Below are positions 1 through 57,499 of a DNA stretch of 57,499 nt, piece after piece. This DNA comes from a virus (taxonomy: Duplodnaviria > Heunggongvirae > Uroviricota > Caudoviricetes). The stretch lies in the IMG/VR virus record IMGVR_UViG_2541047758_000011. The stretch is one strand, 5' to 3'. How positions within the stretch are numbered: the stretch's first letter is position 1; each line of letters begins with the position of its first letter. A program made the translations under genes and the position numbers. The notes below the pieces were generated by a model. It saw nothing but the letters and a program-made list of their open reading frames with translations, had not been told where the DNA came from and did not search any database.

Positions 1-285
1 TCACCGTTAACGCCATACGATAAATGGGATGGTGAGAAATGGGTGACAGACACTGAGGCACAACACAGTGCCGCAGTAGACGCGGCAGAAGCACAGCGCC
101 AGTCACTGATTGATGCAACAATGGCTTCCATTAGTCTGATTCAGTTGAAATTACAGGCCGGACGGAAACTGACTCAGGCAGAAACAACCCGACTTAACGC
201 CGTGCTGGATTACATTGACGCGGTGACGGCAACAGATACCAGCACCGCGCCGGATGTCATCTGGCCTGAACTGTCGGAGGCGTAG
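1..285 (+). CDS. Tail fiber assembly protein, C-terminal part (5' end outside window)
   Basis: Frame 1 reads SPLTPYDKWDGEKWVTDTEAQ... open from base 1; Tfa-like C-terminus ...TSTAPDVIWPELSEA. Confidence 0.7.
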   Translation, partial: SPLTPYDKWDGEKWVTDTEAQHSAAVDAAEAQRQSLIDATMASISLIQLKLQAGRKLTQAETTRLNAVLDYIDAVTATDTSTAPDVIWPELSEA

Positions 286-685
286 GCCATTCAATATCGG
301 GTGCTGTTGACGTATCAACACGCATCAGCAGCACACGGTATTTCTTCCATTGGGTGAGAGTTGTAGCTTCTTCATCAGTTGCGATATCAGCATCAACAGC
401 ATCCTGACGCCAGGATATTTCACTGTCAGCTTTTTCCCGTAATTGGGATTTTTTAACTTCAGCAATAGCTATTAATTCCTTTTTGGTCGGCTGAGGAATA
501 TCTATCAGTGCTGGTTTTCCATTCAGTGTTCCAATCTGTTTTCCTGGTGGAATATCCATAAATAACTTTTTATGTTCTTCCTCACAGACTATTACACCAT
601 CATCAGGCCACAGACCTGATGCCTCAAATTTTTCTTTCTCCGATATGGGGAAAAAGCCATTTGCTTTAGCGCTCCATACGTACAT
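257..685 (-). CDS. Tail fiber assembly protein (Tfa-like, 142 aa)
   Basis: ORF with Tfa-like C-terminus ...RVLLMRVDTSTAPDIEWPTPP; 3' end converges on and overlaps the + strand tfa. Confidence 0.75.
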   Translation of the reverse strand: MYVWSAKANGFFPISEKEKFEASGLWPDDGVIVCEEEHKKLFMDIPPGKQIGTLNGKPALIDIPQPTKKELIAIAEVKKSQLREKADSEISWRQDAVDADIATDEEATTLTQWKKYRVLLMRVDTSTAPDIEWPTPPTVQAR

Positions 686-686
686 A

Positions 687-1337
687 TCAATACCCCACCG
701 CTATAATGTCCACATTAAATCCTCCGGGACCTGCCTGCCAGATGCTGGCCCCTGTTAATGATTTTGTTTGATGAACAACCGCCACATTTGCTGGCGATTG
801 TGTTTCAGTTGTTACAGTACCGATATCATTCCAGTTAATTGAGATGGAATAGTTCGTTGTTGTAAACGACCGGGGGAAAGTTATGTGTCTTACATTGGTG
901 CCAATAGGAAATCCAAGATAAACACGCTGAATTATCATTCCTCCAGGTAACATAACCCAGTTAGCACCTTCTCCCAAACCAAGGTTTTCGAGAGCCGTTT
1001 GCACAGTGCCATCCGATTTGATATCGCCAAACGGATTCTTGCGGCTCAGGTATTCAACAGCAAACCCCGATCCCAGCAATTCAACAAAACCGGGCAGATC
1101 ACCATTATCAAGCACATCCCGTTGCGTTTTATCACTTACAAACTGGGCCAGAGCTGCAGCAATAAAGCTGGCCTGCCGAATAACCTTATTGACTTGCGCA
1201 CTGGATGCTTTCCCTGCTGTAAATCCGGATATAAGCGCAGGCAACGCTTCCCATTCCTCCTGCGACATAACATTGGCATTTCGATCAGTTGCAAACGCTT
1301 TAAAGTCATTTTTCGCCATCAGAGTAATACTCCCCAT
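687..1337 (-). CDS. Tail fiber C-terminal receptor-binding cassette (216 aa, too short for a full fiber)
   Basis: ORF immediately upstream of tfa on same strand; Gly/Thr-rich fibre-tip-like sequence; abuts deletion junction. Confidence 0.55.
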
Positions 1338-1427
1338 GCCCCTACATCAAAACCACTGATGAATTCGTTATCCATATCAAAACCAAAAAATTTAGAGCCT
1401 TCCGATGGAGTTTCCACCGAAGGTGTT

Positions 1428-1742
1428 TCAATGCCCCCCGCCCATACCCCGGCGGCTTTTACTGTTAGATACCGCCAATACCCGTTTCATCGCGGCACTC
1501 TGGCGACACTCCTTAAAAATCAGGTTCGTGCTCATCTTTCCTTCCCGTTCTTCCCTGGTAGCAAACCGGTAATACACCGTTCGCCAGACCTTACCTTCGA
1601 TAACCAGAAGACCTGCCCGTGCCATTTTAGCCGCGGCCTGATTTATGCTGGTTACTGTTGCGCCTGTTAGCGCGGCAACGTCCGGCGCACAGAAGCTATT
1701 ATGCGTCCCCAGGTAATGAATAATTGCCTCTTTGCCCGTCAT
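1428..1742 (-). CDS. ren: Ren protein (lambda ren-like)
   Basis: MTGKEAIIHYLGTHNSFCAPDVAALTGATVTSINQAAAKMARAG... matches lambda Ren from memory; lies directly after P. Confidence 0.8.
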   Translation of the reverse strand: MTGKEAIIHYLGTHNSFCAPDVAALTGATVTSINQAAAKMARAGLLVIEGKVWRTVYYRFATREEREGKMSTNLIFKECRQSAAMKRVLAVSNSKSRRGMGGGH

Positions 1743-2440
1743 ACACTTGCTCCTTTCAGTCCGAACTTAGCTTTGATTTCTGCGATCTTCGCCAGAGCCT
1801 GTGCACGATTTAGAGGTCTACCGCCCATGACAGGAAGTTGTTTTACTGGTTCAGGGATCGCCTCACCACGGTTAATTCTCGCAGTCATATGGACAAGCTC
1901 ATCTGCGGCCTTACGGCGTAATTCCGCATCAGTAAGCGCATTGGCCCGCATGTTCTGATACAGGTTGGTAACCAGCCAGTAGTGCGCGTTTGATTTCCAC
2001 GGATAAGACTCCGCATCCGGATACAGGCCTCGCTTCCGGCAATACTCGTAAACCATATCAACCAGCTCGCTGGCGTTTGGCAGCCCGGCGGTAACGGATG
2101 CTTCTTCCCGGCACCAGGCAACAAACTGCCCGGGTGATGGCAGGAATGGTCGATTCTGCCGACGGGCTACGCGCATTCCAGCGTTAACCTGTTCCATCGT
2201 GGTGATCCCATTTTCCCGGAAAGCCAGAACCCACTGGCGGCGGATTTCGTTCAGTTCATTCTGGTCACGGTTAGCCAGGCTCGCCGGGAAAGTTGCCAGT
2301 AACTGGCTGAACACACCATTGATGATCTGCGCTACCTGTTGTACCTGCGGCTTTTCGTCGTACTGTTCCGGCATGTTGTTGGCGATCCGGCGCATCTGCT
2401 CACGGTCAAAGTTAACCATCTGTGCGGCGATGTTTTTCAT
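1739..2440 (-). CDS. P: Replication protein P (DnaB helicase loader)
   Basis: 233 aa, MKNIAAQMVNFDREQMRRIANNMPEQYDEK... recalled as lambda P; overlaps O stop. Confidence 0.93.
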   Translation of the reverse strand: MKNIAAQMVNFDREQMRRIANNMPEQYDEKPQVQQVAQIINGVFSQLLATFPASLANRDQNELNEIRRQWVLAFRENGITTMEQVNAGMRVARRQNRPFLPSPGQFVAWCREEASVTAGLPNASELVDMVYEYCRKRGLYPDAESYPWKSNAHYWLVTNLYQNMRANALTDAELRRKAADELVHMTARINRGEAIPEPVKQLPVMGGRPLNRAQALAKIAEIKAKFGLKGASV

Positions 2441-3336
2441 AAATCCACCCCGTAAATCCAGTCAGTGTTTGTCAGGTCGAGTTTTGGTTTGCTGGCTGTC
2501 ACGCCTGCCTGTTGCTTGTTACGGTTGATTTCGAGCTGGGTCCACTTGTCGCGGAGTTTGGCCGGACTCAGCACGTTACCGGACCAGAAGTTGTCCTGGC
2601 AGGCCCAGCGGAAAAGCACACACATATCGCGGTGGTTACGTCCGTCACGTTCACGCATCAGGCGGATATCGTTAGCCCACCCAGCAAAATTCGGTTTTCT
2701 GGCTGATGGCGCGATGGTCTTCACCATGTCAAACATCCACTCTGCGGCGGTCAGGTCTTCTGCTGTTCCCCACTTGCTGCCGCTCTGAATTGCAGCATCC
2801 GGTTTAACCACAGAAAGATCGTTTTCTGGCTGGTCAGAGGATTCGCCAGAATTCTCGGACGAATAATCTTTTCTTTTTTCTTTTGTAATAGTGTCTTTTG
2901 TGTCTCCCTGTTTTGAGGGATAGCAATCCCCCAATTTGAGGGATGTTTTATCCCTCGTTTTAGGGGATTTTCCCTCGTTTTGAGGGATACACCATTCTGA
3001 GATGTTTTTATTTGGTCCAAACATGCCGCCTTGCTGCTTGATAATATTCATTCTGACGAGTTCTAACTTGGCTTCATTGCACCGTTTGACAGGTAACTTT
3101 GTAATCTCGCTAAGTTGAGAATCGGTGATTCTGTCCATTGGTTTATTCCACCCATAGGTTTTACGCAGAATGGCAAGCAGCACTTTAAACTGTCGCTTGG
3201 TCAGATCTGCGCCCGAATAAGCCTCAAGCAGCATATTTGATAGTCTGGCGTAACCATCATCGAGATCTGCCACATTACGCTCCTGTCCGGCAAAGTTACC
3301 TCTGCCGAAGTTGAGTATTTTTGCTGTATTTGTCAT
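2437..3336 (-). CDS. O: Replication initiator protein O
   Basis: 299 aa, MTNTAKILNFGRGNFAGQERNVADLDDGYARLSNMLLEAYSG... recalled as lambda O; contains ori iterons. Confidence 0.93.
   Translation of the reverse strand: MTNTAKILNFGRGNFAGQERNVADLDDGYARLSNMLLEAYSGADLTKRQFKVLLAILRKTYGWNKPMDRITDSQLSEITKLPVKRCNEAKLELVRMNIIKQQGGMFGPNKNISEWCIPQNEGKSPKTRDKTSLKLGDCYPSKQGDTKDTITKEKRKDYSSENSGESSDQPENDLSVVKPDAAIQSGSKWGTAEDLTAAEWMFDMVKTIAPSARKPNFAGWANDIRLMRERDGRNHRDMCVLFRWACQDNFWSGNVLSPAKLRDKWTQLEINRNKQQAGVTASKPKLDLTNTDWIYGVDL
2860..2990. repeat. ori-lambda-type iterons (four TCCCTC...GAGGGA-like repeats) plus AT-rich tract inside O
   Basis: Seen directly: tccctgttttgaggga, tcccccaatttgaggga, tccctcgttttagggga, tccctcgttttgaggga next to an A/T-rich stretch. 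Confidence 0.85.
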
Positions 3337-3368
3337 AATGACTCCTGTTGATAGATCCAGTAATGACC

Positions 3369-3662
3369 TCAGAACTCCATCTGGATTTGTTCAGAACGCT
3401 CGGTTGCCGCCGGGCGTTTTTTATTGGTGAGAATCGCAGCAACTTGTCGCGCCAATCGAACCATGTCGTCGTCAACGACCCCCCATTCAAGAACAGCAAG
3501 CAGCATTGAGAACTTTGGAATCCAGTCTCTCTTCCACCTGCTGATCTGCGACTTATCAACTCCCACAGCTTCCGCTGTCTTCTCAGTTCCAAGCATTGCG
3601 ATTTTGTTAAGCAACGCACTCTCGATTCGTAGAGCCTCGTTGCGTTTGTTTGCACGAACCAT
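3369..3662 (-). CDS. cII: Transcriptional activator CII
   Basis: MVRANKRNEALRIESALLNKIAMLGTEKTAEAVGVDKSQISRWKRDWIPKF... recalled as lambda CII (97 aa). Confidence 0.9.
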   Translation of the reverse strand: MVRANKRNEALRIESALLNKIAMLGTEKTAEAVGVDKSQISRWKRDWIPKFSMLLAVLEWGVVDDDMVRLARQVAAILTNKKRPAATERSEQIQMEF

Positions 3663-3781
3663 ATGTAAGTATTTCCTTAGATAACAATTGATTGAATGTA
3701 TGCAAATAAATGCATACACCATAGGTGTGGTTTAATTTGATGCCCTTTTTCAGGGCTGGAATGTGTAAGAGCGGGAATGTC

Positions 3782-3997
3782 TTAAGCGGCTTTGTGTTCC
3801 GGAGGGAACACGTCATCAAGACTGACTTTTGCGCCTAACTTGTTTAGGCATGCAACAAGAGCGCGGCATGTTTTAAGGTCTGGGAAGCGACGACCAGATT
3901 CCCAATGCCCAATAGCTCCCTGTGTGCATCCAACCGCCTTAGCAAGTGTTGTTTGAGAGATATTCAGTGACTCTCGATATTTTCGTAGGTTGCTCAT
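3782..3997 (-). CDS. cro: Cro-like HTH repressor (non-lambda immunity type)
   Basis: 71 aa HTH protein MSNLRKYRESLNISQTTLAKAVGCTQGAIGHWESGRR, divergent from cI. Confidence 0.7.
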   Translation of the reverse strand: MSNLRKYRESLNISQTTLAKAVGCTQGAIGHWESGRRFPDLKTCRALVACLNKLGAKVSLDDVFPPEHKAA

Positions 3998-4108
3998 ATG
4001 CCCTCCATAGTAACCATGAGACAATAATACGATATGTACTTTTGGAATGCAAACAAAAAATACATCTTGTGCATGGATGGTTTTAGTACAGAGCGTAATA
4101 ATAAGGAT

Positions 4109-4768
4109 ATGAAAATGAAATGGTATGAACTGGCTAGATCCAGAATGAAAGAGCTCGGCATAACTCAAGAGAAGTTGGCTGAAGAGCTTGGTATGACGCA
4201 GGGTGGAATTGGTCACTGGTTGCGCGGATCTCGTCATCCATCTCTTGACGAGATTGGTGTGGTGTTTAAATACCTTGGTATTGATAACGTCTCATTCAAC
4301 CACGACGGTACATTTTCACCTGTTGGCGAATACTCATCTGCCCCCGTTAAAAAACAATATGAGTACCCTGTTTTTTCTCATGTTCAGGCCGGGATGTTCT
4401 CGCCTGAGCTTAGAACCTTTACCAAAGGTGATGCGGAGAGATGGGTCAGCACAACCAAAAAAGCCAGTGATTGTGCGTTTTGGCTTGAAGTTGAAGGTAA
4501 TTCCATGACCGCACCAACAGGATCCAAGCCAAGCTTTCCTGACGGGATGTTAATTCTCGTTGACCCTGAGCAGGCTGTTGAGCCAGGTGATTTCTGCATA
4601 GCCAGACTTGGTGGTGACGAGTTTACCTTCAAGAAACTGATCAGGGATAGCGGTCAGGTGTTCCTACAACCACTAAACCCGCAATATCCAATGATCCCAT
4701 GCAATGATAGCTGTTCCGTTGTAGGGAAAGTTATCGCCAGCCAGTGGCCAGAAGAGACGTTTGGGTGA
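4109..4768 (+). CDS. cI: CI-like prophage repressor (HTH N-domain of different immunity, lambda-cI-like S24 C-domain)
   Basis: C-terminal domain matches lambda cI (..[40 protein letters not shown]..) with Ser/Lys dyad intact; N-terminal HTH differs; start chosen at ATG 4109 after AAGGA. Confidence 0.85.
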
Positions 4769-4793
4769 TAGGAATGGATGTTAAGGATTAAGA

Positions 4794-5840
4794 ATGTCAG
4801 CGATTGATCAACCTGCGCAATATGTTATCAAGTCAGAAGACGACTTTGTATCTTTTGTAACAGAAATGCTCGGAAGGAAGGATATCGACTCAAGCGACTT
4901 CACATTCCCTAACGTAGTTTTCAGTGGATGGCCAAAGATCAATATTAATGTAAAAGGCGATCCAAATAGATATAATTCTTCATTGACTGCGTCAATGCTT
5001 TTTGGTATGGCAGAGCTTACGCATGAAATACAAAAAGCATTTACGGTAGTCAGTCACAGCACTCATAATCGGCAGAAGCTAAAAGATGCAGAGAAAGGTT
5101 TGCTGGATATTGTCTACCGAATAAGCGAAGGCTCAAGCCAAGCGGATGGTGACTCAGATCCGATTGTAAACGGAGTGGTGACAGTGTTTACTCAAGCGAT
5201 AGGCAAAATGACAGGAAGGCAAGCACTATGCGCCGTCGCCGCTATCGTCTTAGCTGCCAGCACGGTAGGCTATAAGTGGATCAATGAGTACTACGAAACA
5301 CAGCGACATGACCAAGATTCTCAGGTGCAATTGGTGGAAAAAAGCACCAAAGCGGTAAACGAAGCACAAGACAATGTGCTCAAGTTGTTGATTAGCGGTC
5401 AAACAAACATTAGCAGAGAGGTTCTGGCTCACGGCGAGGATGGTAAAAGCAAGTTGCTTAAAAAGCTTGCTCAAGACTCGTCAGTTGAGAGGGTAACAAT
5501 TGGTCAGAGAGTGGTAAATAGAGAACAGTTGAATACCTTAAACCAAAGACAATCAATTGATCGAAAAAAGGAAACTAGAAGAGATAACTTTTATGTCACG
5601 GGCGTTCGTCGCTCGGGAGAAACAAATCAGGACATAAATATTGACGTCATAAGGGTTTCAAATGGTGAATCTTTCACCATAAAAACCTCAGCCGACATAA
5701 CATCTACTGATGAGCTTCTTGAGTTTTTGAATGCTGTAGCCAAAGAATCAACTGTTGAAATTTCATACCTAGAGGTTGTAGAAAATGGGCACATTTCAAC
5801 AGGGCAATTGATAAATATATTCCCCAGCGAACCAGAGTGA
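4794..5840 (+). CDS. Unknown 348-aa protein at the rexAB position; one hydrophobic segment and a charged C-terminal half
   Basis: Long ORF 25 bp after cI, same strand, followed by hairpin terminator; no similarity to RexA/RexB recognised; AT-rich by inspection. Confidence 0.7.
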   Translation: MSAIDQPAQYVIKSEDDFVSFVTEMLGRKDIDSSDFTFPNVVFSGWPKININVKGDPNRYNSSLTASMLFGMAELTHEIQKAFTVVSHSTHNRQKLKDAEKGLLDIVYRISEGSSQADGDSDPIVNGVVTVFTQAIGKMTGRQALCAVAAIVLAASTVGYKWINEYYETQRHDQDSQVQLVEKSTKAVNEAQDNVLKLLISGQTNISREVLAHGEDGKSKLLKKLAQDSSVERVTIGQRVVNREQLNTLNQRQSIDRKKETRRDNFYVTGVRRSGETNQDINIDVIRVSNGESFTIKTSADITSTDELLEFLNAVAKESTVEISYLEVVENGHISTGQLINIFPSEPE

Positions 5841-5851
5841 TGCACTCCAAA

Positions 5852-5879
5852 CCCGGCCTCAGCGCCGGGTTTTCTTTTT
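5852..5879 (+). terminator. Rho-independent terminator after the cI operon
   Basis: cccggcctcagcgccggg hairpin followed by ttttcttttt. Confidence 0.7.
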
Positions 5880-5944
5880 CCAAAATATAAACCCATTAAA
5901 TACAAAGCGTTATAAAAAACTAATTATATTTAGAACATTTTGTA

Positions 5945-5973
5945 TTGACTCGATAAAGTACAAATCGTACTAT
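5945..5973 (+). promoter_or_regulatory. pL-like promoter (TTGACT, 17 bp, TACTAT)
   Basis: -35 ttgact and -10 tactat with 17-bp spacer upstream of nutL/N. Confidence 0.55.
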
Positions 5974-6013
5974 TTAGCCATCAGCAGGACGCACTGACCA
6001 CCATTGAAGGTGA

Positions 6014-6044
6014 GGCTCTTAAAAATTTAGCCCTGAAGAAGGGC
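6014..6044 (+). promoter_or_regulatory. nutL site (boxA gctcttaaaaatt, boxB gccctgaagaagggc)
   Basis: boxB hairpin GCCCTGAAGAAGGGC recalled as lambda nutL boxB, preceded by boxA-like CGCTCTTAA. Confidence 0.85.
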
Positions 6045-6154
6045 AGCATTCAAAGCAGAAGGCTTTGAGTAGCGCGAAATGCAGCTGCAAGACAGCAACC
6101 GTGGAGATAAGCATCACGGCGCGTTACTCAAAGCTAACTGACAGGAGAATCCAG

Positions 6155-6487
6155 ATGGATGCACAAGCACGCCGCCGCGAACGTCGCGCAGAGAAACAGG
6201 CTCAATGGAAAGCAGCAAATCCCCTGTTGGTTGGGGTAAGCGCAAAACCAGTTAACCGCCCTATTCTCTCGCTGAATCGCAAACCGAAATCACGAGTAGA
6301 AAGCGCACTGAATCCGATAGACCTTACGGTGCTGGCTGAATACCACGAACAGATTGAAAGCAACCTGCAACGTATTGAGCGCAAGAATCAGCGCACATGG
6401 TACAGCAAGCCACGCTGTGAAATGGGTGTGACTTGCTCAGGCCGCCAGAAGCAACGCGGAAAATCAATTCCAGCTTATTACGATTGA
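6155..6487 (+). CDS. N: Antitermination protein N
   Basis: MDAQARRRERRAEKQAQWKAANPLLVGVSAKPVNRPILSLNRKPKSR... arginine-rich motif, lambda N-like. Confidence 0.9.
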   Translation: MDAQARRRERRAEKQAQWKAANPLLVGVSAKPVNRPILSLNRKPKSRVESALNPIDLTVLAEYHEQIESNLQRIERKNQRTWYSKPRCEMGVTCSGRQKQRGKSIPAYYD

Positions 6488-6495
6488 GGTGAGCC

Positions 6496-6633
6496 ATGCT
6501 CAAGAAAGTCAAACGCCGACTTTACAAAGAAGGTAGATATTCATGCCAGTTGCCAAAATGCGACACAACAAAATGGAGTGTCGATGATTGGTGTAACTGG
6601 ATAGATAGATACGGAACTTGGTGGGATAAATAA
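6496..6633 (+). CDS. Small Cys-rich hypothetical protein (45 aa)
   Basis: Short ORF MLKKVKRRLYKEGRYSCQLPKCDTTKWSVDDWCNWIDRYGTWWDK; below the 60-aa ORF track threshold. Confidence 0.3.
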   Translation: MLKKVKRRLYKEGRYSCQLPKCDTTKWSVDDWCNWIDRYGTWWDK

Positions 6634-6757
6634 CAGGTAACTTAAGCGTATTTACTTTCGCAGCAAACAACTTATTTGAGGTGATATATGGAAGAAGAAT
6701 TTGAAGAGTTCGAAGAGCATCCTCAGGATGTGATGGAACAATACCAGGACTATCCGT

Positions 6758-6937
6758 ATGACTACGACTATTGATAAAAATCAATGGTGTGGACAATTCA
6801 AGCGATGCAATGGATGCAAGCTGCAATCGGAATGCATGGTTAAGCCTGAAGAAATGTTTCCTGTAATGGAAGATGGGAAATATGTCGATAAATGGGCAAT
6901 ACGAACGACGGCAATGATTGCCAGAGAACTTGGTTAA
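6758..6937 (+). CDS. ral: Restriction alleviation protein Ral
   Basis: MTTTIDKNQWCGQFKRCNGCKLQSECMVKPEEMFPVMEDGKYVDKWAIRTTAMIARELG recalled as lambda Ral; below ORF track threshold, found by manual translation. Confidence 0.8.
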   Translation: MTTTIDKNQWCGQFKRCNGCKLQSECMVKPEEMFPVMEDGKYVDKWAIRTTAMIARELG

Positions 6938-7094
6938 CAGAACAACAAAGCTGCCTGATAGTGGCCTTTATTTTTGGCATAAATAACAGAATAAACACTG
7001 CACTGTGTATTCATTCCAACGAGTGAATACACGGAGCAATGTCGCTCGTAACTAAACAGGAGCCGACTTGTTCTGATTATTGGAAATCTTCTTC

Positions 7095-7120
7095 GCCCTC
7101 CAGTGTGAGGGCGATTTTTT
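7095..7120 (+). terminator. Rho-independent terminator (gccctccagtgtgagggc + T-run), preceded by a 9-bp perfect inverted repeat at 7005-7032
   Basis: Hairpin plus gatttttt; whole ~125-bp block is repeated at 49441-49562. Confidence 0.65.
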
Positions 7121-7140
7121 ATCTATGAGGATATGAATAG

Positions 7141-7509
7141 ATGTCAAACATCAAAAAATACATCATTGATTACGACTGGAAAGCATCAATAGAAATTGAA
7201 ATCGACCATGACGTAATGACAGAGGAAAAACTTCACCAGATTAATAATTTCTGGTCAGACTCTGAATACCGACTCAATAAACACGGCTCTGTATTAAATG
7301 CTGTATTAATCATGCTGGCGCAACATGCTCTGCTTATAGCAATTTCAAGCGACTTAAATGCATATGGTGTTGTGTGTGAGTTCGACTGGAATGATGGAAA
7401 TGGTCAGGAAGGATGGCCTCCAATGGATGGTAGCGAAGGAATAAGAATTACCGATATCGATACATCAGGAATATTTGATTCAGATGATATGACTATCAAA
7501 GCCGCCTGA
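7141..7509 (+). CDS. ea10: Ea10-like early protein (122 aa)
   Basis: Sits between ral and cIII as lambda ea10 does and has the same length (122 aa). Confidence 0.7.
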   Translation: MSNIKKYIIDYDWKASIEIEIDHDVMTEEKLHQINNFWSDSEYRLNKHGSVLNAVLIMLAQHALLIAISSDLNAYGVVCEFDWNDGNGQEGWPPMDGSEGIRITDIDTSGIFDSDDMTIKAA

Positions 7510-7581
7510 GCGCGGCGTTACCGCATACCAATAACGCTTCACTCGAGGCGTTTTTCGTTATGTATAAATAAGGAGCACACC

Positions 7582-7746
7582 ATGCAATATGCCATTGCAG
7601 GGTGGCCTGTTGCTGGCTGCCCTTCCGAATCTTTACTTGAACGAATCACCCGTAAATTACGTGACGGATGGAAACGCCTTATCGACATACTTAATCAGCC
7701 AGGAGTCCCAAAAAATGGATCAAACACTTATGGCTATCCAGACTAA
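7582..7746 (+). CDS. cIII: CIII protein (FtsH inhibitor)
   Basis: [54 protein letters not shown] recalled as lambda cIII. Confidence 0.9.
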   Translation: MQYAIAGWPVAGCPSESLLERITRKLRDGWKRLIDILNQPGVPKNGSNTYGYPD

Positions 7747-7858
7747 ATTCACTATCGCCACTTTTATTGGCGATGAAAAGATGTTTCGTGAGGCCGTCGA
7801 CGCTTATAAAAAATGGATATTAATACTGAAACTGAGATCAAGCAAAAGCATTCACTAA
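7715..7858 (+). CDS. kil: Kil protein (FtsZ inhibitor)
   Basis: [47 protein letters not shown] recalled as lambda Kil; overlaps cIII 3' end. Confidence 0.85.
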
Positions 7859-8229
7859 CCCCCTTTCCTGTTTTCCTAATCAGCCCGGCATTTCGCGGGC
7901 GATATTTTCACAGCTATTTCAGGAGTTCAGCCATGAACGCTTATTACATTCAGGATCGTCTTGAGGCTCAGAGCTGGACGCGTCACTACCAGCAGATCGC
8001 CCGTGAAGAGAAAGAGGCAGAACTGGCAGACGACATGGAAAAAGGCCTGCCCCAGCACCTGTTTGAATCGCTATGCATCGATCATTTGCAACGCCACGGG
8101 GTCAGCAAAAAAGCCATTACCCGTGCGTTCGATGACGATGTTGAGTTTCAGGAGCGCATGGCAGAACACATCCGGTACATGGTTGAAACCATTGCTCACC
8201 ACCAGGTTGATATTGATTCAGAGGTATAA
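7813..8229 (+). CDS. gam: Gam (RecBCD inhibitor)
   Basis: 138 aa [55 protein letters not shown]... lambda Gam. Confidence 0.93.
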
Positions 8230-8234
8230 AACGG

Positions 8235-9020
8235 ATGAGTACAGCACTCGCAACGCTGGCTGGGAAGCTGGCTGAACGTGTCGGCATGGATTCTGTCGAC
8301 CCACAGGAACTGATCACCACTCTTCGCCAGACGGCATTTAAAGGTGATGCCAGCGATGCGCAGTTCATCGCATTGTTGATCGTCGCCAACCAGTACGGCC
8401 TTAATCCGTGGACGAAAGAAATTTACGCCTTCCCTGACAAGCAGAACGGCATCGTTCCGGTGGTGGGCGTTGATGGCTGGTCCCGCATCATCAATGAAAA
8501 CCAGCAGTTTGATGGCATGGACTTTGAGCAGGACAATGAATCCTGCACATGCCGGATTTACCGCAAAGACCGCAATCATCCGATCTGCGTTACCGAGTGG
8601 ATGGATGAATGCCGCCGCGAACCATTCAAAACCCGCGAAGGCAGAGAAATCACGGGGCCGTGGCAGTCGCATCCCAAACGGATGTTACGGCATAAAGCCA
8701 TGATTCAGTGTGCCCGTCTCGCCTTCGGATTTGCTGGTATCTATGACAAGGATGAAGCCGAGCGCATTGTCGAAAATACCGCATACACTGCAGAACGTCA
8801 GCCGGAACGCGACATCACTCCGGTTAACGATGAAACCATGCAGGAGATTAACACTCTGCTGATTGCCCTGGATAAAACATGGGATGACGACTTATTGCCG
8901 CTCTGTTCCCAGATATTTCGCCGCGACATTCGCGCATCGTCAGAACTGACACAGGCCGAAGCAGTGAAAGCTCTTGGATTCCTGAAACAGAAAGCCACTG
9001 AGCAGAAGGTGGCAGCATGA
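8235..9020 (+). CDS. bet: Bet (Red-beta ssDNA annealing protein)
   Basis: 261 aa [59 protein letters not shown]... lambda Bet. Confidence 0.95.
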
Positions 9021-9697
9021 CACCGGACATTATACTGCAGCGTACCGGGATCGACGTGAGAGCTGTCGAACAGGGGGATGATGCATGGCACAAATTACGG
9101 CTCGGCGTCATCACCGCTTCAGAAGTTCACAACGTGATAGCAAAGCCCCGATCAGGAAAGAAGTGGCCTGACATGAAAATGTCCTACTTCCACACCCTGC
9201 TGGCTGAGGTTTGCACCGGTGTGGCTCCGGAAGTTAACGCTAAAGCGCTGGCCTGGGGAAAACAGTACGAGAACGACGCCAGAACCCTGTTTGAGTTCAC
9301 TTCCGGCGTAAATGTTATTGAATCCCCGATCATCTATCGCGACGAAAGTATGCGCACCGCCTGCTCTCCCGATGGTTTATGCAGTGACGGCAATGGCCTT
9401 GAGCTGAAATGCCCGTTTACCTCCCGGGATTTCATGAAGTTCCGGCTCGGTGGTTTCGAGGCCATAAAGTCGGCTTACATGGCCCAGGTGCAGTACAGCA
9501 TGTGGGTGACGCGAAAAGATGCCTGGTACTTTGCCAACTATGACCCGCGTATGAAGCGTGAAGGCCTGCATTATGTCGTGGTTGAGCGGGATGAAAAGTA
9601 CATGGCGAGTTTTGACGAGATGGTGCCGGAGTTCATCGAAAAAATGGACGAGGCACTGGCTGAAATTGGTTTTGCATTTGGGGAGCAATGGCGATGA
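9017..9697 (+). CDS. exo: Lambda exonuclease (Red-alpha)
   Basis: 226 aa [65 protein letters not shown]... lambda Exo. Confidence 0.95.
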
Positions 9698-9855
9698 AGC
9701 ATCCTCACGATAATATCCGGGTAGGCACGATCACTTTCGTCTACTCCGTTACAAAGCGAGGCTGGGTATTTCCCGGCCTTTCTGTTATCCGAAATCCCCT
9801 GAAAGCACAGCGGCTGGCTGAGGAGATAAATAATAAACGGGGGCTGTATGACTGA
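9694..9855 (+). CDS. Small hypothetical protein (53 aa) overlapping exo stop
   Basis: ATG at 9694; [31 protein letters not shown]...; not in ORF track. Confidence 0.35.
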
Positions 9856-10405
9856 TTTCACCGGAAGCAATACTCCTGCCGAACATCGCGACAGCTGGCG
9901 CACACCACCAGAGATTTTTGCTGCGCTTAATGCAGAGTTCGTTTTTCAACTTGATGCTGCCGCCAGCGAAAAAAACCGACTATGTCGGCTTTTTATCTCA
10001 CAGGAGCAGAACACATTAACCACTTCATGGCCTGAAGCAATGGGATATGCCTCTGGTTATGTCTGGTTGAATCCACCATACAGCAATATTTCCCCTTTTG
10101 TGAAAAAGGCAGCCACTGAAAACAAATTCAGTAGTGTGGGATGTGTAATGTTATTGCCTGCTGACACATCTGTCGGATGGTTTCATGAAGCGATACAAAC
10201 CGCCAGTGAGGTCAGATTCATCACGGCAGGACGACTGGCATTTATTAACCCACTCACTGAGAAACCCGTCAGTGGAAATAATAAAGGCTCGATGCTCATT
10301 ATCTGGCACCCATACCCCCGTACACACTGCCACTTTACGACCGTTGATCGTGGAGAGTTGATGGCGTTCGGCTCAAGGATTCTTGCCCGTCGGGAGGCTG
10401 CATGA
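9848..10405 (+). CDS. Phage N6-adenine DNA methyltransferase (Dam-like, NPPY motif)
   Basis: 185 aa with ...YVWLNPPYSNISPF... motif IV typical of N6-adenine MTases; no adjacent restriction endonuclease seen. Confidence 0.75.
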   Translation: MTDFTGSNTPAEHRDSWRTPPEIFAALNAEFVFQLDAAASEKNRLCRLFISQEQNTLTTSWPEAMGYASGYVWLNPPYSNISPFVKKAATENKFSSVGCVMLLPADTSVGWFHEAIQTASEVRFITAGRLAFINPLTEKPVSGNNKGSMLIIWHPYPRTHCHFTTVDRGELMAFGSRILARREAA

Positions 10406-10481
10406 CAACCACGGAATGCATTTTTCTGGCAGCGGGCTTCATATTCTGTGTGCTTATGCTTGCCGACATGGGACTTGTTCA

Positions 10482-10697
10482 ATGACACCTCAGCAGGAAA
10501 ACGCCCTTCGCAGCATTGCCCGTCAGGCTAATTCTGAAATCAAAAAAGCCAGACAGCAGTTTCCGGATAAAAACGTCGATGACATTTGCCGTAGCGTACT
10601 AAAGAAGCACCGCGAAACGGTAACGCTGATGGGATTCACACCGACTCATTTAAGCCTGGCGATCGGCATGTTAAACGGCGTCTTTAAGGAACGGTGA
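10482..10697 (+). CDS. Hypothetical protein (71 aa)
   Basis: ORF from ATG 10482 (MTPQQENALRSIARQANSEIKKARQQ...). Confidence 0.45.
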   Translation: MTPQQENALRSIARQANSEIKKARQQFPDKNVDDICRSVLKKHRETVTLMGFTPTHLSLAIGMLNGVFKER

Positions 10698-10795
10698 ACA
10701 TGAAAAGCAAAATCATCAGGGAGCTACAGGCTCCTTTTTTATTGTTCGCATTCATCCTCAAGCGTATTAACCAACAATTCAGGGATTAATGGAAG

Positions 10796-11014
10796 ATGGC
10801 AGACATCATTGATTCAGCATCAGAAATCGAAGAATTACAGCGCAATACAGCAATAAAAATGCGTCGTCTGAACCACCAGGCTATATCTGCCACTCATTGT
10901 TGTAAGTGTGGCGATCCCATAGATGAACGAAGACGCCTGGCCGTTCAGGGTTGTCGGACTTGTGCAAGTTGCCAGGAGGAGATCGAACTTAAGAACAAAC
11001 AATGGGGATTGTGA
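10796..11014 (+). CDS. TraR/DksA-family C4 zinc-finger protein
   Basis: 72 aa with CxxC...CxxC (HCCKCGDPIDERRRLAVQGCRTCASCQ) typical of DksA/TraR fold. Confidence 0.7.
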   Translation: MADIIDSASEIEELQRNTAIKMRRLNHQAISATHCCKCGDPIDERRRLAVQGCRTCASCQEEIELKNKQWGL

Positions 11015-11061
11015 TGGCCTCAAAGCAGCAAATTTCAACATCGTCCAACTGAGGTGTAAAA

Positions 11062-11340
11062 ATGTTCAGAATCATTTTTCCTAACACCTGGTACGTCGAC
11101 CACCACGGCACTCCCTGCAAAATCCTGCGTTCTACCCACAACAAAGTTCACTACATCCGAAAAGGCAGAACATGTATCGCCAGCATGTTCCGCTTTAATC
11201 ATGACTTTGAACCTGTGAATAAAGCTGATGCAGATCGGATAGCAGAAGAGATCGAAACGGCAGAACACATTAAGAAGTTACGTGACATGCGTTCAAAAAG
11301 CAGAGGTAACCATGGAATCATACAGCCTCACACTCGATGA
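11062..11340 (+). CDS. Hypothetical protein (92 aa)
   Basis: ORF upstream of xis; no recognised motif. Confidence 0.4.
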   Translation: MFRIIFPNTWYVDHHGTPCKILRSTHNKVHYIRKGRTCIASMFRFNHDFEPVNKADADRIAEEIETAEHIKKLRDMRSKSRGNHGIIQPHTR

Positions 11341-11662
11341 GGCCTGTCAGTTTCTTAAGATATCCAGACCAACCGCCACCAACTGGATACGAACAGGCCG
11401 CCTACAGGCAACACGCAAAGACCCCACTAAACCAAAATCTCCTTACCTCACAACGCGACAAGCCTGCATTGCGGCGCTTCAGTCTCCGCTGCATACTATC
11501 AAGGTGAGCGCGGGTGATGGCATAACAGAGGAAAGAAAATGTCACTCTTCCGCAGAAGTGAAATATGGTACGCCAGTTTCACATTGCCGAACGGTAAAAG
11601 ATTTAAACAGTCTCTTGGAACAAAGGACAAAAGGCAGGCGACAGAGCTCCATGACAAGCTAA
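11312..11662 (+). CDS. xis: Excisionase-like protein (Xis), overlapping int start by 124 nt
   Basis: [45 protein letters not shown]... HTH directly upstream of int; ORF stays open into int. Confidence 0.55.
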
Positions 11663-12702
11663 AGGCTGAAGCATGGCGGGTCAGCAAACTTGGTGAAATA
11701 CCTGATATGACGTTCGAGGAGGCGTGTATCAGGTGGCTCGAAGAGAAAGCACATAAAAAATCACTGGACGATGACAAAAGCCGGATCGGATTCTGGCTTC
11801 AACATTTCGCAGGAATGCAACTAAGAGACATTACTGAATCAAAAATTTATTCAGCAATGCAGAAAATGACGAACCGGCGTCATGAGGAAAACTGGAAACT
11901 CAGGGCAGAAGCATGCAGAAAAAAAGGGAAACCTGTTCCAGAATACACGCCAAAACCAGCGTCCGTTGCAACGAAGGCTACGCATCTTTCATTTATAAAG
12001 GCCCTACTAAGAGCCGCAGAGCGTGAATGGAAAATGCTGGATAAGGCACCAATTATTAAAGTGCCTCAACCAAAGAATAAACGGATCCGCTGGCTGGAGC
12101 CCCATGAAGCACAAAGGCTGATTGATGAATGTCCGGAGCCATTAAAGTCTGTTGTTGAATTTGCACTGGCAACAGGTTTAAGACGCTCGAACATCATCAA
12201 CCTTGAATGGCAACAAATAGATATGCAGCGCCGGGTGGCATGGATAAACCCGGAAGAGAGTAAATCAAACCGCGCAATCGGCGTTGCGCTGAATGATACT
12301 GCATGTCGCGTTTTGAAAAAACAAATCGGGAATCATCACCGTTGGGTATTTGTGTACAAGGAAAGCTGTACCAAACCAGACGGAACGAAAGCGCCAACAG
12401 TAAGGAAGATGCGGTATGACGCAAACACAGCCTGGAAAGCGGCGCTGAGACGAGCTGGTATTGATGATTTCAGATTTCACGACTTGAGACACACCTGGGC
12501 AAGTTGGCTGGTTCAAGCCGGAGTCCCGTTGTCAGTGTTACAGGAAATGGGTGGCTGGGAGTCTATCGAAATGGTTCGTCGATATGCTCACCTCGCGCCT
12601 AATCACCTTACCGAACACGCACGGCAAATAGACTCGATTCTGAACCCATCGGTCCCAAATTTGTCCCAGTCAAAAAATAAGGAAGGTACTAATGATGTGT
12701 AA
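11539..12702 (+). CDS. int: Tyrosine integrase (prophage A)
   Basis: 387 aa with C-terminal catalytic region ...[42 protein letters not shown]; stop 14 bp before tRNA 3' fragment. Confidence 0.9.
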
Positions 12703-12762
12703 CTTATTGATTTAAATGGTGCCGATAATAGGAGTCGAACCTACGACCTTCGCATTACGAAT
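12699..12762. repeat. 64-bp att core direct repeat (copy 1), identical to 56038-56101; includes 46-nt 3' fragment of tRNA-Thr (12717-12762)
   Basis: gtaacttattgatttaaatggtgccgataataggagtcgaacctacgaccttcgcattacgaat is present at both positions by direct comparison. Confidence 0.9.
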
Positions 12763-13091
12763 CTGTAGAACCAATCATAACTATCTGTTTTAGCAAGCAT
12801 TAACCGCATTCACCAAGCAATAGTTGATGGCACAAACAGAAAGTTGATGCATGATGTTGTCATGTGTATGTCACAAATACGGCACAACGATCTTCAAACA
12901 TGTAGCCACCCAGCATAGAAGAGCACAAATCCTTGCAATCCAGTGCAAAGCTTTGTGTACCTTAGTTTTGTCTCATAGGTAATTCTGCTTTAACTGCGAT
13001 GCAGGAATCTGTCACCAGACGCACGTCTCGTTGTTTTATGGTTTTCCGTTCATGATTAATATGTTAGCTTGTCAAAGTTTGTGTTTAAGAT

Positions 13092-13763
13092 ATGGTGATT
13101 GATGCAATGTTAAGCGTTCAGATGACTCCACAAGCAAAAGTTAGCTTCGAGGAGCAATGTTTTTTTCATGCTTCATGTCTTGTTGTTGCCCCAATAAATG
13201 TTGGAGCATTCTCCTACTTTGGCGCTAATTGTATGCTCGGCGGCTTTACGATGGGTAGATTTTGTTCAGTTGCTCCAGGAGTAAAAATTGGCCTTGGCGA
13301 GCATGAAACTGGGTATTTTTCTACGCATCCTTTTTTCTTTGGATCAAAAAATGGTTTTAAAATCCCTGATGGTATAGGAATGCAGCGCGACCTCTCTCAA
13401 CAGAAGCATGGTATACCAAGAATTGGTCATGACGTATGGATAGGTGCAAATGCGGTTATCAGGCGAGGTATAACTATTGGTACTGGCGCTGTTATTGCTG
13501 CTGGCGCTATTGTCACCAAAAATGTCGAGCCATATTCAATCGTAGGTGGCGTTTCTGCAAAACACCTAGGGTACAGATTTGATGAATCAATCATCAAAGA
13601 GTTACTGGATAGCCAATGGTGGGAATATGATTTAAGCTCATTTATTGGGATTGATACAAGGACACCGACGACTTTTTTAGAGCAGTTTAATGCTGTAAAA
13701 GATAAAAAGAAGGCATCTTATAAGAGATTTACAATTCTTCCATCCGGTGAAATTGTTGAATAG
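13092..13763 (+). CDS. Hexapeptide-repeat (left-handed beta-helix) acetyltransferase, xenobiotic/CatB-Vat-like
   Basis: 223 aa with XAT-like blocks: [25 protein letters not shown] and [43 protein letters not shown]; AT-rich gene between attL and tailspike. Confidence 0.75.
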
Positions 13764-13782
13764 CGCATCCCTGCGCTATATT

Positions 13783-16149
13783 TTAAATAAACATAAGAAT
13801 AAACATCAGAAGTTCTTCGTATCTGATGCCATACTGATAGCCAGCAGGTTTAATAATAACCTGCCTTCCTGTGTAATATTCCTCGTCGTACCACTCTCCT
13901 GTTTCATTGTTTTTAACACTCCTAATCAATACCTCTGGAGCATAAATATCATCCCATTCATCATAACACCAGAACGCATAGTTATTAGGGTCAAGACCGT
14001 ATTTTCTGAGAATATTACCTACAGTTTGTGCACCAACGCCGAAATGAATCCGAGCGCCATCACTCTTGATCTTTACTGCATCTTTAAATTTAAACCTCCA
14101 GATATTTTCCTTTATTTCAAGCGCAGCAAGACGCTCTGATTCTGTTGTTTTCTCGTCAGCCTTAATACGCAATTTAAGCTCTTCATTCGACGTGTTGATA
14201 CTGCCAGTACCAGCGTATACCTGTGACCATCGAAATGCTGATGTTCCGTTTGAGTTAACATTATCAACAGTTGGTTTTATAAGGCCAGAAAAATGAGTTT
14301 CAGGTGTATTAATATATGTATATGCACCTGCTGTACTACGAGTCCTTAACTCAAAGCTGTCTATATCAACACCAGTCCTACGAATTATAAGGAAGTTATT
14401 TCCTGCGGAACCAGTATCGGTTTGAGTGCTAACAGACAATCCGTTTCGTGTATCAATACGTATATTCTTCCCGTTCTCCAGCGAAGCAGAATTATGTAGA
14501 TACAGCGAGTTGTCAGTGTAGAGATTGTGTTTACCTACATTGCTAAATGTATAAGTATTGCTTGTGTTATCACTGTTCCTATGGAATTGCTGAAGAGTGT
14601 AGGCAGAAGATGCTCCGTATCCATCACAATGGAAATTTCTGCACAGCTGCAAATCGAATAACAATACGGTGTCAGCATTAATGCTCACATTATTAAAGCA
14701 TGTTGCAAAGTTGGCACCATACTGTGAATTGGAATCGCCAATCTGTGCGCACACATCAAGCAAACCAAAAGTTACATTGGTAAAGTTATTTGCATCACCG
14801 GCGTCAAGAACAATCCCTTTCTTAGTCCCTGAATACCCTCTGGCAGTGCCGATCTCAACTCCCTGGAATGAACACACGCGAGCACGACTAAGCTTAAGAC
14901 CAACCCATTCCAGACCATGATCGTAACCTTTTGCTGCGCGGTGAATAAACATACCATTCATGATGAGAAGGAATCTGTTATCCAGCCGTACTGGTTCAAG
15001 TTGGGCATTAATACCAACATTTGTGCATATACATTCACCATAAGCATAACGATTCGTTTCAAATATACGATCATCAGCGTCGTAAATGCCTCGTAATGCC
15101 TTGGCGGCATCAATATTAAGCAATGTAAAATATGTCTTCTGCTTAATTTCAAAAAAATTTGCAACATTATGCGTTGTGATATCACTCACACGCATTGATA
15201 AAATCCCCTCTTCTGGAGCGGTGCGAATGAATCCATCAAGGAACTGTTCATTATAACTTTTGGCTATCTGATAACATCCAACAGCATCAATGCGTTCGAT
15301 TGTGAATTGCCAACTATCACCGCAGTTAAAATTCCATTTCCAGCCGTATTTCTGTGCAAATTCATCATATTCAACATTTGCAGTCTCAGAACAGAAAGAT
15401 AAAAATCTAAATGTTGGTTTTGGCCTTAGATGGTTAAGCCCGGCACCTCTTGGGGTATATATGGCATTATCTCCATTCCCACCTTTTGTTTTAACTGTAA
15501 GGTGACTTAAACCAAATTCAATATCATATTTTGTTGGTGCAGCGAAAACAAAGCCGTCTTTTGGTGATGTGGTATTGTCAAACACAATAACCGTTTCACC
15601 CTGCCCATCACCGTACATATTTACTGGTGGTATATTAACGGGGCCAGTCAAACTATATGTTCCAGTTGGCACATATAGTTTTCCACCCTCTCCAATAGCA
15701 TTTGCTGCTGCAATAAATGCCACCGTATCATCGTTAACACCGTCACCTTTCGCCCCATAATGCTGTGGCGTAATTAACAGCATACGGTCAGAAAAAATCT
15801 CTGTCCTAAGTTGATCAGGATCGTATTTTAATACATTTGGAAAATAAAACTGCTGAGTGCCATATGCATCATATACAGCCATAGAATGGCCTTTCACAGT
15901 TACGAATTTGGCAATCTGCCCGTTATATACAGGATACCCGCCAGCGTTAATGATGATTGGCTGTGCAACAGGAACGTGAGAACCATCCTCATTCTCTACA
16001 TAAACCTGAATCTGGTTTTCAGGATTTACCGGGTCAGTGTCAATTTTACCGATATAAATTTTGCCATTGGCTACGGCTTTAAAAGAACGCGCCATAGTGA
16101 AGAGTTGCGAAGGCATACTCACTACAACATTGGCTGTAATGTCTGTCAT
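13783..16149 (-). CDS. Tailspike protein (P22 gp9-type N-terminal head-binding domain, divergent beta-helix domain, C-terminal chaperone-like region)
   Basis: N-terminus [46 protein letters not shown] matches P22 tailspike head-binding domain; [14 protein letters not shown] pectate-lyase-like motif; rest unlike P22. Confidence 0.85.
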
Positions 16150-16281
16150 TTAATTTGCTCCAGATACAATGAATCGCCGCAGCATGGCTACGGTTGGCAT
16201 TTGTTACATACCGAAACGGTACGATTGTTGATTTGTACAGTGGGTTTTACGATGCCATTCCACCCATTTGGTGAGGCATTG

Positions 16282-16539
16282 ATGATGTACAGCAAATACG
16301 ATGAGGCGCAGTTCCACTTGAGGCTTACACACGAGTTGCACGCTAAGATTAAGCAGCGTGCAAAAATGAATAACAGGTCTATCAATTCCGAAATTGTGGC
16401 TACGATGGAAGAATCACTCTCCAAACCATCACCTGTAAGCGGGTATCGTGATGAAGAAGAGAGGCTGGCCTCATTAATCTCGGAACGAGTAAAAGAAGTT
16501 GTGGCTGATATCCTTAGAAAAGAAAAAACCCGCGATTAA
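16282..16539 (+). CDS. mnt: Mnt-like ribbon-helix-helix repressor
   Basis: ...RSINSEIVATMEESLSKPSPVSGYRDEEERLA resembles P22 Mnt (..SKPSPVTGYR..); start chosen at ATG 16282 inside a longer track ORF. Confidence 0.7.
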   Translation: MMYSKYDEAQFHLRLTHELHAKIKQRAKMNNRSINSEIVATMEESLSKPSPVSGYRDEEERLASLISERVKEVVADILRKEKTRD

Positions 16540-16548
16540 GCGGGTTTA
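16522..16548. terminator. Bidirectional hairpin terminator (aacccgcgattaagcgggtt)
   Basis: Stem-loop flanked by A-run on one side and T-rich on the other, between convergent genes. Confidence 0.55.
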
Positions 16549-16553
16549 GTTGG

Positions 16554-16775
16554 TTAGTTATCAAAAAGTCCGTACGTTTCTTCTTCTTCAGGTGTAAGGG
16601 GAAGAATCTCTACTCTATCTATAGATACCTTTTCAATGTACCCATGAGGTCTACTTAAAATTAAAGCTCTCTCATGCCACAGAACTCCAAGAATGTGATA
16701 CCTTCCAGCATCGCCTTTTACCCTGGCTCTTCCTTTGATTCTTGGCGGCATAATGCCATATTTTTTCTTTGCCAT
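16554..16775 (-). CDS. Hypothetical small basic protein (73 aa)
   Basis: ORF MAKKKYGIMPPRIKGRARVKGDAGRYHILGVLWHER...; no recognised family. Confidence 0.45.
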   Translation of the reverse strand: MAKKKYGIMPPRIKGRARVKGDAGRYHILGVLWHERALILSRPHGYIEKVSIDRVEILPLTPEEEETYGLFDN

Positions 16776-16995
16776 TATGCAACATTACTCCCATGAATCA
16801 GGTGTTGTAGTGCTTTAACACCTTCCGCATTGTAGCGGAATGCTTCCACCTGTTTGCTGGAATGCGCAGATTTATCCAGGAAGAACTTCCCGTACTGCTC
16901 AGTTTTGAGGTTGTTTGCGTTAGCAATGCGACCAATCTTGTTGGCCGTTACTCCAAGCTGCTCTGCAACCTCCCCTGCTGAGTAGTAATGCTCTT
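16775..16995 (-). pseudogene. C-terminal gene fragment truncated by IS911 (possible regulatory/antirepressor remnant)
   Basis: Reading frame runs out of IS911 left end; only ~73 codons are non-IS sequence. Confidence 0.4.
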
Positions 16996-17067
16996 TGAAG
17001 TGGTTTACTGAATTTGGCCACCTGAACAGAGGTGATATGCTCACCTCAGAACAACACAGGTGCCATA

Positions 17068-18215
<1,148 letters not shown>

Positions 18216-18245
18216 CTCGGTGGCCAGTTTTTGTTGACCACTTCA

Positions 18246-18756
18246 ATTCTATTGCCGGAAGAGGTATTGCATTAAAACCAACGAGCGGGTTGATTATACT
18301 TGCTGCCGCTGTCTGCTTTGCCTCAGGCGCAAGATTTGGCATCAGATCGAACAGATTGGTAACAGCTTCAACCGTCATTTTCAATGTTCGCGCTTGACGA
18401 TACTCAACAAGTCCACTCGCTGATTTACCGCTTTTAATGTGCGCTTCTTGCATACTTTCAAGTTGGTCTACCAGTGAGCGGCGAACGGCTTTTGACTCGC
18501 GAGCGGCAACTCGCAATGCTTGCTTGATTGACATCTCAATGATAACCATCGAAGTTTTGTTCGCTTTTTGCACTACACTTTTTGTGTAGTGCTCTCCATC
18601 CAATTCATCTTCAATTTTCTCGATGAATTTGTTATTACGAACCTCCGGCTCACCGCACTGTCTACGAGCCTGATTTACCATCTCAAGCAGGCGCTGGCTG
18701 TCAATGGTTTTATCCGTGACAACGGATCCGATGTTTGCTACATTCTTAAAAGTCAT
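18246..18756 (-). pseudogene. N-terminal fragment of Rha/antirepressor-like regulatory gene interrupted by IS911
   Basis: ORF MTFKNVANIGSVVTDKTIDSQRLLEMVNQARRQCGEPEVRNNKFIEKI... runs into IS911 right end; family call is tentative. Confidence 0.4.
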
Positions 18757-18843
18757 TAGGCATTCCTTATGTGGTAGTAAGGGTGTGACATAGGCCGCCA
18801 GCAGCACACTGGCGGTTTTCTTTTGCGCTGTCCTGTGCACCAA

Positions 18844-19482
18844 TCAATGAATCCATTCCTCGCCGCTAAGTTTTGCCAGCATTGGCTGAGCGTTCTTTAC
18901 GACAAAATTGTTGGTATCAAGATTCTTCATTTCACGAAGAAGTGATTTCTTGGTTTCTTCTGACATATAGCGAGTCTCATATGCAATATCGTATATTCTT
19001 CCTGAAAGCTCAGAACCAATTTGCTTCATTCCTGGGTAGATGTGTTTGCACATTTGTTGACTCTTCTCCATCCACAATTGTAAGTAGCAGAGATTAACCA
19101 GTTCTTCGTCAGTAAACTGTTTTGCAATCGGTGAGCATTCTGCCTGCCGATCCAAAATATCCAGCACCCAGCGGCGGAACTCTTTGGCCTTGGGCGTAGA
19201 AGCAAACATCGCCACCAAGTGAGCGCCTCGGAGCGAGTAAACTCTGACCGATTTGTTACGTAAGCTATTGTTTATTCCGTTGACCTTCATATTGAGGGTC
19301 AATGACATTGAGTCGGAAAATTCGTCAGCATTACGGGCATAAATTTGGCTGATGGCATCAGTTTTTTTATAGCCGAGAGCCTTAGCTAGTTCGGTGGAGG
19401 TGAACCAGATAGACCCGCCCTCTGTTACAGGGTTAAAAGTGAATCCTTGGAAGTTATAATCTGATTTTGCTACAATATTCAT
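18844..19482 (-). CDS. ant: Antirepressor (Bro-N domain) Ant-like
   Basis: MNIVAKSDYNFQGFTFNPVTEGGSIWFTSTELAKALGYKKTDAISQ... Bro-N/antirepressor-like N-domain, downstream of arc. Confidence 0.7.
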   Translation of the reverse strand: MNIVAKSDYNFQGFTFNPVTEGGSIWFTSTELAKALGYKKTDAISQIYARNADEFSDSMSLTLNMKVNGINNSLRNKSVRVYSLRGAHLVAMFASTPKAKEFRRWVLDILDRQAECSPIAKQFTDEELVNLCYLQLWMEKSQQMCKHIYPGMKQIGSELSGRIYDIAYETRYMSEETKKSLLREMKNLDTNNFVVKNAQPMLAKLSGEEWIH

Positions 19483-19555
19483 GTTAGTTTCCTTGCATAC
19501 GGTTACTGACATAGAGGCCCGGTTTGTGTTCGCGCACTGCCGGGCTTCACTATTT

Positions 19556-19729
19556 TTATTGGATGACAACATCGCCCTTTGCCTCAAGTTTCATCAATAA
19601 CTCCATTCGATAAGCTATCTCTGCCTGAATTGACCTATGGCATCTTTTTGCTGATTCGCGGATATGTGAATCAACCTTTTCTGTAAAACGAACCTGACGC
19701 GGCTTGATGGAAGATATCTTTTCAGTCAT
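19556..19729 (-). CDS. arc: Arc-like ribbon-helix-helix repressor (57 aa)
   Basis: Manual translation MTEKISSIKPRQVRFTEKVDSHIRESAKRCHRSIQAEIAYRMELLMKLEAKGD resembles P22 Arc; below ORF track threshold. Confidence 0.65.
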   Translation of the reverse strand: MTEKISSIKPRQVRFTEKVDSHIRESAKRCHRSIQAEIAYRMELLMKLEAKGDVVIQ

Positions 19730-19828
19730 TATGCACTCCTGTTTTTGAAAAACTCATAATCTCACTTTTTGCAGTTTGATTATTCACTCACACTCAGTAT
19801 GAGTCAATGAATTTTTTATGGTGAACTA

Positions 19829-20470
19829 ATGAATTTTGACGATCAATTCCCATCAAGAGTATCTCTGGCAAGACAGTCCAGGGGTATGACGCAGGCGCAG
19901 TTGTCAAAATTAGCTGGTGTTGTTCAACGTCAAATAGCTGCATACGAGGGTGGTGAGGCTAAACCACGGCTTCGTGTATTGCAGGCATTAGCCAACGCAT
20001 TAGGTACTACGGCTGAGTGGTTAGCTCTAGGTGAAGGTCAGGGTCCAGGAACAAAAAACGTCATGCCTGACGTTCTGGTAAAGCAAATACCAATTCTCAA
20101 ACTAGATGAAGTTATGCATTACCTAAACACAGGTGAACATTCATCGTCTAGATTTCATCCGGCAATATACAATGTTGGTGACTCTGCATTTGCATTGACT
20201 ATTGAAGGTGAAGCTATGACTACAAGTTCAGGTATTAGCTTTCCCAGAGGATCGGTTGTCACGTTCAGCCCTCTAGTAAAAGCTAAAAGCAAAGATTATG
20301 TAATAGCATCATTGGATAAAGAGCAAATATTGAGCTTCAAACAGGTTTACATTGGTGAAATAGAGACAAACCTAGTATCCCTAAACCCAATGTATCCTAA
20401 TATTCTTGTTAGAAATGAAGATGTTAGTATTTTGGCAACCGCAGTTTACCTTGAAATCCCGTTGCTTTGA
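19829..20470 (+). CDS. XRE-HTH / LexA-cI-like S24 domain protein with nucleophile Ser replaced by Ala (predicted non-cleavable)
   Basis: N-terminal HTH (MTQAQLSKLAGVVQRQIAAYEGGEAKP); C-domain aligns with lambda cI CTD but has EGEAM where cI has EGNSM; Lys of dyad retained (SFKQV); AT-rich. Confidence 0.75.
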   Translation: MNFDDQFPSRVSLARQSRGMTQAQLSKLAGVVQRQIAAYEGGEAKPRLRVLQALANALGTTAEWLALGEGQGPGTKNVMPDVLVKQIPILKLDEVMHYLNTGEHSSSRFHPAIYNVGDSAFALTIEGEAMTTSSGISFPRGSVVTFSPLVKAKSKDYVIASLDKEQILSFKQVYIGEIETNLVSLNPMYPNILVRNEDVSILATAVYLEIPLL

Positions 20471-20530
20471 TATCCTTTAGGAAGCGACACATTATCATCT
20501 GGTATCCTGCTCAAAACTAAGGAGGTTGGT

Positions 20531-20860
20531 GTGCTTGAATGGTTTCTGTTGGCTGCATTGGTCGTTTCTGGTTTGGTGTATGAGTATCGAATGCACTCTC
20601 TAACAAAAAAAATAGGAATTCTAGAAAACGAATATTGTGCTCTCAAATCCTCACTGGAACGTGAGCAAGGGGACTTAAAAATCTCTCTGTCTAGCATTGA
20701 GCGTTCTATAGAGAGCTTAGAGGATAAGGTTGATCGTATAAAGAATGAGGATATTCATGATATTAAGGACGACATATCCTTCTTAAAATCTTGGTTGAAA
20801 AATGTTGGGAAAATTGCCACATCAACACGAGATAAGCTCAATCCATCCATGGATGACTAA
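20531..20860 (+). CDS. Small membrane-anchored coiled-coil protein (109 aa)
   Basis: N-terminal hydrophobic helix MLEWFLLAALVVSGLVY then heptad-like charged repeats; 60 bp downstream of previous gene on same strand. Confidence 0.6.
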   Translation: MLEWFLLAALVVSGLVYEYRMHSLTKKIGILENEYCALKSSLEREQGDLKISLSSIERSIESLEDKVDRIKNEDIHDIKDDISFLKSWLKNVGKIATSTRDKLNPSMDD

Positions 20861-22981
20861 TTACTCCTGTGCCATTCCGCTTAGCGATGCCACAATTCCA
20901 GCTCTTGCTAAACGCTGGAACTCTTCGTTTCCTAGTGCCTCGCGTATTGCTTTTACGGCGGCCTTATTTGCCATAAATCTGCGTTCCGCCGCCGCTAATG
21001 CACCATCACTTGCCCCAACCTTAACTGCCTTTGTTGCCTCTTGAACAGCCTTTTCAATAGCGTAACGACCGCTTCTAGTTGCGGATAATTTCGCTATCGC
21101 TCCTTTTGCCATTGCATCAATTGCCCCACCTGCAGCGCCACCCGCTATTGCTCCAATAACGCCTCCTCCAGAGAACCCTGCGATAGTGCCAGTAGTTCTA
21201 AAAGCGCCAGACAATGCGCTCTCTAAAACTGGATGAAGGCCATTCTCAAGAGTGCTAATGGCTGGCATAGATCGCCCTGTCTGTTCAACATATCGAAGTG
21301 GCTTTGTTGCTGCTCGTGCAAGTTCTCCGTATGAACTTGTAATCCTGCCAAGTTCTGGAGAATATCGACTAATTGCCTTCACGTTTTGTGGGGTAAGAAT
21401 AGTCGCGATATGCTTAATTCCAGCCTCTTCAGACTTACCTCCGCGTACCCCTTGCGACATTGCATCTTGTAATATTGATGCAATTGCTGGCGCGCGTTCC
21501 GACTCAGGTAGGGCGCTTATTATTTTATGGAACTGACCTGTTCCACTTTTTGCTGAACCCTGTAACGCCTTAGATCCATTAGTTACCAACTGATCAGTTG
21601 CAAGGTCTCTACCAAACGCTGCTTCAGCCTGTTCTTGTGCTGTAAATCTTGCCTTTGACAGATCATTAGCTTTTTGCCAGTCATCAAGAAAACCGCCATT
21701 TTGAGCCATTATGCGCATATCTTCCGTTGCTGCATCACGAAGCTCAGCCATGCGCCTTGCCGTATTTGCCTCACCAGACCTTATATACTTCTGCTCTGCG
21801 TCAGCAAGTTTACTTCGCCATGCCTTCATGGCATCAAACGTGATTCCTTTTTTACCAGTTTTAGCATAAGCAGATGCGAATTGTTTCATCTCAGGAGTTA
21901 GCGGCATGCCAGCCAAAATATCACCCTGAATTGTAGCGTTCAGGTTTGACATTCTGGCCTTTGCGTCAGGCATCGTGGAGCGGACGCTATCCCATGCGGC
22001 CTTTTCTGAATTTTTCATTTTATCAATACTTGCCAAAACCCTTTGTTTTATGGCTGCACTTTTTTCTGATGCAGTTCCTGCTTCAGCCCCAAACTCATCC
22101 AATGCTGAGTTAAATTTCGACTCTATTTCACTGAATGCTTTGGTGTGTGCATCCTGTGTAATTCCGGGCTTTGACGCCAGAATCCCCTCCGCCTGAGCAA
22201 GACCACGACTACCTGATCTCATGCCAGGAGTTAATGCGTTGATATCTATTCCAGCAGTATCTGCTGCTTTTGCTATTTCGTCTGACACATTAGCTGACTG
22301 TCTGGCAATAATCTCTCTTCCTGTACCAGACTTTGCCATTTTCGAAACATCAGCAGCGGAATTTATTGCCCCGCCACCAAGAACTTGAGGTGATTTAGAG
22401 GTTAAGATCCTTCCAGCCCCAGAAAGTATCCCCTGAGCACCAATATTGATACCACCGTTAATGGCAGCATTTTGTGCAAAATCACCCTCCTGATTTGCAG
22501 CATCAGCAAGAGAACCTGCAATCATGTTTCCTGCGGAACCGATGTCTCCTGCGAGCTTTGCTGGCGCTCCAGCAACTTTTGCCGCTGTGCCAATTGGCAG
22601 GAGATACCCACCAATTGTTTCACCGGCTTGCGCCCAAGGGTCTGTCGGTCGATCGACAGGGCGATAAACATCATCCAAAACCTTGGGGCCACCAAGCCCC
22701 TGGCTGATTGCATTAATCAGACTTGCGCCACCCTGCAATACGTCAAATGGTATGTTTACCAGACCACGACCAGCCTGTTCTGCAATTTGCCCTGCACTTT
22801 GACCACCAGTGAGCCAGTCAGTGGCTTTTCCTACCAGAGATTGTTCTTCTGGTTGCAATTGGTTTTGAGTGGATTGATCACCAGAAGACAGCATCTGAGC
22901 AATGCGACGTGCTCCCTCAGTATCGCCGGCAGCATCAGCATTCCTTAACGCCATCATCAACTGTTCGCGACTATAGGCCAT
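20861..22981 (-). CDS. DNA ejection/injection protein (P22 gp16-like)
   Basis: 706-aa Ala/Gly-rich protein in gp7-gp20-gp16 order, last of three ejection-protein genes. Confidence 0.75.
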
Positions 22982-24255
22982 TACTGCCCTCCGAGATATT
23001 TATTAATCAGGTCATCATCAGAAAGCTGCTGTTGAGACGGTTGTATGTCCTTCCCGTATTTCTGTTGCAGACGTTTCTGAGCCATCTCAGTGGTTTTTAT
23101 GATTGTTTTGATAGCTGCTCTGGCTGATTTTTCAGACTGATTTGGGGACAAACTACCAATAGCATCCATTACCTTTTGCCCCTCGGCATTACTTAAAGCC
23201 CCCATCCCTTTCATCTGCTGAATGCCAGATAAGAATCCCTGAGATTTCAGTGTGTCAACCAGAGTTTCTGTATCAGCAGCCTCTGTTCCTGGAATGAATC
23301 TACTCGATAGTGGGTTTAGGTTTGTTCCGAAATATCCCGTGAATCCTGGGCTATTAAGAACTTTTGTAGCCGTCTCTATCGTTCTGGAAAGATTATCCAT
23401 TCCAGAGTTGTACGCATCAGCCTTATCTCGCTTTGCCTGCTCCATAGCTTGCTGATTCTGCAATCTCTTGTCCTGCAATTCAGCAAGTTTTAAGGCATTA
23501 GTTTCATTTGCGATGAGTCTGTCGTATTTCTTGTCCTCTAATTCCATCCGACGAAGATTGACATTTTGTTGCGCAATATTGTTGCTTGCCCACCCTCTGG
23601 CATTTGTCATGTCATTATTACGGATTGTTTCGTTAATTCTTTGCTGATCCTGCTGGCGACCAACCATCTTGTCCTGTAAATCCCAATACTTTTCATGGCC
23701 TAATGCAAACTGACCATATTGTCCGATAAGTTGTGATGTTGCTTGTGGGTCTTTTTGATACATGCTGAGGAGTTGTTGTGGGTCTACCCCCTGATTAGAC
23801 AATCTGGTTGCATTGTTTCCAATCCACTTGCTAAATGCATCACCCCCCATCATGGAGGCAATTTGACCGCCTGCCGCTAGATTGCCAATTTCATCACGCT
23901 GGTCTTCGTCTGCCCACTTCATACCAGACTGAATCTTCTCTAATTGACCAGGATATTTGGTCATCAGATCTCGAACCTGCTGTCGATCACCTGACTGGAT
24001 GGCTGCCGCATATTCTTTTTGGAATGCAGCATCCGCTTCCTGTTGCTTTGCGGCTTTATATGTTTGAGCGACACTACCAAGTCCCTGCAACGCCTGAAGA
24101 CCGATGTTATTGCGACCTGAACGCTCCATTTCGTTGTTCTGGCGAATATAGGCCAACGCCTCACTTACATCACTTGCCTTTGGCGCATTTGAGTTTTGCC
24201 CACCGATACCGGCAAGAAAACCGCCTGAGTTGATTCCTTGTTGCCAAGTAGCCAT
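22981..24255 (-). CDS. DNA ejection protein (P22 gp20-like)
   Basis: 424-aa Gln-rich protein between gp7-like and gp16-like genes. Confidence 0.75.
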
Positions 24256-24264
24256 ATTCCCACC

Positions 24265-24939
24265 TTAAAACAATGATCCAAGACCACCGATAATGCCGCC
24301 ACCAATAGCGCCAACAGCCGTACCTATTCCTGGCACCACAGAGCCAATCATCGCCCCTGATGCCGCACCGCTCATGGCACCTCCCAAGGCTGATTGCAGT
24401 CCTGATGGTCGGTTAGCATTAGCCGCAGATGCTGCTGCCTGCTGTTGATACAATTGGCTGACGTTGTTAGCGTAGTTCTGCCCGGCGTTTGCCTGACCTG
24501 TAAGAGCACCAAGGCCAATGTTTGCCAGATTGTTGTAGTTGTTCATCTGACCTGACAGCCAGTTTTGACCGAGTGTAGGTGCGATTGCTGCTAACTGGTT
24601 TCCTGTTGCTGTAGAGCCTAATCCACCCGTTGCCTCTGCTGCTGCCAGACTCTGATAGCGTGCCTGCCCTGCAAGGTCTTTATACTGCTGAGAGTTGTAA
24701 TACTGGTTAAGCGCCTGACCTTGCCCCTGAAGAGAGGAAAGATTCTGCAACTGTGATACGTACTGCTGAGCGAGTGGCGTGAACGGTGCAAGGTTTTGCA
24801 TGTTCGTCTGCCACATTTCACGCTGCAGTTCGATGCCCTTTTCAGTTGCGCGTGCCTGGGCTTTAGAGCCGCCATCACTGCCACCTTTGCAGTAAACAGC
24901 TTTGCTGAGGTGCTTATTGGCAATCTGGAAAATTAACAT
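24265..24939 (-). CDS. DNA ejection protein (P22 gp7-like)
   Basis: 224-aa protein with Gly-rich C-terminus, position after gp14-like gene. Confidence 0.7.
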   Translation of the reverse strand: MLIFQIANKHLSKAVYCKGGSDGGSKAQARATEKGIELQREMWQTNMQNLAPFTPLAQQYVSQLQNLSSLQGQGQALNQYYNSQQYKDLAGQARYQSLAAAEATGGLGSTATGNQLAAIAPTLGQNWLSGQMNNYNNLANIGLGALTGQANAGQNYANNVSQLYQQQAAASAANANRPSGLQSALGGAMSGAASGAMIGSVVPGIGTAVGAIGGGIIGGLGSLF

Positions 24940-25393
24940 TCTTTAGCTCCTCGTATTTTGAGCGCGGTAACTGATAAATCGTGATGCCTACAGGCTTTCC
25001 ATTGCTGGTATAAGCATCATCAAGGTGACCAACACGGGTAGCGCCAAGCAAACGGATAATTGACCGTCCGTATTTGGTGGTGTCAGGAACCATGGTGATG
25101 CTGTTAAGGAATGGTGAGTTTTCGAGAAGCCATTTGCAGAATAATCGATGCCCTTGCAGTGCATATTCACCACGGAATCCGGGGTCGTACACCGCATGGC
25201 ATTCCACAACGCTATGCCAGAAGTTACGCACTTCATGAACGCCAGCCAGCACTAATCCTTCGTAGATGCCGAGGTATACCGCATCAGGCTTGATGTAGTA
25301 TTTATCTCCACTGTCTACGATATTTCCCGTGTTTTCTGGGTTGTTGAGGAATTCTGCAAGCTTCACCGGGTTATCGATGAGTTTTATGTGCAT
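24914..25393 (-). CDS. Head assembly/DNA stabilization protein (P22 gp14-like)
   Basis: 159 aa; position between tail needle and ejection proteins. Confidence 0.6.
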   Translation of the reverse strand: MHIKLIDNPVKLAEFLNNPENTGNIVDSGDKYYIKPDAVYLGIYEGLVLAGVHEVRNFWHSVVECHAVYDPGFRGEYALQGHRLFCKWLLENSPFLNSITMVPDTTKYGRSIIRLLGATRVGHLDDAYTSNGKPVGITIYQLPRSKYEELKNVNFPDCQ

Positions 25394-26094
25394 TAGTTGA
25401 TTAATCCATGTGCTCGTAAGGCGTCTTCCAGTGCTTTGATGCGCTGCCGCGCCTGCTGCAAACCTGTAGCGAGAGCTGCGACTTCGGATTGTGTGTACGT
25501 AGTGCCGACCGTGTATGACTGGTTAGCGTTGAATGAGCCAAGAAGTGGCGTACCTGTGGCTGCAGTCCATCCGGTCTGCCTTGCTCCAACGACCTGAATT
25601 CCATCAACTGAATATGATGTTTTTACATCCAGCGGTGACTCAAGAGACTGCAATTCGGTTACGGTTTTCGATACGTAATCACTCTTAATGCCAGAGACAT
25701 CGTTTTCTACGTCATCCAGTCTTTTGTCAACAGTGACCAGATGCGCCTGAATATCGATAACCTCATCCAGCAAGTAATCAACATCGCTACGCAGTACGAC
25801 TATCTTCCCTTCGGCGGTTGTTAACCTGACCTCAAGGAGATTTATCGCTTTTGTGTTTGCGGTGATTCTTGCGTCGTGATCAGCCAGTTCGACATCCTGT
25901 TCATCGTTTTTTACCTGGGCATCGTAAGCGCCCTGACCGGCCTGATTTGCCTTCCCGGCAATTGCACCGACATCAGCTCCCTGATTTATGACATACAGCA
26001 GGTAAGACTGGCTGAATATATTGCGTGGCAAAATTGAAGCATCAAGGCGCGTAGCCTGAACCACAACAGGATCATTCAGTGATGAATCAACCAT
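25393..26094 (-). CDS. Tail needle protein (P22 gp26)
   Basis: 233 aa; N-terminus ..[69 protein letters not shown] and C-terminus ..[11 protein letters not shown] match P22 gp26. Confidence 0.9.
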
Positions 26095-26588
26095 TACTCA
26101 ATCCTCTGCCTTGCAAACTCTCCAAAATTTTCTGCTCTTGCCATCATTGATGCTGAGATAGCTTCGTCCAGGTCATCGAAGCATCCAACGTGAACCTGTT
26201 TTTTATTTTTCTTGAAAGAAACAGTCCACTTGCAGAGATTTTTGTGCCAACAGACACCAGGATATCCTGACTTATTATTTCTTTGAATATTCCTGTTCAT
26301 CCCATTCTGGGATCTATTTGCCAATCTTAAATTTGAAAATCTGTTATCCGTTCTGTCTCCGTTAATATGATCTATTAAGCAATTTGCAGGTTTTCCTGTC
26401 ATATAAAACCAAGCAAGCCTATGCGCTAAGTATCTCTTACCACAGACCATTATCCTTAAATAACCAGTGCACATGGTTCCCGCTTCATCACCAACGGTGA
26501 CGCTCGCTGTATTTGATATTTTTCGGGTAAAAACCCCGGTTTCTGGGTCATATGATAAATGACGCTTCAACTCTTCATGTGAAATCAT
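26094..26588 (-). CDS. HNH homing endonuclease (HNH_3 + AP2-like DNA-binding domain)
   Basis: ..[26 protein letters not shown].. HNH motif plus ..[35 protein letters not shown].. AP2-like; inserted precisely between gp10 stop and gp26 start. Confidence 0.8.
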
Positions 26589-26590
26589 TA

Positions 26591-28018
26591 TTACTCCAGC
26601 CTAATAGAGCAGCCTGAGAGAGTGACTGGTGACTTCGTAATAACGCGCAATTTGAAGCCGACATTTTTCCTGATGCGCCCGACTCGCTTCCACAAAACAC
26701 GTTTGTCGTAAACGAACGGTTCATTCTGTTCAATCATCTGCTCACGTCCGTAATTTATGCCGTCAGTGGTTGCAGAGAGGAACAGGCGGTCGGCGTACTG
26801 AGCTACGCCAGTGGATGATTCCACCTCCAGATCGAAGCATCTGGCGTTATCCGCTTTGAACAACGGAGTAAACAACAGGTGTTCCTGTTGCTTGTCGTAC
26901 TGGCTGCTGATGTCGAATTGCAATTTCCCGGTCACGGACTCCAGTTTATCGCCGCACGTTATCTGATTTCCTTCGAAAATGAAGTCGATAGCGCGGTACA
27001 CATCGTCATACAGGCCTGTTTTCAGCACACACCATTGCGGACCATTGGCGCTTGAAGATGCGTCGTACACGAGAACATGGCGCGGAAGGTGGATAATCAG
27101 CAACTCATGAGCATCAAATCGCAGAGACTCCATCACGCCATCAGCCAGTTCATCAGCAGTGTAGGAGCGTAGTATTTTCTCAATGCTCGCGCTGGCGATT
27201 GGTGATACCTGACCGGAGCCGATGATATACACAGACGGCGCACCCGTTGCCGGATTGCTGATGAAAGCATAAGAATCAGCGAATGGTGTTTTGCAGTAAG
27301 TCCCGGCAATACCTTTCTGCACCATCAGCGATGGCTGTGCGACATACAACGCGGCACCAACGGTGGTTGCCCCAGTCAGGGAAAAATATTCAATCGTCGA
27401 TGAACCAAAGCAGACGATGAAGTCTCGCCATGTTCCGATACCGATGATGCCGTCCGGCTGAGACTCGGCACGATATTGTGCGCTGTAACGGTCAGGATGC
27501 GATTCGTCTTCAAGGTCAGTGATAAACCATGAATCAGTTCCGTCTTTTGACCACGCATAACGCCCACGTAAGCGCGTAATGTCGCGGACCGAGCCTAACT
27601 CATACTGAGTGAATCCGCTATCAGTAGGCCAGTTTGAGACTGTTTTAACTGTGCCATCATAGCGATACTCGACCAGTTGACCATTAACGCCTACAGCCTG
27701 TGATGTTCGACCATGCGCCATTGATACGCGACCACTTCCGGCGACGTCACCGACTTCGCTTTCGCCTTTGTAGAGCTTCCCACCACACACGCGATAAACA
27801 GCACTCTGCGCCATGTTGTACTCGACGCCTCGAGATACACCGTTCACATCAGAGCGTTTGACAATGCCCGGGAATGAGCGAAGATATCCCGATGAATTCA
27901 ACACCTCCTTGGGCGTAGCTAAAAGATTGACTGGAAGTTGGTCTATATAATCAGCATTAACCGCACTTTTCCCTAATCCCTTCATTAGTGGTAGTTGTTG
28001 TATTGCCATTGGAATCAA
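26591..28018 (-). CDS. Tail hub protein (P22 gp10)
   Basis: 475 aa, long identity runs with P22 gp10 (..AVYRVCGGKLYKGESEVGDVAGSGRVSMAHGRTSQAVGVNGQLVEYRYDGTVKTVSNWP..); start may be downstream of 28018. Confidence 0.88.
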   Translation of the reverse strand: MIPMAIQQLPLMKGLGKSAVNADYIDQLPVNLLATPKEVLNSSGYLRSFPGIVKRSDVNGVSRGVEYNMAQSAVYRVCGGKLYKGESEVGDVAGSGRVSMAHGRTSQAVGVNGQLVEYRYDGTVKTVSNWPTDSGFTQYELGSVRDITRLRGRYAWSKDGTDSWFITDLEDESHPDRYSAQYRAESQPDGIIGIGTWRDFIVCFGSSTIEYFSLTGATTVGAALYVAQPSLMVQKGIAGTYCKTPFADSYAFISNPATGAPSVYIIGSGQVSPIASASIEKILRSYTADELADGVMESLRFDAHELLIIHLPRHVLVYDASSSANGPQWCVLKTGLYDDVYRAIDFIFEGNQITCGDKLESVTGKLQFDISSQYDKQQEHLLFTPLFKADNARCFDLEVESSTGVAQYADRLFLSATTDGINYGREQMIEQNEPFVYDKRVLWKRVGRIRKNVGFKLRVITKSPVTLSGCSIRLE

Positions 28019-28541
28019 CCTTTATATGAACCCAGTTAGCATCACGCTTTAGCCTACTTGCCCAGGTCTTAGATATCCCGTACTTAGCCGCAATTACTGA
28101 CAAGCTTTCTTTTGATGACTTGATTGCAAGAACATCGTCATCACTCAACTTGTGTTTTGGGTGCTTGGTTCCGAAAAACTTGATTGGTTTCTTTAATCCT
28201 GTGGCGTATGCATGTTTGATGTTTTCGCTTTGAGTGCACCACTCAAGATTATTGACGTTATTATTGAGTGGATTGCCATCAATATGATTTACCTGAGGCT
28301 TGTTTTCAGGATTTGGCAGGAATGTCATTGCAACGATTCGATGGGCAAAAGTCCATTTTGCTCCGATATTATAAAGCACCCTTCCCTGATTTATTTTAGG
28401 CTTTAACCAGCGCCCCTTTCTGAGTTGCGTGCTGCCATGCGCAGCCTTAACAACACGTGAGTGAGAATACACCCTGCCATCTTCTGTTACGGCATAAACA
28501 CCTTCAAATCCAGGTATATCTTTAGCATTCTCAGAAAGCAT
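27957..28541 (-). CDS. HNH homing endonuclease (NUMOD4-like N-term + HNH_3)
   Basis: ..IPGFEGVYAVTEDGRVYS.. and ..VNHIDGNPLNNNVNNLEWCTQSEN..; sits between gp10 N-terminal remnant and restored gp10 start, overlapping gp10 5' end. Confidence 0.8.
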   Translation of the reverse strand: MLSENAKDIPGFEGVYAVTEDGRVYSHSRVVKAAHGSTQLRKGRWLKPKINQGRVLYNIGAKWTFAHRIVAMTFLPNPENKPQVNHIDGNPLNNNVNNLEWCTQSENIKHAYATGLKKPIKFFGTKHPKHKLSDDDVLAIKSSKESLSVIAAKYGISKTWASRLKRDANWVHIKVDSNGNTTTTTNEGIREKCG

Positions 28542-28577
28542 ATCTACTCCTTAAAGTTTCGATTTTTCATGTACTTA

Positions 28578-28682
28578 TTATATCAAAATTGCCAACATAT
28601 TCACTGGCAGATAGTCGATATAGTCAGCGTTTCGGAAGTCTTTGCCGACACCTTTCATAAGCGGAAGTTGCTGAATCGGCAT
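28578..28682 (-). pseudogene. Displaced original 5' end of gp10 (34 codons, MPIQQLPLMKGVGKDFRNADYIDYLPVNMLA..) upstream of HNH gene
   Basis: Manual translation matches the P22 gp10 N-terminus more closely than the N-terminus of the full-length gp10 ORF; ends in a stop after 34 codons. Confidence 0.6.
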
Positions 28683-28691
28683 TTATTCACC

Positions 28692-29153
28692 TCACGTACT
28701 CGGATCATCTTTCTCGATGTAAAACCGATTCCACGTAAACGCGCTTTTGTTACCACTACCGCGAGGCATGTCATTTCGCCGCTCAAGTGGTGGTATTTTG
28801 GTTAAAGCGATACAGATTGTCTGATATGCACTGTCAGCAGCGGTAAGGAGAGCGTCTGACGGCTGAATGACGTTATCCATGCACACTTGCACAGCGAGTT
28901 TCAAAGCGACGCCATCATTTGCCCATGCAGGGATACCTGAATCATCGTCCGGTAACGGCATCATGCCGTTTTCTGTATCAGCAAACTGATACCCAAGCTC
29001 GATACCTTTAGCCTGCCATGCTGCCATCATGTCTTCGAGGTCATTAATGGCATCTTCAATTGCCTGAGGGTCAGCATCTGTCAACGTGGCATTGGAATAC
29101 AGCCCGGCTTTTCGTAAAGCCTTTAGAACGAGATCACCCTTCGTTTTCGCCAT
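28692..29153 (-). CDS. Head completion/tail accessory protein (P22 gp4-like)
   Basis: 153-aa ORF between coat and gp10 region. Confidence 0.75.
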   Translation of the reverse strand: MAKTKGDLVLKALRKAGLYSNATLTDADPQAIEDAINDLEDMMAAWQAKGIELGYQFADTENGMMPLPDDDSGIPAWANDGVALKLAVQVCMDNVIQPSDALLTAADSAYQTICIALTKIPPLERRNDMPRGSGNKSAFTWNRFYIEKDDPST

Positions 29154-29322
29154 CTTCTTCCGCCTTAGCCACTTTATGCTTCGTTGCGGTTTCTTCAGGA
29201 GTTTTTACCCAGCCTTTTTTCAGGTGAGATTTAACTTCTTCGTCATCAACAATGATGTAATCGACAGCAAACTGACCACAGGTGATCATGTTGCCCGGCT
29301 TATAGAGCATTGTTCGTGCCAT
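29134..29322 (-). CDS. Hypothetical small protein (62 aa)
   Basis: ORF between coat and gp4; start chosen at internal Met (MARTMLYKPG..). Confidence 0.4.
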   Translation of the reverse strand: MARTMLYKPGNMITCGQFAVDYIIVDDEEVKSHLKKGWVKTPEETATKHKVAKAEEDGENEG

Positions 29323-29363
29323 TGTCTTCTCCCAATAAAAATGGGGCCGAAGCCCCACCAAAA

Positions 29364-30617
29364 TTACTGCCCGGCAATAACGATGCCCGTATATTCAGGA
29401 ACAAGTACAGAGCAACCGTACAGAGTGGTGAAACGCGCAGTGGTTACGCCTTTGATGTGGTCGAAGGCGTAAGACATGATCAGCGTAGCGCCCTGCTCGG
29501 TGGTTGCTGTCATTACCTGTGGACCCTGACCAGTTGGGAACGCCAGCTTGCCGTACATCAGTTCAACAGAACCATCAGCCCAGAACAGGTTAGCCGGTGC
29601 GGCATTCTTGTTGAGAATGGTGATTGCTGCTGATGCTGCCGGTTTGGCATCGACGTTTGCATATGGACGACTCGCAACATCAGTATTTTCAACAGGGAGA
29701 ATCTTTGGAGAAATTGTTACGGTAGTTCCGCTAACAGCCAGAACACGGAATACCTGCGGTTGCCCGGTGGTATCTTTTGTGATCTGGTGTACGGAATTCA
29801 CACCGGCAATGGTGAACGCATCACCAACCTGCAAGCCAGATGCAGATACCGTAATAGTCCCCTGTCGGTTATCAACTGGCATACCATTTGAATCTTTCGC
29901 TTCAACCTTGTGTTCAGGTTGGCCTGATACTGTCAAGGATTCAGTGCTTCCTTTCGGTAATCGACCAGAAATATCGGTCTTGTAGCTATCAAAGGAAGCA
30001 ACCGGAGGGATCTGCGCTTTTTCGTATGCTGTCAGGGTTGCGCCCTGAGCGTAGGCACGGTGACCAAGCTCGCCAGCAAGGTCTTTGTAGTTGAAGGGGT
30101 TCCAGAAAGAGCGACGGTTGATACCCTGAGGTACACCAATCGCCGTCATGGTGGCATCAATACCTGCCGCACAGTTCCACAAATCACGGCCCTGTGTACC
30201 TGTGGTTGAGTCAGACATTGTGATCACGTTAGTAGCACGCTGCGTAACCATGGAAATCAGGTCAGAGTCAATCTGTGCAGCAAGGCGCATACCTGCGGCG
30301 CGACCAGCTTCAGTTTTATGTTCAGGGTCACGCATTTCACGCGCATCCAGAGTGTACAGAATGTTTTTCGGCTCCTTGAACACAGAAGGAACAAGGCGCT
30401 GAACCAGTGCTGTTGGCGTTTTGCCGCTGAGGTCTAGGCCTTCCTCAATGTTCATGTGGTAATGCTGCGGACGATACAGAACATCACCTGCTCGCTGCAT
30501 TGCTGTATCACCGGGACGGAATTTTTTAGCGTTACGGGAAACTACGCAGGCGGCCTCAAAGCCTTCAACGTAGTTTTCGAACATGATTTCAAGGTCTTTT
30601 GCTAATTGGTTAGCCAT
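29364..30617 (-). CDS. Major coat protein (P22 gp5-like)
   Basis: 417 aa, weak similarity to P22 coat protein; position between scaffold and gp4. Confidence 0.8.
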   Translation of the reverse strand: MANQLAKDLEIMFENYVEGFEAACVVSRNAKKFRPGDTAMQRAGDVLYRPQHYHMNIEEGLDLSGKTPTALVQRLVPSVFKEPKNILYTLDAREMRDPEHKTEAGRAAGMRLAAQIDSDLISMVTQRATNVITMSDSTTGTQGRDLWNCAAGIDATMTAIGVPQGINRRSFWNPFNYKDLAGELGHRAYAQGATLTAYEKAQIPPVASFDSYKTDISGRLPKGSTESLTVSGQPEHKVEAKDSNGMPVDNRQGTITVSASGLQVGDAFTIAGVNSVHQITKDTTGQPQVFRVLAVSGTTVTISPKILPVENTDVASRPYANVDAKPAASAAITILNKNAAPANLFWADGSVELMYGKLAFPTGQGPQVMTATTEQGATLIMSYAFDHIKGVTTARFTTLYGCSVLVPEYTGIVIAGQ

Positions 30618-30635
30618 GCTTAATGCTCCGATAGG

Positions 30636-31529
30636 TTATTTTTTTGCCTTTTTAGCGGCGAAATACGGCGTCCAGTCACCAGTTTCCAGCGCCTTGGCTT
30701 TCAATTTGTCGAGGTTGTTGATTACTGCGCCGTTGCTCCCCTTAACTGTCGGGGTTGTGGCTGCCGTGGTTTTTGCTTTTGGCATGATTCTGGCCTTCGA
30801 TTCGATACGTTCCAGCAGACGACCAATTGCTACGGGGTTGGTAGCTTCTGCCAGTTGCTTGCGCAGTTCAGCGTTGCGACCGAGCGCCAGAACAACGATT
30901 TCCGGCTTCTCTGACTCAAACAGGATCGCGTTTTGTGTCTCGATGGGGATTTCCTCGAGTACGGCCTGTTCAGCTTCCTGATAGCCAGGAACCTTGAGAG
31001 CCTTAACACGTTGCTGATATTTGGATAATCGCTCTTGATAGGCAGCCTGAAGCTCCTGCTCCTTCTGCTTGCGAGCCATCTCCTGTTGCTGGTACTTGCC
31101 GTTATCCTCTGCCCACTTAGCCATGCGTTGCTGGTAGATTTCTTCATCGAAACCGATGTCCTCATCATCCAGTTTTGGCATTCGCGGTGGTTGAGTGATT
31201 ACCGGCTGCTGCTCGACGGGTTTCTGGGACTGACGCATCAGCTCTTTCAGCTCACGGTCTTTCTCTTTAATCGTCTTGCGCAGGTGTTTTACCAGTCCAT
31301 GCTCTGCGCCATCTTCGCTGGTTGGCGAATCCAGCTTTTCGTCACCAAAGTAGAATTCCTGTTCTGATTCGTCGTCATCAGTTTCAGTAGCTTCCTCTGC
31401 ATCATTTCCGGAGGACTCACTGCCATCTTCTGTTTCGACTTCTTCAGCCAGTTCGACATCATCAGGAATCTGCTCTGATGTATCGGTTTCGATTTCAACT
31501 TCTGGTGTGTTTTCTGCCATCTGGTCCAT
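30636..31529 (-). CDS. Scaffolding protein
   Basis: Acidic N-terminus, coiled-coil centre, basic C-terminus; position between portal and coat. Confidence 0.7.
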   Translation of the reverse strand: MDQMAENTPEVEIETDTSEQIPDDVELAEEVETEDGSESSGNDAEEATETDDDESEQEFYFGDEKLDSPTSEDGAEHGLVKHLRKTIKEKDRELKELMRQSQKPVEQQPVITQPPRMPKLDDEDIGFDEEIYQQRMAKWAEDNGKYQQQEMARKQKEQELQAAYQERLSKYQQRVKALKVPGYQEAEQAVLEEIPIETQNAILFESEKPEIVVLALGRNAELRKQLAEATNPVAIGRLLERIESKARIMPKAKTTAATTPTVKGSNGAVINNLDKLKAKALETGDWTPYFAAKKAKK

Positions 31530-31619
31530 TTGTTACCCCTGTTTACTCGATGTTCAGCCCATCGGAAGGCAATAGGGTGCCAGGCCTCATAAAGACAGCC
31601 ATTGCACGTTATGGGTTAA

Positions 31620-33818
31620 TTACTGCTGTGGTTGTTGCTGAGTTGATTTTTGCAGGATGCTGTTGATGTCCATGCGCTGCGCATGGCCCTGCGCCTGACT
31701 TTTCAGGACAAGCTCTGCATCAGCACGGGCATTGTCTCCTTGCTGTTGCTGGAACTGTCCGAGCAGTTTCAGAGCCTCGCGGATATCAGATTTCTGCTGG
31801 CTATCGGCAGATGCGAGGATTTTCACAACATTTGCCGCAGCAACCTGAGCATCAGTCTGTGCCTGGAATGCTTTAACCTGAATGGCTGCCTGTTCGTTCT
31901 GCGCTTTCTGCAATTCAGCCTGACCAGCAAGAAGCTGACCTTGCGCAGCAACCATAGCCGGATCTGGCTGACTGGCCTGTTGTTGTTTCGCCTGCTCAAC
32001 CATCTGCTGTTCTTCTGGTGTTCTCGGCTTGATAACACCAGACAGAAGCAACTGATTGCGGTTGTATTCTTTAAGGTCGCCCATCCCCTCTCCGTCCATA
32101 TTGTCGAGAATCATCGACGATACAAGGTCGTGCTTCGGCGTTCCTGGTGGGATAAGTGCCAGCATGGAAAGTAACGACTTAACCGTTGCATCACGGCGAG
32201 TAGCGAACGACTGACCAACATCGACAGTCACTTCATAGTTACCCTGCGAAAGGTCGTTAAGCGCGATAACCTGCCCTGTCTGACGGTCAACCACTTCACC
32301 AGTCATCAGCGCCACGTCATCGCTGCCGTCCTCATTAACGATACGCATCGGCGTATCGCTGCCATAGACTTCACGCGCCATAGAAAGCCACACAACGCCA
32401 GCGCGACGCATGGATTTAGCCATGTTGTCCATGTAGATATAAGACTGCGTATCCATCCGGTTAAAGATGCTATCAACGGTATCGGTGGCGACGTTGCTCG
32501 GCATGTTCTCAAGCTGCGACGCACCTGTAATTTGCTGAATAGCCGTTCCGGTGTACTGCAATAGCCCGGCAAGAGCTGGAGGCATTTGTGTCGGAGGCGT
32601 ATAACTGCTGACCTGAGCCTGCGCAGTAATATCTCCGTTTTTGTTTTTCAGACTGACCATCGGCAGGAACGCCGGGCGCTTTTTGTTGCGCTCCGCCCAA
32701 TGAGTGGCGAGAGGACCAGGAATCATGTCAACATCAACTACAGGAATGCCATCACCGCCAGCCTGAGTAGCGTTATCTGCAATCATGGAAACCATCAGGT
32801 TCTCAAGACGCTGTGCATCCATCGCTTTTGCTGCGTGACCTTCGATTCGCTCCTGATTATCAACAAATGATCGACGCCCATATACCGGGATGAGAGGAAT
32901 ATGTTCGCCCGGAATACGCTTCGGTTCTTCCAGCCATTCAGCGCCAGACAGAAGACCGCAATAAACTCGGCGCTTCTTCACCGTTCGCTCGCCAATCATT
33001 TCGAATGCACCATCGGTCAGCTCGTCGACAATATCTTTGATTTGCTCTTCATCATAAATTGCCGTTTCTCCGCTAACAGGGTTGCGCCACGCCGTGAGCT
33101 TCACCTTCTCTATGCGAACTTCGTAGTAGCGTCCAACATAGATGGCATCGGGCGTTGACCAGTCATACTGAGTACCAGTGTCATCACGAGAAAGGCTTGC
33201 CGCGATGGAATCAGGGTATTCAGCCTCGAACGCTTTAGGCGTCATGGAGAACATTTCCATAGCCCACATAGCATCAGAGCGGTCATATTGCTTGCTGTCC
33301 TGATCGAAGAAAACGCATGTCGCTGGGTCGTAAACAGGAAGAAGGCTGATGCGGCGCTGCTCGTTACTCGGATCCATTTCATCTTCGTAATCGGCACACA
33401 TGCGGAAACAACCGAATCCGCCCGTTACAGCATCATCAAATGCGTTATCACACGCTTCGCCACCGGATGTTTCCTGATAGTCAGCGCGGAATTTGCCGTT
33501 CATCTTTTCGGCTAACGCTTCCGATGCCTTGTCATCCTTCGGCCTGAATTTAACGCTGATGCGATTCTGTCGATACTCGCCAATGATGCGATCACATTCA
33601 CGGGCAATCTTATTTAGTTCAAAGCGCGGGTAATGCTCAAACCTGCCTTCATCAAATGAGTAACCAGCGTTTGTGCTGCCTTCCCACTGTGCGCCGGATA
33701 CCCGGACGAAACGTTGAGCCTCAATAATCTGCTCACGCATATCCTGCGTTGCTGACCAGGCATTATCAAAGTTGCACAGCACCTTGCGATGCCAGTCAGT
33801 CATCTTTTTTTCTGCCAT
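31620..33818 (-). CDS. Portal protein (P22 gp1-like)
   Basis: 732 aa with portal-like segments (..GEHIPLIPVYG.., ..PEEQQMVEQAKQQQASQPDPAMVAAQGQLLAGQAELQKAQN..) as in P22 portal. Confidence 0.9.
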   Translation of the reverse strand: MAEKKMTDWHRKVLCNFDNAWSATQDMREQIIEAQRFVRVSGAQWEGSTNAGYSFDEGRFEHYPRFELNKIARECDRIIGEYRQNRISVKFRPKDDKASEALAEKMNGKFRADYQETSGGEACDNAFDDAVTGGFGCFRMCADYEDEMDPSNEQRRISLLPVYDPATCVFFDQDSKQYDRSDAMWAMEMFSMTPKAFEAEYPDSIAASLSRDDTGTQYDWSTPDAIYVGRYYEVRIEKVKLTAWRNPVSGETAIYDEEQIKDIVDELTDGAFEMIGERTVKKRRVYCGLLSGAEWLEEPKRIPGEHIPLIPVYGRRSFVDNQERIEGHAAKAMDAQRLENLMVSMIADNATQAGGDGIPVVDVDMIPGPLATHWAERNKKRPAFLPMVSLKNKNGDITAQAQVSSYTPPTQMPPALAGLLQYTGTAIQQITGASQLENMPSNVATDTVDSIFNRMDTQSYIYMDNMAKSMRRAGVVWLSMAREVYGSDTPMRIVNEDGSDDVALMTGEVVDRQTGQVIALNDLSQGNYEVTVDVGQSFATRRDATVKSLLSMLALIPPGTPKHDLVSSMILDNMDGEGMGDLKEYNRNQLLLSGVIKPRTPEEQQMVEQAKQQQASQPDPAMVAAQGQLLAGQAELQKAQNEQAAIQVKAFQAQTDAQVAAANVVKILASADSQQKSDIREALKLLGQFQQQQGDNARADAELVLKSQAQGHAQRMDINSILQKSTQQQPQQ

Positions 33819-33819
33819 A

Positions 33820-35235
33820 TCAACCTACACCACAAGGAATTGAGTAACTGGAATAGTCGGGTTGCGCAGCCGACTCCGGGCAATGCATACACATCATCAG
33901 CGCATCAGCCAGGTTAGGAGATGGAATACCGAGCTTCTGCTTCATTTCGACCTTAGTCATAAGCTCCAGCTTCCCGTTGTTATTGAATTTGCGCTGAATC
34001 TGCGTCAGTTCTGCAAACAGCTTCTCCAGCATCTTCTCGCCTATCGCTTCTTTGTCGAAACTCAGCATGTCGTCGGGGTCTGCATACTCACCGTGAACAA
34101 CCGCCCGATATGTCAGATACAGCCTGTCAGCCAGCGCGTAATAGAATTGCGCTCGCTTATTGCGGAATACATCGCCAATAGTGCGAACGTTGTCGCCCTG
34201 TACGACTTCATCAGCCCATGCTCCGGCCTGATAAGGCGCATCTTCATCGAATGGCGATTCGCTGCCCTTGAACATCGTGGCGGTGATTTTCTTACCGGAG
34301 AATGCTTCCGTTGTCTGTCTGCGTAGCCCGGCACCAACACCATCACCATCCCACAGGTAATGGTCAGCACCGTCTTCAATCGCCAGCGAAGTAGCCCAGT
34401 CAGCCCCCTCGTTGATATCCATCAGCAGACCTTCGGCAATGCGCTTAACTACCGAACCGTGGCGCGATGCATAACCTTTAGCATCCGGTCCTGTATCTGA
34501 TGGGTCATGTGCAGAGACAACCGCGCCCTTCGCTTTCCATCCGAGTTTCTTGTGCGCATCGGTTGCGGCTTCAAGCCATTCTCGCTTGATGATTGCCATA
34601 TCACTTGCGCTCACTGGCTCACCAAGCCAGATGTGACGATACAGTGTCGGGTTTCTGCGTTTACACTCTTCCATCTCCAGACGGAGAACTTCAGGAAAGT
34701 GCGGGTTGTCGGTGTAGTTCACCGTCAGCAGACAAATATCATCGGGAGGGTTTACTACGAATCGCTGATAGGTATCGTCGAGGATGTTTTTCGGGTTGAA
34801 GCTCACCCATATTTCGGAAAATGGCTTGCGGATGGTTGGGATCAGGATATCCCATGATTCCTTCGTTACCGCTTCCGCTTCTTCCACCCAGCAGATATCA
34901 ATACCTTCGAGCGATTTAATCTTCGTCGGGTTGTTTTTGATGCCGTAGAACATGAATTCAGCATTCGTTCCGAGATGACGAATCATTGAACGCTGAATTT
35001 CAAACTCAGCTGAATACCCTTCACGCTCGATGGTATCTTCAAGCAGCCGGATTACCGAATCACTGATACTGTTTTGCAGTTCACGAGCACAGAGGATGCG
35101 CACCGGCTGCCGACGCGCCGCTTCAACAAGCAGCCTCGCAATTGCCCATGATTTACCGCTACCTCGACCGCCTTTGGCGACTTTGTAGCGATGCGCCTCA
35201 ATGAACGGTTCAAAGATAGGATTAATCGAGGTCAT
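33820..35235 (-). CDS. Terminase large subunit
   Basis: N-terminal Walker A (KGGRGSGKSW) ATPase plus nuclease domain; directly upstream of portal. Confidence 0.88.
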   Translation of the reverse strand: MTSINPIFEPFIEAHRYKVAKGGRGSGKSWAIARLLVEAARRQPVRILCARELQNSISDSVIRLLEDTIEREGYSAEFEIQRSMIRHLGTNAEFMFYGIKNNPTKIKSLEGIDICWVEEAEAVTKESWDILIPTIRKPFSEIWVSFNPKNILDDTYQRFVVNPPDDICLLTVNYTDNPHFPEVLRLEMEECKRRNPTLYRHIWLGEPVSASDMAIIKREWLEAATDAHKKLGWKAKGAVVSAHDPSDTGPDAKGYASRHGSVVKRIAEGLLMDINEGADWATSLAIEDGADHYLWDGDGVGAGLRRQTTEAFSGKKITATMFKGSESPFDEDAPYQAGAWADEVVQGDNVRTIGDVFRNKRAQFYYALADRLYLTYRAVVHGEYADPDDMLSFDKEAIGEKMLEKLFAELTQIQRKFNNNGKLELMTKVEMKQKLGIPSPNLADALMMCMHCPESAAQPDYSSYSIPCGVG

Positions 35236-35657
35236 TTTCCGAATAGAGTGCTCATCGGTGATGTTTCAATCTGGATTGCGCCGCCGTCTTTGCCGACAAG
35301 CTCATTAGTTACCTTGTCGCCATACTTACGTGGATTCATTCGGGCCAGCGCCCATTTGCGGGTATCAACGCGAAGTCTTGCCTTTGCCACCTCAGCAGCA
35401 TCTGGAATCGCATTGTCAGCAATTTCGAATATCTCTTCGAAAATAGAATCAGCTCGTGCCTCAGTTGCCTTCGCGTACTTGTCTCTAAATTCGTCATGCT
35501 CTGACAGCCAGCGAAATACAGTAGCCTTTGCTGGCATGCCGGGGCGCTTGCAAACCTTAACCAGACTTTCCCCGGAGGCAAGCAGCGCACAGATATCATC
35601 AGCCACCTCCGGCAGGTAATCCGAAGGGCGACCGACGTTCTTTTTCTCAGTCGCCAT
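35232..35657 (-). CDS. Terminase small subunit
   Basis: 141 aa with HTH (..PAKATVFRWLSEHDEFRDKYAKA..), 4-nt overlap with terL. Confidence 0.75.
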   Translation of the reverse strand: MATEKKNVGRPSDYLPEVADDICALLASGESLVKVCKRPGMPAKATVFRWLSEHDEFRDKYAKATEARADSIFEEIFEIADNAIPDAAEVAKARLRVDTRKWALARMNPRKYGDKVTNELVGKDGGAIQIETSPMSTLFGK

Positions 35658-35736
35658 ATTGATTATTTCCCTTCTGCTTGCTTATCCCATTCATCGCGGA
35701 ATTTGGATGGGTTGTCGAAACCTTGAGTTGCCATGT

Positions 35737-35979
35737 TTATGCTCCGGTAGTGAACAGGTCTAACGCTTCCTTCGATTTACGCACCGCTTCGATAGTGCGG
35801 GTCGTGATATCCGAATTAGCGCCGCCTGACTGGAAGTGAATTTTGAATAGCTCAAGCTTCAGCTCGTCAGTACCAATGAACTGAAATGCTTCCTCTGCTG
35901 CTGCGTTCTGGTTCATGACCAGTTTGTAAATCTCTAGCTGGAATTTCTGTTCTTCAGTCATGGGAATAATCTCTGCCAT
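35737..35979 (-). CDS. Hypothetical protein (80 aa)
   Basis: ORF upstream of terS. Confidence 0.45.
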   Translation of the reverse strand: MAEIIPMTEEQKFQLEIYKLVMNQNAAAEEAFQFIGTDELKLELFKIHFQSGGANSDITTRTIEAVRKSKEALDLFTTGA

Positions 35980-36337
35980 TGTTGGCTCCGTTTATCCGTT
36001 AAAAGGGATATCAGTTAAGTTATCCCGTGCAGGGTATAAGCCATTGTCGAGACCACTCATTGAATGGCCTCTGCAATAACCGATGTCTTTCCATCAGTCC
36101 GCCACCACAAAGAATCTTTTTTTGCCATAAGGCAGGAGGTTTATCTTTCAGTGGCTGCCAGTGTTATTTCCCCACTTACTGGCTTGGGTTGTTTCGCTGT
36201 ACTGCCGTAACTGGTTGCCCAGAATAAATTCCGGTTTCATTATCAAGCCCACCCGTAGATAGGCTTTGTAATGGATAGCCGTTGCTCAGTTCTCGTAATG
36301 CTTTGATTTTTCCGATAACGCAGTTTTGCGTTTGCCA

Positions 36338-36859
36338 TCAGCACGCGATATCGAGAGTCAACTGCAGTTGCTCGCGCCAGTACTCAACATTTGCTTCAAT
36401 AACCGGCTTATCCCATCGCCAGCGAGCCATCTCTCTTGCCCCATTGCTGGCTTTTGATTTCCGGTCATCGCGAATGCGACATGCTTGCTCATATTTCTGC
36501 TGCTCAGTCAGTTCACCGCGAAGCAGACTATCAATGTGCAGGTCGCACCACACAGCAAAACGAGCATCACACCAACGGGCAAATGCAACTGAAAGTTTTG
36601 GATGTAGCCACGTACCACCACCCCTATCCTTTCGTGCCTTGCTGGTTTTTACATACCTCGATTGTGAGGGATGTAAAATTTGAGATTCTTTCCCGGTCAA
36701 CGCTTCGTCTAAAGCACGAACGTATTCAAGCGTTTCTGCCAAACGCATCCAGTTATCAATGCGTTTCCCAAATCTCTCAGCAACACCTGTGACGTTGATC
36801 CAACCATCAGTGTTGAAACTGACAATTTCACCTTTGTAATTAAGTGGCACGATATTCAT
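36338..36859 (-). CDS. KilA-N domain protein
   Basis: N-terminal ..VPLNYKGEIVSFNTDGWINVTGVAERFGKRIDNWMR.. and ..WLHPKLSVAFARWCDARFAVW.. resemble the KilA-N fold. Confidence 0.6.
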   Translation of the reverse strand: MNIVPLNYKGEIVSFNTDGWINVTGVAERFGKRIDNWMRLAETLEYVRALDEALTGKESQILHPSQSRYVKTSKARKDRGGGTWLHPKLSVAFARWCDARFAVWCDLHIDSLLRGELTEQQKYEQACRIRDDRKSKASNGAREMARWRWDKPVIEANVEYWREQLQLTLDIAC

Positions 36860-37004
36860 AACGTTTACCTACCATTTGAAATGAACCTTTGCCGCATAGG
36901 AAACCAGCCCACCGAGGCTCGCCAGCACTAACTGGTATCCTCAAAGGCCCATTCCAAAGGGGCAGGTTCGGTGTAAAAAACATGCGTTGCGGTACGCATT
37001 TATT

Positions 37005-37030
37005 GCAAAAAAGCCCCACATCGCGGGGCT
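37005..37030 (-). terminator. Rho-independent terminator after Rz (gagccccgcgatgtggggc + T6 on minus strand)
   Basis: Hairpin followed by tttttt on the coding strand of Rz. Confidence 0.7.
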
Positions 37031-37062
37031 CATTAAATGGACTTTGTGATTTGCAAAAAAAA

Positions 37063-37500
37063 TTATTTCAGGCATTGCGTCCTGATGTACTCCTGCAGGT
37101 AGTTAACCTGCGCGGTTATCTTGTCGATTCCACTTCTGAGACGGTAATAATTGAGTTCAGCATCTGCTGTAAGTCTTGGGCTTTCTCCATCGCCCATGCT
37201 GCTGGCTCCGGTCGTTGACTTTGCACAGGTGGCAGCGACTTGCAGGCGCTTACGACCAGCAGAAACATCATCACGGAGACTTTCGATAGTCGCGTTAGCA
37301 TCAGCAAGCTCCTTTGTATATCTGGCGTCGAGTTCTGCTACGTCACGTTGACGCTTCTGCATGTCAGCGATGATGGATGTGGCTTTATCGCGCTGCTCCT
37401 TGTAGGCGATGGCGTTATCACGGTAATGATTAACAGCCCATAACAGGCAGACGATGATGCAGATAATCAGAGCGGAGATAATCGCGGTGACTCTGCTCAT
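37063..37500 (-). CDS. Rz: Rz i-spanin
   Basis: N-terminal TM ([18 protein letters not shown]) then coiled coil; downstream of R. Confidence 0.85.
37116..37307 (-). CDS. Rz1: Rz1 o-spanin lipoprotein, embedded in Rz in another frame
   Basis: Lipobox-like ..LLVVSACKS.. and Pro-rich mature part; fully inside Rz. Confidence 0.6.
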
Positions 37501-37973
37501 ACCTCAATCTCTCTGACCGTTCCGCCTGCTTCTTTGAATTTTGAAATCAGACTGTCAGCCTTATGCTCGAACTGACCATAACCAGCCCCGGGCAACGAAG
37601 CCCAGATATTGCTGCAACGGTCGATTGCCTGACGGATATCACCGCGATCAATCATCGGCAAAGCGCCACGCTCTTTAATCTGTTGCAATGCCACAGCGTC
37701 CTGGCTTTTCGGAGAGAAGTCTTTCAGGCCAAGCTGCTTACGGTATGCATCCCACCAACGTGAAAGAAGCTGGTAACGTCCGGCGGCTGTTGATTTGAGT
37801 TTGGGGTTTAGCGTGACAAGTTTGCGAGGGTGATCGGAGTAATCAGTGAATAGCTCTCCGCCAACAATGACGTCATAACCATGATTTCTGGTTTTCTGAC
37901 GTCCGTTATCAGTTCCCTCTGACCACGCCAGCATATCGAGGAACGCCTTACGTTGATTATTGATTTCCACCAT
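37497..37973 (-). CDS. R: Endolysin R (lytic transglycosylase)
   Basis: 158 aa [51 protein letters not shown]... lambda R. Confidence 0.95.
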
Positions 37974-38280
37974 CTTCTACTCCGGCTTTTTTAGCAGCGA
38001 AGCGTTTGATAAGCGAACCAATCGAGTCAGTACCGATGTAGCCGATGAACACGCTCGTTATATAAGCGAGATTGCTACTTAGTCCGGCGAAGTCGAGAAG
38101 GTCACGAATGAACCAGGCGATAATGGCGCACATCGTTGCGTCGATTACTGTTTTTGTAAACGCACCGCCATTATATCTGCCGCGAAGGTACGCCATTGCA
38201 AACGCAAGGATTGCCCCGATGCCTTGTTCCTTTGCCGCGAGAATGGCGGCTAACAGGTCATGTTTTTCTGGCATCTTCAT
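37957..38280 (-). CDS. S: Holin S
   Basis: 107 aa [39 protein letters not shown]... lambda S107/S105 dual start. Confidence 0.95.
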
Positions 38281-38522
38281 GTCTTACCCCCAATAAGGGG
38301 ATTTGCTCTATTTAATTAGGAATAAGGTCGATTACTGATAGAACAAATCCAGGCTACTGTGTTTAGTAATCAGATTTGTTCGTGACCGATATGCACGGGC
38401 AAAACGGCATGAGGTTGTTAGCGCAACCCCTTGCCACCCGCTTTCACGAAGATCATGTGTAGAAGGCCGCAGCGTAACTATCACTGATGAATTCAGAATA
38501 GCCAGTGGCTACGGCTCAGTTA

Positions 38523-38598
38523 TGGTGCTGGTTAACGGACTTGAACCGCTACCCATTCGCTTACAAGACGACTGCTCTACCATTAGAGCTAAACCAGC
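38523..38598 (-). tRNA. Phage tRNA-like gene, anticodon read as UGU (Thr); one mismatch in anticodon stem
   Basis: Manual fold: 7-bp acceptor stem (GCTGGTT/AACCAGC), D-arm GCTC/GAGC, T-loop TTCAAGT, discriminator A + CCA; anticodon loop CTTGTAA. Confidence 0.5.
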
Positions 38599-38603
38599 AT
38601 GTT

Positions 38604-38678
38604 TGGCGGGACAGCGTGGACTCGAACCACGATAAGAAGGTTAACAGCCTTCCGTAATGACCTTTATACGACTGACCC
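38604..38678 (-). tRNA. Phage tRNA-like gene, anticodon read as GUU (Asn); atypical D-arm
   Basis: Manual fold: T-arm CGTGG-TTCGAGT-CCACG, anticodon stem GAAGG/CCTTC with loop CTGTTAA, 3' ...GCCA; acceptor 6/7 pairs, D-stem 3/4. Confidence 0.45.
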
Positions 38679-38682
38679 AAAT

Positions 38683-38730
38683 AAAAAATCCCGAAACCGT
38701 TATGCAGGCTCTAACTATTACCTGCGAACT
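38683..38730 (-). terminator. tR' terminator of the late 6S transcript
   Basis: atcccgaaac...gtttcgggat + T6 (minus strand), recalled as lambda tR'. Confidence 0.85.
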
Positions 38731-38839
38731 GTTTCGGGATTGCATTTTACAGACCTCTCAGCCTGCGATGGTTGGAGTTCCAGACGATGCGTCGAAGTGA
38801 CCAACTAGGCGGAATCGGTAGTAAGCGCCGCCTCTTTTT

Positions 38840-38915
38840 ATCTCACTACCACAACGAGCGAATTAACCCATTGTTGGGTCAAATTTACCCAACTTTATTC
38901 AAAAAGTCAATATCA
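38840..38915 (-). promoter_or_regulatory. Late promoter pR' with qut region
   Basis: Minus-strand TTGACT -35 and downstream sequence resembling lambda pR'/qut between Q and tR'. Confidence 0.7.
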
Positions 38916-38952
38916 TGCCGTTAATATGTTGCCATCCGTGGCAATCATGCTG

Positions 38953-39576
38953 CTAACGTGTGACCGCGTTCAAAATGTTGTCTGCGATTGACTCTTCCTT
39001 GTGGCATTGAACCACCAGAGCGTCATACAGCGGCTTAACAGTGCGTGACCAGGTGGGTTGAGTAAGATTTGGGATTAGCATCGTTACAGCGCGATATGCG
39101 GCGCTTGCTGGTATTCTTGAATAGCCGACACCTTTGCATCTTCCGCATTCTTTCTCGACAACTCTCCCCCACTGCTCTGTTTTTGCTATATCAACCGCAC
39201 GGCCTGTACCGTGGCAATCTCTGCACCTTGCTCCCGGCGTCGCGGCACTACGGCAATAATCCGCATAAGCGAATGTTGCGAGCACTTGCAGTACCTTTGC
39301 CTTAGTATTTCCTTCAAGCTTTGCCACGCCACGGTATTTCCCCGATACCTTGTGTGCAAATTGCATCAGATAGTTGATAGCCTTTTGTTTGTCATTCTGG
39401 CTGAGTTCGTGCTTACCACAGAATGCAGCCATTCCGAATCCGGCTTGTGATTGCGCCATCCCCATAGCAGCCATCACATCAGTACCGGAAAGAGAGTCAG
39501 AAGCCGTAGCCCGTGGTGAGTCGCTCATCATCGGGCTTTTTGGCGAATGAAATTTAGCTACACTTTCGAGTCTCAT
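38953..39576 (-). CDS. Q: Late antiterminator Q
   Basis: 207 aa MRLESVAKFHSPKSPMMSDSPRATASDSLSGTDVMAAMGMAQSQAGFGMAAFCGKHEL... lambda Q. Confidence 0.95.
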   Translation of the reverse strand: MRLESVAKFHSPKSPMMSDSPRATASDSLSGTDVMAAMGMAQSQAGFGMAAFCGKHELSQNDKQKAINYLMQFAHKVSGKYRGVAKLEGNTKAKVLQVLATFAYADYCRSAATPGARCRDCHGTGRAVDIAKTEQWGRVVEKECGRCKGVGYSRIPASAAYRAVTMLIPNLTQPTWSRTVKPLYDALVVQCHKEESIADNILNAVTR

Positions 39577-39761
39577 GGTCTACCCCTCTTGCCCTGTTTG
39601 ACCATCAGGACGCCGTTAACTATTACGTGACGCTCGCCTTTGCTGTCTCGGTTGTACTTGAGCACTGTTCCTCTTGCGCAGGAAAGCATCCTCGCCACTT
39701 CGGTCTGATTTCCTCGTGTCTGGATAAGCAGTTCTGGTATCGTTTGAATTGTGGCGTTCAT
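39573..39761 (-). CDS. ninH: NinH-like protein
   Basis: ..GNQTEVARMLSCARGTVLKYNRDSKGERHVIVNGVLMV.. resembles lambda NinH; directly upstream of Q. Confidence 0.75.
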   Translation of the reverse strand: MNATIQTIPELLIQTRGNQTEVARMLSCARGTVLKYNRDSKGERHVIVNGVLMVKQGKRGRP

Positions 39762-40120
39762 ACGCTCTCCAGTTCGGTGATTTTTATTCCAAGCCGTCCG
39801 CCTGGTACTTTCACACCACGAATTACGCGAATATCATCGAATTGCTCGTCGTCTTCCGCAAATCCGGCGTGGATAAGGGAGTCGAGTAAACCTTTCAGGA
39901 TGTTGTCGAGGTCGCGGCGGCGGGAGTCTGGAACGTCTGCGATGACTTTGATGCGGAGTCGTGATTTGGTGAAAATGTCTAACTTAAGTTGGCGGATGAT
40001 TTGCTGAACGTCTTTTCGGTATTTCTGGCCTTTATCGCTGATGTAGTATTGGCTTCCCCGTCTTCGCCAGTAGGTATTCACCGACGGCGGGTATGGAAGC
40101 ACAAACTGATATTCGTTCAT
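39758..40120 (-). CDS. rusA: Holliday junction resolvase RusA
   Basis: 120 aa with ..DVPDSRRRDLDNILKGLLDSLIHAGF.. RusA signature. Confidence 0.85.
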   Translation of the reverse strand: MNEYQFVLPYPPSVNTYWRRRGSQYYISDKGQKYRKDVQQIIRQLKLDIFTKSRLRIKVIADVPDSRRRDLDNILKGLLDSLIHAGFAEDDEQFDDIRVIRGVKVPGGRLGIKITELESV

Positions 40121-40407
40121 GACTTAATCTTCCCCTCCTTCAGCAGTATCGCCTGCGTCCTGATCACGCCTTCGAGGTGGTAAAGTCTGGCGTCTTTGTT
40201 GTCGAGATTATGGGTGCGTCGGTCGATTTCATCGTGACACGCGCTACAAGCCCATGCGCCGATCAGGTCGTCAGGCTTCATTCCAGTTCCGCAAATTCCA
40301 GCCATCCGGTAATGTGCCAGAACTGTAGTTTCAGGATTGCCATTGCATACGCCGTAAATACGTACCTGGCATTCTCTGCCGCGCGCTTCTTTGCGTAGGT
40401 TAGCCAT
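40117..40407 (-). CDS. DUF1364/YbcO-like putative nuclease
   Basis: ..ARGRECQVRIYGVCNGNPETTVLAHYRMAGICGTGMKPDDLIGAWACSACHDEIDRRTH.. resembles DLP12 YbcO. Confidence 0.7.
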   Translation of the reverse strand: MANLRKEARGRECQVRIYGVCNGNPETTVLAHYRMAGICGTGMKPDDLIGAWACSACHDEIDRRTHNLDNKDARLYHLEGVIRTQAILLKEGKIKS

Positions 40408-40676
40408 TATGGTTCACTCCAGTAATTCTCAATTGCAACAGCCATTCTCTGCATCCACTCAGCCAGCTTTAACGCGGCTTCTCTTTCAGAACCACATTTA
40501 GGGAAATCCTTCATTTCCATGCTGGCCTTATATGTTCTGAATGCCAGGTCTCCGGTAATAACCAACTCCTGATCAAGCACCGAGCGTTTATTCCGGTGTT
40601 GAACGTAATAGACAGATTCAGTCCGCATTTCTTCTCTGTCTTTTTTGAAGGAAATAAGCTCAGAGAAATCACTCAT
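40407..40676 (-). CDS. Hypothetical nin-region protein (89 aa)
   Basis: ORF between NinF and YbcO-like gene. Confidence 0.45.
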   Translation of the reverse strand: MSDFSELISFKKDREEMRTESVYYVQHRNKRSVLDQELVITGDLAFRTYKASMEMKDFPKCGSEREAALKLAEWMQRMAVAIENYWSEP

Positions 40677-40839
40677 CGTCTTCTTCCTCGTACATTGAGC
40701 TATTCGGATCGCTCATCAGTTCTGCGCAGCAGTGCTCACACACGTGAACTTCCAGCACATGCAGCTTCTGACCGCAGTTAGCGCACGTTAAAGCTCGCTC
40801 GACACTTCCTTGTTCGTAACTTCGATTTGGGTCAATCAC
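40669..40839 (-). CDS. ninF: NinF-like protein (GTG start)
   Basis: Manual translation [56 protein letters not shown] resembles lambda NinF; below ORF track threshold. Confidence 0.65.
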
Positions 40840-41018
40840 CTTGTTTTCCTCGCACGTTCTCTAAGCCACCGGATATCCCACAGGTGAGCCGTGTAATTGA
40901 AGGTTTTTACGTCAGATTCTTTTGGGATTGGCTTGCGTTTATTTCTGGAGCGTTTCGTTGGAAGGTATTTGCAGTTTTCGCAGATGATGTCGGTGAAACT
41001 TCGTCGCTGTCGTCTCAT
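40836..41018 (-). CDS. ninE: NinE-like protein
   Basis: [52 protein letters not shown]... lambda NinE. Confidence 0.8.
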
Positions 41019-41461
41019 GCCGCCCTCCCTTTTCGTTGTGACCATTCATACTCTCGCCGGGAGTCATCACTCCACCGCACGTTGCGCTCTGAGCCGAACC
41101 AAAACATGATTTCGATAAGCTCAGTCATGCTGGCCTTTCGCATTTTGCTGGTACGCACGCCAAGCATGACAACGCCACCGTCGATACCAGGAACACTTCG
41201 TTGCTCCAGTTTTTTGGTCTTAAGCCACAGGGCAGTGAACAGGTCTTTCCAGTCTTCCGGTGCAAGCCGTTGACCATGCCATAGCACCTGACGCGAAACA
41301 TCGTTCAGCATCGGCCACATACGGTCATTCTGCGCTTTGCTGCGTTTGGGTTCTTTAAGGTGGACTTCGTGGGGTGACTTGTCGTCGATGGGAAGTGAGA
41401 GTATTGCGTCTATGGCGTTATTTCTGATTGCTTCGTTGCGAAGCATGTATATTTGCTTCAT
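41015..41461 (-). CDS. ninB: NinB/Orf-family recombination protein
   Basis: ..[36 protein letters not shown].. resembles lambda NinB. Confidence 0.8.
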
Positions 41462-41762
41462 CGAAATTCTTCTCTTTAATTCCAGCGGCTCTGATAGCTT
41501 TCATCACTGCAATTACCGTTTTGTCCTTCCCATCCTCATGCCCCATCGCATAAGCACCTTCTTCACCATCTTTCCAAAAGTCGTCATTCGATTCTGGCCA
41601 GTCGATATCCAGTTCAATAGCTGCTCGCGATGCCTGCCATGCCTCCCATGCAATCTCGACCTTGATGTGCATAATCTTCATCACGTCACTTGAAACGTGA
41701 TATTTGTTTTTAAACCATTCTTCAAACTGCTTTCTTGATTCGTCCATATTCCTCTCCATCAC
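41418..41762 (-). CDS. Hypothetical protein (114 aa)
   Basis: ORF upstream of ninB. Confidence 0.45.
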   Translation of the reverse strand: MMERNMDESRKQFEEWFKNKYHVSSDVMKIMHIKVEIAWEAWQASRAAIELDIDWPESNDDFWKDGEEGAYAMGHEDGKDKTVIAVMKAIRAAGIKEKNFDEANIHASQRSNQK

Positions 41763-42025
41763 CGCTTGAACCAGGTGAAATTAGTAAACTGTGACATGCT
41801 TATGCCCATCAGACGCTTAAGCACCCTGTCTCGCGGGCTTCTCTTTGGCTTAGGCCTGCGATTGTATCGCTCTATAATCGGAAGTCTTGAGGCTTTCCAG
41901 TAGCGATAATGCCGTGCGCCTGACTCTTCCAGGTCTGCATTAATCAATTGAGCCAATGTACTCATCATTCCTCTCCAACAGCGTGCTGGGTTGTTAGTTA
42001 AGTGGCGTAAACGTGTAATCTTCAT
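41759..42025 (-). CDS. Hypothetical protein (88 aa)
   Basis: ORF. Confidence 0.4.
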   Translation of the reverse strand: MKITRLRHLTNNPARCWRGMMSTLAQLINADLEESGARHYRYWKASRLPIIERYNRRPKPKRSPRDRVLKRLMGISMSQFTNFTWFKR

Positions 42026-42032
42026 CGTTACC

Positions 42033-42239
42033 TCAACTCACAAAACGCCACGCCATTTTTGCTACAGCGACAGGCGCAACACCGATAATCACCCACATGA
42101 GAATGCTACCGAAAAGCACACCCACCATGTCTTTACCTTCGCCTACCAACCGGACAAAACTGCTGGCAACCACAATGAACGTCGCCACCATCCACATAGC
42201 ACCGAGAATCCTCAATGCAGAAAAAATCAACTCAACCAC
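42033..42239 (-). CDS. Small two-helix membrane protein (68 aa)
   Basis: Two hydrophobic segments (..ILGAMWMVATFIVVASSF.. and ..VLFGSILMWVIIGVAPVAVA..). Confidence 0.4.
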   Translation of the reverse strand: MVELIFSALRILGAMWMVATFIVVASSFVRLVGEGKDMVGVLFGSILMWVIIGVAPVAVAKMAWRFVS

Positions 42240-42315
42240 GATTTACCCTCCCCCAAATAAAAAGGCCTGCGATTACCAGCAGGCCTGTTATTAGCTCAGT
42301 GATGTAGATGGTCAT

Positions 42316-43409
42316 TTAATACTCCGTCACGTTTTCCTGTCGCCACGCCTCGTCATATTCCGATTTCGGCATATTGGCGATGTAGCTATATGGCGATCCT
42401 GATTCAAGTTGCAGGAACTGGTGCGATTGCTCGTCAAGGAACAACGGGACACCACCTTCCCAACCTTCGCCGTTACGTTGTTTTTCAAGCATCAAAACAG
42501 ATGCCGGAGATGCCAGTAGCTGTTCGTCCTTCTCTGACATCTTTTCACCACTCTGAACTCTCTGTAACGCTCTCTCGCGAGCCTTGTTACGCCAGATGAT
42601 GAAAAGGTTGTCTGTCAGGTCTGTTATCGCTCCAGAGCCTTTTACGTCCATTTTCCCGGTTGGTTTTTCTTCGCTGTCTCCTTTTCGCGAGTGAGTAACG
42701 AGAATGACGTGGGAGTTTGTTTTGTTTTTGAAGTCGCAAATCGAGTCAACAAACGCCTTCTGCCCGTTATAGTCATCGTCGCCTATGCCACATTTCATCA
42801 GGCTGTCGATGATGAATAACTGGATCCCGTATCGGCGGCGAGCGTAGTCGAATATTTCGATCAGCCTGTCGGCTTTCGCCGTTCCGGTCAGGCCAAACAC
42901 CCAAAGTCTTTCGTCATAAAATTTAAATGCAGAGTCAATTTCCAGCACTGGCGGAATCTTGCAGCACGTCGCCTGACGGGTAAGGCGCTTAAGGAGAATA
43001 CCAGGCTTCAGCTCAAGTGACGCGATGCACGTCTTCACACCCTGCCGCATTGCCTCAAGTGCCATATGCCCGACAACCTCCGTTTTTCCGTGACCGTTCA
43101 CACCATTGACCAGCGTCAACTCTGCCTCACGGAACTGGAATTTATCTGCCAGAGATTCCCACGGTGGATTAAACAGATACTGCTGCTTGCCGTAGAAAGC
43201 GTTGATAGTGTCCTGGTAAAACTCTCGCGCGCTGTAGAGTTCTTCAGGATCGAAGTAGGATGCCGTGCCGATGTACTGCCAGATTTCATCCTCGGTAACA
43301 CCGTTCATCAGGCATTCGTTGATGTCTTTGTACGGCAGAGTAACAAGACGGCAACGATGTTCACCGAGTCGGCTTGCGATTTCCCTTGCGGCTTCACGAC
43401 CAACATCAT
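42316..43409 (-). pseudogene. C-terminal (DnaB-like helicase) part of primase-helicase gene, separated from its 5' part by IS911
   Basis: ..LVNGVNGHGKTEVVGHMALEAMRQGVKTCIASLE.. Walker A and ..LFIIDSLMKCG.. RecA-fold motifs; the track ORF start at 43308 lies just outside the IS. Confidence 0.7.
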
Positions 43410-44659
<1,250 letters not shown>

Positions 44660-45449
44660 CATCAACATCCATCGAGATGAATATTTCCTCAAACCTGTCG
44701 AGGTTGTGATACTCAAACTCAATCCACTGTTGCTTAGCGCCTTTCCCGCCACCAAACGGCACGGATAACGCCGAGATGCCGTATTGCGCATAGCTCATAC
44801 AATCAATTTCGCCTTCGCAAAGCACAACCGCCCTCACGCCAGCGTCCAGAGCCTGCCATCCGAACAGACAAGGTTCGCAATCACCTTCTGCCATAATGAC
44901 TTTCTTCCCGTCCGGGCGCTCAGTGCTGATTCGCTTGACCTGCAACAACTCACCATCGCGTTTGTACGGAAGCACCAGAGCATCCAGTTCTCGCTCTCCA
45001 TTCCACACCTTGCCGCTGACAACCTCGTAGCGCTTTACGACTTCTGGCGATATGCCACGCGATTGCAGGTACTCAAGATGGGATTCTGTTCTGGTAACGT
45101 AGCGGGCGATTTTCTTGCGATCAGGTCTGGAGAATTTCTTCTCACGTTTGGCATCGAAATGGTGATCGTCATCCTTGATACCGAGAAATGCTTTCGCTTC
45201 CTGCATAGCCTGATGCAGGTTAATTCCACGACATGCCATCCACAAATCAAGCATGTCACCGCCGTCTCCCTCAGCGAAATCAGCCCATTTTTTCTTGCCG
45301 CTAAGGTTGACCTTAAGGCTGTTTCCCTTGTCACCGTTGACGTTACCGGCAACCCACTCATGCCCCTCTTTCTTGCCATTTGGCAACAGGTGCGGAGCCA
45401 CCCTGTCAACCTGCGCCCAAAGCAGGTCGCTAAGTTCACTTGGCGTCAT
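44660..45449 (-). pseudogene. N-terminal (primase, Toprim) part of primase-helicase gene interrupted by IS911
   Basis: ..VVLCEGEIDCMSYAQYGISALSVPFGGG.. Toprim motif; reading frame runs into the IS. Confidence 0.7.
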
Positions 45450-45556
45450 GATTCCCTCAGATTGAGATTTTTAAACCAGAAATCGACAAACGAAATACTT
45501 AACCAGCCGTGGTTATAACCAGCGACCAGTAGCGATTTGATTTTTGATTTCATGGT

Positions 45557-46417
45557 TCACCTGTCGAAAAACACGTAGCCAGTTTTCGATACGGTGATTG
45601 CGGATGATGGTTTGGATTGTGGTTGAATGGTTTCTGGCTTCTCGTCGTTCCAGCGCTGACCGTTCAGGTAGCTCGATGGTAATAACCTGTCGAATCCGAA
45701 CTGCTTACCATTCCTGCATGCGATGTCTTCTGCCAGCATCGTGGCAAACTCTCTTGCCGTACCCCTGGTAGTTTTACGCCATTCCCTGAACTGTGTTCTG
45801 AATGCCGAAGCTGCGTTTTTCTTCCCGGCTTTCCGCATGCCTGCACACCAGAATATTTCCTCGAATGCCTTGTCGGTTTCTTCGTGACGCTCATGTGATT
45901 TTTCACACTCCGTCCGAACACTTTCGGACATAGTGTTTTTATTATTTCTTTTTTCTTTTGTAATAGTTTCTTTTGTGTGTCCCTGTTTTGGTGACAGCGC
46001 TGTCACCGTTTTGGTGACACTTTTTGTCACCAATGCAGTGACATTATCACCAGAGTAGTGACACCCTTCGATTTGCCATTCCTCGATGTTCTTGTTAGGA
46101 CCGATTTGCTGGCCTTCGCGAAGGATAACCTTCATCGCGATAAGCTCATTCTTGGCCTTGTTTACCTTCTGTCTTGGCAGCCTGGTAATTTGAGCTAACT
46201 GACTATCAGAGATGCGATCCATCTTTTTACCGTAGCCGTATGTTTTACGGCATATGGCGTGGGCAACCTTGCTCTGATTTTTCGTTAAATCTGCGCCGAT
46301 AAGCTCTTCATACAGGGCATTTGCAAGACGGGTATAACCATCTTCAACTTCTGCCACACGACGCTCCACAGGCCGTTGTGAAGGCCTTAAATGTGTTACG
46401 GTTGCAAGATTACTCAT
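45557..46417 (-). CDS. Replication initiator, O-like N-terminal domain
   Basis: ..[57 protein letters not shown].. parallels lambda O N-domain; contains iterons. Confidence 0.8.
45985..46066. repeat. Origin iterons (GGTGACA/TGTCACC repeats, about six copies) inside the O-like gene
   Basis: ggtgacagcgctgtcaccgttttggtgacactttttgtcaccaatgcagtgacattatcaccagagtagtgacacc. Confidence 0.75.
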
Positions 46418-46556
46418 GACCTTTCTCCTTCTGCATCAGCTTCACTTTTTCCAACTCAGCCCGGAATCGACCAGGCTGCTTGAAGCTGGACAGGAAGCGA
46501 TCACGTAGTATGTGTTTGTGAATTTTGTCCTGGTAAGGACTGAGTTGTTTTGTCAT
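46410..46556 (-). CDS. Small hypothetical protein (48 aa) between cII-like and O-like genes
   Basis: Manual [51 protein letters not shown]. Confidence 0.3.
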
Positions 46557-46588
46557 AATGACTCCTGTGGATTGATCCAGTAATTCCC

Positions 46589-46885
46589 TCAGAATTGCAT
46601 ATCAATTTGCTTAAAATCCTCGGTGGCGGCCGGGGATTTTTTCTTTGTGATTTCATCAAGCGCATACTTAAAAGCCCTGCTAATCGGACTGATGTCTGAT
46701 GCCATTCCGAAAGCACACAAGACCGAAGCAATAAATCTCCAGTCCGTTCTGCTTATCTTCGATTCATGACAGCCAATCATCTTTGCCAGACCGCGCTGGG
46801 TAAGCGTGGACAGGTTGATGAGTAAATCAGTTTCAGCGCGATCAATTTCTCGCTGTGTTGGCTTGCTGTAGCTTGCTTGTGCCAT
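46589..46885 (-). CDS. CII-like transcriptional activator
   Basis: 98 aa ending ..[18 protein letters not shown], parallel to lambda CII C-terminus; downstream of cro. Confidence 0.75.
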
Positions 46886-47000
46886 TTGTTAATTTTCCTA
46901 TATTGATATTGAGTTATAGCGGCACACCCAATGGATTTGCCGCTGATGTTTGCTCACCCGGTTAGAGGTGAAAGGCCAGAACTGTTAAAGAGCAATTTGC

Positions 47001-47186
47001 TTATGCCGCTTGGCGGTAAGCACTTTCTTGATACTTCAGGGCGCCAGCTGTAACGATTTCCAATCGATAGGCGTCTTTCTCTGGGATAACTTCTTTCCAC
47101 TGAGAGACTGCTGCATCGCTAATGCCTAGTGCTTTAGCAACAGCACGCTGGGTTCCGAAGTGGTCAATAACATCTTTTTTGTACAT
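47001..47186 (-). CDS. cro: Cro (P22-type)
   Basis: MYKKDVIDHFGTQRAVAKALGISDAAVSQWKEVIPEKDAYRLEIVTAGALKYQESAYRQAA recalled as P22 Cro. Confidence 0.9.
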   Translation of the reverse strand: MYKKDVIDHFGTQRAVAKALGISDAAVSQWKEVIPEKDAYRLEIVTAGALKYQESAYRQAA

Positions 47187-47195
47187 AGACTCGCT

Positions 47196-47266
47196 CCGAA
47201 ATTAAAGAACACTTAAATTATCCACCAAAGGAATCTTAAGTCAAGTTTATTTAAGATGTCTTAACT
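47196..47266. promoter_or_regulatory. OR operator region with P22-type operator palindromes (pR/pRM)
   Basis: Three AnTnAAG...CTTnAnT-like sites (aattaaagaacacttaaatt, aatcttaagtcaagttta, atttaagatgtcttaact) between cro and c2. Confidence 0.7.
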
Positions 47267-47917
47267 ATGAATACACAACTGATGGGTGAGCGTATTCGCG
47301 CTCGCAGAAAAGAACTCAAGATTAGGCAGGCTTCCCTTGGCAAGATGGTTGGCGTGTCTAATGTTGCTATTTCCCAATGGGAGCGATCTGAAACTGAGCC
47401 CAATGGCGAAAACCTATTGGCCTTAGCCAAGGCTTTGCAGTGCTCCCCTGATTACCTGTTGAAAGGAGAGGATAGTCTTTCAAACATTGCCTATCACAGC
47501 AGGCATGATCCAAGAGGTTCGTATCCTCTAATTAGTTGGGTAAGCGCAGGATGTTGGATGGAAGCTGTAGAGCCATATCATAGGCGTGCAATAGATAACT
47601 GGTACGACACAACGGTAGATTGTTCTGAAGACTCTTTTTGGCTCGACGTTAAAGGCGACTCAATGACTGCCCCGGCAGGACTGAGTATTCCTGAGGGGAT
47701 GATTATTCTCGTCGACCCAGAAGTCGAACCACGTAATGGAAAGCTGGTAGTCGCCAAACTTGAAGGAGAAAACGAGGCGACATTCAAAAAGTTAGTTATT
47801 GATGCCGGTAGAAAATTCCTGAAACCACTCAATCCACAATACCCAATGATTGAAATCAATGGGAACTGTAAAATCATTGGCGTTGTCGTTGATGCCAAGC
47901 TAGCAAACCTTCCTTAA
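47267..47917 (+). CDS. c2: C2 repressor (P22-type, S24 autopeptidase)
   Basis: 216 aa MNTQLMGERIRARRKELKIRQASLGKMVGVSNVAISQWERSETEPNGENLLAL... with GDSM Ser and Lys dyad. Confidence 0.92.
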   Translation: MNTQLMGERIRARRKELKIRQASLGKMVGVSNVAISQWERSETEPNGENLLALAKALQCSPDYLLKGEDSLSNIAYHSRHDPRGSYPLISWVSAGCWMEAVEPYHRRAIDNWYDTTVDCSEDSFWLDVKGDSMTAPAGLSIPEGMIILVDPEVEPRNGKLVVAKLEGENEATFKKLVIDAGRKFLKPLNPQYPMIEINGNCKIIGVVVDAKLANLP

Positions 47918-47938
47918 GGGGCTTTCGCCCCTTTTTTA
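47917..47938 (+). terminator. Rho-independent terminator after c2
   Basis: aaggggctttcgcccctt + T-run. Confidence 0.7.
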
Positions 47939-47989
47939 TTTCCCGTTAAAAATCAAAGACAAACTAAATTCACGTCCATAAAATTAAGT

Positions 47990-48045
47990 TTTCTTCAAAA
48001 ATGCACTTGACCAATAAATTAAGAAGTCTTAAATTTAAGCCATCA
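47990..48045 (+). promoter_or_regulatory. pL/OL region (TTGACC -35, operator-like ttaagaagtcttaaatt)
   Basis: cacttgaccaataaattaagaagtcttaaatttaag upstream of nut-like hairpin. Confidence 0.55.
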
Positions 48046-48084
48046 GCAGGACGCTGGAAGCCAAACGGAACAGATTGGCAGGCT

Positions 48085-48125
48085 CTTTAACATCGACGGA
48101 CTCTCAACCTAACCGTTGAGACCAG
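48085..48125 (+). promoter_or_regulatory. nutL-like site (boxA-like ctctttaa, boxB-like hairpin ctcaacctaaccgttgag)
   Basis: Short hairpin preceded by boxA-like motif upstream of N-like gene. Confidence 0.45.
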
Positions 48126-48231
48126 AACTTGAGTGGTTTTGGGGATGGCGCGAATTGCAGCTGCAAGACAGCGATCGAGAAGATAAGCACCTCGACGCGT
48201 CATGCGCCAAAGCCACTTAAAGGAGACCATC

Positions 48232-48537
48232 ATGGTAACCATTGTCTGGAAAGAATCCAAAGGTACGGCAAAAAGCCGCTACAAAGCTCGCAGAGCAGAA
48301 CTTATTGCCGAGCGACGCAGTAATGAAGCACTGGCGCGAAAAATTGCGCTAAAGCTCTCTGGTTGCGTCAGAGCAGACAAAGCAGCATCACTAGGAAGCC
48401 TTTGCTGCAAGAAGAAAGAAGAAGTCGTTCGAAAAAATAGAAGTATTTATTACAAAGATTCAAACCCATTAGGAAACAAAATACATGCAGTCCAAAAAAT
48501 AAAATTGTACAGTAAACTACCGTACGGTGCTTATTGA
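48232..48537 (+). CDS. N-like antitermination protein with arginine-rich motif (P22 gp24 analogue)
   Basis: N-terminal ..KSRYKARRAELIAERR.. ARM; first gene after pL/nut; start chosen at ATG 48232 after AAGGAG. Confidence 0.55.
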   Translation: MVTIVWKESKGTAKSRYKARRAELIAERRSNEALARKIALKLSGCVRADKAASLGSLCCKKKEEVVRKNRSIYYKDSNPLGNKIHAVQKIKLYSKLPYGAY

Positions 48538-48878
48538 GTATGCTTATGGTGAAAAAGACTATTTATGTTAATCCTGACCGCGGACAAAACAGAAAAGTAT
48601 CTGATAGAGGTCTTACATCTCGAGACAGGAGGAGAATAGCGAGATGGGAAAAAAGGATAGCATATGCATTAAAAAACGGTGTAACACCTGGATTTAATGC
48701 TATAGATGACGGTCCTGAATATAAGATTAATGAAGAACCAATGGACAAAGTTGACAAAGCATTAGCAACACCATTTCCTCGCGATGTCGAAAAAATTGAA
48801 GATGAAAAATATGAGGATGTAATGCACAGAGTTGTTAATCACGCTCACCAACGAAATCCAAATAAAAAATGGTCATAG
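48534..48878 (+). CDS. Hypothetical early protein (114 aa)
   Basis: ORF overlapping N-like stop; followed by terminator. Confidence 0.5.
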   Translation: MSMLMVKKTIYVNPDRGQNRKVSDRGLTSRDRRRIARWEKRIAYALKNGVTPGFNAIDDGPEYKINEEPMDKVDKALATPFPRDVEKIEDEKYEDVMHRVVNHAHQRNPNKKWS

Positions 48879-48899
48879 CCCACTTCGGTGGGTTTTTTA
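48878..48899 (+). terminator. Rho-independent terminator (cccacttcggtggg + T7)
   Basis: Seen directly. Confidence 0.75.
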
Positions 48900-48930
48900 T
48901 TGTCTGAACAAACCTAATTTACTACCGCAA

Positions 48931-49007
48931 GCCACGCAGTGAAATGGGTGTGACTTGTGTTGGTCGCCAGAAGCAACGCGGAAAATCAATTCCAGCTTAT
49001 TACGATT
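48931..49007 (+). pseudogene. Remnant of a lambda-type N gene 3' end (homologous to 6411-6487 of prophage A)
   Basis: ...MGVTCVGRQKQRGKSIPAYYD* with no N-terminal part; flanking DNA also matches prophage A. Confidence 0.6.
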
Positions 49008-49102
49008 GAGGTGAGCCATGCTCAAGAAAGTCAAACGCCGACTTTACAACAAGGCTGCCTGACGGTGGCATTTATTTTTGGCATAAACAACATGGGGTAA
49101 AA

Positions 49103-49429
49103 ATGAAAGTTTTAATGGTTTATGAAAATGTTCCAGAGTCGACTGAAATCTATATTTTTGATGCCAATGAAGATGAAGTTAACGATTTGAAATTGTCTCA
49201 CGGCAATTACACAAATGCTAATTGTGATGAAAGTATCGAAAAAGCACTATCACGTGTTCTTGTCAGAATTAGTGATCCAGAACATTGTGATGATGATTGG
49301 CTTTCTTATTGTGGAGCGGTAAAAACTGATGCAGGAAAATGGAGTAAAAGTAAAGTTGATAACTCAACTCCAATCATTATGAAAGATAGCGATATTGAAA
49401 TGGTAATAATAACCGGAATGATTATGTAG
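49103..49429 (+). CDS. Hypothetical protein (108 aa)
   Basis: ORF in AT-rich segment. Confidence 0.45.
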   Translation: MKVLMVYENVPESTEIYIFDANEDEVNDLKLSHGNYTNANCDESIEKALSRVLVRISDPEHCDDDWLSYCGAVKTDAGKWSKSKVDNSTPIIMKDSDIEMVIITGMIM

Positions 49430-49534
49430 GCTGCGAATAAGCACTGTGTATTCATTCCAACGAGTGAATACACGGAGCAATGTCGCTCGTAACTAAACAG
49501 GAGCCGACTTGTTCTGATTATTGGAAATCTTCTT

Positions 49535-49562
49535 TGCCCTCCAGTGTGAGGGCAATTTTTTT
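49535..49562 (+). terminator. Rho-independent terminator (gccctccagtgtgagggc + T-run), second copy of the 7095-7120 element, preceded by the same 9-bp inverted repeat
   Basis: Near-identical to prophage A block 6996-7120. Confidence 0.65.
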
Positions 49563-49574
49563 GACGGAGGATAT

Positions 49575-49886
49575 ATGAAATTACGTGTCTGGCATATCCC
49601 GCAAGTACCTATGAAGCCGTTCATTGTAGAAGTGGCAAGTGTTGAAGAGGGTGTTCGCCTGATGGATGCACTGGCTGATTATGATGCCTTTCAGTATGAC
49701 AACAACATCAAGCCTGACTACTGCAATGCTAACGGCCTTGAGATGTGGGATGAGAGCCTTACTGATGAAGATTTATCAGAGATGGGGCTTACGGATCGCT
49801 GGGTAGATTGGTACAGCGAATGCCAATGTTACGACGACCCACGTAAATATATCGAAAGCCTGAAAGAAGAAACCTCAGCAGCCTGA
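49575..49886 (+). CDS. Hypothetical early protein (103 aa), ea10-position analogue
   Basis: ATG after GGAGG; MKLRVWHIPQVPMKPFIVEVASVEEGVRLMDALADYDAF... Confidence 0.55.
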   Translation: MKLRVWHIPQVPMKPFIVEVASVEEGVRLMDALADYDAFQYDNNIKPDYCNANGLEMWDESLTDEDLSEMGLTDRWVDWYSECQCYDDPRKYIESLKEETSAA

Positions 49887-49921
49887 GCGCGGATTTGACG
49901 CATACAAATTAAGGAGGATAT

Positions 49922-50890
49922 ATGAGTGAAGTAACAGATTTAGTTGTTATTGAAAAAGCAAATGCAATGACTGTATTTCAGTCTGCCGACCAGATTGAAG
50001 AAATTCTCCAAAAGGTTGAACGTGAAGTTATGTCCTTTGTGCCTGATATCACAACGGCAAAGGGCAGAAAGGAGATCGCTTCTCTGGCGTATAAAGTTGC
50101 GCAGACGAAAACATATCTCGATGGTCTTGGCAAAGACCTTGTTGCTGAACTGAAGGAAATTCCAAAGCTAATTGATGCCAACCGCAAGACAGTGCGTGAT
50201 CGACTTGATGAGCTGAAAGCCAAGGCACGCCAGCCTCTTACTGATTATGAGGATGAACAGGCACGGATTAAAGCCGAAGAAGAAGCTAAGGCAGCAGCTG
50301 AAGCTCTCGCAAAGCAAATTGAGTCTGACCATGAAATAGCGATTTTGATGGATCGCGAATTTGACCGCCAAAGAGAAGAGGCAAGACTCAAAGCGGAGCA
50401 GGAAAAGCGAGAGCATGAAGAACGCTTAAAAAGAGAAGCTGAAGAGAAAGCCAGAGCAGAAGCCGAAGCAAAGGCAAAAGCAGAAATTGAAGCAGCAGCA
50501 AGACGAGAAGCAGAGGCTAAGGCCGCAGCGGAACGTGCAGAGCGTGAACGCATTGAAGCCGAGCAACGAGCACAGCGCGAAGCAAAAGAGGCAGCAGAAC
50601 GAGCTGAAAAAGAAAAGCAGGCAGCAATTGAAGCAGAACGCAGAAAAGCACAGGAGGAGGCTGAGCGAATCCGTCGCGAGGCTGAAGCAAAAGAGCAAGC
50701 CAGAATCGCAGAAGAAAAAAGAATCAAGGACGAAGAAGAGCACAGAGCAAAGGATAAAGCTCACCGGAAAGAAGTAAATAACAAAATACTTGCTGACCTT
50801 ATCAAGGTTGGCGCATCAGAAGATGTTGCTAAAAATATCATAACAGCCATCGTAAAAGGCGAAGTATTCGCAACAAAAATAACCTACTAA
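49922..50890 (+). CDS. Hypothetical protein with long E/K/A/R-rich charged helical region (322 aa)
   Basis: Residues ~120-270 are almost entirely E, A, K, R (..EAEEKARAEAEAKAKAEIEAAARREAEAKAAAERAERERIEAEQRAQREAKEAAERAEKEK..). Confidence 0.6.
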   Translation: MSEVTDLVVIEKANAMTVFQSADQIEEILQKVEREVMSFVPDITTAKGRKEIASLAYKVAQTKTYLDGLGKDLVAELKEIPKLIDANRKTVRDRLDELKAKARQPLTDYEDEQARIKAEEEAKAAAEALAKQIESDHEIAILMDREFDRQREEARLKAEQEKREHEERLKREAEEKARAEAEAKAKAEIEAAARREAEAKAAAERAERERIEAEQRAQREAKEAAERAEKEKQAAIEAERRKAQEEAERIRREAEAKEQARIAEEKRIKDEEEHRAKDKAHRKEVNNKILADLIKVGASEDVAKNIITAIVKGEVFATKITY

Positions 50891-50914
50891 TAAAACCAAC
50901 ATAAGGAACCACCC

Positions 50915-51061
50915 ATGATTTACGCAATCGCGGGAGGCGCTCGCATGGGTGCCTTCCAATTAAATGAATCTTTACTTGAACGAATCACCCGTAAATTACG
51001 TGACGGATGGAAACGACTCATCGACGTACTTAATCAGCCAGGAGTTCCAAAAAATGGATAA
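50915..51061 (+). CDS. CIII-like protein (48 aa)
   Basis: [48 protein letters not shown], parallel to lambda cIII core. Confidence 0.7.
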   Translation: MIYAIAGGARMGAFQLNESLLERITRKLRDGWKRLIDVLNQPGVPKNG

Positions 51062-51167
51062 AACACTTATGGCTATTCAGACTAAATTCACTATCGCCAC
51101 TTTTATTGGCGATGAAAAGATGTTTCGTGAGGCCGTCGAAGCCTACAGAAAATGGAGGTCTAAATGA
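51054..51167 (+). CDS. Kil-like protein (37 aa)
   Basis: [37 protein letters not shown], parallel to lambda Kil N-terminus. Confidence 0.6.
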   Translation: MDKTLMAIQTKFTIATFIGDEKMFREAVEAYRKWRSK

Positions 51168-51352
51168 TTCCGGTAGAGCTGGCGAAAACTCCAGAGTTAA
51201 GTCGATTAAAAAGAGAATATCACATTGCTGAGGCTCGTTACTGGCGTAAAGCGGGAGATAAATCAAAGAAACAACTTTGTTTATGGCAAGCACAAAGAGA
51301 GCGCATGAATGAGCGCGAATTTCTTTCCTCCCCATCCGAATTACCATTCTGA
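51164..51352 (+). CDS. Hypothetical protein (62 aa)
   Basis: ORF. Confidence 0.4.
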   Translation: MIPVELAKTPELSRLKREYHIAEARYWRKAGDKSKKQLCLWQAQRERMNEREFLSSPSELPF

Positions 51353-51360
51353 GGTGAATT

Positions 51361-52068
51361 ATGGATTTGAATAAATTCGATGAGCCATTCAGCCCTGAAG
51401 ATATCGAATGGCGAATACAGCAAAGCGGTAAAACACGCGATGGCAAGGTGTGGGCTATGGTGCTGGCTTATGTCACGAACCGGGCAATCATGAAACGCCT
51501 GGACGATGTTTGCGGCAAAGCAGGATGGCGCAATGAATACCGCGATATTCCCAACAACGGCGGCGTTGAATGCGGCATATCAATAAAGATTGATTCCGAA
51601 TGGGTAACCAAATGGGATGCTGCTGAAAACACGCAGGTAGAAGCCGTCAAAGGTGGTCGTTCCGGTGCAATGAAGCGCGCTGCCGTTCAGTGGGGAATCG
51701 GTCGGTATCTGTATAACCTTGAGGAAGGTTTCGCACAAACATCTCTCGATAAAAAGCAGGGGTGGCACAGGGCAAAACTGAAGGATGGAACAGGATTTTA
51801 CTGGCTCCCTCCATCGCTTCCGGGATGGGCAATCCCAGCATCAGATAACAAACCATCACCAGAAAATATCAACCAGAAATCTCCATCGGTTGACTGCGAA
51901 CAAATCCTGAAAGACTTCAGCGATTATGCGTCAACAGAAACTGACAAGAAAAAACTCATCGAGCGTTATCAGCATGACTGGCAATTAATGGCTGGCAATG
52001 AGGATGCGCAGGCTAAATGCGTTCAGGTAATGAACATCAGAGTTAACGAACTAAAACAGGCGGCATAA
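51361..52068 (+). CDS. erf: Erf-like ssDNA annealing protein (divergent N-domain, P22 Erf-like C-terminus)
   Basis: C-terminal ..DFSDYASTETDKKKLIERYQHDWQLMAGNEDAQAKCVQVMNIRVNELKQAA matches P22 Erf C-terminus; N-part (..AAVQWGIGRYLY..) Rad52-like, differs from P22 Erf. Confidence 0.75.
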   Translation: MDLNKFDEPFSPEDIEWRIQQSGKTRDGKVWAMVLAYVTNRAIMKRLDDVCGKAGWRNEYRDIPNNGGVECGISIKIDSEWVTKWDAAENTQVEAVKGGRSGAMKRAAVQWGIGRYLYNLEEGFAQTSLDKKQGWHRAKLKDGTGFYWLPPSLPGWAIPASDNKPSPENINQKSPSVDCEQILKDFSDYASTETDKKKLIERYQHDWQLMAGNEDAQAKCVQVMNIRVNELKQAA

Positions 52069-52584
52069 ATGGCAAGCAGAGGCGTAAATAAGGTGATCAT
52101 TATTGGTCGCCTTGGGCATGATCCAGAAATCAGATATTCACCATCAGGAACGGCATTTGCAAACCTTACAGTTGCTACGTCAGAACAATGGCGTGATAAG
52201 CAAACTGGAGAGCAAAAGGAGCAGACGGAGTGGCACCGTGTGGTAATGAGCGGGAAACTGGCAGAAGTTGCCAGCGAATATCTGCGAAAAGGCTCTGAGG
52301 TTTATCTTGAAGGCAAATTGCGGACAAGAAAATGGCAGGATCAAAGCGGACAGGATCGGTTCACTACCGAAGTTATCGTGGGCGTTGGTGGAACCATGCA
52401 AATGCTTGGTGGCAAGCAAGGAAGCAATGAACAGTCTTCACCTCAGCGAAATAACGGCCAGCAACAAAGACAGCAATCTCAGCAGCAGGGGAATCACAGC
52501 GAACCACCTATGGATTTTGACGACGATATACCCTTTGCGCCAGTAACTCTCCCCTTCCCTCGTCACGCTATTCACGCAATTTAA
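52069..52584 (+). CDS. ssb: Single-stranded DNA-binding protein
   Basis: OB-fold N-domain (..[54 protein letters not shown]..), Gln/Gly-rich linker, acidic tail DFDDDIPF. Confidence 0.9.
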
Positions 52585-52597
52585 TCAGGAGAAAATC

Positions 52598-52891
52598 ATG
52601 CCAGCGCCTCTGTATGGTGCGGATGACGCGCGCCGCTGTTCCGGCAATTCCGTATCGGAGGTGCTGGATAAATTCAGAAAAAACTACGACCTGATAATGT
52701 CGCTACCGCAGGAAACGAAAGAGGAAAAGGAATTTCGCCATTGTATATGGCTTGCAGAGAAAGAAGAACGAGAGCGAATTTACCAGACATCAATCCGACC
52801 ATTCCGCAAAGCCACATATACCCACTTCCCTGAAATTGACCCGCGCCTGCGTAATTACCGCTCACGCTATGGCGCTATCAGTAATGACTGA
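52598..52891 (+). CDS. Hypothetical protein (97 aa)
   Basis: ORF. Confidence 0.45.
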
Positions 52892-52900
52892 GGAATTTAC

Positions 52901-53071
52901 CATGAGAGGACTTGCATACAATCCCGGCATTCTTCCGGCAGAAATGATTATTCGCCAACGCGTAAAGCCAATGCCATCGAGAGAGGAATTGCTTAAGAGA
53001 AATTCTTTTCCGTCAGTGAATCAAAACAAATATCTGAATGCGATGTGGCGGAGTGGGAGGACTAACAAATG
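52901..53071 (+). CDS. Hypothetical protein (56 aa)
   Basis: Manual [44 protein letters not shown]... Confidence 0.35.
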
Positions 53072-53845
53072 ACCACTATTACCAAAGAGCGACTGCTGAC
53101 AATCAAGCAGTGGCGCGAAACATACGGACCTGGTAGCAACGTTGTACTGCCAGCAGAAGAAGCGGAAGAACTGGCACGAATTGCACTGGCATCACTGGGA
53201 GCAGAACCAGTTGCTTATATTTTCAAACATCCGGCCGGGAAATTATTCTGGGCTTTAACGGATGAAAGCAATAAAGAGCAAGCGGACGTTATTCCTGTTT
53301 ATGCCGCCCCTCCAGTGCCAGTAGTACCTGAAGAAAAACCAATGCCTAACCCTCTTAAAATGTACGCGGTCGATGCTGTTGCCGCTATTGCAGAGGTGAG
53401 AGGCTGGAACGCCTGCCGCGCCGCCATGCTTCAGGCCGAACCTGTAAGTAATAGTGATGAGTTACCGCTGGACTATCTGCAAGGACACAAAGACGGCCTG
53501 GAGTGGGCTGCACAATTGGCAGAAGCCAATCATCCGCAAACAGGTGACTGGTTGTACGACGACCCAATCGATCTTGCCAGGGCGATTCGCAAAGGTCCTG
53601 ATATGCCTACTGTTCAGGCTGGCAACTATCCGGTAACTCCGGATGGTTGGATAAGCTGTAGTGAGCGAATGCCGGATACCAAAACAGCCGTTCTTGTTGC
53701 CGTGGAGTTTGACAGGAAAGGTGACTGGCGAATGAAATGGGCGACTTACATCCCGGGGCATCCTGACGCTAATGATGGGTGGATAATTCCTGGTGCGTCG
53801 TGGAAACCGTCACACTGGATGCCGCTACCAGAGCCTCCACTTTGA
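53069..53845 (+). CDS. DUF551-like C-terminal domain protein
   Basis: C-terminal ..[65 protein letters not shown].. resembles DUF551. Confidence 0.55.
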
Positions 53846-53941
53846 AAGCGAAGCTTATACATATCTTTTACATCAGCAATCTATTGTTAATCTCCAATCA
53901 ATGTTACGTTGTCATCTCTCTCATGCTTTGGAGGTAGTGAT

Positions 53942-54121
53942 ATGTCTTGTCCAAAATGCGGTTCTGGAAATATTGCAAAAGAAAAAACAATGCGTGGATG
54001 GTCTGATGATTATGTGTGCTGCGATTGCGGATACAACGACTCTAAAGACGCATTTGGAGAGCGTGGTAAAAACGAGTTTGTCAAAATTAATAAAGAACGC
54101 GAAGGCAACGAAAAAAGCTAA
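53942..54121 (+). CDS. Small zinc-ribbon protein (CxxC...CxxC)
   Basis: MSCPKCGSGNIAKEKTMRGWSDDYVCCDCGYNDSKDAF...; RBS GAGGT upstream. Confidence 0.45.
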   Translation: MSCPKCGSGNIAKEKTMRGWSDDYVCCDCGYNDSKDAFGERGKNEFVKINKEREGNEKS

Positions 54122-54186
54122 TTTATTTATTCATATATGAAAACAATGTAACCAATATTCGAATTGAAGAACTGAAAGAACACCAA

Positions 54187-54209
54187 GCCGCCTGATGGCG
54201 GTTTTTTTA
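54187..54209 (+). terminator. Rho-independent terminator (gccgcctgatggcgg + T7)
   Basis: Seen directly. Confidence 0.7.
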
Positions 54210-54222
54210 TTGGAGACAAGAA

Positions 54223-54567
54223 ATGTCAGATTTGGCTATGAAGGTTTTGAAATGGCAATCAACTGGCGATGTCGGCATCAGTAGCGCAACTCTTGCCTCA
54301 ATCGCATGTGGACTGAAAAAGAATATCTATGGTCATCACTTCGGCGCTCCCCATGACGTAGCAGACTTTCGGCGATGCGTTGCACTTGTTGAGCAGATTC
54401 CAGAAATCAGAGATTCATTCGACAAGGTTGCAAAGCGCGTTCCGGCATTCAAAGGAATCCTCAACGAATGGGATTCACTCGTTGCTCTGTTGAAGTCTGA
54501 AATGAAGATACACGGAAACAAAGCACCAGAGACTTACAGAAGAATCAGCGAGCTACGCAAGGACTAA
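54223..54567 (+). CDS. Hypothetical protein (114 aa)
   Basis: ORF upstream of xis. Confidence 0.5.
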   Translation: MSDLAMKVLKWQSTGDVGISSATLASIACGLKKNIYGHHFGAPHDVADFRRCVALVEQIPEIRDSFDKVAKRVPAFKGILNEWDSLVALLKSEMKIHGNKAPETYRRISELRKD

Positions 54568-54656
54568 CCACAGCCTCACACTCGATGAGGCCTGTTCATT
54601 TCTCAAGATATCCAGACCTACCGCAATAATACCAACTCAATAAATGGAGATTCCAA

Positions 54657-55004
54657 GTGGAAGAAGAAATCTTCACTCGTGAAGAGGCAGCATCGTATCT
54701 GAAGGTAGACAAAGGCACTATCACGCAGTGGATACGAAGTGGACGACTTCAGGCCGCAAAGATAAATCCAGATAAACCTAAAAGCCCATATCGCATTTGC
54801 AAGTCAGACTGCATTGCGGCGCTTAAGTCTGTAAGACACAATAGCGCGGTGAATGCGGTTGATGTGCAGGAGGTTAAAGCATGTCAATCAAACTACGCGG
54901 TGGCACGTGGCACTGTGATTTCGTCGCGCCAGATGGATCAAGAGTTAGACGCTCTCTTGAAACATCGGACAAAAGGCAAGCGCAAGAACTTCACGATCGT
55001 CTGA
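54657..55004 (+). CDS. xis: Excisionase-like protein (Xis), GTG start, overlapping int by 124 nt
   Basis: ..EEIFTREEAASYLKVDKGTITQWIRSGRLQAAKINPDKPKSPYRICKSDCIAAL.. same architecture as prophage A xis. Confidence 0.55.
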   Translation: MEEEIFTREEAASYLKVDKGTITQWIRSGRLQAAKINPDKPKSPYRICKSDCIAALKSVRHNSAVNAVDVQEVKACQSNYAVARGTVISSRQMDQELDALLKHRTKGKRKNFTIV

Positions 55005-56041
55005 AAGCAGAAGCGTGGAGAGTAAAAAATCTCGGGGAATCACCGAAAAAGCTATTCAAGGAAGCCTGCATACGGTGGCTTCGTGAGAAATCGGATAAGA
55101 AGTCCATTGATGATGACAAGAGCATTATATCGTTCTGGATGTTGCACTTCAGAGAAACCATTCTCTCAGACATAACAACAGAAAAAATAATGGAGGCGGT
55201 AGACGGGATGGAAAACCGCCGCCATCGCCTGAACTGGGAAATGAGCCGGGACAGGTGTTTGCGGCTTGGCAAGCCAGTGCCGGAGTATAAACCAAAGCTG
55301 GCAAGCAAAGGAACGAAGACGCGGCATCTGGCAATACTTCGCGCTATTCTCAATATGGCTGTTGAATGGGGATGGCTTGACAGGGCGCCCAAAATATCAA
55401 CACCACGCGTTAAGAATGGACGAATCAGATGGCTTACAGAGGAGGAATCGAAGCGCCTGTTTGCAGAAATTGCTCCTCATTTCTTCCCTGTGGTCATGTT
55501 TGCAATCACGACAGGCCTTCGCCGTTCCAACGTTACAGACCTTGAGTGGTCACAGGTCGATCTGGATAAGAAAATGGCATGGATGCACCCTGATGAAACA
55601 AAAGCTGGCAATGCGATCGGAGTTCCTCTTAACGAAACCGCATGCCAGATATTAAGAAAACAGCAGGGTCTCCATAAGAGATGGGTGTTTGTCCACACCA
55701 AACCTGCCTACCGAAGCGACGGAACAAAAACAGCAGCGGTAAGGAAGATGAGAACCGACAGCAACAAGGCATGGAAGGGAGCGTTAAAGCGGGCAGGCAT
55801 TAGCAACTTCCGCTTCCATGACCTGAGGCATACTTGGGCAAGCTGGCTGGTTCAGTCCGGTGTCTCTCTTCTTGCACTTAAAGAGATGGGAGGATGGGAA
55901 ACTCTAGAAATGGTTCAAAGATACGCCCACCTTTCAGCCGGGCATCTCACCGAGCACGCGAGCAAAATCGATGCGATTATAAGTCGCAATGGCACAAATA
56001 CGGCACAAGAGGAGAACGTGGTTTACTTAAATGCGAGGTAA
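54881..56041 (+). CDS. int: Tyrosine integrase (prophage B)
   Basis: 386 aa, C-terminal ..[42 protein letters not shown]; stop 14 bp before tRNA-Thr 3' end. Confidence 0.9.
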   Translation: MSIKLRGGTWHCDFVAPDGSRVRRSLETSDKRQAQELHDRLKAEAWRVKNLGESPKKLFKEACIRWLREKSDKKSIDDDKSIISFWMLHFRETILSDITTEKIMEAVDGMENRRHRLNWEMSRDRCLRLGKPVPEYKPKLASKGTKTRHLAILRAILNMAVEWGWLDRAPKISTPRVKNGRIRWLTEEESKRLFAEIAPHFFPVVMFAITTGLRRSNVTDLEWSQVDLDKKMAWMHPDETKAGNAIGVPLNETACQILRKQQGLHKRWVFVHTKPAYRSDGTKTAAVRKMRTDSNKAWKGALKRAGISNFRFHDLRHTWASWLVQSGVSLLALKEMGGWETLEMVQRYAHLSAGHLTEHASKIDAIISRNGTNTAQEENVVYLNAR

Positions 56042-56101
56042 CTTATTGATTTAAATGGTGCCGATAATAGGAGTCGAACCTACGACCTTCGCATTACGAA
56101 T
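56038..56101. repeat. 64-bp att core direct repeat (copy 2), spanning int stop, spacer and 3' 46 nt of tRNA-Thr
   Basis: Identical to 12699-12762 by direct comparison. Confidence 0.9.
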
Positions 56102-56131
56102 GCGCTGCTCTACCAACTGAGCTATATCGGC
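56056..56131 (-). tRNA. thrW: tRNA-Thr (anticodon CGU)
   Basis: Reverse complement GCCGATATAGCTCAGTTGGTAGAGCAGCGCATTCGTAATGCGAAGGTCGTAGGTTCGACTCCTATTATCGGCACCA folds as canonical cloverleaf; matches E. coli thrW from memory. Confidence 0.9.
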
Positions 56132-56245
56132 CCTGAAAGGACATGTTCACGAACGTGAATCACGGTGGACAAGGTTAAAACTAACCGGGCGATGCGTCAA
56201 TGGCCTTGTGAATCAAATGGCTACTTTTGCATCACCCGGTTTTAT

Positions 56246-57499
56246 TTACGCACGAATGGTGTAATCACCAATGCCGATCCACTTGTAAGTGGTCAGTGCT
56301 TCCAGCCCCATTGGGCCACGCGCGTGGAGTTTTTGTGTGCTTACCGCCACTTCCGCACCCAGACCAAACTGGCCGCCGTCGGTAAAACGCGTAGAGGCGT
56401 TAACGTAAACAGCGGACGAATCCACTTCGTTAACAAAACGCTGGGCGTTGCGCATATCGCGGGTCAGGATCGCATCGGAGTGTTGTGTGCCGTGTTCACG
56501 AATATGGGCGATGGCATCGTCAAGATCGCTGACGATTTTGACGTTCAAATCTAATGACAGAAACTCATCGTCATACTCTTCGGCTTTAACAGCAACCACC
56601 TTCGCAGGGCCTGCCTGCAACTGCGCCAGTGCAGCTGCATCTGCGTGTAATGTCACGCCGCTTTCCGCCATTTGTTTGCTTAATGCGGGCAGGAAGCTAT
56701 CGGCGATGTTTTTATTCACCAGCAACGTTTCAACCGTATTACATGTGCTCGGACGCTGAGTTTTCGCGTTGACGATCACTTTTAATGCTTCAGCGATCTC
56801 TACACTTTCATCAACGTAAATATGGCATACGCCTATACCACCTGTGATCACCGGGATTGTCGACTGTTCACGGCACAGTTTATGCAAACCAGCGCCACCA
56901 CGCGGGATCAGCATGTCGATGTATTTATCCATACGCAGCATTTCACTGACCAGCGCACGGTCAGGATTATCAATCGCCTGCACGGCACCCGCCGGTAAGC
57001 CGCAGGATTTCAGGGCGTCCTGAATCACCGCCACCGTTGCAGCGTTAGTGCGACACGTTTCTTTGCCACCGCGCAGGATCACCGCATTACCGGTTTTCAG
57101 GCACAGCGAAGCGACATCAACCGTCACGTTCGGGCGCGCTTCATAAATCACGCCAATAACCCCCAGCGGTACGCGACGACGCTCAAGACGCAGGCCGCTG
57201 TCCAGTACGCTGCCATCGATTACCTGCCCCACCGGATCGGCGAGGTTACACACCTGGCGCACATCATCGGCAATGCCTTTCAGCCGTGCGGGCGTCAGTG
57301 CCAGACGGTCAAGCATCGCTTCGCCAAGGCCATTGGCACGCGCGTCAGCAACATCCTGGGCGTTAGCGTTGAGGATGATTTCGCTTTGTGCTTCCAGTTC
57401 ATCGGCGATTTTTTCCAGCACGCGATTTTTTTCGCGGCTGGAGAGTTGCGCTAATTTATACGAGGCTTGCTTCGCGGCAATGCCCATTTGTTCCAGCAT
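56246..57499 (-). CDS. proA: Gamma-glutamyl phosphate reductase
   Basis: 417 aa [58 protein letters not shown]... E. coli ProA; start codon is the last three bases of the window. Confidence 0.95.

Follow-up and report, generated by a model that had tools for sequence, protein, structure and literature searches.

Introduction

At the left end of the DNA analysed here, a ren-like gene of a lambda-type early region is followed directly by tail fibre and fibre chaperone genes. This raises the question of how the two modules came to stand side by side, and whether the fibre genes, arranged as convergent cassettes, belong to a segment that can be, or could once be, inverted. The term "window" is used for the whole stretch of DNA that was analysed, 57,499 nucleotides in length. 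The open reading frames reported in a preliminary description of this DNA have all been found: the ren-like gene, the fibre gene beyond it, a tfa gene on the minus strand and a convergent tfa gene on the plus strand that overlaps it (Table 1). The locus is an ordinary decaying prophage. The full account developed below, in which a thrW prophage suffered one deletion at an ATACC repeat and carries a pix segment, a pin gene interrupted by IS3 and traces of later flipping, is considered highly probable.

Source of the sequence and prophage context

The window is identical across 11,742 nt to scaffold KE699876.1 (GCA_000457655.1) and starts 2 nt past a gap of 1716 N in that scaffold. BLAST revealed identity between the window and the complete chromosome LR882057.1 over positions 1-12762 only; an origin of the whole window from this chromosome was rejected, as the rest of the record is unrelated to the window. 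The tRNAs identified in the window with ARAGORN belong to a different prophage, B, and are not genes of LR882057.1. The left flank of the fibre locus is located outside the window and, in the probable source scaffold, partly within the unsequenced gap. The partner crossover site, the second cassette and the interrupted pin gene were read from assemblies that share 11.7-12.8 kb of identical sequence with the window.

Table 1. Features of the prophage remnant at the left end of the window
Feature	Position	Strand	Basis or remark
Surviving part of the lambdoid prophage	1-12762		Integrated at thrW
Distal-cassette tfa, 3' 285 nt	1..285	+	Caudo_TAP E 1.5e-18; PHROG tail fiber assembly E 8.9e-82
Proximal-cassette tfa, 142 aa	257..685	-	ORF list; Caudo_TAP E 3.4e-32; PHROG 188 E 1.4e-52
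Fibre ORF, 216 aa	687-1337	-	PHROG tail fiber E 1.5e-65; starts 90 nt after the ren stop
Fibre, variable C-terminal part, aa 114-210	687..980	-	Gp53-like C-terminal domain; within the invertible segment
pix-type crossover site	969..994	.	TTCTCCCAAACC-AA-GGTTTTCGAGAG; central AA at 981-982
Fibre, constant N-terminal part, aa 1-113	981..1319	-	PHROG tail fiber families match aa 1-124
DUF2612 / baseplate wedge 1 remnant, last 51 codons + 2 nt	1319..1473	-	Annotated so in relatives
ren' fusion ORF, 104 aa	1428..1742	-	ORF list; PHROG 142 Ren-like exclusion protein E 5.6e-40
Deletion junction, ATACC, 5-nt microhomology	1469..1473	.	Present in both parental sequences
Gene P, lambda-type replication	1739..2440	-	Pfam Phage_lambda_P E 4.5e-62

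The deletion junction

The ren' gene overlaps the stop codon of P; it has the position of lambda ren, directly downstream of O and P, and is homologous to this gene. Alignment with intact ren indicated that residues 1-91 of the product are native and that residues 92-104 are read out of frame from the remnant of a DUF2612 gene; compared to the intact 96-aa Ren of strain PSS-11, 91 of the 96 residues are retained and the last five are gone. The breakpoint was located by a four-way alignment, in which the match to intact ren begins at 1469, the match to intact DUF2612 stops at 1473, and the ATACC between them is common to both. In this way codon 91 of ren is followed directly by the 3'-terminal 155 nt of the baseplate-wedge gene (DUF2612), and the remnant aligns at 100% up to position 1473 with its intact counterparts in O145:H28 RM12581 and Sakai Sp1.

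The probable source is a draft scaffold in which a gap of 1716 N ends 2 nt ahead of the window, and an assembly or scaffolding artefact might be suspected at the transition from ren' to the fibre gene. The junction, however, is located 1.47 kb from the gap, within contiguous sequence, and it recurs in independent assemblies, among them the complete chromosome LR882057.1 and two contigs of 5.0-5.1 Mb. A search with the 36-nt junction gave no match in the species-representative genome collection. The exact sequence of the Ren' fusion protein served to identify the carriers; 171 indexed blocks of public assemblies contain it, and the junction can therefore not be an artefact of assembly. The independent assemblies already refute such an origin, the probability of which is practically nil.

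The closest view of the undeleted state is provided by NZ_CM176497.1 (E. coli Eco_23-2667), a single prophage of 40 kb at thrW. Both flanks of the junction are found there in the same order and orientation (98.7-99.6% identical), 24,760 bp apart, and the interval is filled by the nin genes, Q, tRNAs and the lysis, terminase, head, sheath, tube and baseplate genes. The region from int to ren, as well as DUF2612, the constant part of the fibre, the TfaE-type cassette and pinE, are colinear with the locus and its left flank at 92-99.6% identity; in this relative pinE is intact and one cassette differs from that of the locus. The proposal, made in the preliminary description, that a single deletion running from nin through the tail genes fused ren to the fibre genes is borne out by the flanks of the relatives and by NZ_CM176497.1.

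The ancestor would have combined a lambda-type early region with a contractile tail, its last late genes being a short tail fibre gene with an e14-type invertible C-terminus, followed by pin. One illegitimate recombination at ATACC would have removed about 24.8 kb, from codon 92 of ren to approximately codon 175 of the DUF2612 gene, with the loss of the nin genes, Q and the lysis, head, tail and baseplate genes. The ren' fusion, the DUF2612 remnant, the fibre gene and tfa are what is left on the minus strand. As to the mechanism, we infer illegitimate recombination mediated by microhomology.

A related structure is found in prophage Sp1 of the O157:H7 strain Sakai, which corresponds to CP-933H of EDL933. 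This lambda-like remnant of 10.6 kb is likewise integrated at thrW and is built of both modules: a DUF2612 remnant, followed by the fibre gene, tfa, tfa', a variable part and pinE, is attached through a deletion to a lambda-type cI-cro-cII-O-P region. The identity to the window is 99% over positions 963-1473. The deletion junction itself is different, since the DUF2612 remnant of Sp1 is longer by about 100 nt and is joined to the 5' part of P, ren being absent; gene P, intact in the window, is truncated in Sp1. With more of DUF2612 but less of P and ren in Sp1, neither junction can have arisen out of the other, and the two deletions are therefore independent. In Sp1 pinE is intact, the second cassette is of a yfdL/yfdK-like type, and the common TfaE-type cassette has the opposite orientation.

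The two modules could also have been brought together by recombination between tandem thrW elements, one of them a lambda-like prophage and the other a myovirus prophage of the e14/SfV-like kind. Tandem elements are common at thrW and the window itself holds two; furthermore, the tail module is found with unrelated early regions, as in phage vB_EcoM-606R2, and at other chromosomal sites. However, NZ_CM176497.1 is one 40-kb thrW prophage containing exactly both modules, and Sp1 joins the same modules at thrW at a different point. Given the arrangement in these two relatives, one deletion is sufficient, and an origin from two elements is regarded as improbable. Phage vB_EcoM-606R2 was also considered as the intact parent and rejected, because only the tail module is common and its replication region is a different one (DNA polymerase, helicase).

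Fibre and chaperone genes

The fibre gene had been described as encoding a 216-aa fibre tip. An ORF of this length is indeed present, beginning at an in-frame ATG at 1337, but the most likely start is the ATG at 1319-1317, which gives 210 aa. This start is preferred because in intact relatives the ATG overlaps the stop codon of DUF2612, the gene upstream, and the start is annotated at the same place. The predicted product, with its constant and variable parts, is a whole short fibre rather than a tip. The constant part is 97-99.6% identical to the 5' ends of the fibre genes of intact prophages and of phage vB_EcoM-606R2. The Pfam Gp53-like_C match of the fibre is marginal (E 1e-4, under the curated cut-off), and neither the fibre nor Ren' could be assigned to an NCBIfam family.

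The distal tfa, represented in the window by its 3' part, encodes 197 aa at full length and starts 308 nt left of the window; the entire gene is present in one of the identical assemblies (L001, 19692-20285), where the annotation names a tail fiber assembly protein. The two tfa genes converge and their 3' ends overlap by 29 nt (257-285). Both variable fibre parts match PHROG tail fibre and collar families and a Caudo_TAP domain is present in both tfa products; the locus is thereby composed of two convergent cassettes, each with a variable fibre part and its own chaperone, which is the organization of a Din-type segment.

A scan of positions 1-4200 for promoters and terminators gave no more matches than shuffled sequence. 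With the late promoter gone, transcription of the fibre genes would presumably depend either on pR, by way of ren', or on local promoters. The fibre cannot be a host-range device for this prophage, because no virion genes are left.

Crossover sites

The pix-type site of the window encodes ALENLGLGE, fibre codons 109-117, and is positioned in frame at the boundary of the constant and variable parts. It is identical to the stfP site of e14 at 26/26 positions, and its partner, located outside the window (L001, 19216-19241), agrees with the other e14 site at 25/26; the inverted repeat extends over positions 967-985 of the window and 19223-19241 of L001. Two inverted crossover sites of about 26 bp and of the family type are accordingly present. 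The site at 969-994 has no second copy in the window; it matches itself at 0 mismatches, where 0.00 chance matches are expected, and fits the degenerate consensus of the Din families, TTNTCNNAAACCNNGGTTTNNGANAA, with 1 mismatch, where 0.04 chance matches are expected.

The stretch at 1368-1393 (ttatccatatcaaaacc...), which had been taken for the junction sequence and said to resemble a gix/hix half-site only loosely, is neither the junction nor a crossover site. It is located inside the DUF2612 remnant, consists of ordinary coding sequence identical in intact phages, and fails the Din consensus; the true site is the one at 969-994. An extension to the left in search of a second crossover site had been suggested in the preliminary description. 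In the identical genomes the partner site, the second cassette and the invertase gene are found at 0.76-2.7 kb beyond the left end of the window. The preliminary description had named a lone stf-tfa pair of the ordinary kind at that place as evidence against its reading; the second cassette and the second site are located there instead. The 16-nt repeat of the window site is the same as that reported for the P segment of e14 (PMC12529663).

The invertase gene and its IS3 insertion

A tblastn search with Pin detected no invertase gene in the 57.5-kb window (best E 2.4). In every junction-sharing assembly that shows the left flank, pin is located directly beyond the second cassette, about 0.8-2.7 kb to the left of position 1. 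In all informative carriers the gene is split after codon 68 by an IS3 of 1258 bp, and the two pin fragments flank the IS3 in L001. Removal of the IS3 together with one copy of ACTG restores an ORF of 184 aa, 96.7% identical to PinE of e14; the NCBIfam search with Pin gave sub-threshold recombinase matches only. In the probable source scaffold KE699876.1, the contig beyond the 1716-N gap stops 95 nt into IS3 at the same position of pin.

Split after codon 68, pin can give no active invertase. As the gene is adjacent to the segment but interrupted, the segment is a member of the family by descent and by its sites, and is not autonomous. The first 207 nt of pin remain beside the site, 192/207 of them identical to e14 pinE; in Gin, Hin and Cin systems a Fis-dependent enhancer acting in cis sits in the 5' part of the invertase gene, and one would be expected in the retained stretch of pin. 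The earlier remark that an invertase gene is missing is correct for the window; its loss in the same deletion, put forward there as a possibility, is not borne out, since pin is located on the side away from the deletion and was broken by IS3.

Inversion of the segment in public assemblies

Both orientations of the segment occur in nature. Among ten loci with the same ren' junction, four (L009, L012, L013 and L014) contain the exact reverse complement of the 1725-bp interior at 100% identity. The breakpoints of the inversion fall inside the shared half-sites and the outer half-sites are unchanged. A comparison of one locus of each orientation (L008 and L009) revealed not a single mismatch, either in 10.5 kb to one side or in the 5.7 kb, with IS3 included, to the other, and contigs in both orientations enter IS3 for 80-140 nt at the identical insertion point. 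The fibre product has 210 aa in the unflipped and 267 aa in the flipped orientation, the first 118 residues being shared; in the flipped assemblies the variable part of the fibre is replaced by a cassette with a Collar domain. A short ORF beginning beside pin (MPFARYFCIFIYVGLGEG...) reads into whichever cassette adjoins, and in the flipped state has a StfE2-like product of 111 aa. Recombination between the two pix sites would invert the 1.7-kb segment and would thereby exchange the C-terminal receptor-binding domain, together with its chaperone, behind the constant part.

These observations bear on the possibility that one deletion took the nin genes through the tail genes along with the invertase, and left frozen orphan cassettes with at most a degenerate site at the junction. 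The window viewed by itself agrees with this, as it is devoid of an invertase gene and ends inside the second cassette, and nothing within it is contradictory. The assemblies identical over 11.7-12.8 kb, however, have pin on the far side from the deletion, broken by IS3; perfect crossover sites exist, the segment is found in both orientations, and the motif flagged at the junction is unaltered DUF2612 sequence outside the Din consensus. Frozen cassettes are thus already refuted, unless the source genome differs from all sequenced carriers left of the gap, and are given only a very slight chance.

The segment has evidently flipped since pin was broken, because the same junction and the same IS3 are found in both orientations, which otherwise show no differences. 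The flipping was most likely catalysed in trans by a Din-family invertase of another prophage. In LR882057.1 there are 4 further places similar to the 3' half of pin, and 4 is also the median per E. coli genome, the places being counted by this similarity whether or not the gene is intact.

Instead of an invertase, RecA-dependent or illegitimate recombination at the repeat of 16-19 nt might have produced the two orientations, or the interrupted pin might have moved between strains of fixed orientation. Lateral exchange of prophage segments is frequent, and in these genomes the direct evidence for a trans-acting enzyme consists of a count of pin-like sequences. On the other hand, a length of 16-19 nt is very short for RecA recombination, the breakpoints fall exactly in the shared half-sites of canonical crossover sites, the inversion is otherwise base-perfect, and the two orientation classes differ by zero SNPs across more than 16 kb. 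Moreover, cross-reaction of Pin-family enzymes on these repeats has been reported experimentally: PinQ, PinR and PinE were each found to invert the P segment of e14, which has the same 16-nt repeats (PMC12529663). Recombination of another kind and transfer of the interrupted pin are judged unlikely, and inversion by a trans-acting invertase is retained as the preferred explanation. One metagenome contig (L006), in which the distal cassette is joined to a P2-like operon, was set aside: since its switch point lies away from the crossover core, it is probably an assembly chimera or a product of homologous exchange.

Comparison with known invertible segments

The locus can be classed as a true Pin/pix invertible segment, of the type represented in E. 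coli by e14. The cryptic prophage e14 of E. coli K-12 (stfP-tfaP / tfaE-stfE-pinE) has the same gene order and the same 29-nt overlap of the tfa 3' ends, and 28 aa of StfP across the site are identical to the fibre of the window. Compared to e14, the identity is 63% for the TfaE-like protein, 62% for the StfE-like protein and 32% for the proximal tfa product and TfaP. There are also differences between the two. The constant N-terminus of the fibre is unrelated to aa 1-75 of StfP, nor does the proximal variable domain show significant similarity to its StfP counterpart; the upstream baseplate gene encodes DUF2612 in the locus and YmfQ/DUF2313 in e14; integration is at thrW in the former and at icd in the latter; and pin is split by IS3 only in the locus. 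Like the locus, e14 is a lambdoid remnant: a deletion has fused its replication region to late genes, and ymfN is annotated as a replication/terminase chimera. In e14, Sakai Sp1 and the remnant described here, most late genes have been lost by independent deletions, and the module has been kept in all three.

The Din family includes Gin/gix of the Mu G segment, Cin/cix of the P1 C segment and Hin/hix of Salmonella. As in the locus, these systems have two inverted 26-bp sites with a central dinucleotide, in frame in the fibre gene, alternative C-termini with their own chaperones, and a small serine recombinase gene beside one site. Unlike them, the locus has a short fibre (210 or 267 aa), no virion left and an inactivated resident invertase. 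The earlier reading of the convergent cassettes as an invertible host-range segment of the kind of e14 P, Mu G and P1 C is upheld by the crossover sites and by the two orientations.

A further parallel is the recombinase-activated phage inhibition described for PinQ/StfE2 (Kirigo et al., Nucleic Acids Res 2025, PMC12529663). There, a fibre segment of a cryptic prophage is flipped by invertases encoded elsewhere, as is probable for the locus, and the 16-nt repeats are the same. The C-terminal domain of the locus that would be the counterpart of the active part of StfE2 shows no significant similarity to the C-terminal domain of e14 StfP.

Significance of the locus

The locus represents a textbook invertible tail-fibre switch stranded by one deletion, and is not a candidate for a new system. 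By analogy with StfE2, the module of fibre, chaperone and pix sites might be a domesticated switch that serves the host, one orientation yielding a surface-binding protein that would mask a receptor and shield the cell from other phages; this suggestion is speculative and rather doubtful. If the module benefits the host, its survival across at least three independently deleted E. coli remnants would be the expected pattern. Drawn from public assemblies, the locus offers a natural case of an invertible segment that evidently went on switching after its resident invertase gene had been destroyed, and switching in the absence of a resident enzyme fits the experimental reports of cross-talk between prophage invertases.

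Gene layout at the left end of the window

Window 1-4000 carries on its minus strand the lambda-type early operon of prophage A (cro, cII, O, P and a ren-like ORF), followed by a 216-aa ORF and by two convergent tail-fibre assembly (tfa) genes that overlap by 29 nt. The 216-aa ORF belongs to the tail fibres by PHROG families (aa 1-124, E 1.5e-65); the fibre start in intact relatives is the ATG at 1319, overlapping the stop of the preceding gene and giving a product of 210 aa. These ORFs and family matches agree with the ren, fibre ORF and convergent tfa pair of a preliminary description made from the sequence alone, and this observation was therefore correct. Opposite the fibre gene, the DUF2612 remnant and the ren-like ORF, the plus strand at 999-1670 contains an ORF of 223 aa along with several smaller ones, all without support and most likely spurious. 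Between cI and N, where lambda has rexAB, a 348-aa ORF at 4794-5840 (+) is conserved among several relatives under a hypothetical annotation and may be an accessory or defence gene expressed in the lysogen.

Features at the left end of the window
Feature	Position	Strand	Remark
O	2437-3336	-	lambda-type early operon
P	1739-2440	-	lambda-type early operon
ren-like ORF	1428-1742	-	lambda-type early operon
DUF2612 remnant	1319-1473	-	155 nt, read out of frame by the ren-like fusion ORF
216-aa ORF (fibre)	687-1337	-	90 nt beyond the ren-like ORF
Crossover site TTCTCCCAAACC-AA-GGTTTTCGAGAG	969-994		within the fibre gene
Tail-fibre assembly gene	257-685	-	after the 216-aa ORF
Second assembly gene	window left end	+	last 285 nt only; converges on the 257-685 gene

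Deletion junction and intact ancestral form

In relatives whose ren is intact, the match to the window begins at 1469 and runs rightwards; in those whose DUF2612 gene (baseplate wedge 1, upstream of the fibre gene) is intact, it ends at 1473. In a four-way alignment, ATACC (1469-1473) is common to both parents. The fusion ORF, ren', retains residues 1-91 of the native 96, followed by 13 out-of-frame codons through the DUF2612 remnant. An index of public assemblies lists the exact Ren' protein in 171 blocks, complete chromosomes among them, and the junction is therefore real and inherited. The motif at 1368-1393, previously quoted as the junction, is not the junction: it sits within the DUF2612 remnant and is unchanged in intact phages.

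An intact form has been identified in E. coli Eco_23-2667 (NZ_CM176497.1), as a 40-kb prophage at thrW. Its early part comprises int ... cI, cro, cII, O, P, ren, ninB-G, Q and two tRNAs, and its late part lysis, terminase, head, sheath/tube, baseplate J, DUF2612, fibre, tfa, tfa', variable part and pinE. Both junction flanks align to this prophage (98.7% and 99.6% identity) with order and orientation kept, 24,760 bp apart. Since both are colinear in one intact prophage, one internal deletion, at the 5-nt microhomology, suffices; a single deletion is also what the preliminary description had supposed. Illegitimate recombination at this microhomology would have produced it.

The 64-nt copy of the thrW 3' end at 12699-12762 is the right boundary of prophage A. 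The same 64 nt recur within the true tRNA-Thr(CGT) gene (56056-56131; region 56038-56131), followed by proA; thrW therefore carries two prophages in tandem, prophage A and another of about 43 kb (12.8-56 kb). The second prophage carries tRNA-Thr(TGT) and tRNA-Asn(GTT) genes at 38523-38678 (-); the same pair lies between Q and the holin gene in undeleted relatives of prophage A (PSS-11, Eco_23-2667), and the deletion therefore probably removed such a pair. Three ren' carriers (L007, L010 and L011; about 9420-9700 in locus coordinates) have the same junction and an additional internal deletion, from just after ral to mid-P, which takes out N, cI, cro, cII and O; stepwise decay is therefore ongoing within the lineage.

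Invertible segment and crossover sites

For the sequence left of position 1, the account rests on assemblies that share 11.7-12.8 kb with the window at full identity. The chromosome NZ_LR882057.1 (broiler isolate, Norway) is 100% identical to window 1-12762 only, not to the remainder, and scaffold KE699876.1 (GCA_000457655.1) equals the window over the 11,742 nt available, with a 1716-N scaffold gap ending 2 nt before the window start; the cut that made the window was probably placed there. This leftward extension, named in the preliminary description, revealed a second crossover site and the rest of the second cassette. Going leftwards, the remainder of the chaperone gene (197 aa in full) comes first, then a Collar-type variable part of 167 codons, the partner site and finally the invertase gene pin.

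An inverted repeat pairs window 967-985 with 19223-19241 of the NZ_LR882057.1 locus, 1.7 kb leftward. The crossover site in the fibre gene occurs once in the window, where none is expected by chance; it is identical to the stfP site of K-12 prophage e14 at 26 of 26 positions, and the partner site, TTCTCCCAAACCAACGTATATGAAAA, matches the other e14 site at 25/26. The site at 969-994 encodes ALENLGLGE (fibre codons 109-117), with the surrounding 28 residues the same as in e14 StfP. The motif at 1368-1393, tried as a crossover site, does not fit the Din-site consensus even allowing three mismatches. The e14 order stfP-tfaP/tfaE-stfE-pinE is also the order at this locus. The matching sites and gene order thus make the locus an e14-type Pin/pix invertible segment, whose logic is akin to that of Mu G/Gin and P1 C/Cin.

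Invertase gene

Previously proposed as possibly lost in the deletion, pin is still present, at the end of the segment away from the deletion. In NZ_LR882057.1 it is split by a 1258-bp IS3 into a 207-nt 5' fragment (192/207 identical to e14 pinE) and a 351-nt 3' fragment; taking out IS3 and one ACTG copy restores a 184-codon ORF, 96.7% identical to e14 PinE. IS3 occupies the same position in every Ren'-junction carrier with a readable flank: it is whole in L007, L008 and L009, the contigs of L010-L013 stop 80-140 nt into it, and the GCA_000457655.1 contig across the scaffold gap stops 95 nt into it. A duck isolate (L020, NZ_CP117717.1; 8609-12205) has a different prophage, apparently complete and with a baseplate of the YmfQ type, that ends in an unbroken pinE sharing 99.9% identity with the split pin and followed by the same genes; the pin end module has therefore been exchanged between prophage types.

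Both orientations and probable inversion in trans

Among ten loci with the identical ren' junction, six have the window orientation (210-aa fibre, then 142-aa chaperone) and four the opposite one (267-aa fibre with a Collar domain, then 197-aa chaperone). In the flipped loci the 1725-nt interior is exactly reverse-complemented (100% identity); the breakpoints fall within the shared half-sites, and the outer ones have not moved. The unflipped L008 and the flipped L009 show no mismatches over 10.5 kb on one side and 5.7 kb, including IS3, on the other. At least one inversion followed the disruption of pin, because the deletion and the inserted IS3 are common to both orientation classes. Its simplest cause would be another Din-family invertase, acting in trans. 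NZ_LR882057.1 has four further places resembling the 3' half of pin, the median per E. coli genome being four. Inversion by PinQ, by PinR and by PinE has been reported for the e14 P segment, which has the same 16-nt repeats as this locus (PMC12529663).

The inverted repeat, the e14-identical site and the two orientations bear out the invertible fibre-cassette layout of the preliminary description, which was right on this and on the deletion and wrong on the invertase loss and the candidate crossover motif, the true site being 969-994.

Present role and related prophage remnants

Prophage A is without virion genes, and its late promoter and Q are gone; transcription of the fibre genes would presumably have to start at pR and pass through ren', or start at promoters nearby. 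A consensus scan of 1-4200 for promoters and terminators gave no more matches than shuffled sequence did. According to a 2025 paper, the PinQ-flipped e14 segment gives a protein blocking T2 adsorption (PMC12529663). The flipped state here creates a comparable 111-aa ORF; no significant similarity links its C-terminal domain with the one in e14 StfP, so this function is not transferable to the 111-aa product. Domestication of the fibre/chaperone/pix module is improbable.

A metagenome contig (L006, ERZ27234797 k141_29595; 11458-20315) has the distal cassette running into a 504-aa fibre gene instead of pin, then a P2-like baseplate, tail and lysis operon. The change from prophage-A-like to P2-like sequence falls about 640 nt leftward of window position 1, in the variable part and not at the crossover core, and a separate Din-like site, TTCTCCCAAACCAAGGTATGCGAGAA, is present in the P2-like fibre gene; the contig is either an assembly chimera or the product of cassette exchange between prophages.

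Sp1 of O157:H7 Sakai, also at thrW, contains the same two modules. In contrast to the window, the 5' part of P is joined there to a DUF2612 remnant about 100 nt longer; since neither junction is derivable from the other, the two deletions are independent. The Sp1 pseudogene annotated as 'replication protein P' (9357-9668 of the locus) is a fusion of about 255 nt of DUF2612 3' remnant and about 60 nt of the P 5' end. Prophage e14 is likewise a lambdoid remnant, with a replication gene fused to a terminase fragment and an intact fibre-pin module. Given these parallels, the window adds one more case to a well-known class of structures and represents ordinary prophage decay of a known type.

Follow-up and report, generated by a model that had tools for sequence, protein, structure and literature searches.

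The slot between cI and N of a lambdoid prophage, filled in phage lambda by rexAB, is occupied here by a single gene whose 348-aa product belongs to a large uncharacterised protein family, and we consider it probable that this product protects the lysogen against other phages, whatever the kind of anti-phage protection. The gene lies in a window (the whole stretch of DNA analysed) of 57,499 nucleotides, IMG/VR record IMGVR_UViG_2541047758_000011. Mosaic diversity is concentrated in the cI–N region of lambdoid phages, the site of the abortive-infection (Abi) systems rexAB and bstA, and few promoters in a lysogen are transcribed as highly as that of cI (PMC8585504). Both Abi systems are classic ones, whereas most of the cargo of this slot is unstudied. 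Because the gene stands at the rexAB site and its family is found beside repressors in unrelated phages, it is a strong anti-phage candidate.

The cI–t_imm cassette and its occupant

The ORF (4794–5840, plus strand) starts with ATG and ends with a stop codon at 5838–5840. The 25-nt gap (4769–4793) that separates it from the cI stop at 4768 contains an AAGGA ribosome-binding site (4783–4787) located 6 nt 5' of the ATG, and no terminator-like site was found in this spacer. The end of the ORF is followed, after 8 nt, by the t_imm hairpin (5849–5872), a GC-rich 9-bp stem with TCTTTTT behind it, which is the sole strong terminator-like site nearby; pL, nutL and N lie beyond (Table 1). All coordinates agree with the earlier note, which had placed the ORF 25 bp past cI, on the same strand and ending at a hairpin terminator. 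The early region, described there as lambda-like, indeed has the gene order cro-cI-ORF-N-ral-cIII-kil-gam-bet-exo-int. The ORF had also been called AT-rich, which is true only in a mild form, as its GC content (~0.39–0.46) is near that of cI (0.42–0.48). Both PGAP and the authors of the phi458 study call the ORF, annotated as a hypothetical protein. The C-terminal domain of cI is near-identical to that of lambda cI, whereas the N-terminal DNA-binding domain differs. Judging from this arrangement, the ORF is probably co-transcribed with cI in the lysogen.

Table 1. Features of the cI–N region and predicted parts of the 348-aa protein (positions in the window)
Feature	Position	Strand	Remarks
cI repressor (LexA/S24 family)	4073..4768	+	start uncertain: 4073 (PGAP), 4193 (phi458 authors)
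cI–ORF spacer with ribosome-binding site	4769..4793	+	left edge of swappable cassette
348-aa ORF	4794..5840	+	WP_001272876.1; phi458 Orf11; phrog_6191 member
N-terminal alpha/beta domain, codons 1–140	4794..5213	+	best-conserved part in family
Hydrophobic helix QALCAVAAIVLAASTVGYKWI, codons ~143–163	5220..5282	+	predicted membrane anchor
Helical linker/stalk, codons 164–230	5283..5483	+	lowest model confidence; most variable region
C-terminal beta-rich domain, codons 231–343	5484..5822	+	OB-fold topology, pLDDT ~90–97
t_imm terminator AACCCGGCCTCAGCGCCGGGTTTTCTTT	5849..5880	+	right edge of cassette
pL-like promoter TTGACT-17-TACTAT	5945..5973	+	sequence match
nutL boxB hairpin GCCCTGAAGAAGGGC	6030..6044	+	sequence
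Antiterminator N (MDAQARRRERRAEKQAQWKAAN...)	6155..6487	+	ORF call

Alignment with other lambdoid phages showed that homology stops exactly at the cI stop codon and returns at t_imm, and that these edges are common to lambda, HK542, mEp332 and the empty-slot phages Dewey and Louie. Lambda, HK542 and mEp332 share the same t_imm stem with this prophage, and Dewey deviates from it at three stem bases; the pL flank is near-identical to that of Dewey, with one mismatch across the aligned stretch. The earlier statement that the ORF replaces rexAB was confirmed by these alignments (with lambda, HK542, mEp332 and Dewey) as the exchange of an exact cassette running from the cI stop to t_imm. The survey of cI–N cargo that the earlier note had proposed returned varied content: rexAB in lambda, two unrelated ORFs in HK542, nothing in Dewey and Louie, which have the same immunity as the prophage studied here, and divergent members of the same family in mEp332 (E=5e-17) and in the PhiR12 phages (25% identity).

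That the ORF is a genuine gene, kept by strong purifying selection, is shown by a dN/dS of 0.039 relative to a homologue with 87% identity and by 932 representative clusters (50% identity) that match the family profile at E<=1e-3, with a typical length of ~330 aa. The exact 348-aa protein is present on at least 1000 contigs, and its occurrence in E. coli is rare (18 out of 5426 complete genomes). The host prophage is a defective remnant, in which ren abuts tail-fibre fragments and the nin, Q, lysis and head genes are missing; the gene within it is nevertheless intact and 100% identical. Inducible phages, phi458 among them, have the gene as well.

Family membership and predicted structure

The protein matches the profile phrog_6191 with E=5.8e-36, residues 7–342 being aligned to profile positions 5–331 of 338, and this is the sole library family to which it belongs. 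As phrog_6191 has no functional annotation, membership says nothing on function. The earlier note could assign no family; this stands for Pfam (no match at E<=0.1), NCBIfam and PADLOC, but the protein does belong to phrog_6191 and to the large uncharacterised family of 932 clusters. Scans of the protein and 128 diverse members against Pfam, NCBIfam and PADLOC gave only noise (single-member matches with E>=2e-4), and the PADLOC check suggested earlier returned no model matching the protein or any of the 128 members above that noise. KilA-N, Bro-N and ANT domains were absent from all 128 members at E<=0.01, and domain scans found no DNA-binding, protease, kinase, enzyme or transporter signature. 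A sequence-profile search of the PDB with alignment A1 returned nothing, and with the broadest alignment, A2, it returned weak, helix-driven matches to MotB (E=0.005), Tom20 and PBP5, which we treated as composition matches. Although it comprises hundreds of sequence clusters, the family bears no functional name, is matched by none of the Pfam, NCBIfam and PADLOC models, and has no counterpart in the PDB by sequence or fold.

Homology to known proteins of comparable location was evaluated with hhalign. The profile of 128 family sequences was aligned with lambda RexA (279 aa) at a probability of 0.34% and with lambda RexB (144 aa) at 0.35%; both values, below 1%, show it to be neither of the two, to which the earlier note had been unable to assign it. 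Lambda SieB, at 0.17%, was rejected likewise. Homologues in GenBank records PV340541 and PV340549-54 carry the label 'T2SS GspM containing protein', and the 348-aa protein shares with GspM a bitopic layout, in which one membrane helix separates two soluble parts. The label is nevertheless unsupported: the window protein had no Pfam match whatsoever at E<=10, to T2SSM or otherwise, and the mEp332 and PhiR12 homologues that bear the label had no Pfam match at all at E<=1. The Pmp14 homologue, labelled hypothetical, had only unrelated weak Pfam matches. In the literature searched for the accession, phi458 Orf11, PhiR12/mEp332 and GspM together with anti-phage terms, neither a functional statement nor an experimental phenotype for the gene was found.

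The AlphaFold model of the protein is confident (pLDDT 87.9). It begins with an alpha/beta domain, continues through a single hydrophobic helix and a helical linker, and ends in an OB-like barrel. It fits the soluble N-terminal domain and single hydrophobic helix that the earlier note had proposed, whereas the 'charged C-terminal half' of that note turned out to be the helical linker and a well-predicted beta-barrel. The N-terminal domain contains the family motifs FxGWP, NVKG, SSxT and GSS, and its mean pairwise identity is 29%, compared with 17–20% for the linker and the OB domain. Residues conserved in at least 90% of the family are only F, W, P, G, L, G and M, none of them of catalytic type.

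Exactly one hydrophobic segment (KD>=1.6) is present in 158 of 199 members, at a conserved position. The net charge is +0.6 at the N-terminal and -0.5 at the C-terminal flank of the helix, and the K+R counts of the two flanks are about equal (2.3 vs 2.5), with no clear positive-inside signal. Small residues (A, G, S, T), of a type that favours helix-helix packing, abound in the helix. Inspection of the sequence by eye revealed neither a signal peptide nor a lipobox.

In the C-terminal domain, strands and helix follow the order b1-b2-b3-helix-b4-b5 with pLDDT >90. Its Foldseek matches were SilF/CusF, the LysRS N-domain, eIF5A, Teb1 OB-B, RPA and LEF-3, with probabilities of 0.95–1.0 and target-normalised TM scores of 0.45–0.62, but with E-values of only 0.03–0.4. 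Many of these OB-fold neighbours bind nucleic acid (LysRS, RPA, LEF-3, ligase OB), and the domain also resembles the periplasmic CusF/SilF and toxin B-subunit folds. The Foldseek comparison that had been recommended earlier thus yielded a C-terminal OB resemblance only: against the PDB, with poor as well as good models, there was no match at E<=1e-3 and nothing for the N-terminal domain, and against BFVD one uncharacterised phage protein (E=3.8e-4) was found in addition to the same OB folds.

Genomic contexts of relatives and likeness to known systems

Family members with only 20–25% identity are located downstream of the repressor gene and co-directional with it in lambdoid, Mu-like and P2-like prophages. 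In the repressor-linked clade this was the case at all seven loci examined (a Marinomonas lambdoid prophage, three Mu-like, one P2-like and two other prophages), the order in the P2-like element being repressor, family member, integrase. Among 27 IMG/VR loci, whose ORF maps were read by eye, 12 had a repressor-type gene within the three upstream co-directional ORFs, and 9 out of 10 upstream candidate repressors scanned contained HTH and/or S24 Pfam domains. The linked repressors are of several types, including short HTH-only ones without the S24 self-cleavage domain, and the hosts comprise Enterobacterales and Marinomonas, in addition to marine and other metagenomes. A conserved small partner gene was considered and rejected, since the ORFs of 83–103 aa found between repressor and member at four loci are mutually unrelated.

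Many members have no repressor gene close by; they are located at the ends of prophages, within tail modules or in islands outside prophages. Moron-like sites of this kind are found by int at icd, by ssrA, by dinI and inside Mu-like baseplate modules; a simple consensus scan, which is a weak test, detected no autonomous promoter at the prophage-edge and baseplate copies. Defence-type neighbours of some members encode NERD and HSDR_N domain proteins, and some members reside in chromosomal islands beside restriction-like, helicase and NERD genes. Between repressor and member, three membrane proteins containing BRCT and/or WYL domains were observed, two of them with a PDC-S48 match.

The gene resembles rexA and rexB in filling the same cassette, bounded by the cI stop and t_imm, co-directionally with cI, as dispensable cargo of the lysogenic operon, and in having a membrane-associated product (for the 348-aa protein, predicted from the helix). 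However, rexAB consists of two genes, for a soluble sensor and a protein with four TM helices, whereas here a single ORF encodes one hydrophobic segment, and the Rex proteins lack both the N-terminal alpha/beta domain and the C-terminal OB-like barrel. In layout, the gene also resembles that of BstA of the Salmonella prophage BTP1, likewise a single gene for ~300–350 aa with two domains and its own terminator at the end, directly downstream of the prophage repressor and presumably under the same promoter, in a synteny kept in diverse Gram-negative prophages. As far as gene order can tell, the repressor linkage of the present family across lambdoid, Mu-like and P2-like prophages is the same as that of BstA. 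In contrast to BstA, which has a KilA-N-like DNA-binding N-terminal domain and acts at phage DNA replication sites (Owen et al. 2021, PMC8585504), the 348-aa protein matches neither KilA-N nor any PADLOC model, and a hydrophobic helix lies at its centre; the word 'transmembrane' does not occur in the text of the BstA paper (PMC8585504).

The predicted membrane helix and the position in the lysogenic operon are also features of superinfection-exclusion proteins, of which only SieB was compared in sequence. These proteins (Sie2009, P22 SieA, HK97 gp15, T4 Imm, lambda SieB) reside in the inner membrane and act alone; Sie proteins are prophage-encoded and expressed in the lysogen, some from genes next to the repressor, as Lactococcus Sie2009, and others at moron sites. 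The known Sie proteins are of much smaller size, and neither an OB-like domain nor a large conserved domain in the cytoplasm is known from them.

Possible functions of the 348-aa protein

The earlier note had regarded the gene as a candidate for defence or exclusion. The position in the immunity unit, repressor-linked relatives, moron-like sites elsewhere, restriction-like and other defence-type neighbours, the conserved single helix and the purifying selection on a gene kept intact even in a defective prophage speak for this candidacy; the lack of any PADLOC match above noise among 128 members speaks against it. As the gene is not confined to the cI–N slot, a defence or exclusion function is what we infer from its setting. 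As to how such protection might work, we tentatively propose that infection is stopped at the inner membrane during genome entry, a mechanism of the superinfection-exclusion type, which we favour only slightly over a Rex-like abortive response. In this model, cI and the ORF would be transcribed together in the lysogen within the immunity unit from pRM to t_imm. The protein would cross the inner membrane a single time, its N-terminus facing inward and its C-terminus outward. The conserved N-terminal domain and helix would hold or assemble it at the membrane, and the more variable stalk and OB domain might recognise a component of the infecting phage at the envelope. The infecting phage would then be stopped at genome entry.

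Several observations count against the entry block. The K+R counts, about equal on both flanks of the helix, leave the single-span, N-in orientation tentative, even though the net charges of the flanks favour it. The best-conserved part would in this orientation be a cytoplasmic 140-aa domain, which is atypical for the small Sie proteins. Moreover, many of the OB neighbours bind nucleic acid, and a periplasmic plug would suit this less well than a cytoplasmic C-terminus acting as an Abi sensor. A more elaborate proposal, which we consider unlikely, is that the family forms a widespread class, new to science, of phage sentinels that each consist of one transmembrane chain. A variable OB-fold ectodomain on a helical stalk would detect the phage DNA-delivery apparatus or DNA at the inner membrane, and the signal would pass through the single helix to the conserved cytoplasmic domain, whose fold would be novel, with exclusion or abortive infection as the response; lambdoid, Mu-like and P2-like lineages would each have wired this receptor to their own repressor promoter.

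Should the protein prove protective, it would represent a new single-gene, membrane-based immunity or exclusion family in the bacterial defence repertoire and a simple model of a bitopic protein that recognises phage at the envelope, and it would account for some of the 'dark' genes in prophage immunity regions, which influence host range in phage therapy. The question is directly testable, as natural controls exist: phi458 has the gene, Dewey and Louie share the immunity but leave the slot empty, and the alleles in this slot of mEp332 and PhiR12 are divergent.

A single-chain, Rex-like abortive infection is the next reading to consider, although taken by itself we regard it as rather unlikely. 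Here the OB-like domain (then cytoplasmic) or the N-terminal domain would sense a phage product or replication intermediate, the protein would oligomerise and its helices would permeabilise or depolarise the inner membrane, so that the cell dies or arrests before phage release. The cassette is the same as that of rexAB and bstA, the C-terminal OB neighbours are mostly nucleic-acid binders, a conserved module (N-terminal domain and helix) is paired with a more variable one, the small-residue-rich helix is suited to packing against others, and some members lie in the chromosomal islands with restriction-like, helicase and NERD genes. However, there is no RexA/RexB homology, one hydrophobic helix stands against four in RexB, no catalytic-type residue is conserved family-wide, and no self-immunity element is evident even though inducible phages (phi458) and Mu-like late operons carry the gene.

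The gene could also be a lysogenic-conversion moron, whose membrane protein alters host envelope physiology to the benefit of the host and has no relation to phage defence; stress tolerance, adhesion or biofilm formation, colonisation, and interaction with transport or secretion are conceivable traits. We consider this unlikely. Members do occupy classic moron sites (prophage ends by int, ssrA and dinI, and tail modules), the gene is kept intact in a defective prophage, and its OB-like domain resembles the periplasmic CusF/SilF and toxin B-subunits. Deletion of the whole phi458 prophage alters biofilm formation and virulence of an APEC strain, but only the whole prophage was deleted in that study and the phenotypes were not mapped to Orf11 (PMC9701743). 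The recurrence of repressor linkage in phages of very different hosts makes a host-niche trait hard to sustain, several members have defence-type neighbours, and neither a signal peptide or lipobox (by reading of the sequence) nor an enzyme or transporter signature was noted.

Tight, repeated and same-orientation linkage to repressor genes, including HTH-only ones without S24, together with a bitopic architecture like that of signal transducers, would also suit an accessory regulator of the phage's own lysis-lysogeny switch, i.e. a membrane sensor of envelope or environmental signals that modulates repressor stability or induction. This we judge improbable, because the same-immunity phages Dewey and Louie do without the gene, lambda-immunity phages hold unrelated cargo in the slot, the cI of this prophage contains an S24 domain itself, many members lie at a distance from repressor genes, and no DNA-binding, protease or kinase domain was detected. 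Finally, a spurious or decaying functionless ORF, to which the annotation as a hypothetical protein only, the rarity among complete E. coli genomes and the defective host prophage might point, is effectively refuted by the low dN/dS, the full-length conservation of the same architecture in hundreds of clusters, the confident structural model, the good ribosome-binding site and terminator, and the number of contigs that carry the exact protein.

The ORF between cI and the t_imm terminator

The earlier note had described a 348-aa ORF (WP_001272876.1; Orf11 of phi458) as an unrecognised membrane-anchored protein replacing rexAB and as a candidate defence or exclusion gene. The ORF is present in the window as described, following a cI-type LexA/S24 repressor gene after a 25-nt spacer in which we found no terminator-like site. 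The terminator claimed at its end is a 9-bp GC-rich hairpin followed by a T tract, which begins eight bases past the stop codon, and the early region has the expected lambda-like order: cro, cI, ORF, N, ral, cIII, kil, gam, bet, exo, int. The ORF is 'AT-rich' only in a weak sense, its GC content (~0.39-0.46) being just slightly under that of cI. PGAP and the phi458 authors call the same ORF and name it 'hypothetical protein', and an identical protein is encoded on at least 1000 contigs of the protein collection, unnamed every time. Comparison with a homologue of 87% amino-acid identity gave dN = 0.073, dS of ~1.9 and dN/dS = 0.039. The ORF is a real gene under selection.

Positions of features in the window
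Feature	Position	Strand	Remark
Tail-fibre and tail-fibre-assembly fragments	257-1337		inverted
ren	1428-1742	-	
cI	4073-4768		upstream of the 348-aa ORF
Ribosome-binding AAGGA	in the cI-ORF spacer		six bases before ATG
348-aa ORF	4794-5840	+	
Terminator hairpin and T tract	5849-5872		
pL-like promoter	5945-5973		downstream of the hairpin
nutL boxB	6030-6044		
N	6155-6487		
Structural genes	13783-35235	-	second prophage
tRNA-Thr/Asn	38523-38678		second prophage
Q-like gene	38953-39576		second prophage
IS3-family orfB	43440-44258	-	second prophage
IS3-family orfA	44285-44623	-	second prophage
cI	47267-47917		second prophage
cI stop, terminator, pL-like promoter	47915-48205		second prophage
N-like gene	48202-48537		second prophage
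int	54881-56041		second prophage
tRNA-Thr(cgt)	56056-56131		after second prophage, then proA

The end of cI and the region after the ORF were aligned with lambda, HK542, mEp332 and Dewey. On the left, similarity extends up to the cI stop codon and breaks there; on the right, it returns a few bases ahead of the hairpin, whose stem (AACCCGGCCTCAGCGCCGGGTTTTCTTT) is shared unchanged by lambda, HK542 and mEp332 and has three base differences in Dewey. According to the HK542 annotation this hairpin is t_imm, the terminator of the pRM, pRE and pLit transcripts. The cI stop and t_imm are fixed, and the content between them varies by phage: rexA-rexB in lambda, two unrelated ORFs in HK542, HK244 and HK544, an NYN-domain protein in ev099, essentially nothing in Dewey and Louie, and the 348-aa ORF in phi458 and this window. 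Dewey and Louie presumably have the same immunity as the window's prophage, because they share its pL region. Since variable cargo lies between two fixed points, the 348-aa ORF is a drop-in replacement of rexAB in the immunity transcription unit, and the alignments uphold the claim to that effect. From what is known of lambda, it would be co-transcribed with cI in the lysogen. Mosaic diversity is concentrated in the cI-N region (Owen et al., PMC8585504, citing Degnan et al. 2007); rexAB and bstA are both housed there, and the cI promoter ranks among the most active in lysogens (Owen et al., PMC8585504).

Two further E. coli lambdoid lineages carry divergent members of the family in this slot: the lambda-immunity phage mEp332 (345 aa, E=5e-17, 27% identity to the 348-aa protein over the N-domain and helix) and the PhiR12 phages (341 aa, 25% identity over 93% of the length). 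In E. coli the three alleles are rare, occurring in 18, 18 and 5 of 5426 complete genomes; every copy is chromosomal and annotated as hypothetical. In E. coli QML220601 from yak (NZ_CP132063.1) the 348-aa gene is present twice, at separate chromosomal sites. One copy spans 1477445-1478491, and a further early region of a prophage that matches the window is found at 3821691-3833110.

Protein family and predicted fold

The 348-aa protein gave no match above noise in Pfam, NCBIfam or PADLOC v2.0.0, and its sole family membership is the unannotated phrog_6191 (unknown function), which matches it full length (E=5.8e-36). A word-indexed search returned 56 relatives, all from Enterobacterales and all 'hypothetical', and an exhaustive profile search at E<=1e-3 returned 932 clusters (representatives at 50% identity), 573 of which also passed E<=1e-10. 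Almost all of these members are 300-380 aa long, so the architecture is conserved; no Pfam or PADLOC match recurred among 128 diverse members. The ORF represents a large family without a matching model in Pfam, NCBIfam or PADLOC; PADLOC-DB dates from 2023, and a very recent family naming could postdate it.

The AlphaFold2 model, made with a 128-sequence alignment, is confident (pLDDT 87.9, pTM 0.76). It comprises an N-terminal alpha/beta domain (residues ~8-138), a hydrophobic helix (~141-163), a helical linker of lower confidence (164-230) and a C-terminal beta domain (231-343) of the order strand-strand-strand-helix-strand-strand. The single hydrophobic helix noted previously holds for the family: its position is conserved, and exactly one such segment was found in 158 of 199 members. 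Foldseek searches with the model found no solved structure at E<=1e-3; OB folds (SilF/CusF, the LysRS anticodon-binding domain, eIF5A, Teb1, RPA and LEF-3) were the sole consistent domain-level neighbours, and the N-domain had no structural neighbour. The N-domain is the best-conserved module, with a mean pairwise identity of 29% (linker 17%, OB domain 20%). F43, W46, P47, G55, L96, G113 and M139 are near-invariant family-wide, and none of the seven points to catalysis.

RexA, RexB and SieB were each excluded by profile comparison (probability <1%), which agrees with the earlier note, where the protein could not be assigned to RexA or RexB. The label 'T2SS GspM containing protein', given to homologues in GenBank PV340541 and PV340549-54, is without Pfam support. 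In many public annotations of this family the gene is called at 279-281 aa (entries P0005, P0006, P0044, P0046, P0047, P0051 and P0233), so that a portion of the conserved N-domain, with the GWP/NVKG motifs, would be lost; for P0051 (281 aa) the alignment shows that the call lacks the first ~64 residues, and for the other entries length and ~80% query coverage point to the same shortening.

Genomic context of relatives and candidate functions

The genomic context of the relatives is the most informative result. All seven members looked up in their contigs (20-25% identity, all one clade) lie downstream of a gene in the repressor position and point the same way as it does; that gene faces a divergent early operon. 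In a Marinomonas prophage the upstream gene encodes a cI-type S24 repressor, in three Mu-like prophages that have Mu transposases it encodes a c-type HTH_3 repressor, and in a P2-like element it encodes a Phage_CI_repr protein, an integrase following the member there; two further prophages complete the set. Pfam HTH, S24 or CI_repr matches are recorded for five of the seven upstream proteins. A repressor-type gene lies within three upstream co-directional ORFs at 12 of 27 IMG/VR loci of distant clades, a count read from ORF maps with mechanical ORF calls, and 9 of 10 submitted candidate repressors from IMG/VR loci carry HTH and/or S24 domains. The short ORFs that at times separate repressor and member are mutually unrelated, so there is no conserved partner gene. 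Across the tens of loci surveyed, weighted to one distant clade and the enterobacterial clade, synteny of family and repressor recurs across phage types, as reported for BstA.

In marine or environmental prophages (loci L081, L085/L086 and L095), the gene between repressor and member encodes a membrane protein carrying BRCT and/or WYL domains, an arrangement suggestive of cargo clusters of several genes in the lysogenic operon; two of these three proteins have a match to PDC-S48, a candidate defence family of PADLOC. Other defence-type neighbours are a NERD protein in Pseudoalteromonas and an HSDR_N nuclease-domain protein. Further copies occupy classic moron positions, either adjoining int at the icd site, ssrA/smpB or dinI-like genes or, in prophages, among the tail or baseplate genes; the late-operon interior is a second recurrent insertion site. 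One member (L099, 4926-6108) separates the baseplate genes gp45 and gp46 in a Mu-like prophage, and those of L054 and L055 (~4980-6005) also have tail or baseplate genes on both sides.

Genes for defence or exclusion are an established kind of cargo downstream of a prophage repressor, and in position, as presumably in expression, the 348-aa gene resembles RexAB, BstA and Sie2009-type genes. However, its protein family and fold are not among the established ones, and by every test of sequence or architecture the protein falls outside RexA/B, BstA, SieB and GspM. In the literature searched we found neither WP_001272876.1 nor phi458 Orf11 mentioned, nor any function given for the homologues. The protein probably serves in one way or another to protect against phages: it would be expressed from pRM in lysogens, insert in the inner membrane and act against other phages. 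As to mechanism, blocked genome entry has our tentative and slight preference. The 140-residue domain before the helix, a modest charge asymmetry and the fact that we noted no signal peptide on reading suggest an N-in/C-out topology. With this topology the variable stalk and the OB domain would be periplasmic, and it is in the periplasm that tail tips and ejection proteins of phages meet the inner membrane, hence the preference. A single-chain Rex-like abortive system is possible and nearly as likely: most OB neighbours of the C-terminal domain bind nucleic acid, and we know of no Sie protein with a cytoplasmic domain as large as the conserved one predicted here. A non-defence role in lysogenic conversion is rather unlikely. 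A role in the phage's own switch is improbable, as the slot is empty in same-immunity phages and holds other cargo in lambda-immunity phages, and many members are far from any repressor.

The two prophages in the window

The prophage carrying the 348-aa gene (1-12760) is a defective remnant in which no nin, Q, lysis or head genes were found, the 348-aa gene being intact nonetheless. Its ren directly abuts the tail-fibre fragments, and in a stretch of NZ_LR882057 that is 100% identical to the window the adjacent pinE is interrupted by IS3. Its cI is mosaic: the C-terminal S24 domain has 92-98% DNA identity to cI of many lambdoid and Stx phages, its protein sequence resembling lambda cI, whereas in its N-terminal DNA-binding part, and in the operators, the agreement is with Dewey, Louie and phi458, not with lambda.

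In tandem with it is a second lambdoid prophage of larger size (~12800-56130). Because the two integrases are clearly related, tandem integration of both prophages at one att site is suggested. Directly after the stop of its cI there is a hairpin terminator (GGGGCTTTCGCCCC and a T tract), followed by a pL-like promoter and N; the cI-N cargo slot of this second prophage is therefore empty, and provides an internal comparator within the same window. An IS3-family element (43440-44623) is inserted in its replication module between primase-like and helicase-like ORFs, so that the second prophage may also be disabled.

Follow-up and report, generated by a model that had tools for sequence, protein, structure and literature searches.

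Tandem integration of phages at the tRNA gene thrW has been described in Shigella flexneri, where SfI enters an SfX lysogen at the attL next to thrW, giving a tandem array (serotype 1d; Sun et al. 2011, PMC3306764). In Salmonella, P22 also uses thrW, and in E. coli K-12 the same hot spot is occupied by CP4-6 (thrW...ptwF), which extends from thrW to a partial tRNA copy by yagP'/paoD. The locus described here resembles the SfX-SfI tandem in its tRNA, its 46-bp core and its pair of integrase types, and it likewise has two elements arranged head-to-tail with an att copy between them. The 46-nt core is also that of P22.

We analyzed a stretch of 57,499 nucleotides (IMG/VR record IMGVR_UViG_2541047758_000011), referred to here as the window, which contains no N. 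Over 10,685 nt the window is 100% identical to the source scaffold, part of a draft assembly (GCA_000457655.1, KE699876.1) that has a gap of 1716 N's 2 nt before the window start. We conclude, with a probability of about 0.85, that integrative elements are stacked at the thrW hot spot of E. coli, adjacent to proBA, and that the window covers the greater part of this stack. The original prediction was that two phages had integrated successively at thrW. That each element has its own int-xis and a tRNA-derived core is in keeping with this; the labels given to the elements, their specificity and the extent of the array needed correction. The arrangement is of a known kind, at a known integration hot spot, and points to no new mechanism.

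The att copies and the extent of the array

A 64-bp direct repeat was predicted in the window, and re-alignment confirmed it: the copies at 12699-12762 and 56038-56101 have zero mismatches, and identity stops exactly at both boundaries. There are no further copies on either strand of the 57.5-kb window, and the chance of a random 64-mer match in 57.5 kb is effectively nil. Each copy comprises the stop codon of an integrase gene, then a spacer of 14 bp and then the 46 nt from the 3' end of thrW. In the proximal copy these are the TAA at 56039-56041, the spacer at 56042-56055 and the tRNA part at 56056-56101, the last being assigned because ARAGORN places tRNA-Thr(CGT) at 56056-56131 (minus strand). 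The sequence of this tRNA gene is that of thrW in genomes with an empty site. It is the sole complete tRNA copy and lies at the chromosome-proximal end of the array, followed by the chromosomal flank with proA (56246-57499, minus strand; Pfam Aldedh), which is annotated at the equivalent place in five E. coli genomes. An integrase gene was also correctly predicted to end at each copy. The open reading frames of int1 (11539-12702) and int2 (54881-56041) are both on the plus strand and stop at a TAA inside the repeat.

The two copies differ in what flanks them. The proximal att copy has the int-proximal arm of one prophage (B) on its left and bacterial DNA of the thrW 5' part on its right. The middle copy is flanked on the left by the int-proximal arm of the other prophage (A) and on the right by the distal arm of B. 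Since Int, Xis and the arm motifs differ between A and B, the middle att is a hybrid site.

A third exact copy of the 46-nt core lies outside the window, 5121 nt to the left of the first window position, and has the distal arm of A to its right. Beyond this copy is a CP4-6-like island (C) with YfjI, AlpA and DUF3987-type genes and no phage genes. No integrase or integrase remnant was found left of the third att copy in the source scaffold. The order away from the tRNA is thus thrW, B, att, A remnant, att (outside the window) and CP4-6-like island. A stack of n elements should be delimited by n+1 direct copies of the core, of which the proximal one alone is a whole tRNA, and this is the pattern found. 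The predicted array of two phages is right in that two elements are positioned head-to-tail at thrW, but the third att copy and the island extend it to no fewer than three elements and three att copies.

Two damaged prophages with different integration modules

Prophage A is an SfI-like deletion remnant of ~18 kb. Its right-hand 12.7 kb occupies 1-12698 of the window, and the other ~5.1 kb precedes the window in the source scaffold. The genes are, in order, tfa (257-685), a tail fiber gene (687-1337), ren (1428-1742), P (1739-2440), O (2437-3336), the cII and cro region, cI (4073-4768), a gene for a 348-aa protein with no assigned function (4794-5840), N, ral to exo, a dam-like gene, xis and int. 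At the deletion junction (1468/1469), ren is fused to the tail-fiber gene. The nin, Q, lysis, head and tail genes are absent, and there are no late genes between the tail-fiber/invertase module of A and the third att copy. In all, A has lost ~20 kb; it retains int, xis, the repressor, O, P and the origin.

A had been described as lambda-like, which is apt for the early region only. There, cII-O-P-ren is 98.6% identical to lambda, and ral-exo 98%. Int and Xis are instead of the P22/SfI type, the surviving module of tail fiber, tfa and invertase is of the SfI/SfV-like myovirus type, and there is no lambda late region. Lambda immunity for A could be ruled out; the operators, cro and the N-terminal half of cI do not match lambda. 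A 7.2-kb contig from another assembly (L008) matches window positions 1-6054, with a small indel in cI.

Prophage B (12763-56037; 43,275 bp) is P22-like. Its genes are in the canonical P22 order: tailspike, ejection, head, terminase, lysis, Q, nin, replication, immunity, recombination, xis and int. The 788-aa tailspike (13783-16149, minus strand) has a P22 head-binding domain (Pfam Head_binding, E = 8.6e-66) and, together with an O-acetyltransferase moron (13092-13763, plus strand), marks the distal end of B. The moron genes gave only generic HTH matches in PADLOC. Alongside the head-binding tailspike and the gene order, B has gp7, gp20 and gp16, a P22-type portal and coat, and gp10 and gp4. 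The P22-type proteins in the source gene table include P22_gp7, Inj_translocase, Phage_P22_gp16 and DUF2824, and nucleotide matches are to CUS-3, Sf101 and HK620. The prediction that the second phage is P22-like therefore holds for gene content and order, but not for the integrase, which is of the SfX type rather than the P22 type, and it had not included two IS911-like insertions.

The two insertions are identical, inverted copies of an IS911-like element of the IS3 family. Copy 1 (16996-18245, plus strand; 1250 bp) is inside a 242-aa gene with no assigned function downstream of an ant-like gene, and its target duplication is imperfect (CTT versus ATT). An IS-free version of the 242-aa gene is present in L013. 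Copy 2 (43410-44659, minus strand) has a 3-bp ATG target duplication and splits the primase-helicase gene of B (42316-45449, minus strand), leaving the Toprim half at 44660-45449 and the helicase half at 42316-43409. In silico removal of copy 2 and one target duplication gives a 626-aa open reading frame, the same length as gp55 of mEp043. With the primase-helicase split and the second IS in the 242-aa gene, B does not have an intact lytic gene set. Without both IS copies B would be 40,769 bp. An inversion between the inverted IS copies was considered and ruled out; gene order and strand are canonical, and the target duplications of copy 2 match.

Both integrases are full-length Phage_integrase proteins, and an intact int and xis lie at each core copy in the window. 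Int1 (387 aa; Pfam Phage_integrase, E = 9.5e-48) is a P22/SfI-type tyrosine integrase with 99.5% identity to the Int of SfI and 89.7% to that of P22, and contains the motifs TGLRRSN, HDLRHT and RYAHL. Int2 (386 aa; E = 9e-35) is of the SfX/HK446 type, with 100% identity to the integrases of HK446 and HK542, 97% to that of SfX and 54% to that of P22. The two had been thought to share their catalytic C-terminal region. The homology is real, but it runs end to end (55-56% identity overall, 60% in residues 181-360), and identity falls to only ~30% in the final ~27 residues. xis1 (11312-11662, plus strand; phrog_2907, E = 7e-52) encodes a P22-type excisionase of 116 aa from the P22-equivalent start, 88.8% identical to P22 Xis, and xis2 (54657-55004, plus strand; phrog_2907, E = 1.2e-52) one of 115 aa. 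Each overlaps the start of its int gene. Xis1 and Xis2 are only 41% identical.

The candidate arm-type sites also differ. The 3' end of int1 contains two candidate Int1 sites (GTCCCA; 12652-12668, plus strand) with a spacing of 11 bp, located at -47 and -36 relative to the repeat. The 3' end of int2 contains two candidate Int2 sites (GGCACAA; 55991-56008, plus strand) with the same spacing and the same distances from the repeat. The distal arm of B contains three more candidate Int2 sites (12829-12887, plus strand): GGCACAA at 12829, GTCACAA at 12870 and GGCACAA at 12881. The positions of GTCCCA are shared by P22, SfI, phi458 and the source, and the motif recurs in the distal arms. The int-proximal GGCACAA pair is identical in mEp043, GF43 and WP8-S18-CRE-02, and the candidate sites in the distal arm are conserved in mEp043 and GF43. 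The motifs thus sort by Int type, with P22, SfI, phi458 and the source on one side and mEp043, GF43, WP8 and B of the window on the other. Judging by this conservation, we suspect that these candidate sites are bound by Int. The single att specificity proposed for the two prophages applies to the core, which is common; the arm motifs (GTCCCA versus GGCACAA), Int (55%) and Xis (41%) differ.

How the array may have formed

A simple series of integrations could give rise to the array. Each attP carries the 3' 46 nt of thrW and the 18-bp trailer directly after int. Identity to the tRNA begins at nucleotide 31, so strand exchange probably takes place in or near the anticodon loop. The single prophage phi458 has a phage-type spacer beside int and a bacterial-type spacer at the far end, a placement that puts the crossover inside the tRNA part. 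Because attP has the 3' part of thrW beside int, each integration should rebuild thrW from phage DNA, and part of thrW would be left duplicated at the far end. Another phage recognizing the same core could then enter a core copy left by the first, and the middle site would have the arms of two phages. We suspect that the distal elements are older and that B arrived more recently, entering the thrW-proximal site as SfI does in SfX lysogens. A greater age of the distal elements is suggested by the absence of phage genes from the island and by the loss of so much of A. After its arrival, B would have been hit twice by the IS911-like element.

Parts of this arrangement are found elsewhere. Empty thrW sites occur in two genomes (L003 and L004), and relatives of each element are found alone at thrW: phi458, a single prophage with a yagP' flank, and GF43, to which the attP annotation of mEp043 can be added. 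In many genomes, the 3' end of int1 lies directly on thrW. A comparison with related thrW loci had been suggested with the original prediction, and both orders of hybrid junction turned out to occur in complete E. coli genomes. The junction of int1, core and B distal arm is present in 48 of 5426 such genomes, and the reverse-order junction has a match in up to 36 of the 5426. GF43 matches the 421-bp junction at 99.5%. Across the junction-bearing genomes, the conserved parts of B are its ends, int2 and the 214-bp distal arm. The full junction of the window (int1, att, acetyltransferase and tailspike) was found in no complete E. coli genome at a threshold of at least 80% of the query covered, whereas the shorter junction queries did match.

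The structure by itself does not tell which element came first, since either order produces an identical map. B could have integrated first into thrW and A later into the partial-tRNA site at the distal end of B, followed by the large deletion in A. Strain 2452, in which the proximal B-type element is cut down to int and a tailspike fragment, shows that proximal elements can be old and that the gradient of decay is therefore not universal. We nevertheless consider B's arrival before A doubtful, because in the sole experimental case the second phage enters the thrW-proximal site (PMC3306764), and the distal element is the more degraded one in the source genome, GF43 and WP8-S18-CRE-02. Another possibility is that the array was not assembled in this lineage but came to it as a block, by descent or by import, for example from another strain through homologous recombination across proBA-thrW-pao, or that homologous recombination with an incoming P22-like phage rebuilt an older B-type remnant. 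The 48 genomes with the int1/core/B-arm junction, some of which have just a remnant of B, fit such a history, as does the fact that the conserved parts of B are int2 and the 214-bp arm. However, this would merely shift the site-specific origin of the junctions to an earlier time, which is no contradiction, and the full window junction is not among the complete genomes. We regard it as unlikely.

Least probable, and in our view very improbable, is that the tandem arrangement is an assembly or scaffolding artifact of a short-read draft. The N gap just left of the window and the two identical 1250-bp IS copies, which are beyond the span of short reads, are the features that could raise this concern. 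But the window itself is free of N's, the 64-bp repeat is shorter than a typical read, and the hybrid junction is present in the complete genomes noted above. In addition, gene order between the IS copies is canonical, the target duplication of copy 2 is clean, and removal of the IS restores the gene. We therefore retain the reading of successive site-specific integrations at thrW.

Excision, fate and comparison with known systems

It is plausible that Int2 and Xis2 would excise B alone and that Int1 and Xis1 would excise A alone. A and B could in principle be one functional poly-lysogenic unit that also leaves as a single A+B circle via the outer att copies; all att copies have an identical 63-64-bp core, and the integrases are of the same family. 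But the outer sites are of different arm types (GTCCCA in the A distal arm, GGCACAA in the int-proximal arm of B), and Int and Xis differ as well. In lambda, excision needs cognate arm sites on both partners; by analogy, joint excision is not expected. A single A+B circle would need a mixed-arm complex and is unlikely, and we find it improbable that the two prophages form such a unit. It is similarly improbable that a shared core with non-cross-reacting arms is a functional design, and not just a consequence of common ancestry, by which unrelated phages stack in one tRNA and leave separately.

Neither A nor B is expected to yield viable phage unaided, A because it has no virion or lysis genes and B because of its split primase-helicase and oversized genome. 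The hybrid middle site and the patches of homology between A and B might allow rescue or mobilization of the defective A by B or by a superinfecting relative. Such rescue could proceed by recombination into a new chimeric phage, or by excision, replication and headful packaging. We also speculate that fossil int2-type arm sites beside "empty" thrW in E. coli might let attB act as attL for SfX-type integrases. If so, there would be a bias in where newcomers insert.

The locus is a worked example of a tRNA hot spot gaining layers of prophages, in which newcomers rebuild the tRNA and older elements are pushed outward and decay. Two integrase lineages, of the P22/SfI type and the SfX type, share one thrW core but combine it with different arm motifs, which leads to testable predictions about independent excision. 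It is also a warning for annotation: finding an att repeat and an intact integrase together does not imply that the phage is inducible.

The known relatives of the individual elements differ from them in content and association. K-12 has no P22/SfX-type prophage stacked in front of CP4-6, and the integrase there is a different one, IntF, at the distal end. P22 has GTCCCA at the same positions in both arms, but its type of Int/Xis module is found here on the lambdoid/SfI-like remnant A and not on the P22-like B, and 4 of the 18 spacer positions differ. Of window 1-12762, 83% is matched by phi458 (99.1% identity) and 70% by SfI (97.9%), in both cases including int, xis and the early genes; these are complete genomes (44.9 and 38.4 kb, respectively), whereas A is without ~20 kb of late genes. 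CUS-3, Sf101, Kapi1 and HK620 have structural genes 93-96% identical over 40-50% of the region, and the early and int region of B is 97.9% identical to that of mEp043, whose attP is annotated as the thrW/CP4-6 type. B differs from these P22-like coliphages by its mosaic differences, its two IS911-like insertions and its distinct 788-aa tailspike with the acetyltransferase.

Compared with the SfX-SfI tandem of S. flexneri, the order is reversed, as it is the element with the SfX-type Int that adjoins thrW. In addition, the SfX-type integrase is carried here by the genome of a P22-like podovirus that lacks gtr genes, and beyond the two elements, both of them damaged, lies a third island.

The 64-bp repeat and the two integrase genes

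The 64-bp repeat flanking prophage B, the P22-like element on the right, is real. In a self-comparison of the window, the middle copy (12699-12762) and the thrW-proximal copy (56038-56101) are identical over all 64 bp, identity is broken at either boundary, and no additional copy was found on either strand of the window. ARAGORN places a minus-strand tRNA-Thr(CGT) at 56056-56131. To its right comes proA, in agreement with homologous annotated loci in other genomes. As given in the original prediction, the repeat is made up of an integrase stop codon (TAA), 14 bp of spacer and 46 nt from the 3' part of the tRNA; a single base of the final sense codon precedes the stop. As had also been claimed, an integrase gene ends at each copy. 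int1 (11539-12702; 387 aa) and int2 (54881-56041; 386 aa) both stop in the repeat and both encode a full Phage_integrase domain. The two proteins had been described as sharing their catalytic C-terminal region; instead, they are homologous over their entire length (55-56% identity, 60% in the catalytic part), and their last 27 residues are only ~30% identical.

These findings partly support the original interpretation. Tandem integration into one tRNA core stands, but the elements use two different Int/Xis/arm systems, and a third element lies beyond the window. Likewise, of the proposed pair of phages, one lambda-like and one P22-like, B is P22-like, but the left element (A) is an SfI-like remnant that is lambda-like only in part of its early genes.

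Prophage B, element A and the island beyond

Prophage B (12763-56037; 43,275 bp) is P22-like, with the canonical P22 gene order. Its ejection, head, portal and terminase genes are 93-96% identical to those of CUS-3, Kapi1, Sf101 and HK620 over 40-50% of the region, and Pfam labels agree. The region containing the lysis, Q, nin, replication, immunity, recombination, xis and int genes is 97.9% identical to mEp043 over 54%. The tailspike (788 aa; 13783-16149, minus strand) combines the P22 head-binding domain with a pectate-lyase-like one and weakly matches the S74 chaperone domain. Between the tailspike gene and B's distal att arm is a gene for a CatB-related hexapeptide-repeat O-acetyltransferase (223 aa; 13092-13763, plus strand), a position occupied by surface-polysaccharide modification genes in CUS-3, Sf6 and the gtr phages. 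In addition to a cI-like gene (47267-47917), B has a second LexA-like repressor gene (213 aa; 19829-20470, plus strand; HTH_3 and Peptidase_S24 domains). It is located in the immI region, flanked by gene 16 and an ant-like gene, at the place of mnt and arc in P22. ARAGORN also finds tRNA-Thr(UGU) and tRNA-Asn(GUU) (38523-38598 and 38604-38678, minus strand) downstream of Q, in the interval from Q to the holin gene, an arrangement shared with phage 21, SfI and the GF43 prophage. Unlike P22, B carries an SfX-type integrase: Int2 is 100% identical to the integrases of HK446 and HK542, 97% to that of SfX, and only 54% to that of P22.

B is interrupted by two 1250-bp IS911-like elements of the IS3 family (16996-18245 and 43410-44659) that are 100% identical, inverted relative to each other, and 25 kb apart. 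Copy 2 is flanked by a 3-bp ATG target duplication, and deleting it in silico restores a primase-helicase ORF of 626 aa, the length of mEp043 gp55. Therefore, the replication gene of B is split. Copy 1 has an imperfect target duplication (CTT versus ATT) and breaks a 242-aa gene that is whole in another strain. With both copies removed, the length of B falls to 40,769 bp; its present 43.3 kb would be close to, or over, the headful of P22-like capsids. Recombination between the inverted copies could flip the 25-kb late region, and gene order rules out a past inversion.

Element A occupies 1-12698 of the window. Its closest records are phage phi458 (99.1% identity over 83%) and phage SfI (97.9% over 70%). 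Compared with lambda, A is 98.6% identical in cII-O-P-ren, 98% from ral to exo, and 93.6% in the C-terminal half of cI, with no match to lambda in the operators, cro or the N-terminal half of cI. At 1468/1469, within the 3' end of ren, homology to both lambda and phi458 breaks off. Next come a tail-fibre gene (216 aa; 687-1337) and, adjacent to it, a tail-fibre assembly gene (257-685). In the source scaffold, these are followed leftward by an inverted alternative fibre/assembly segment, a truncated Pin-type invertase gene, three small cargo genes, and a third att copy. The same tail-fibre/invertase module appears in the genome map of SfI and also ends complete SfI/SfV-like myovirus prophages beside thrW in other genomes (L021, a comparison locus, and others). 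Thus, A is an SfI-like prophage that has suffered large gene loss: about 18 kb remain out of roughly 38 kb, and the nin, Q, lysis, head, tail and baseplate genes are missing. The integrase of A, Int1, has 99.5% identity with SfI Int and 89.7% with P22 Int; for Xis1 and P22 Xis, the identity is 88.8%. Thus, a P22-type recombination module is found on the lambdoid element A, and an SfX-type module on the P22-like prophage B. Between cI and N, where lambda has rexAB, A has a 348-aa ORF (4794-5840, plus strand; phrog_6191) that is also present in phi458. It has no match in Pfam or PADLOC and is a candidate exclusion or defence moron.

The source scaffold (KE699876.1, assembly GCA_000457655.1) matches the window with 100% identity across their common 10,685 nt. 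The window, itself free of Ns, starts 2 nt past a 1716-N gap (10688-12403 of L016, the locus fetched from the scaffold). The gap sits in the Pin-invertible tail-fibre segment of A and was probably caused by the inverted repeats there. The third att copy, 5121 nt left of window position 1, has the exact 46-nt core and, with the spacer, equals the repeat at 63 of 64 positions. To its right is A's distal arm, ~95% identical to that of phi458. To its left (15807-20429 of L016) are a 198-aa gene, a 543-aa gene, genes for AlpA and a DUF3987 protein, and IS1; no integrase remnant was found adjoining this copy. In complete genomes, the same island runs for more than 20 kb and has YfjI/YagK-type genes, resembling CP4-6. 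With this CP4-6-like island beyond A, the array holds at least three elements. CP4-6 of K-12 ends, on its far side, in a partial tRNA copy beside intF, yagP' and paoD, so by analogy the source genome likely has a fourth att copy.

att sites, arm motifs and predicted excision

The identity of all att copies with the bacterial tRNA stops right after the 46th nt from its 3' end, tRNA nucleotide 31; the entire anticodon loop is inside the block of identity. The single phi458 prophage carries the phage-type spacer GTAACTTATTGATTTAAA in its int-proximal copy and the bacterial-type spacer GTAACTCTTTGATTTTAA in its distal one. Therefore, the crossover is placed inside the tRNA segment, likely in the anticodon loop, as is general for this integrase group.

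Short motifs recur on either side of the core at matching positions, and the motif differs by integrase type (offsets are from the repeat boundaries). In the P22/SfI type, that of Int1 (P22, SfI, phi458 and the source), GTCCCA occurs at -47 and -36 before the repeat and at +55 after the core, with GTCCCA or GTCTCA at +109 and +120. In the SfX type, that of Int2 (mEp043, GF43, WP8-S18-CRE-02 and B), GGCACAA is at -47 and -36 before the repeat and at +67 and +119 after the core, with GTCACAA at +108. GGCACAA occurs only nine times in the window, counting both strands, and four of these are in B's arms. From their conservation, we infer that both motifs are candidate arm-type integrase sites. The middle site (12699-12762) would thus be a hybrid, with Int1-type arm sites on the left and Int2-type sites on the right.

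Two further observations concern the history of these sites. Further out than B's own GGCACAA sites, a stretch at 12910-12975, aaatccttgcaa...agttttGTCTCA, is like a P22/SfI-type distal arm. In one possible history of the SfX-type attP, an older P22-type arm was separated from the core when new arm sites were inserted between them. At empty E. coli thrW sites (L003, 2951-3018, and L004; also the phi458 flank, L007), the flank from yagP' to the tRNA contains a 51-nt fossil of the 3' end of an SfX-type int that has a 1-nt deletion and keeps both GGCACAA motifs; the window counterpart is 55987-56055. The attB of today therefore resembles the scar of a former attL, which may explain why attP identity extends beyond the tRNA.

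In the most likely scheme, each attP would bring in the 3' part of the tRNA, and integration would rebuild thrW beside int and move the previous 3' part to the far end. Any phage recognizing the core could then insert beside a resident element. All four int and xis genes have their full length and are nearly identical to their counterparts in isolated phages. Int2 and Xis2 would release B by recombining the thrW copy with the middle one, and Int1 and Xis1 would release A by recombining the middle copy with the third. The outer pair of att sites for an A+B circle combines an Int2-type arm with an Int1-type arm, and the proteins differ (Xis1 and Xis2 are 41% identical, Int1 and Int2 55%). By analogy with lambda excision, joint excision would be inefficient. 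Neither element should yield viable phage alone, because the primase-helicase gene of B is split and its genome is near or over a headful, and A is without lysis, head and tail genes. The early regions of A and B (2870-11519 versus 45945-54864) have ten patches of 31-191 nt in common, at 73-98% identity. They are collinear, in equal orientation, and 42.1-43.3 kb apart, and one family has a weaker third copy (62%). Judging from sequence, the patches would be substrates for RecA-mediated deletion of ~43 kb, fusing A and B into a chimera.

Related arrays and order of arrival

The thrW gene is a recognized hot spot for phages and islands (PMC7545054). Comparison with thrW loci of related strains bears out the arrangement. 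A search of 5426 complete E. coli genomes for the hybrid junction (int1 end, core, B distal arm) finds it in 48 at no less than 80% query coverage; empty sites, with the order paoCD-yagP'-thrW-proAB, are also seen (L003, L004). Of the strains with the hybrid junction, 2452 has a B-type element cut down to int and a tailspike fragment, and in GF43 a 204-bp int1 fragment comes after a full B-like prophage. With the order reversed (int2 end, core, A distal arm), a synthetic query hits 36 genomes at the same coverage threshold. This number is an upper bound, since a single A-type prophage beside a fossil int2 flank would cover ~79% of the query; each of the 12 matches listed has 100% query coverage and overlaps with an integrase annotation. 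WP8-S18-CRE-02 has a degraded, IS-ridden P22-like prophage as its distal element; its proximal element is an SfV-like myovirus prophage whose tail and head genes form a full run in the fetched stretch. The distal element is the more degraded in three of four natural arrays, strain 2452 departing from this gradient. Tandem prophages at a single attB have reportedly been described from other bacteria too.

The structure of the array by itself fits more than one order of arrival. We favour the order island, then A, then B, based on this degradation pattern and on the experiment of Sun et al. (2011), who made an array of this kind with SfX first and SfI second, SfI inserting at the thrW-proximal attL of SfX (PMC3306764). 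The arrangement is of a known kind that has already been reproduced experimentally, and the present array is a further instance of it.

Follow-up and report, generated by a model that had tools for sequence, protein, structure and literature searches.

The locus examined here raises the question of whether an acetyltransferase gene of CatB/Vat type, carried beside a prophage tailspike gene, serves to modify the surface glycan that the tailspike uses or encodes an enzyme of antibiotic resistance. The prophage is a P22-like element of E. coli, 43 kb long and integrated in thrW, and lies in a window (the whole stretch of DNA that was analyzed, IMG/VR record IMGVR_UViG_2541047758_000011) of 57,499 nucleotides. 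The acetyltransferase gene, henceforth AcT, and the tailspike gene together make up a receptor module at one end of the prophage. The features that define the layout are as follows.

12699..12762, no strand: att core copy, a 64-bp exact repeat of 56038-56101 that contains the 3' 45 nt of the tRNA-Thr(CGU) gene thrW
12999..13773, plus strand: AcT moron cassette, 775 bp, 40.6% GC, an indel relative to the prophage of strain 2018-10-1CC
13092..13763, plus strand: AcT, XAT-fold hexapeptide acetyltransferase, 223 aa if translated from the ATG at 13092, 218 aa with the start that PGAP assigns at 13107
13760..13779, no strand: GC-rich terminator-like hairpin between the two convergent stop codons
13783..16149, minus strand: tailspike gene, 788 aa, from its ORF with Pfam and PDB matches
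54881..56041, plus strand: integrase of the P22-like prophage, at the thrW end, opposite from AcT
56038..56131, minus strand: second att copy (56038-56101), an exact repeat, within the intact tRNA-Thr(CGU) gene thrW (56056-56131)

No other gene lies between AcT and the att site, at the prophage terminus opposite int. The original prediction described AcT and the tailspike gene as divergently transcribed, but they are convergent (plus and minus strand, respectively), with 19 bp from stop to stop and the hairpin in common. The att copy at 12699-12762, which precedes the AcT ORF by 330 bp, serves as the int-distal boundary of the P22-like prophage and also as the int-proximal boundary of a neighboring element on the left, whose int occupies 11539-12702. 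The reported adjacency to an att site is therefore correct but its label attL is not, as this is the int-distal end; because the prophage's own int sits at the thrW end, the site on the AcT side is attR by the lambda convention. The cassette itself is cleanly missing from the 2018-10-1CC prophage, which is 98% identical elsewhere, and CTGCG is found at both cassette junctions. AcT, which had been called AT-rich, does fall below the GC content of the remainder of the prophage (40.6% versus 47.6%), but this is not peculiar to the gene, the whole tailspike gene having 38-41% GC.

The enzyme class was evaluated at the levels of sequence and structure. AcT matches Pfam Hexapep (E 6.5e-12), its AF2 model has a pLDDT of 95.8, and the top 50 Foldseek matches of this model are CatB/Vat/XAT entries, with CatB, VatA, and VatD leading. 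The best PDB sequence matches are likewise CatB and Vat enzymes (E 1e-20 to 1e-26). AcT combines an LbetaH hexapeptide domain with a catalytic His on a loop excursion and a conserved Trp, the features by which the XAT subfamily is recognized; its His aligns with the catalytic His region GHRTDWVSTFPF of 6pu9, and H66, W111, and R157/F158 (218-aa numbering) are invariant in 52 relatives. The predicted CatB/Vat-like hexapeptide enzyme of the XAT family is thus recovered. On the other hand, the HMM comparison proposed along with that prediction turned out negative for both named families: AcT reaches 97.8 bits against the CatB equivalog NF000490 (cut-off 350) and 99.7 bits against the Vat streptogramin A O-acetyltransferase model NF000311 (cut-off 300), under a third of either cut-off. 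Identity to CatB and Vat amounts to 30-41% across the core only, some 130-160 residues, and the N-terminal 47 residues of AcT could not be aligned with either. On sequence and model, we are confident of the XAT fold and take AcT to be a hexapeptide enzyme of this kind, not a CatB or Vat equivalog.

The closest relatives of AcT, at 50-66% identity, are found in capsule loci and phage tail-fiber neighborhoods and not in resistance contexts. Capsule loci of group-2 type with KpsMT/CS/DE and Kdo genes contain the relatives P0004, P0010, P0017, and that of E. coli O15:H12 (L042). XAT-like genes in kps region 2, for example in E. coli O15:H12 2273-PO3, are 52-58% identical to AcT and adjoin KpsC/S/D/E/M/T together with a protein of about 1170 aa having Capsule_synth (beta-Kdo transferase-like) and HAD matches; judged by sequence, they are the closest non-phage relatives. 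A more distant XAT-like gene occurs in the O88 cluster. Other relatives adjoin tail fiber genes of P2-like and lambda-like type, one of them encoding a SASA-domain fiber, while deposited phage genomes contain no AcT homologue above 48% identity. A literature search for XAT/CatB-related enzymes in prophage tailspike contexts returned nothing usable.

These neighborhoods bear directly on the reading of AcT as a true xenobiotic acetyltransferase, that is a prophage resistance gene directed against chloramphenicol or streptogramin-A-type compounds. It is true that CatB and Vat supply the nearest solved structures and the top scores among named families, that AcT retains the catalytic His and the XAT fold, and that Vat genes at 35-39% identity are present on Streptococcus suis phages. 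Nevertheless, we regard a resistance function as very improbable in view of the low equivalog scores, the core-restricted similarity, and the capsule and tail-fiber contexts of the relatives; moreover, there is no rationale for a drug-resistance gene being tightly paired with a tailspike body. The unalignable N-terminal part also argues against it. In XAT enzymes this part helps to form the acceptor site. By its context, including the sub-cut-off scores and the pairing with the tailspike body, AcT fits a conversion enzyme better than a drug-resistance enzyme, as had been proposed.

Two further features concern the expression and integrity of AcT.

13069..13096, plus strand: promoter-like site TTGTCA-16-TATGGT, 9/12 matches, weak and based on the consensus only
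13160..13166, plus strand: run of seven T (T7) within the AcT ORF

The promoter scan of the AcT region gave fewer sites than shuffled sequence. The T7 run is shortened to T6 in strains GF4 and A10 (two of 11 AcT alleles, on different haplotypes). The T6 allele puts the ATG at 13157, which is preceded by AGGAG at 13150-13154, in frame, yielding a 201-aa product; the variant may represent slippage or a homopolymer sequencing error. Two alleles with a frameshifting run would suit the notion that AcT is silent cargo or acts on a non-glycan cytoplasmic substrate (a metabolite, the nucleotide sugar pool or a protein, for example in metabolism or anti-defense), as would its PHROG family, labeled 'unknown function', and its best NCBIfam match, a phosphonate-metabolism hexapeptide transferase that it matches well under the cut-off. 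We consider this quite unlikely, however, as every one of the 10 complete genome records carrying AcT (nine distinct strains) has an intact ORF with a nucleotide conservation of 98.6-99.4%, the catalytic residues are invariant, and all contexts examined relate to glycans or receptors.

The partner of AcT in the receptor module, the tailspike, is composed of three parts.

15811..16149, minus strand: P22-type head-binding domain, aa 1-113
14320..15777, minus strand: right-handed beta-helix body, approximately aa 125-610, a putative glycan-cleaving receptor-binding domain
13786..14187, minus strand: C-terminal intramolecular chaperone, aa 655-788, behind the motif S654-x4-K659

All three had been anticipated from the sequence, and all three were confirmed. 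The first matches Head_binding (PF09008, E 1.2e-66) and the N-domains of Sf6 gp14 and P22 gp9 (E 1e-44 to 1e-64). The body differs from that of P22: PDB matches to P22 and Sf6 end at residue 120, ruling out a P22 gp9 endorhamnosidase body. Pect-lyase_RHGA_epim (PF12708, E 6.5e-10) covers its N-terminal cap only, residues 130-196, and spans the GDGVNDDT motif at aa 135-142 (nt 15724-15747). A fold search confirmed the beta-helix, the matches being generic beta-helix tailspikes and enzymes with no substrate-specific structural neighbor among them. The body was assigned to PHROG 1171; no phage record contains it at the DNA level, and its sole relative in a named phage is that of PSK1 (57% identical), a phage for which, as for the host strain serotypes, a literature search gave nothing usable. 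Residues 611-785 match chaperone structures (7y5s, E 1e-18; T5 pb1 4uw8, E 1e-13; endosialidase 3gw6, E 9e-10), and Peptidase_S74 (PF13884) scores 19.8 bits, just below its cut-off of 22. The autocleavage motif reads S654-NEEL-K659, with S654 conserved in at least 90%, and the chaperone is predicted to be released by cleavage once the trimer has assembled.

Comparison across genomes shows that the inheritance of AcT follows the tailspike body, not the integrase: both genes were found together at thrW, torT, and dacD and beside another int. Clusters P0121 and P0123 of the tailspike body comprise about 300 and 188 members, and AcT cluster P0001 has 161. In one element (L018) the intact pair is joined to a non-P22 adaptor, and three others (L015, L020, and L021), belonging to other phage types, carry convergent pairs in which AcT is 57-58% and the body 63-68% identical. 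A second prophage type (L011) has a decayed AcT remnant next to the same body. Three strains have the body without an intact AcT, and in L016 a body homologue is paired with a different gene that has a sub-threshold alpha/beta-hydrolase match.

This pattern has to be weighed against the explanation that AcT acetylates a surface glycan other than that of the tailspike, as a general moron against other phages or for antigenicity, and that the linkage merely reflects a shared, recombination-prone genome end. Such an explanation would accommodate the diverse O types of the hosts, the strains with two same-body elements, the AcT relatives that accompany unlike fibers (P2-type and SASA-domain), and the different partner gene in L016. 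Since, however, the AcT-body pairing and its convergent arrangement are both kept at 57-68% identity, on at least three further contigs and with different virion adaptors, shared position alone is an unlikely cause; in addition, an AcT remnant accompanied the body into a different type of prophage (L011). Overall, we judge a target separate from the tailspike's own to be unlikely.

Strains with AcT tend to have gained another element that carries the same tailspike body. Both NRZ14408 and 2018-10-1CC have two such elements, and in the latter strain AcT is missing from the intact prophage but retained in a degraded one. AcT is thus no evident barrier to phages bearing this tailspike, and two same-body elements in one strain fit simple superinfection exclusion only awkwardly.

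Host typing addressed which glycan might be concerned. The six typed hosts of near-identical tailspike bodies fall into four unrelated O-antigen clusters (O154, O21, O17/O77-group, and O7), ruling out a single O antigen common to all. Capsule loci (kps) normally sit between yghD and pheV. Strain 2018-10-1CC has nothing between these genes and no kps locus, and a group-2 capsule as the common receptor is accordingly not supported. A shared capsule type of the kind that holds the AcT relative was also rejected, as the capsule region 2 with the E. coli relative was present in one of 5426 genomes and in none of the prophage hosts; the metagenomic version of such a locus does not occur in E. coli. 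The typed hosts show no shared target glycan and, with four O clusters among six hosts and one of them without kps, the AcT target need not be the O antigen. We tentatively entertain the possibility that the glycan on which the AcT-body module acts is distinct from both the serogroup O antigen and the group-2 capsules; colanic acid, enterobacterial common antigen or an unrecognized polymer may be candidates. Along related lines, AcT may generate or tune the receptor instead of destroying it. Either version would explain both the near-identical bodies in O7, O21, O154, and O17/O77-group hosts and the second same-body element in AcT-holding strains.

On balance, we think it probable that AcT is a glycan O-acetyltransferase of lysogenic conversion, a counterpart of CUS-3 NeuO by analogy and not by homology. 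NeuO has the LbetaH fold, with a catalytic His and Trp (PMC3046976), and LbetaH enzymes form one of the two known families of capsule O-acetyltransferases (PMC7387560). Like NeuO, AcT appears to be a soluble left-handed beta-helix enzyme of acetyl-CoA type in a P22-like prophage, in the slot between tailspike and int/att (PMC3046976); the CUS-3 record has neuO between tailspike and int, and the AcT placement recurs in a record in circular order (L002). The CUS-3 tailspike likewise joins a P22 head-binding domain (72% identical) to a foreign body and a chaperone (31% identical, E 5e-14). The analogy drawn in the original prediction thus holds for position but fails for homology. Sequence homology to NeuO or OatWY was rejected, as tblastn of AcT against CUS-3 gave only a chance match (E 8), and the NeuO structure 3jqy matches AcT over only a 46-residue hexapeptide stretch (E 9e-5). 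Unlike NeuO, AcT belongs to the XAT subfamily and has no heptanucleotide poly-psi repeat of the kind present as 5' tandem repeats for phase variation in the NeuO type. AcT is convergent with its tailspike gene, whereas neuO is co-directional. As the tailspike body is not an endosialidase, the AcT target would not be polysialic acid.

Other known systems share either fold or role with AcT. With CatB/PaXAT and Vat it has the fold, catalytic core, and His in common, but its N-terminal 47 residues and C-terminal tail differ, and its context is phage receptor and capsule instead of resistance. By analogy with Sf6 Oac, phage D3, and the Salmonella OafA type, its role is expected to be prophage-encoded O-acetylation of a surface polysaccharide. 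These are integral-membrane acyltransferase-3 proteins that work at the periplasmic side. AcT, on the contrary, has no AT3 Pfam match and is modeled as a soluble, cytoplasmic LbetaH enzyme. Unlike the XAT-like genes of kps region 2, which are chromosomal biosynthesis genes, it is phage-borne. Prophage-encoded O-acetylation of surface polysaccharides near the tailspike/att end is established for serotype-converting phages (PMC13123978).

The favored conversion mechanism would run as follows. The tailspike combines the virion-attachment domain of P22 with a foreign beta-helix body and a C-terminal chaperone of predicted autocleavage; the body would bind and probably cleave a surface glycan. AcT, presumably a trimeric, soluble O-acetyltransferase of the XAT subfamily that is built as a left-handed beta-helix and depends on acetyl-CoA, would be expressed in the lysogen and, on the cytoplasmic side, would acetylate a sugar of a surface polysaccharide, either on the lipid-linked repeat unit or on a polymer assembled in the cytoplasm. 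This acetylation would alter the glycan used by the co-inherited tailspike body, and possibly by competing phages. The outcome would be lysogenic conversion of the NeuO/CUS-3 type, achieved by a non-homologous enzyme.

Most likely, phage-borne glycan acetylation is here a familiar kind of element for which AcT is an uncharacterized enzyme. The AcT family is annotated as 'CatB-related' and could easily be miscalled as an antibiotic-resistance gene in prophage and resistome surveys, a reading against which the context evidence speaks. The conserved pair of AcT and tailspike body offers a ready system for studying the co-evolution of tailspikes and modifying enzymes, and its failure to track host O types suggests that the receptor has yet to be recognized. 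Phage-borne acetylation of surface polysaccharides alters serotype, phage susceptibility, and vaccine epitopes while being invisible to O- and K-locus typing.

Both open reading frames were found at the positions given in the original prediction. The acetyltransferase (AcT) and tailspike genes are, however, convergent rather than divergently transcribed as had been claimed, with stop codons 19 bp apart and a GC-rich hairpin (13760-13779) common to both. The pair is located at the int-distal end of a 43-kb P22-like prophage, opposite its integrase. The features are as follows:

13092-13763 (+): AcT, 223 aa (PGAP start at 13107, giving 218 aa, the residue numbering used here)
13783-16149 (-): tailspike, 788 aa
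54881-56041: integrase of the P22-like prophage, abutting the intact tRNA
56056-131 (-): intact tRNA-Thr(CGU) gene
11539-12702: second integrase, 55% identical to that of the P22-like prophage
17032-17370: IS3-family orfA
17397-18215: IS3-family orfB

At thrW, two elements are integrated in tandem. The P22-like prophage lies between the copies of an exact 64-bp repeat (12699-12762 and 56038-56101) containing the 3' 45 nt of tRNA-Thr(CGU), while the second integrase is part of another lambdoid element (1-12762) continuing past the left window edge. Both integrase genes terminate within this repeat, and one att site appears to be used by two different integrases. The P22-like prophage contains an IS3-family element in two copies, inverted and 100% identical: one in the immI/antirepressor region just past the tailspike (∼17001-18247) and one in the early region (43408-44654). 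The prophage is probably crippled, and the inverted pair could mediate inversion. Genes for tRNA-Thr(UGU) and tRNA-Asn(GUU) lie between the lysis and Q regions (38523-38678), at the same place as in the related record phage_14408_1.

Hexapeptide repeats were detected in AcT (ACETYLTRANSFERASE) using Pfam. Among solved structures, CatB and Vat enzymes match it best (E 1e-20 to 3e-26), aligning only from residue 47 onwards, and its AlphaFold model (pLDDT 95.8, pTM 0.90) is nearest to CatB, VatA, VatD and PaXAT (TM ∼0.5-0.57). Across an alignment of 52 relatives, H66, S72, D109-V110-W111, Y143, R157-F158 and W171 are invariant, and H66 is aligned to the His of the 6pu9 catalytic motif. A His/Trp pair is the hallmark of LbetaH enzymes using acetyl-CoA (PMC3046976). 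Based on the fold match, the invariant residues and the H66 alignment, AcT is predicted to be a competent XAT-fold acetyltransferase. The proposed assignment as a CatB/Vat-like XAT enzyme thus stands for the fold, but AcT falls outside the CatB and Vat resistance equivalogs: all its best NCBIfam scores are far under cut-off (TIGR03308, 120 bits vs 201.65; Vat, 99.7 bits vs 300; CatB, 97.8 bits vs 350), which counts against the alternative that AcT acetylates antibiotics. AcT belongs to phrog_16087, a PHROG lacking a functional assignment, and no relative above 48% identity was found in deposited phage genomes.

The genomic settings of its relatives bear on the same alternative. Three of them (P0004, 58%; P0010, 52%; P0017, 52%) lie in capsule loci of group-2 type, alongside KpsM/T, KpsC/S and KpsD/E; in one of these loci, Kdo-synthesis genes occur as well. 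The P0010 type, in E. coli O15:H12 strain 2273-PO3, adjoins a 1172-aa protein matching Capsule_synth and HAD. P0003 (63%), at the edge of a prophage, neighbours P2-type tail fibre genes, P0016 (50%, Pseudomonas putida) adjoins a gpJ of lambda type and a fibre with a SASA domain, and the O88 O-antigen cluster includes a more distant XAT-like gene. Thus, all contexts examined relate to surface glycans or to receptor-binding proteins of phages and none to drug resistance, leaving antibiotic acetylation very improbable. Known capsule O-acetyltransferases are either LbetaH or alpha/beta-hydrolase enzymes (PMC7387560).

Two further observations were made at these loci. The group-2 kps region 2 of strain 2273-PO3, which only one of 5426 complete genomes contains, encodes a 231-aa XAT-like acetyltransferase and a 609-aa protein that weakly matches a beta-helix, and may specify a Kdo-containing K antigen with undescribed genetics. 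Moreover, the P. putida locus (L007) and a metagenomic capsule locus (L009) each combine an AcT relative with a 382-aa TPR protein and a SASA-domain (sialate O-acetylesterase-like) protein, in P. putida a 645-aa putative tail fibre; if these proteins function as named, acetyl-adding and acetyl-removing functions would lie side by side.

AcT is rare: among 5426 records of complete E. coli genomes, 10 contain it, at 98.6-99.4% nucleotide identity; these represent nine distinct strains, as the 2018-10-1CC and TBU0218_10-1CC assemblies are identical. Strain 2018-10-1CC has a P22-like prophage whose tailspike body (the beta-helix part) is 98.9% identical and which lacks exactly 12999-13773, with CTGCG at both junctions; this clean absence defines a 775-bp AcT cassette. 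The cassette is indeed AT-rich, as predicted (40.6% GC vs 47.6% for the rest of the prophage), a property shared by the tailspike (38-41%). A promoter-like TTGTCA-16-TATGGT (13069-13096) lies within it, weak evidence since the scan gave fewer sites than shuffled sequences. A run of seven T in the AcT open reading frame (13160-13166) is reduced to six in GF4 and A10, which carry two different haplotypes. In the shorter allele, ATG 13157, preceded by AGGAG, comes into frame, and its PGAP product is a 201-aa protein without the conserved N-terminal strand. Either slippage, causing on/off or isoform switching, or an error in sequencing the homopolymer could account for the difference; the run is absent from more distant homologues.

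The tailspike retains the P22 head-binding domain (residues 1-113, Pfam E 1e-66), as proposed, and its PDB matches to Sf6 gp14 and P22 gp9 stop at residue ∼120. The body is likewise unrelated to that of P22 gp9, PF12708 matching only through its N-terminal cap (residues 130-196, including GDGVNDDT at 135-142). An AlphaFold model from 30 sequences (pLDDT 79.6; >90 across most of residues 160-500) gives a right-handed beta-helix from residue ∼130 to 600. Foldseek provided no substrate hint, its neighbours being generic tailspikes and beta-helix enzymes only (Sf6, P22, Geobacillus virus E2 ORF18, WceF, CBA120 TSP3, phi29 gp12 and AlgE4). The suggested chaperone resemblance was borne out for residues 611-785, which match the C-terminal intramolecular chaperones of 7y5s (E 1e-18), T5 pb1 (E 1e-13) and endosialidase 3gw6 (E 9e-10). 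A putative S654-NEEL-K659 motif lies where such domains self-cleave, its Ser/Lys spacing presumably matching that of endosialidase autocleavage. At the DNA level, no match to the body was found among deposited phages; at the protein level, the only relative there is Escherichia phage PSK1 (57% identity over 97% of the body). Body homologues in a large protein database carry at least four kinds of N-terminal adaptor (PF09008, PF18668, PF12571 and PF03906), which marks the body as a mobile module for receptor binding.

The AcT-tailspike pair occurs with several integrases and insertion sites: thrW (the window and strain GF43), torT-torS (GF4, A10 and AVS0578), dacD (LSC52) and, with another integrase, in TUM9803, as well as in the free phage-order record phage_14408_1. 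On an IMG/VR contig (L018), intact AcT adjoins the same body in the absence of the P22 head-binding domain. The convergent pair is also kept in more divergent loci, with identities of 58% (AcT) and 67-68% (body) in L020 and L021, and of 57% and 63%, respectively, in L015, where the adaptor is PF18668. In a second NRZ14408 prophage of a different phage type (L011), a spike with the same body (95% identity; 97% for DNA) adjoins holin and GH19 lysin genes and is followed by a ∼250-bp, ∼70%-identical AcT 3'-end remnant with stop codons (8781-9033). That the two are inherited together over such divergence and in different virion types is an argument that AcT and the body form a functional pair. Three E. 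coli strains carry the body without intact AcT. In L016, a siphovirus-type prophage from a different enterobacterial genus (trpBA ∼82% nucleotide identity to E. coli), a 67% body homologue is followed by a convergent 323-aa open reading frame instead of an XAT enzyme (8539-9510; sub-threshold alpha/beta-hydrolase and TPR matches); the slot may here be taken by a different modifying enzyme.

Six hosts were assigned O types from the rfb loci as annotated by PGAP: O154 for 2018-10-1CC, O7 for NRZ14408 and Br_112_kylling, the O17/O44/O73/O77/O106 group for LSC52 and A10, and O21 for GF4. Body identity to that of the window is at least 98.8% in the O154, O21 and O77-group hosts and 95-97% for the O7 alleles. 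In 2018-10-1CC, nothing is found between yghD and pheV, the interval usually occupied by kps. Given the varied O types and this empty interval, a single O antigen or group-2 capsule is unlikely to be the common target. However, O loci and tailspike modules both recombine, and the present host type need not equal the type infected. Colanic-acid clusters, present in most E. coli, were found in all four strains read (2018-10-1CC, NRZ14408, LSC52 and GF4).

Two strains carry two same-body elements each. NRZ14408 has a P22-like prophage with AcT in addition to the prophage with only a remnant; 2018-10-1CC has an intact P22-like prophage at dacD without AcT and a degraded P22-like remnant at torT-torS (L043, 9001-11339), in which intact AcT lies beside an IS1-truncated tailspike. 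Such repeated acquisition of the same body suggests a host-specific receptor, but is at odds with the simple idea that this tailspike is blocked by AcT.

Among known systems, the one closest to AcT in function and position is neuO of CUS-3, placed in the CUS-3 record between int and the endosialidase tailspike gene. NeuO, which is phage-borne and phase-variable, is an LbetaH enzyme with polysialic acid as its substrate (PMC3046976). The analogy originally drawn holds for this arrangement but not for descent: AcT is not homologous to NeuO, lacks a poly-psi repeat and is convergent with its tailspike, whereas neuO is co-directional. The two tailspikes share the head-binding (72%) and chaperone (31%, E 5e-14) domains but differ in the body. 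Sf6 and similar phages have Oac-type membrane enzymes, from which AcT differs as well. In Klebsiella, genes for predicted acetyltransferases occur in 5-30% of the prophages of each K-locus, and prophages were suggested as drivers of polysaccharide acetylation (PMC13123978); the concept as such is thus already established. Our literature search found no paper tying XAT or 'CatB-related' enzymes to prophage tailspikes. For AcT, the best-supported function, which we consider reasonably probable, is O-acetylation of a glycan, coupled to the receptor of the adjacent tailspike.

Follow-up and report, generated by a model that had tools for sequence, protein, structure and literature searches.

A cI-like gene next to a divergent Arc-like/antirepressor operon and an hkcB gene behind the sieA leader at the P22 mnt/sieA position of a prophage

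Organization of the locus

The window analyzed here is a DNA stretch of 57,499 nucleotides from a virus of the Caudoviricetes (IMG/VR record IMGVR_UViG_2541047758_000011). Between gene 16 and the arc/ant genes, and thus exactly at the position taken by mnt and sieA in P22, two genes are encoded on the plus strand, with both neighbouring genes on the minus strand (Table 1). The GC content dips to 0.37-0.39 across positions 20050-20800, compared with 0.42-0.57 in the flanks, which agrees with the first-pass annotation of the region as more AT-rich than its neighbours. The same annotation had stated that the prophage has a c2 repressor of its own elsewhere, and the c2 gene of the window is indeed canonical in all three of its motifs, VSAG, GDSM and FKK.

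Table 1. Genes and sequence features of the locus and related genes of the window
Feature	Position	Strand	Remarks
Orphan Mnt homologue	16282-16539	+	48% identical to P22 Mnt
Second antirepressor-like gene	16775-18756	-	phrog_1726; KilA in JEP4 annotation; interrupted by IS
IS3-family element, 1259 bp	16996-18254		inside second antirepressor-like gene
Antirepressor 1	18844-19482	-	Bro-N plus P22AR C-terminal domain
Arc-like ribbon-helix-helix protein, 57 aa	19556-19729	-	opens antirepressor operon; signature 'HRSIQAEI'
Divergent control region, 99 bp	19730-19828	none	leftward sigma-70 promoter (predicted) and dyads
Gene 1, 213 aa, lambda-cI-like (XRE HTH plus S24 fold)	19829-20470	+	
Constant 'sieA-slot' leader	20467-20530	+	promoter-like site, Shine-Dalgarno, into GTG start
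Gene 2 (hkcB), 109 aa	20531-20860	+	stop codon abuts gene 16 stop
Gene 16 homologue (ejection/DNA-transfer protein, HK620 type)	20861-22981	-	
Canonical c2 repressor of the prophage	47267-47917	+	Ala-Gly site, Ser nucleophile, Lys base

The location between the homologues of gene 16 and gene 9 is that of the immunity I region of P22, and several parts of such a region were found. The family of the 57-aa protein (25 members) was aligned to P22 Arc by hhalign with a probability of 74.5% and an E-value of 2.7e-5, and a PDB profile search returned AmrZ (8e-4), CopG and Arc (0.03). The antirepressor operon therefore begins with an Arc-like ribbon-helix-helix gene, as in P22, and an antirepressor with Bro-N and P22AR_C domains is encoded downstream. 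The divergent gene encodes an HTH plus S24 protein in place of a Mnt homologue. The Mnt homologue of the window lies in convergent orientation to the end of the antirepressor operon and in divergent orientation to the tailspike gene, an arrangement that recurs elsewhere; its presence inside the same moron is a point against gene 1 as the maintaining repressor, since either protein may have that part. Due to the fact that an IS breaks one antirepressor gene, the antirepressor module may be partly decayed. Common inheritance of this IS with the prophage of E. coli HS was considered and rejected, because the HS insertion is a different element, located 85 bp away.

The gene 1 protein, its neighbourhood and the divergent control region

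In Pfam the gene 1 protein matches HTH_3 (E 9e-13) and Peptidase_S24 (PF00717; E 1.3e-12). Its AlphaFold model (pLDDT 84.9) was compared with known structures by Foldseek, in which full-length lambda repressor (3bdn) came closest and the C-terminal domain of the model matched the cI C-terminal domain 1f39 with a TM score of 0.84 and an rmsd of 2.1 Å. The domain composition read from the letters at first pass, an XRE HTH followed by a domain like the autopeptidase domain of cI and C2, is confirmed by these matches. Scans of Pfam, NCBIfam and PADLOC gave no specific family for gene 1 beyond HTH_3 and S24, and literature searches on antirepressors and on non-cleavable S24/LexA-like or Mnt regulators yielded no description of this regulator family. 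Some database homologues are annotated with N-terminal extensions starting 'MSQ...', which were rejected as the true start of gene 1 because in the window ATG-AGT-CAA runs into a stop codon and corresponds to the -35 region when that is translated in frame.

In phmmer alignments with lambda cI structures, 'ltiEGEAMtt' of gene 1 is placed opposite 'levEGNSMt' and 'sFKq' opposite 'tFKk'. The nucleophile position is Ala129 (EGEAM), opposite Ser149 of lambda cI and Ser119 of LexA, and the general base is kept as Lys171 (SFKQ), opposite lambda Lys192; the replacement of Ser by Ala with retention of the Lys, as proposed beforehand, is what the alignment gives. S24/LexA-type proteins are cut at an Ala-Gly (or Cys-Gly) bond about 35-38 residues ahead of the nucleophile. 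This bond is absent in gene 1, where Val95-Met96 stand opposite Ala111-Gly112, so that the protein has the beta-barrel fold and the Lys of the S24 family and lacks both the Ser nucleophile and the scissile bond. Since Ala129 occupies the nucleophile position and no Ala-Gly bond is present, RecA* should not be able to trigger self-cleavage, and the protein is predicted to be RecA-insensitive and would not be cleaved in vivo. The first-pass annotation had made this prediction from the nucleophile, and the missing Ala-Gly site strengthens it.

The gene 1 family places this substitution in a wider frame. The dyad was lost in at least four sequence groups, and nearly all members lack the Ala-Gly site, which just 2 of 70 sequences have. 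The natural Ser-to-Ala 'ind-' state is one of several independent dyad losses and not the signature of a special decoy, one of the readings offered earlier for the module. Most family members retain both Ser and Lys, which suggests that the dyad still matters somewhere and that the S24 domain may do more than dimerise. Ser is borne, for example, by a relative of 81% identity and by one that has Ala-Gly as well. In many homologues a C-terminal extension of 50-70 residues with a coiled-coil-like motif is present.

At about 80 gene 1 loci (32-100% identity) an Arc-like protein of about 57 aa is encoded on the opposite strand about 100 bp upstream, followed by an antirepressor. At 75 of 81 loci an opposite-strand ORF of 50-90 aa begins 55-140 bp upstream of gene 1, and the order of gene 1, Arc-like gene and antirepressor is still preserved where identity is 42-49%, in P22-like and lambda-like as well as siphovirus-tail contexts. 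The antirepressor-type domains in 41 non-redundant downstream genes were Bro-N (26), P22_AR_N (10), KilA-N (2) and Rha (2), which adds up to 40 of 41 loci if no gene is counted twice. Among P22-like, lambda-like and siphovirus-type prophages of Enterobacteriaceae the gene 1/Arc-like pair moves as one cassette and is combined with exchangeable antirepressors, and gene 1 is linked to this divergent operon and not to gene 2. An identical gene 1 protein is encoded by the prophage of E. coli HS, which is mitomycin-inducible (bioRxiv 10.64898/2026.05.19.726188).

This neighbourhood bears on the possibility that gene 1 is a second immunity repressor acting on heteroimmune early promoters, or a decoy that soaks up antirepressor or RecA* and thereby protects C2. 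The full cI-like architecture, the predicted non-cleavability and the JEP4 annotation of the gene 1 counterpart as 'repressor protein C2' would suit such a role. However, gene 1 was never found at immC and always lies beside the antirepressor operon, from which a constant distance of about 100 bp separates it. It has neither a cro-like partner nor an OR-type tripartite operator, and a normal c2/cro pair is present in addition in every prophage examined. A role in immunity proper or as a decoy is therefore considered quite improbable.

The control region between gene 1 and the Arc-like gene contains a strong predicted leftward sigma-70 promoter with the -35 element TTGACT (19807-19802) and the -10 element AATAAT (19784-19779), and the positions of the -35 (TTGACT/A) and the -10 are conserved among loci. 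The dyad ATAATCTCACT / AGTTTGATTAT at 19756-19783 covers the leftward -10 and the start site, the dyad ACTCAgtaTGAGT at 19792-19804 covers the -35, and five CTCA/TGAG tetramers lie within 19753-19803. Across 25 control regions dyads are enriched at -40 and at -8/0 from the -35 anchor (8, 7 and 7 regions, compared with about 1.6 expected), which are the positions of Omnt and Oarc in P22. With regard to the overlapping divergent promoters of an immunity I region, the leftward promoter and Omnt-/Oarc-like dyads were thus found, and a convincing rightward promoter was not: a scan for the sigma-70 consensus gave no good promoter for gene 1, the best candidate being TTGATT and TATGAG with a 16-nt spacer. 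A LexA box of the form CTGT-N8-ACAG was not visible by eye in 19730-19828.

An assignment of operators to the two proteins was attempted. The conserved TGAGTCAATG consists for the most part of the -35 element on the leftward side. The start-site dyads could be matched neither to the gene 1 protein nor to the Arc-like protein, because the dyads vary while the Arc-like protein is near-identical and the HTH recognition helix is invariant. For the dyads as an RNA hairpin in the 5′-UTR of the operon, RNAalifold gave no consensus structure with 17 sequences.

Given that gene 1 occupies the place of mnt and reproduces the P22 Pant/Pmnt geometry, its product is, as far as sequence can tell, most likely a Mnt-analogous, RecA-insensitive repressor of antirepressor synthesis. 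The same arrangement could also be read as a signal-responsive switch, in which a partner or ligand is sensed by the S24-like domain, or this domain undergoes cleavage in trans, and release or activation at the control region then turns on the antirepressor for SOS-independent induction. Comparable cases are the induction modules of linear plasmid-like vibriophages, which pair a transcription factor with a small ORF, and the pairs ImmR/ImmA and CapH/CapP. The architecture of the locus, with a transcription factor gene that diverges from a small ORF and an antirepressor gene, would suit such a switch, the retention of Ser and Lys without Ala-Gly in most family members suggests a non-canonical use of the active site, and the C-terminal extension of many homologues points in the same direction. 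On the other hand, the gene 1 protein of the window has no nucleophile, so that proteolytic sensing would have to occur in trans, no protease gene is conserved beside gene 1, and the geometry copies that of P22, in which the divergent protein is a plain repressor. A sensing function is for these reasons regarded as unlikely, and the Mnt-analogous repressor is preferred.

HkcB and the sieA-slot leader

The gene 2 product is 98% identical to HkcB of HK620 and 50% identical to the versions of epsilon34 (gp14) and CUS-3, and it matches phrog_5962 (E 1.9e-61). No other specific family was assigned to it by PADLOC, NCBIfam or Pfam, and a literature search for 'hkcB' returned unrelated acronyms only. 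Residues 2-16 are hydrophobic (Kyte-Doolittle mean 2.16), 62% of the a/d positions in the best heptad register are hydrophobic versus 23% elsewhere, and a single helix over residues 2-103 was predicted by AlphaFold (pLDDT 86). The first description as a 109-aa protein with an N-terminal transmembrane helix and a coiled coil fits these data, the hydrophobic segment being short (15-17 residues) and likely transmembrane. SieA proteins are defined by 3-4 transmembrane helices and the cytoplasmic motif FxRYPxEAxxFNK (PMC10883804). HkcB was rejected as a member of SieA, as it has one hydrophobic segment and the motif is absent.

The hkcB gene always abuts the gene 16 stop, whatever is located upstream; in HK620, CUS-3, epsilon34 and 611R6 this is hkcC, genes of the mnt operon or others. 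In the epsilon34 genome paper the hkcB homologue was described as part of a variable 'ant moron' (PMC2629481).

Upstream of gene 2 a promoter-like site (TTGATA at 20467-20472, 17-nt spacer, CATTAT at 20490-20495) was found at the same relative position as the annotated PsieA of P22, followed by the Shine-Dalgarno sequence AAGGAGG (20519-20525) and the GTG start at 20531. The 34 nt from 20500 to 20533, which include the GTG, are 97% identical to the sieA start region of P22. Gene 2 has both the position and the expression signals of sieA, and what had been called a sieA-equivalent position by gene order holds at the nucleotide level for gene 2, down to a shared leader and start codon.

At least 117 viral contigs carry the identical leader, and behind it at least 11 unrelated ORF families were found, whose sequences cease to match immediately downstream of the GTG. 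In 8 of these 11 cassette families the N-terminus has a clear hydrophobic segment; that of HkcB is shorter. One leader-linked family is a type-A-like SieA with FxRYPxEAxxFNK, and a twelfth slot family, the HS1-type SieA, uses a variant of the leader. In E. coli HS a 212-aa gene directly follows gene 1, at the type-B sieA position; type-B sieA has been shown experimentally to exclude P22-like phages (PMC10883804). Moreover, the C-terminal type of gene 16 goes together with the cassette family that occupies the slot, and among the matches listed the HkcB cassette is associated with one gp16 C-terminal type in 27 of 27 cases. This association may reflect mere physical linkage. Three findings are new for the HkcB family, namely the leader in common with sieA, the series of cassettes and the strict association with one C-terminal type of gp16.

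Genes 1 and 2 had originally been interpreted as one module, an interpretation that did not withstand the co-occurrence check. Of 5,426 complete E. coli genomes, 28 have gene 1, 82-117 have gene 2 and 2 have both. Gene 2 stands behind gene 1 relatives in 4 of 72 viral contigs, and the leader-plus-cassette unit has gene 1 upstream in 12 of 117 contigs among the matches listed. A dedicated exclusion, abortive-infection or toxin-like system, in which the dead repressor would control a membrane effector or sense on its behalf, could be argued from the common strand, the 60-bp gap and the lack of a predicted terminator in between, which make co-transcription possible, and from the E. coli clade with an identical gene 1, where a constant-leader slot gene nearly always comes next. 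It is largely refuted by the genome counts. In addition, about ten unrelated alternative genes follow gene 1, distant gene 1 homologues have no same-strand partner downstream, hkcB occurs behind quite different genes in the phages mentioned above, and the slot has its own promoter-like site. PADLOC-DB 2.0 yielded essentially HTH-region matches alone for gene 1 (RmrA, CapH; residues 5-71) and only a weak DpdH match for gene 2 (E 0.002), so that no model beyond a generic HTH was found and the earlier failure to match a described defence system is reproduced. A joint system of the two genes is accordingly considered very improbable.

Taken by itself, HkcB is a candidate exclusion protein on the grounds of its sequence context. 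It could instead be another kind of envelope or regulatory moron that stays beside gene 16 through linkage alone, acting in lysogenic conversion or modulating the phage's own ejection or lysis, or its conserved 3′ end could serve the late transcript of the opposite strand. The lack of any SieA feature and the narrow, unannotated family are compatible with this, and so are the conserved C-terminal 45 aa of HkcB, which also occur fused to unrelated N-termini without the hydrophobic helix, and the approximately 35 E. coli genomes that match solely the 3′ third of gene 2. Against it, the slot, strand, leader and start codon of hkcB are those of two experimentally validated SieA types, and the hydrophobic N-termini of most cassette families are what would be expected of a site for envelope-acting conversion or exclusion genes. 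A function other than exclusion is judged a real possibility, if short of an even one.

Proposed roles and comparison with known systems

The reading that we consider probable, by a modest measure, is that the stretch consists of two adjacent, independent 'ant moron' pieces, an antirepressor-regulatory cassette with gene 1 and hkcB in the sieA slot. The regulatory cassette would comprise gene 1, the control region of about 100 bp and the divergent operon of the Arc-like gene and interchangeable antirepressors. The gene 1 protein would dimerise via its S24-fold C-terminal domain, as lambda cI does, and bind the dyad/repeat element overlapping the strong leftward promoter, by which the antirepressor would be kept off in the lysogen and C2 would not be inactivated. 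The Arc-like protein would autoregulate the antirepressor operon, and SOS induction would be left to the canonical c2 repressor. HkcB would be expressed from the prophage and inserted into the inner membrane, presumably with the coiled-coil domain in the cytoplasm, because positive charges follow the hydrophobic helix. It would most likely act against superinfecting P22-like phages by preventing the entry of their DNA, and phages with HK620-type gp16 are its possible targets.

More tentatively, and with considerable doubt as to the whole, the leader may be a site of cassette exchange by recombination on the promoter, Shine-Dalgarno and GTG sequences. HkcB and about nine uncharacterised families would then be new exclusion proteins tuned to gp16 types, HkcB being directed at the HK620-type gp16 that SieA would block poorly, and the gene 1 family would form a new class of immI regulators in which a cI-like pseudo-peptidase replaces Mnt.

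The control of antirepressors beyond P22 itself is poorly understood, and in the epsilon34 genome paper it was stated that the HS-1 and CUS-3 'ant morons' must have a different control mechanism (PMC2629481). A likely pair of regulators is identified here, the catalytically dead cI-like protein and the Arc-like protein, which was missed in older annotations. Additionally, the constant leader of 34-63 nt provides a search handle for a dozen mostly envelope-targeted proteins in the SieA slot, which can be tested with the assays already established for SieA.

In comparison with the immunity I region of P22, the locus lies at the same place between gene 16 and the tailspike gene, and a repressor gene likewise diverges from an operon of a small ribbon-helix-helix gene and an antirepressor. 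In P22, 66 nt separate the start of arc from the Pant -35 and 27 nt separate this -35 from the start of the repressor gene; the corresponding distances at the locus described here are about 76 nt and 26 nt, and dyads are found at Omnt-like and Oarc-like positions. In contrast, P22 Mnt is an 83-aa ribbon-helix-helix protein, whereas the divergent repressor here has 213 aa with an HTH and an S24 fold; the Mnt homologue is orphaned at the far end of the operon, and several families are represented among the antirepressors (Bro-N, P22_AR_N, KilA-N, Rha).

With lambda cI, P22 C2 and LexA the gene 1 protein shares domain order and fold as well as the conserved Lys, G-x-x-M and F-K, and it differs by Ala for Ser and Val-Met for Ala-Gly. 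Unlike cI and C2 it is encoded outside immC, and no cro partner accompanies it. It amounts to a naturally occurring equivalent of the engineered LexA S119A and G85D or of cI ind- mutants.

Gene 2 shares slot and strand with the sieA genes of P22 and HS1 and adjoins the 3′ end of gene 16 as they do, and with P22 sieA it also shares the 34 nt of leader and GTG and the relative position of the promoter-like site. The proteins themselves have no sequence similarity, and SieA has 3-4 transmembrane helices whereas HkcB has one short hydrophobic helix. From HkcB of HK620, gene 2 does not differ in substance, being a member of the same family.

Antirepressor-based induction circuits with non-cleavable repressors were reportedly described by Lemire et al. 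in 2011. In the Gifsy prophages, N15 (AntC) and SPC32H, the antirepressor gene is repressed by host LexA, and it is the main immunity repressor that cannot be cleaved. The locus described here resembles these systems in that an antirepressor stands under a dedicated repressor and a LexA/cI-like protein without self-cleavage is involved. It differs from them in that the main repressor c2 looks cleavable here and the non-cleavable protein would be the antirepressor's own regulator.

Sequence and fold of the cI-like protein

As the first-pass annotation had described, gene 1 and gene 2 (hkcB) were found on the plus strand between minus-strand genes, in an AT-rich module and with the prophage's own c2 repressor encoded elsewhere; its sequence observation was confirmed in full. 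The features of the region and their coordinates are compiled in the table.

Features of the studied region and related sites in the window
Feature	Position	Strand	Remarks
Mnt homologue	16282-16539		intact; 48% identical to P22 Mnt
Bidirectional terminator-like hairpin	near 16530-16550		common to Mnt homologue and antirepressor operon
Second antirepressor-like gene	16775-18756		broken by IS element
IS3-family copies (1259 bp)	16996-18254; 43401-44659		100% identical, inverted
57-aa Arc-like gene	19556-19729	-	opens antirepressor operon
Spacer	19730-19828		99 bp
CTCA/TGAG tetramers	within 19753-19803		five
Dyads	19756-19783; 19792-19804		
Gene 1	19829-20470	+	213 aa; Pfam HTH_3 E 9e-13, Peptidase_S24 E 1e-12
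Low-GC stretch	20050-20800		GC falls to 0.37-0.39
Terminator-like hairpin with T-run	20055-20076	-	inside gene 1, antisense to it
Promoter-like site	20467-20495		TTGATA-17-CATTAT
Leader with GTG	20467-20533		
Gene 2 (hkcB)	20531-20860	+	GTG start 5 nt past strong Shine-Dalgarno AAGGAGG
HkcB residues 65-109	20723-20857		45 aa, KVDRIKNEDIHDIKDDISFLKSWLKNVGKIATSTRDKLNPSMDD
Canonical c2	47267-47917		with Ala-Gly, Ser and Lys

Gene 1 additionally matched phrog_4, a phage repressor family (E 7.5e-30). In a phmmer search against solved structures, residues 108-206 were aligned with the lambda cI C-terminal domain, with lambda 'EGNSM' under 'EGEAM' and 'TFKK' under 'SFKQ', and the same register was obtained in a 26-sequence alignment with lambda cI, LexA and the window's own c2. 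Since both alignments agree in register, the proposed Ser-to-Ala replacement stands: Ala129 occupies the nucleophile position, and the general base is kept as Lys171. A further point, missed before, is the loss of the scissile Ala-Gly, lambda Ala111-Gly112 being aligned with Val95-Met96. The full-length lambda repressor was the top structural match of the AlphaFold model (22 homologues, mean pLDDT 84.9), and the C-domain was superimposed on 1f39 with a TM of 0.84 and 2.1 Å.

Residue states were surveyed in 70 sequences of the gene 1 family (about 34 clusters at 50% identity, E below 1e-30, within a superfamily with over 4,000 matches). At the nucleophile position Ser predominates, and most members still keep both Ser and Lys. 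Ala or Gly is found instead of Ser in four or more groups (the window clade with EGEAM/GDAM and the loci L052/L054, L063 and L070-L081), Arg, Met or Val stands for Lys in many sequences, and Ala-Gly is present in 2/70. The homologue P0003, 81% identical to gene 1, carries Ser, and relatives at 76% and 72% carry Ala. Because Ala-Gly is near absent and Ser and Lys are variously lost, canonical self-cleavage looks dispensable in this family, and the window protein is, judging by its residues, one among several natural 'ind-' states.

An identical gene 1 protein is encoded by the E. coli HS prophage. This prophage is mitomycin C-inducible (bioRxiv 10.64898/2026.05.19.726188), which agrees with SOS control via a cleavable CI-type repressor. 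More distant relatives (P0012-P0021) bear a C-terminal extension of 50-70 residues (alignment A1, columns 290-365) ending in a coiled-coil-like motif, e.g. RLSALENRLDEIMHLIR, and lacking in the window protein. At L003 9351-10256, in a related prophage with the same gene 1, a BstA C-terminal-domain gene directly 3' of the c2-type repressor occupies another moron or defence slot of these phages. The hairpin inside gene 1 is on the late-operon strand and might attenuate late transcription heading from gene 16 to the tailspike gene.

Antirepressor operon and its control region

In E. coli prophages the 57-aa gene and its antirepressor operon always lie opposite gene 1 on the other strand, and the same layout was found for homologues of 42-49% identity in a P22-like prophage of Salmonella, a lambdoid element and a prophage with lambda-type tail genes. 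At 75 of 81 loci an opposite-strand ORF of 50-90 aa starts 55-140 bp upstream of the gene 1 relative, mostly at almost exactly 100 bp. The 57-aa protein has a ribbon-helix-helix signature ('HRSIQAEI'); a profile of 25 such small proteins was aligned with P22 Arc by hhalign (probability 74.5%, E 2.7e-5), and its PDB matches were AmrZ, CopG-family and Arc structures. A 2008 comparison noted antirepressor genes but not arc in HS-1 and deduced a different mode of control (PMC2629481); the Arc-like gene went unrecognised there. The gene following the small ORF, inspected in 41 non-redundant examples, encodes Bro-N (26), P22_AR_N (10), KilA-N (2) or Rha (2) domains. As these domains differ, the antirepressor cargo swaps while gene 1, spacer and small gene remain constant.

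The spacer contains a leftward sigma-70 match of 10/12 (TTGACT-17-AATAAT), whose -35 and -10 positions are conserved across the gene 1 family. The distance from the arc start to the Pant -35 is 66 nt in P22 and about 76 nt in this family, and that from the -35 to the repressor start 27 and 26 nt, respectively. Perfect inverted repeats with 5-bp arms, surveyed in 25 non-redundant spacers anchored at the -35 with shuffles as expectation, were enriched at -40 and -8/0 (8, 7 and 7 of 25 spacers versus about 1.6 expected); on the same scale the P22 Omnt and Oarc centres lie at about -37 and -10. The window's counterparts of these repeats are the dyads at 19756-19783 and 19792-19804. No convincing candidate for a rightward gene 1 promoter emerged from the control region. 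RNAalifold gave no support for an RNA hairpin at the start-site dyads.

The second antirepressor-like gene is broken in the E. coli HS prophage as well (L087 37869-39810), by a different IS 85 bp away. The two insertions arose independently; selection acting against the gene or a favoured IS target site could each account for them. The IS3-family copies flank 25 kb of prophage including the whole studied region, and homologous recombination between them could invert this segment. The Mnt homologue, at the distal end of the antirepressor operon, is convergent with it and divergent from the tailspike gene, a layout shared with JEP4 and with several prophages of E. coli.

Genes at the sieA slot

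The first-pass annotation had treated gene 1 and gene 2 as one module, and the co-occurrence check that it named came out against their pairing. In a set of 5,426 complete E. coli genomes, 28 carry gene 1, 82-117 gene 2 and 2 both; an HkcB homologue lies downstream in only 4 of 72 viral contigs encoding a gene 1 relative. In DNA searches the region separated into two parts at about 20500-20533; JEP4 has gene 1 and lacks gene 2, and HK620 carries hkcB without gene 1.

Downstream of identical gene 1 copies in other prophages, 63 nt past the stop are constant, and directly after the GTG start behind this leader the sequences diverge into unrelated ORFs. A scan of viral contigs with a 29-nt core matched at least 120 contigs (L088-L207) with at least 11 mutually unrelated ORF families.

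ORF families linked to the leader (contig numbers are lower bounds)
Family	Contigs
HkcB	at least 29
129-aa protein, signal peptide	at least 23
Other 109-aa protein, helix and coiled coil	at least 14
62-aa protein, two transmembrane segments	at least 12
75-aa protein, two transmembrane segments	at least 9
164-aa protein, SieA motif FGRYPGEAKGFNK	at least 8
140-aa protein	at least 8
106-aa protein	at least 7
99-aa protein	at least 3
149-aa protein	at least 2
68-aa protein	at least 2

A twelfth cassette with FNRYPGEARKFNK and a slightly different junction is HS1-type SieA; in E. coli HS a 212-aa gene directly follows the identical gene 1 at the type-B sieA position. Cloned type-B sieA with 106 bp of upstream DNA excludes P22-like phages experimentally (PMC10883804). 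Over the 34-nt leader core, identity to the start region of P22 sieA is 97%, the annotated PsieA ends exactly where this common sequence begins, and the window's promoter-like site has the same relative position as PsieA. Of 117 contigs among the matches listed, only 12 have gene 1 upstream, so the leader does not depend on gene 1. Among the same listed matches, cassette family correlates with gene 16 C-terminal type (HkcB with one type in 27/27, motif-bearing SieA with another in 8/8), which could be plain linkage. The leader elements (promoter-like site, AAGGAGG, GTG) are also located at L001 5771-6040. In JEP4 the ORF behind the leader is the 62-aa family, wholly unannotated.

HkcB is hydrophobic at residues 2-16, and in its best heptad register 62% of a/d positions are hydrophobic versus 23% elsewhere; AlphaFold gave a single unbroken helix (residues 2-103, pLDDT 86). 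HK620 HkcB is 98% identical, epsilon34 gp14 and CUS-3 HkcB 50%, and in each case the hkcB stop abuts the gene 16 stop regardless of upstream genes. The family is narrow and unannotated (E. coli, Salmonella, Klebsiella aerogenes). Its C-terminal 45 aa are nearly invariant between alleles otherwise about 50% identical and are also joined to an unrelated N-terminus without the hydrophobic helix (P0190, P0191); only the 3' third of hkcB was matched in about 35 E. coli genomes. This pattern points to a second mosaic junction within the gene or to constraint from the opposite-strand late transcript.

Proposed roles and comparison with P22

We are highly confident of the organisation described here, i.e. 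architecture, residue states, synteny, common expression signals and cassette diversity. Regulation of the divergent operon by gene 1 is probable, and a Mnt-like repressor is the somewhat favoured reading of its product, which would repress the antirepressor promoter as a RecA-insensitive dimer and stand in functionally for Mnt, with the 57-aa protein acting like Arc. An exclusion function of HkcB is proposed tentatively. HkcB would be expressed from the prophage, anchored in the inner membrane, with the coiled coil predicted to be cytoplasmic because positive charges come after the hydrophobic helix, and would work on incoming phages at DNA entry. SieA is partly escaped by HK620-type ejection proteins (PMC10883804); because of this escape, and because HkcB travels with HK620-type gene 16, our guess is that HkcB covers that type.

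No description of the cI-like pseudo-peptidase/Arc-like/antirepressor cassette or of the constant-leader series at the sieA slot was found in the literature. Together the findings give a short set of exclusion candidates open to direct testing and a candidate explanation of how non-P22 ant morons are controlled. The locus is not a new defence system, and SieA has been characterised previously (PMC10883804). P22 immI is ordered ant(-), arc(-), Pant/Pmnt with Omnt and Oarc, mnt(+), orf59a(+), terminator, PsieA, sieA(+), 16(-); the window has the same gene order, with mnt replaced by gene 1 and sieA by hkcB.
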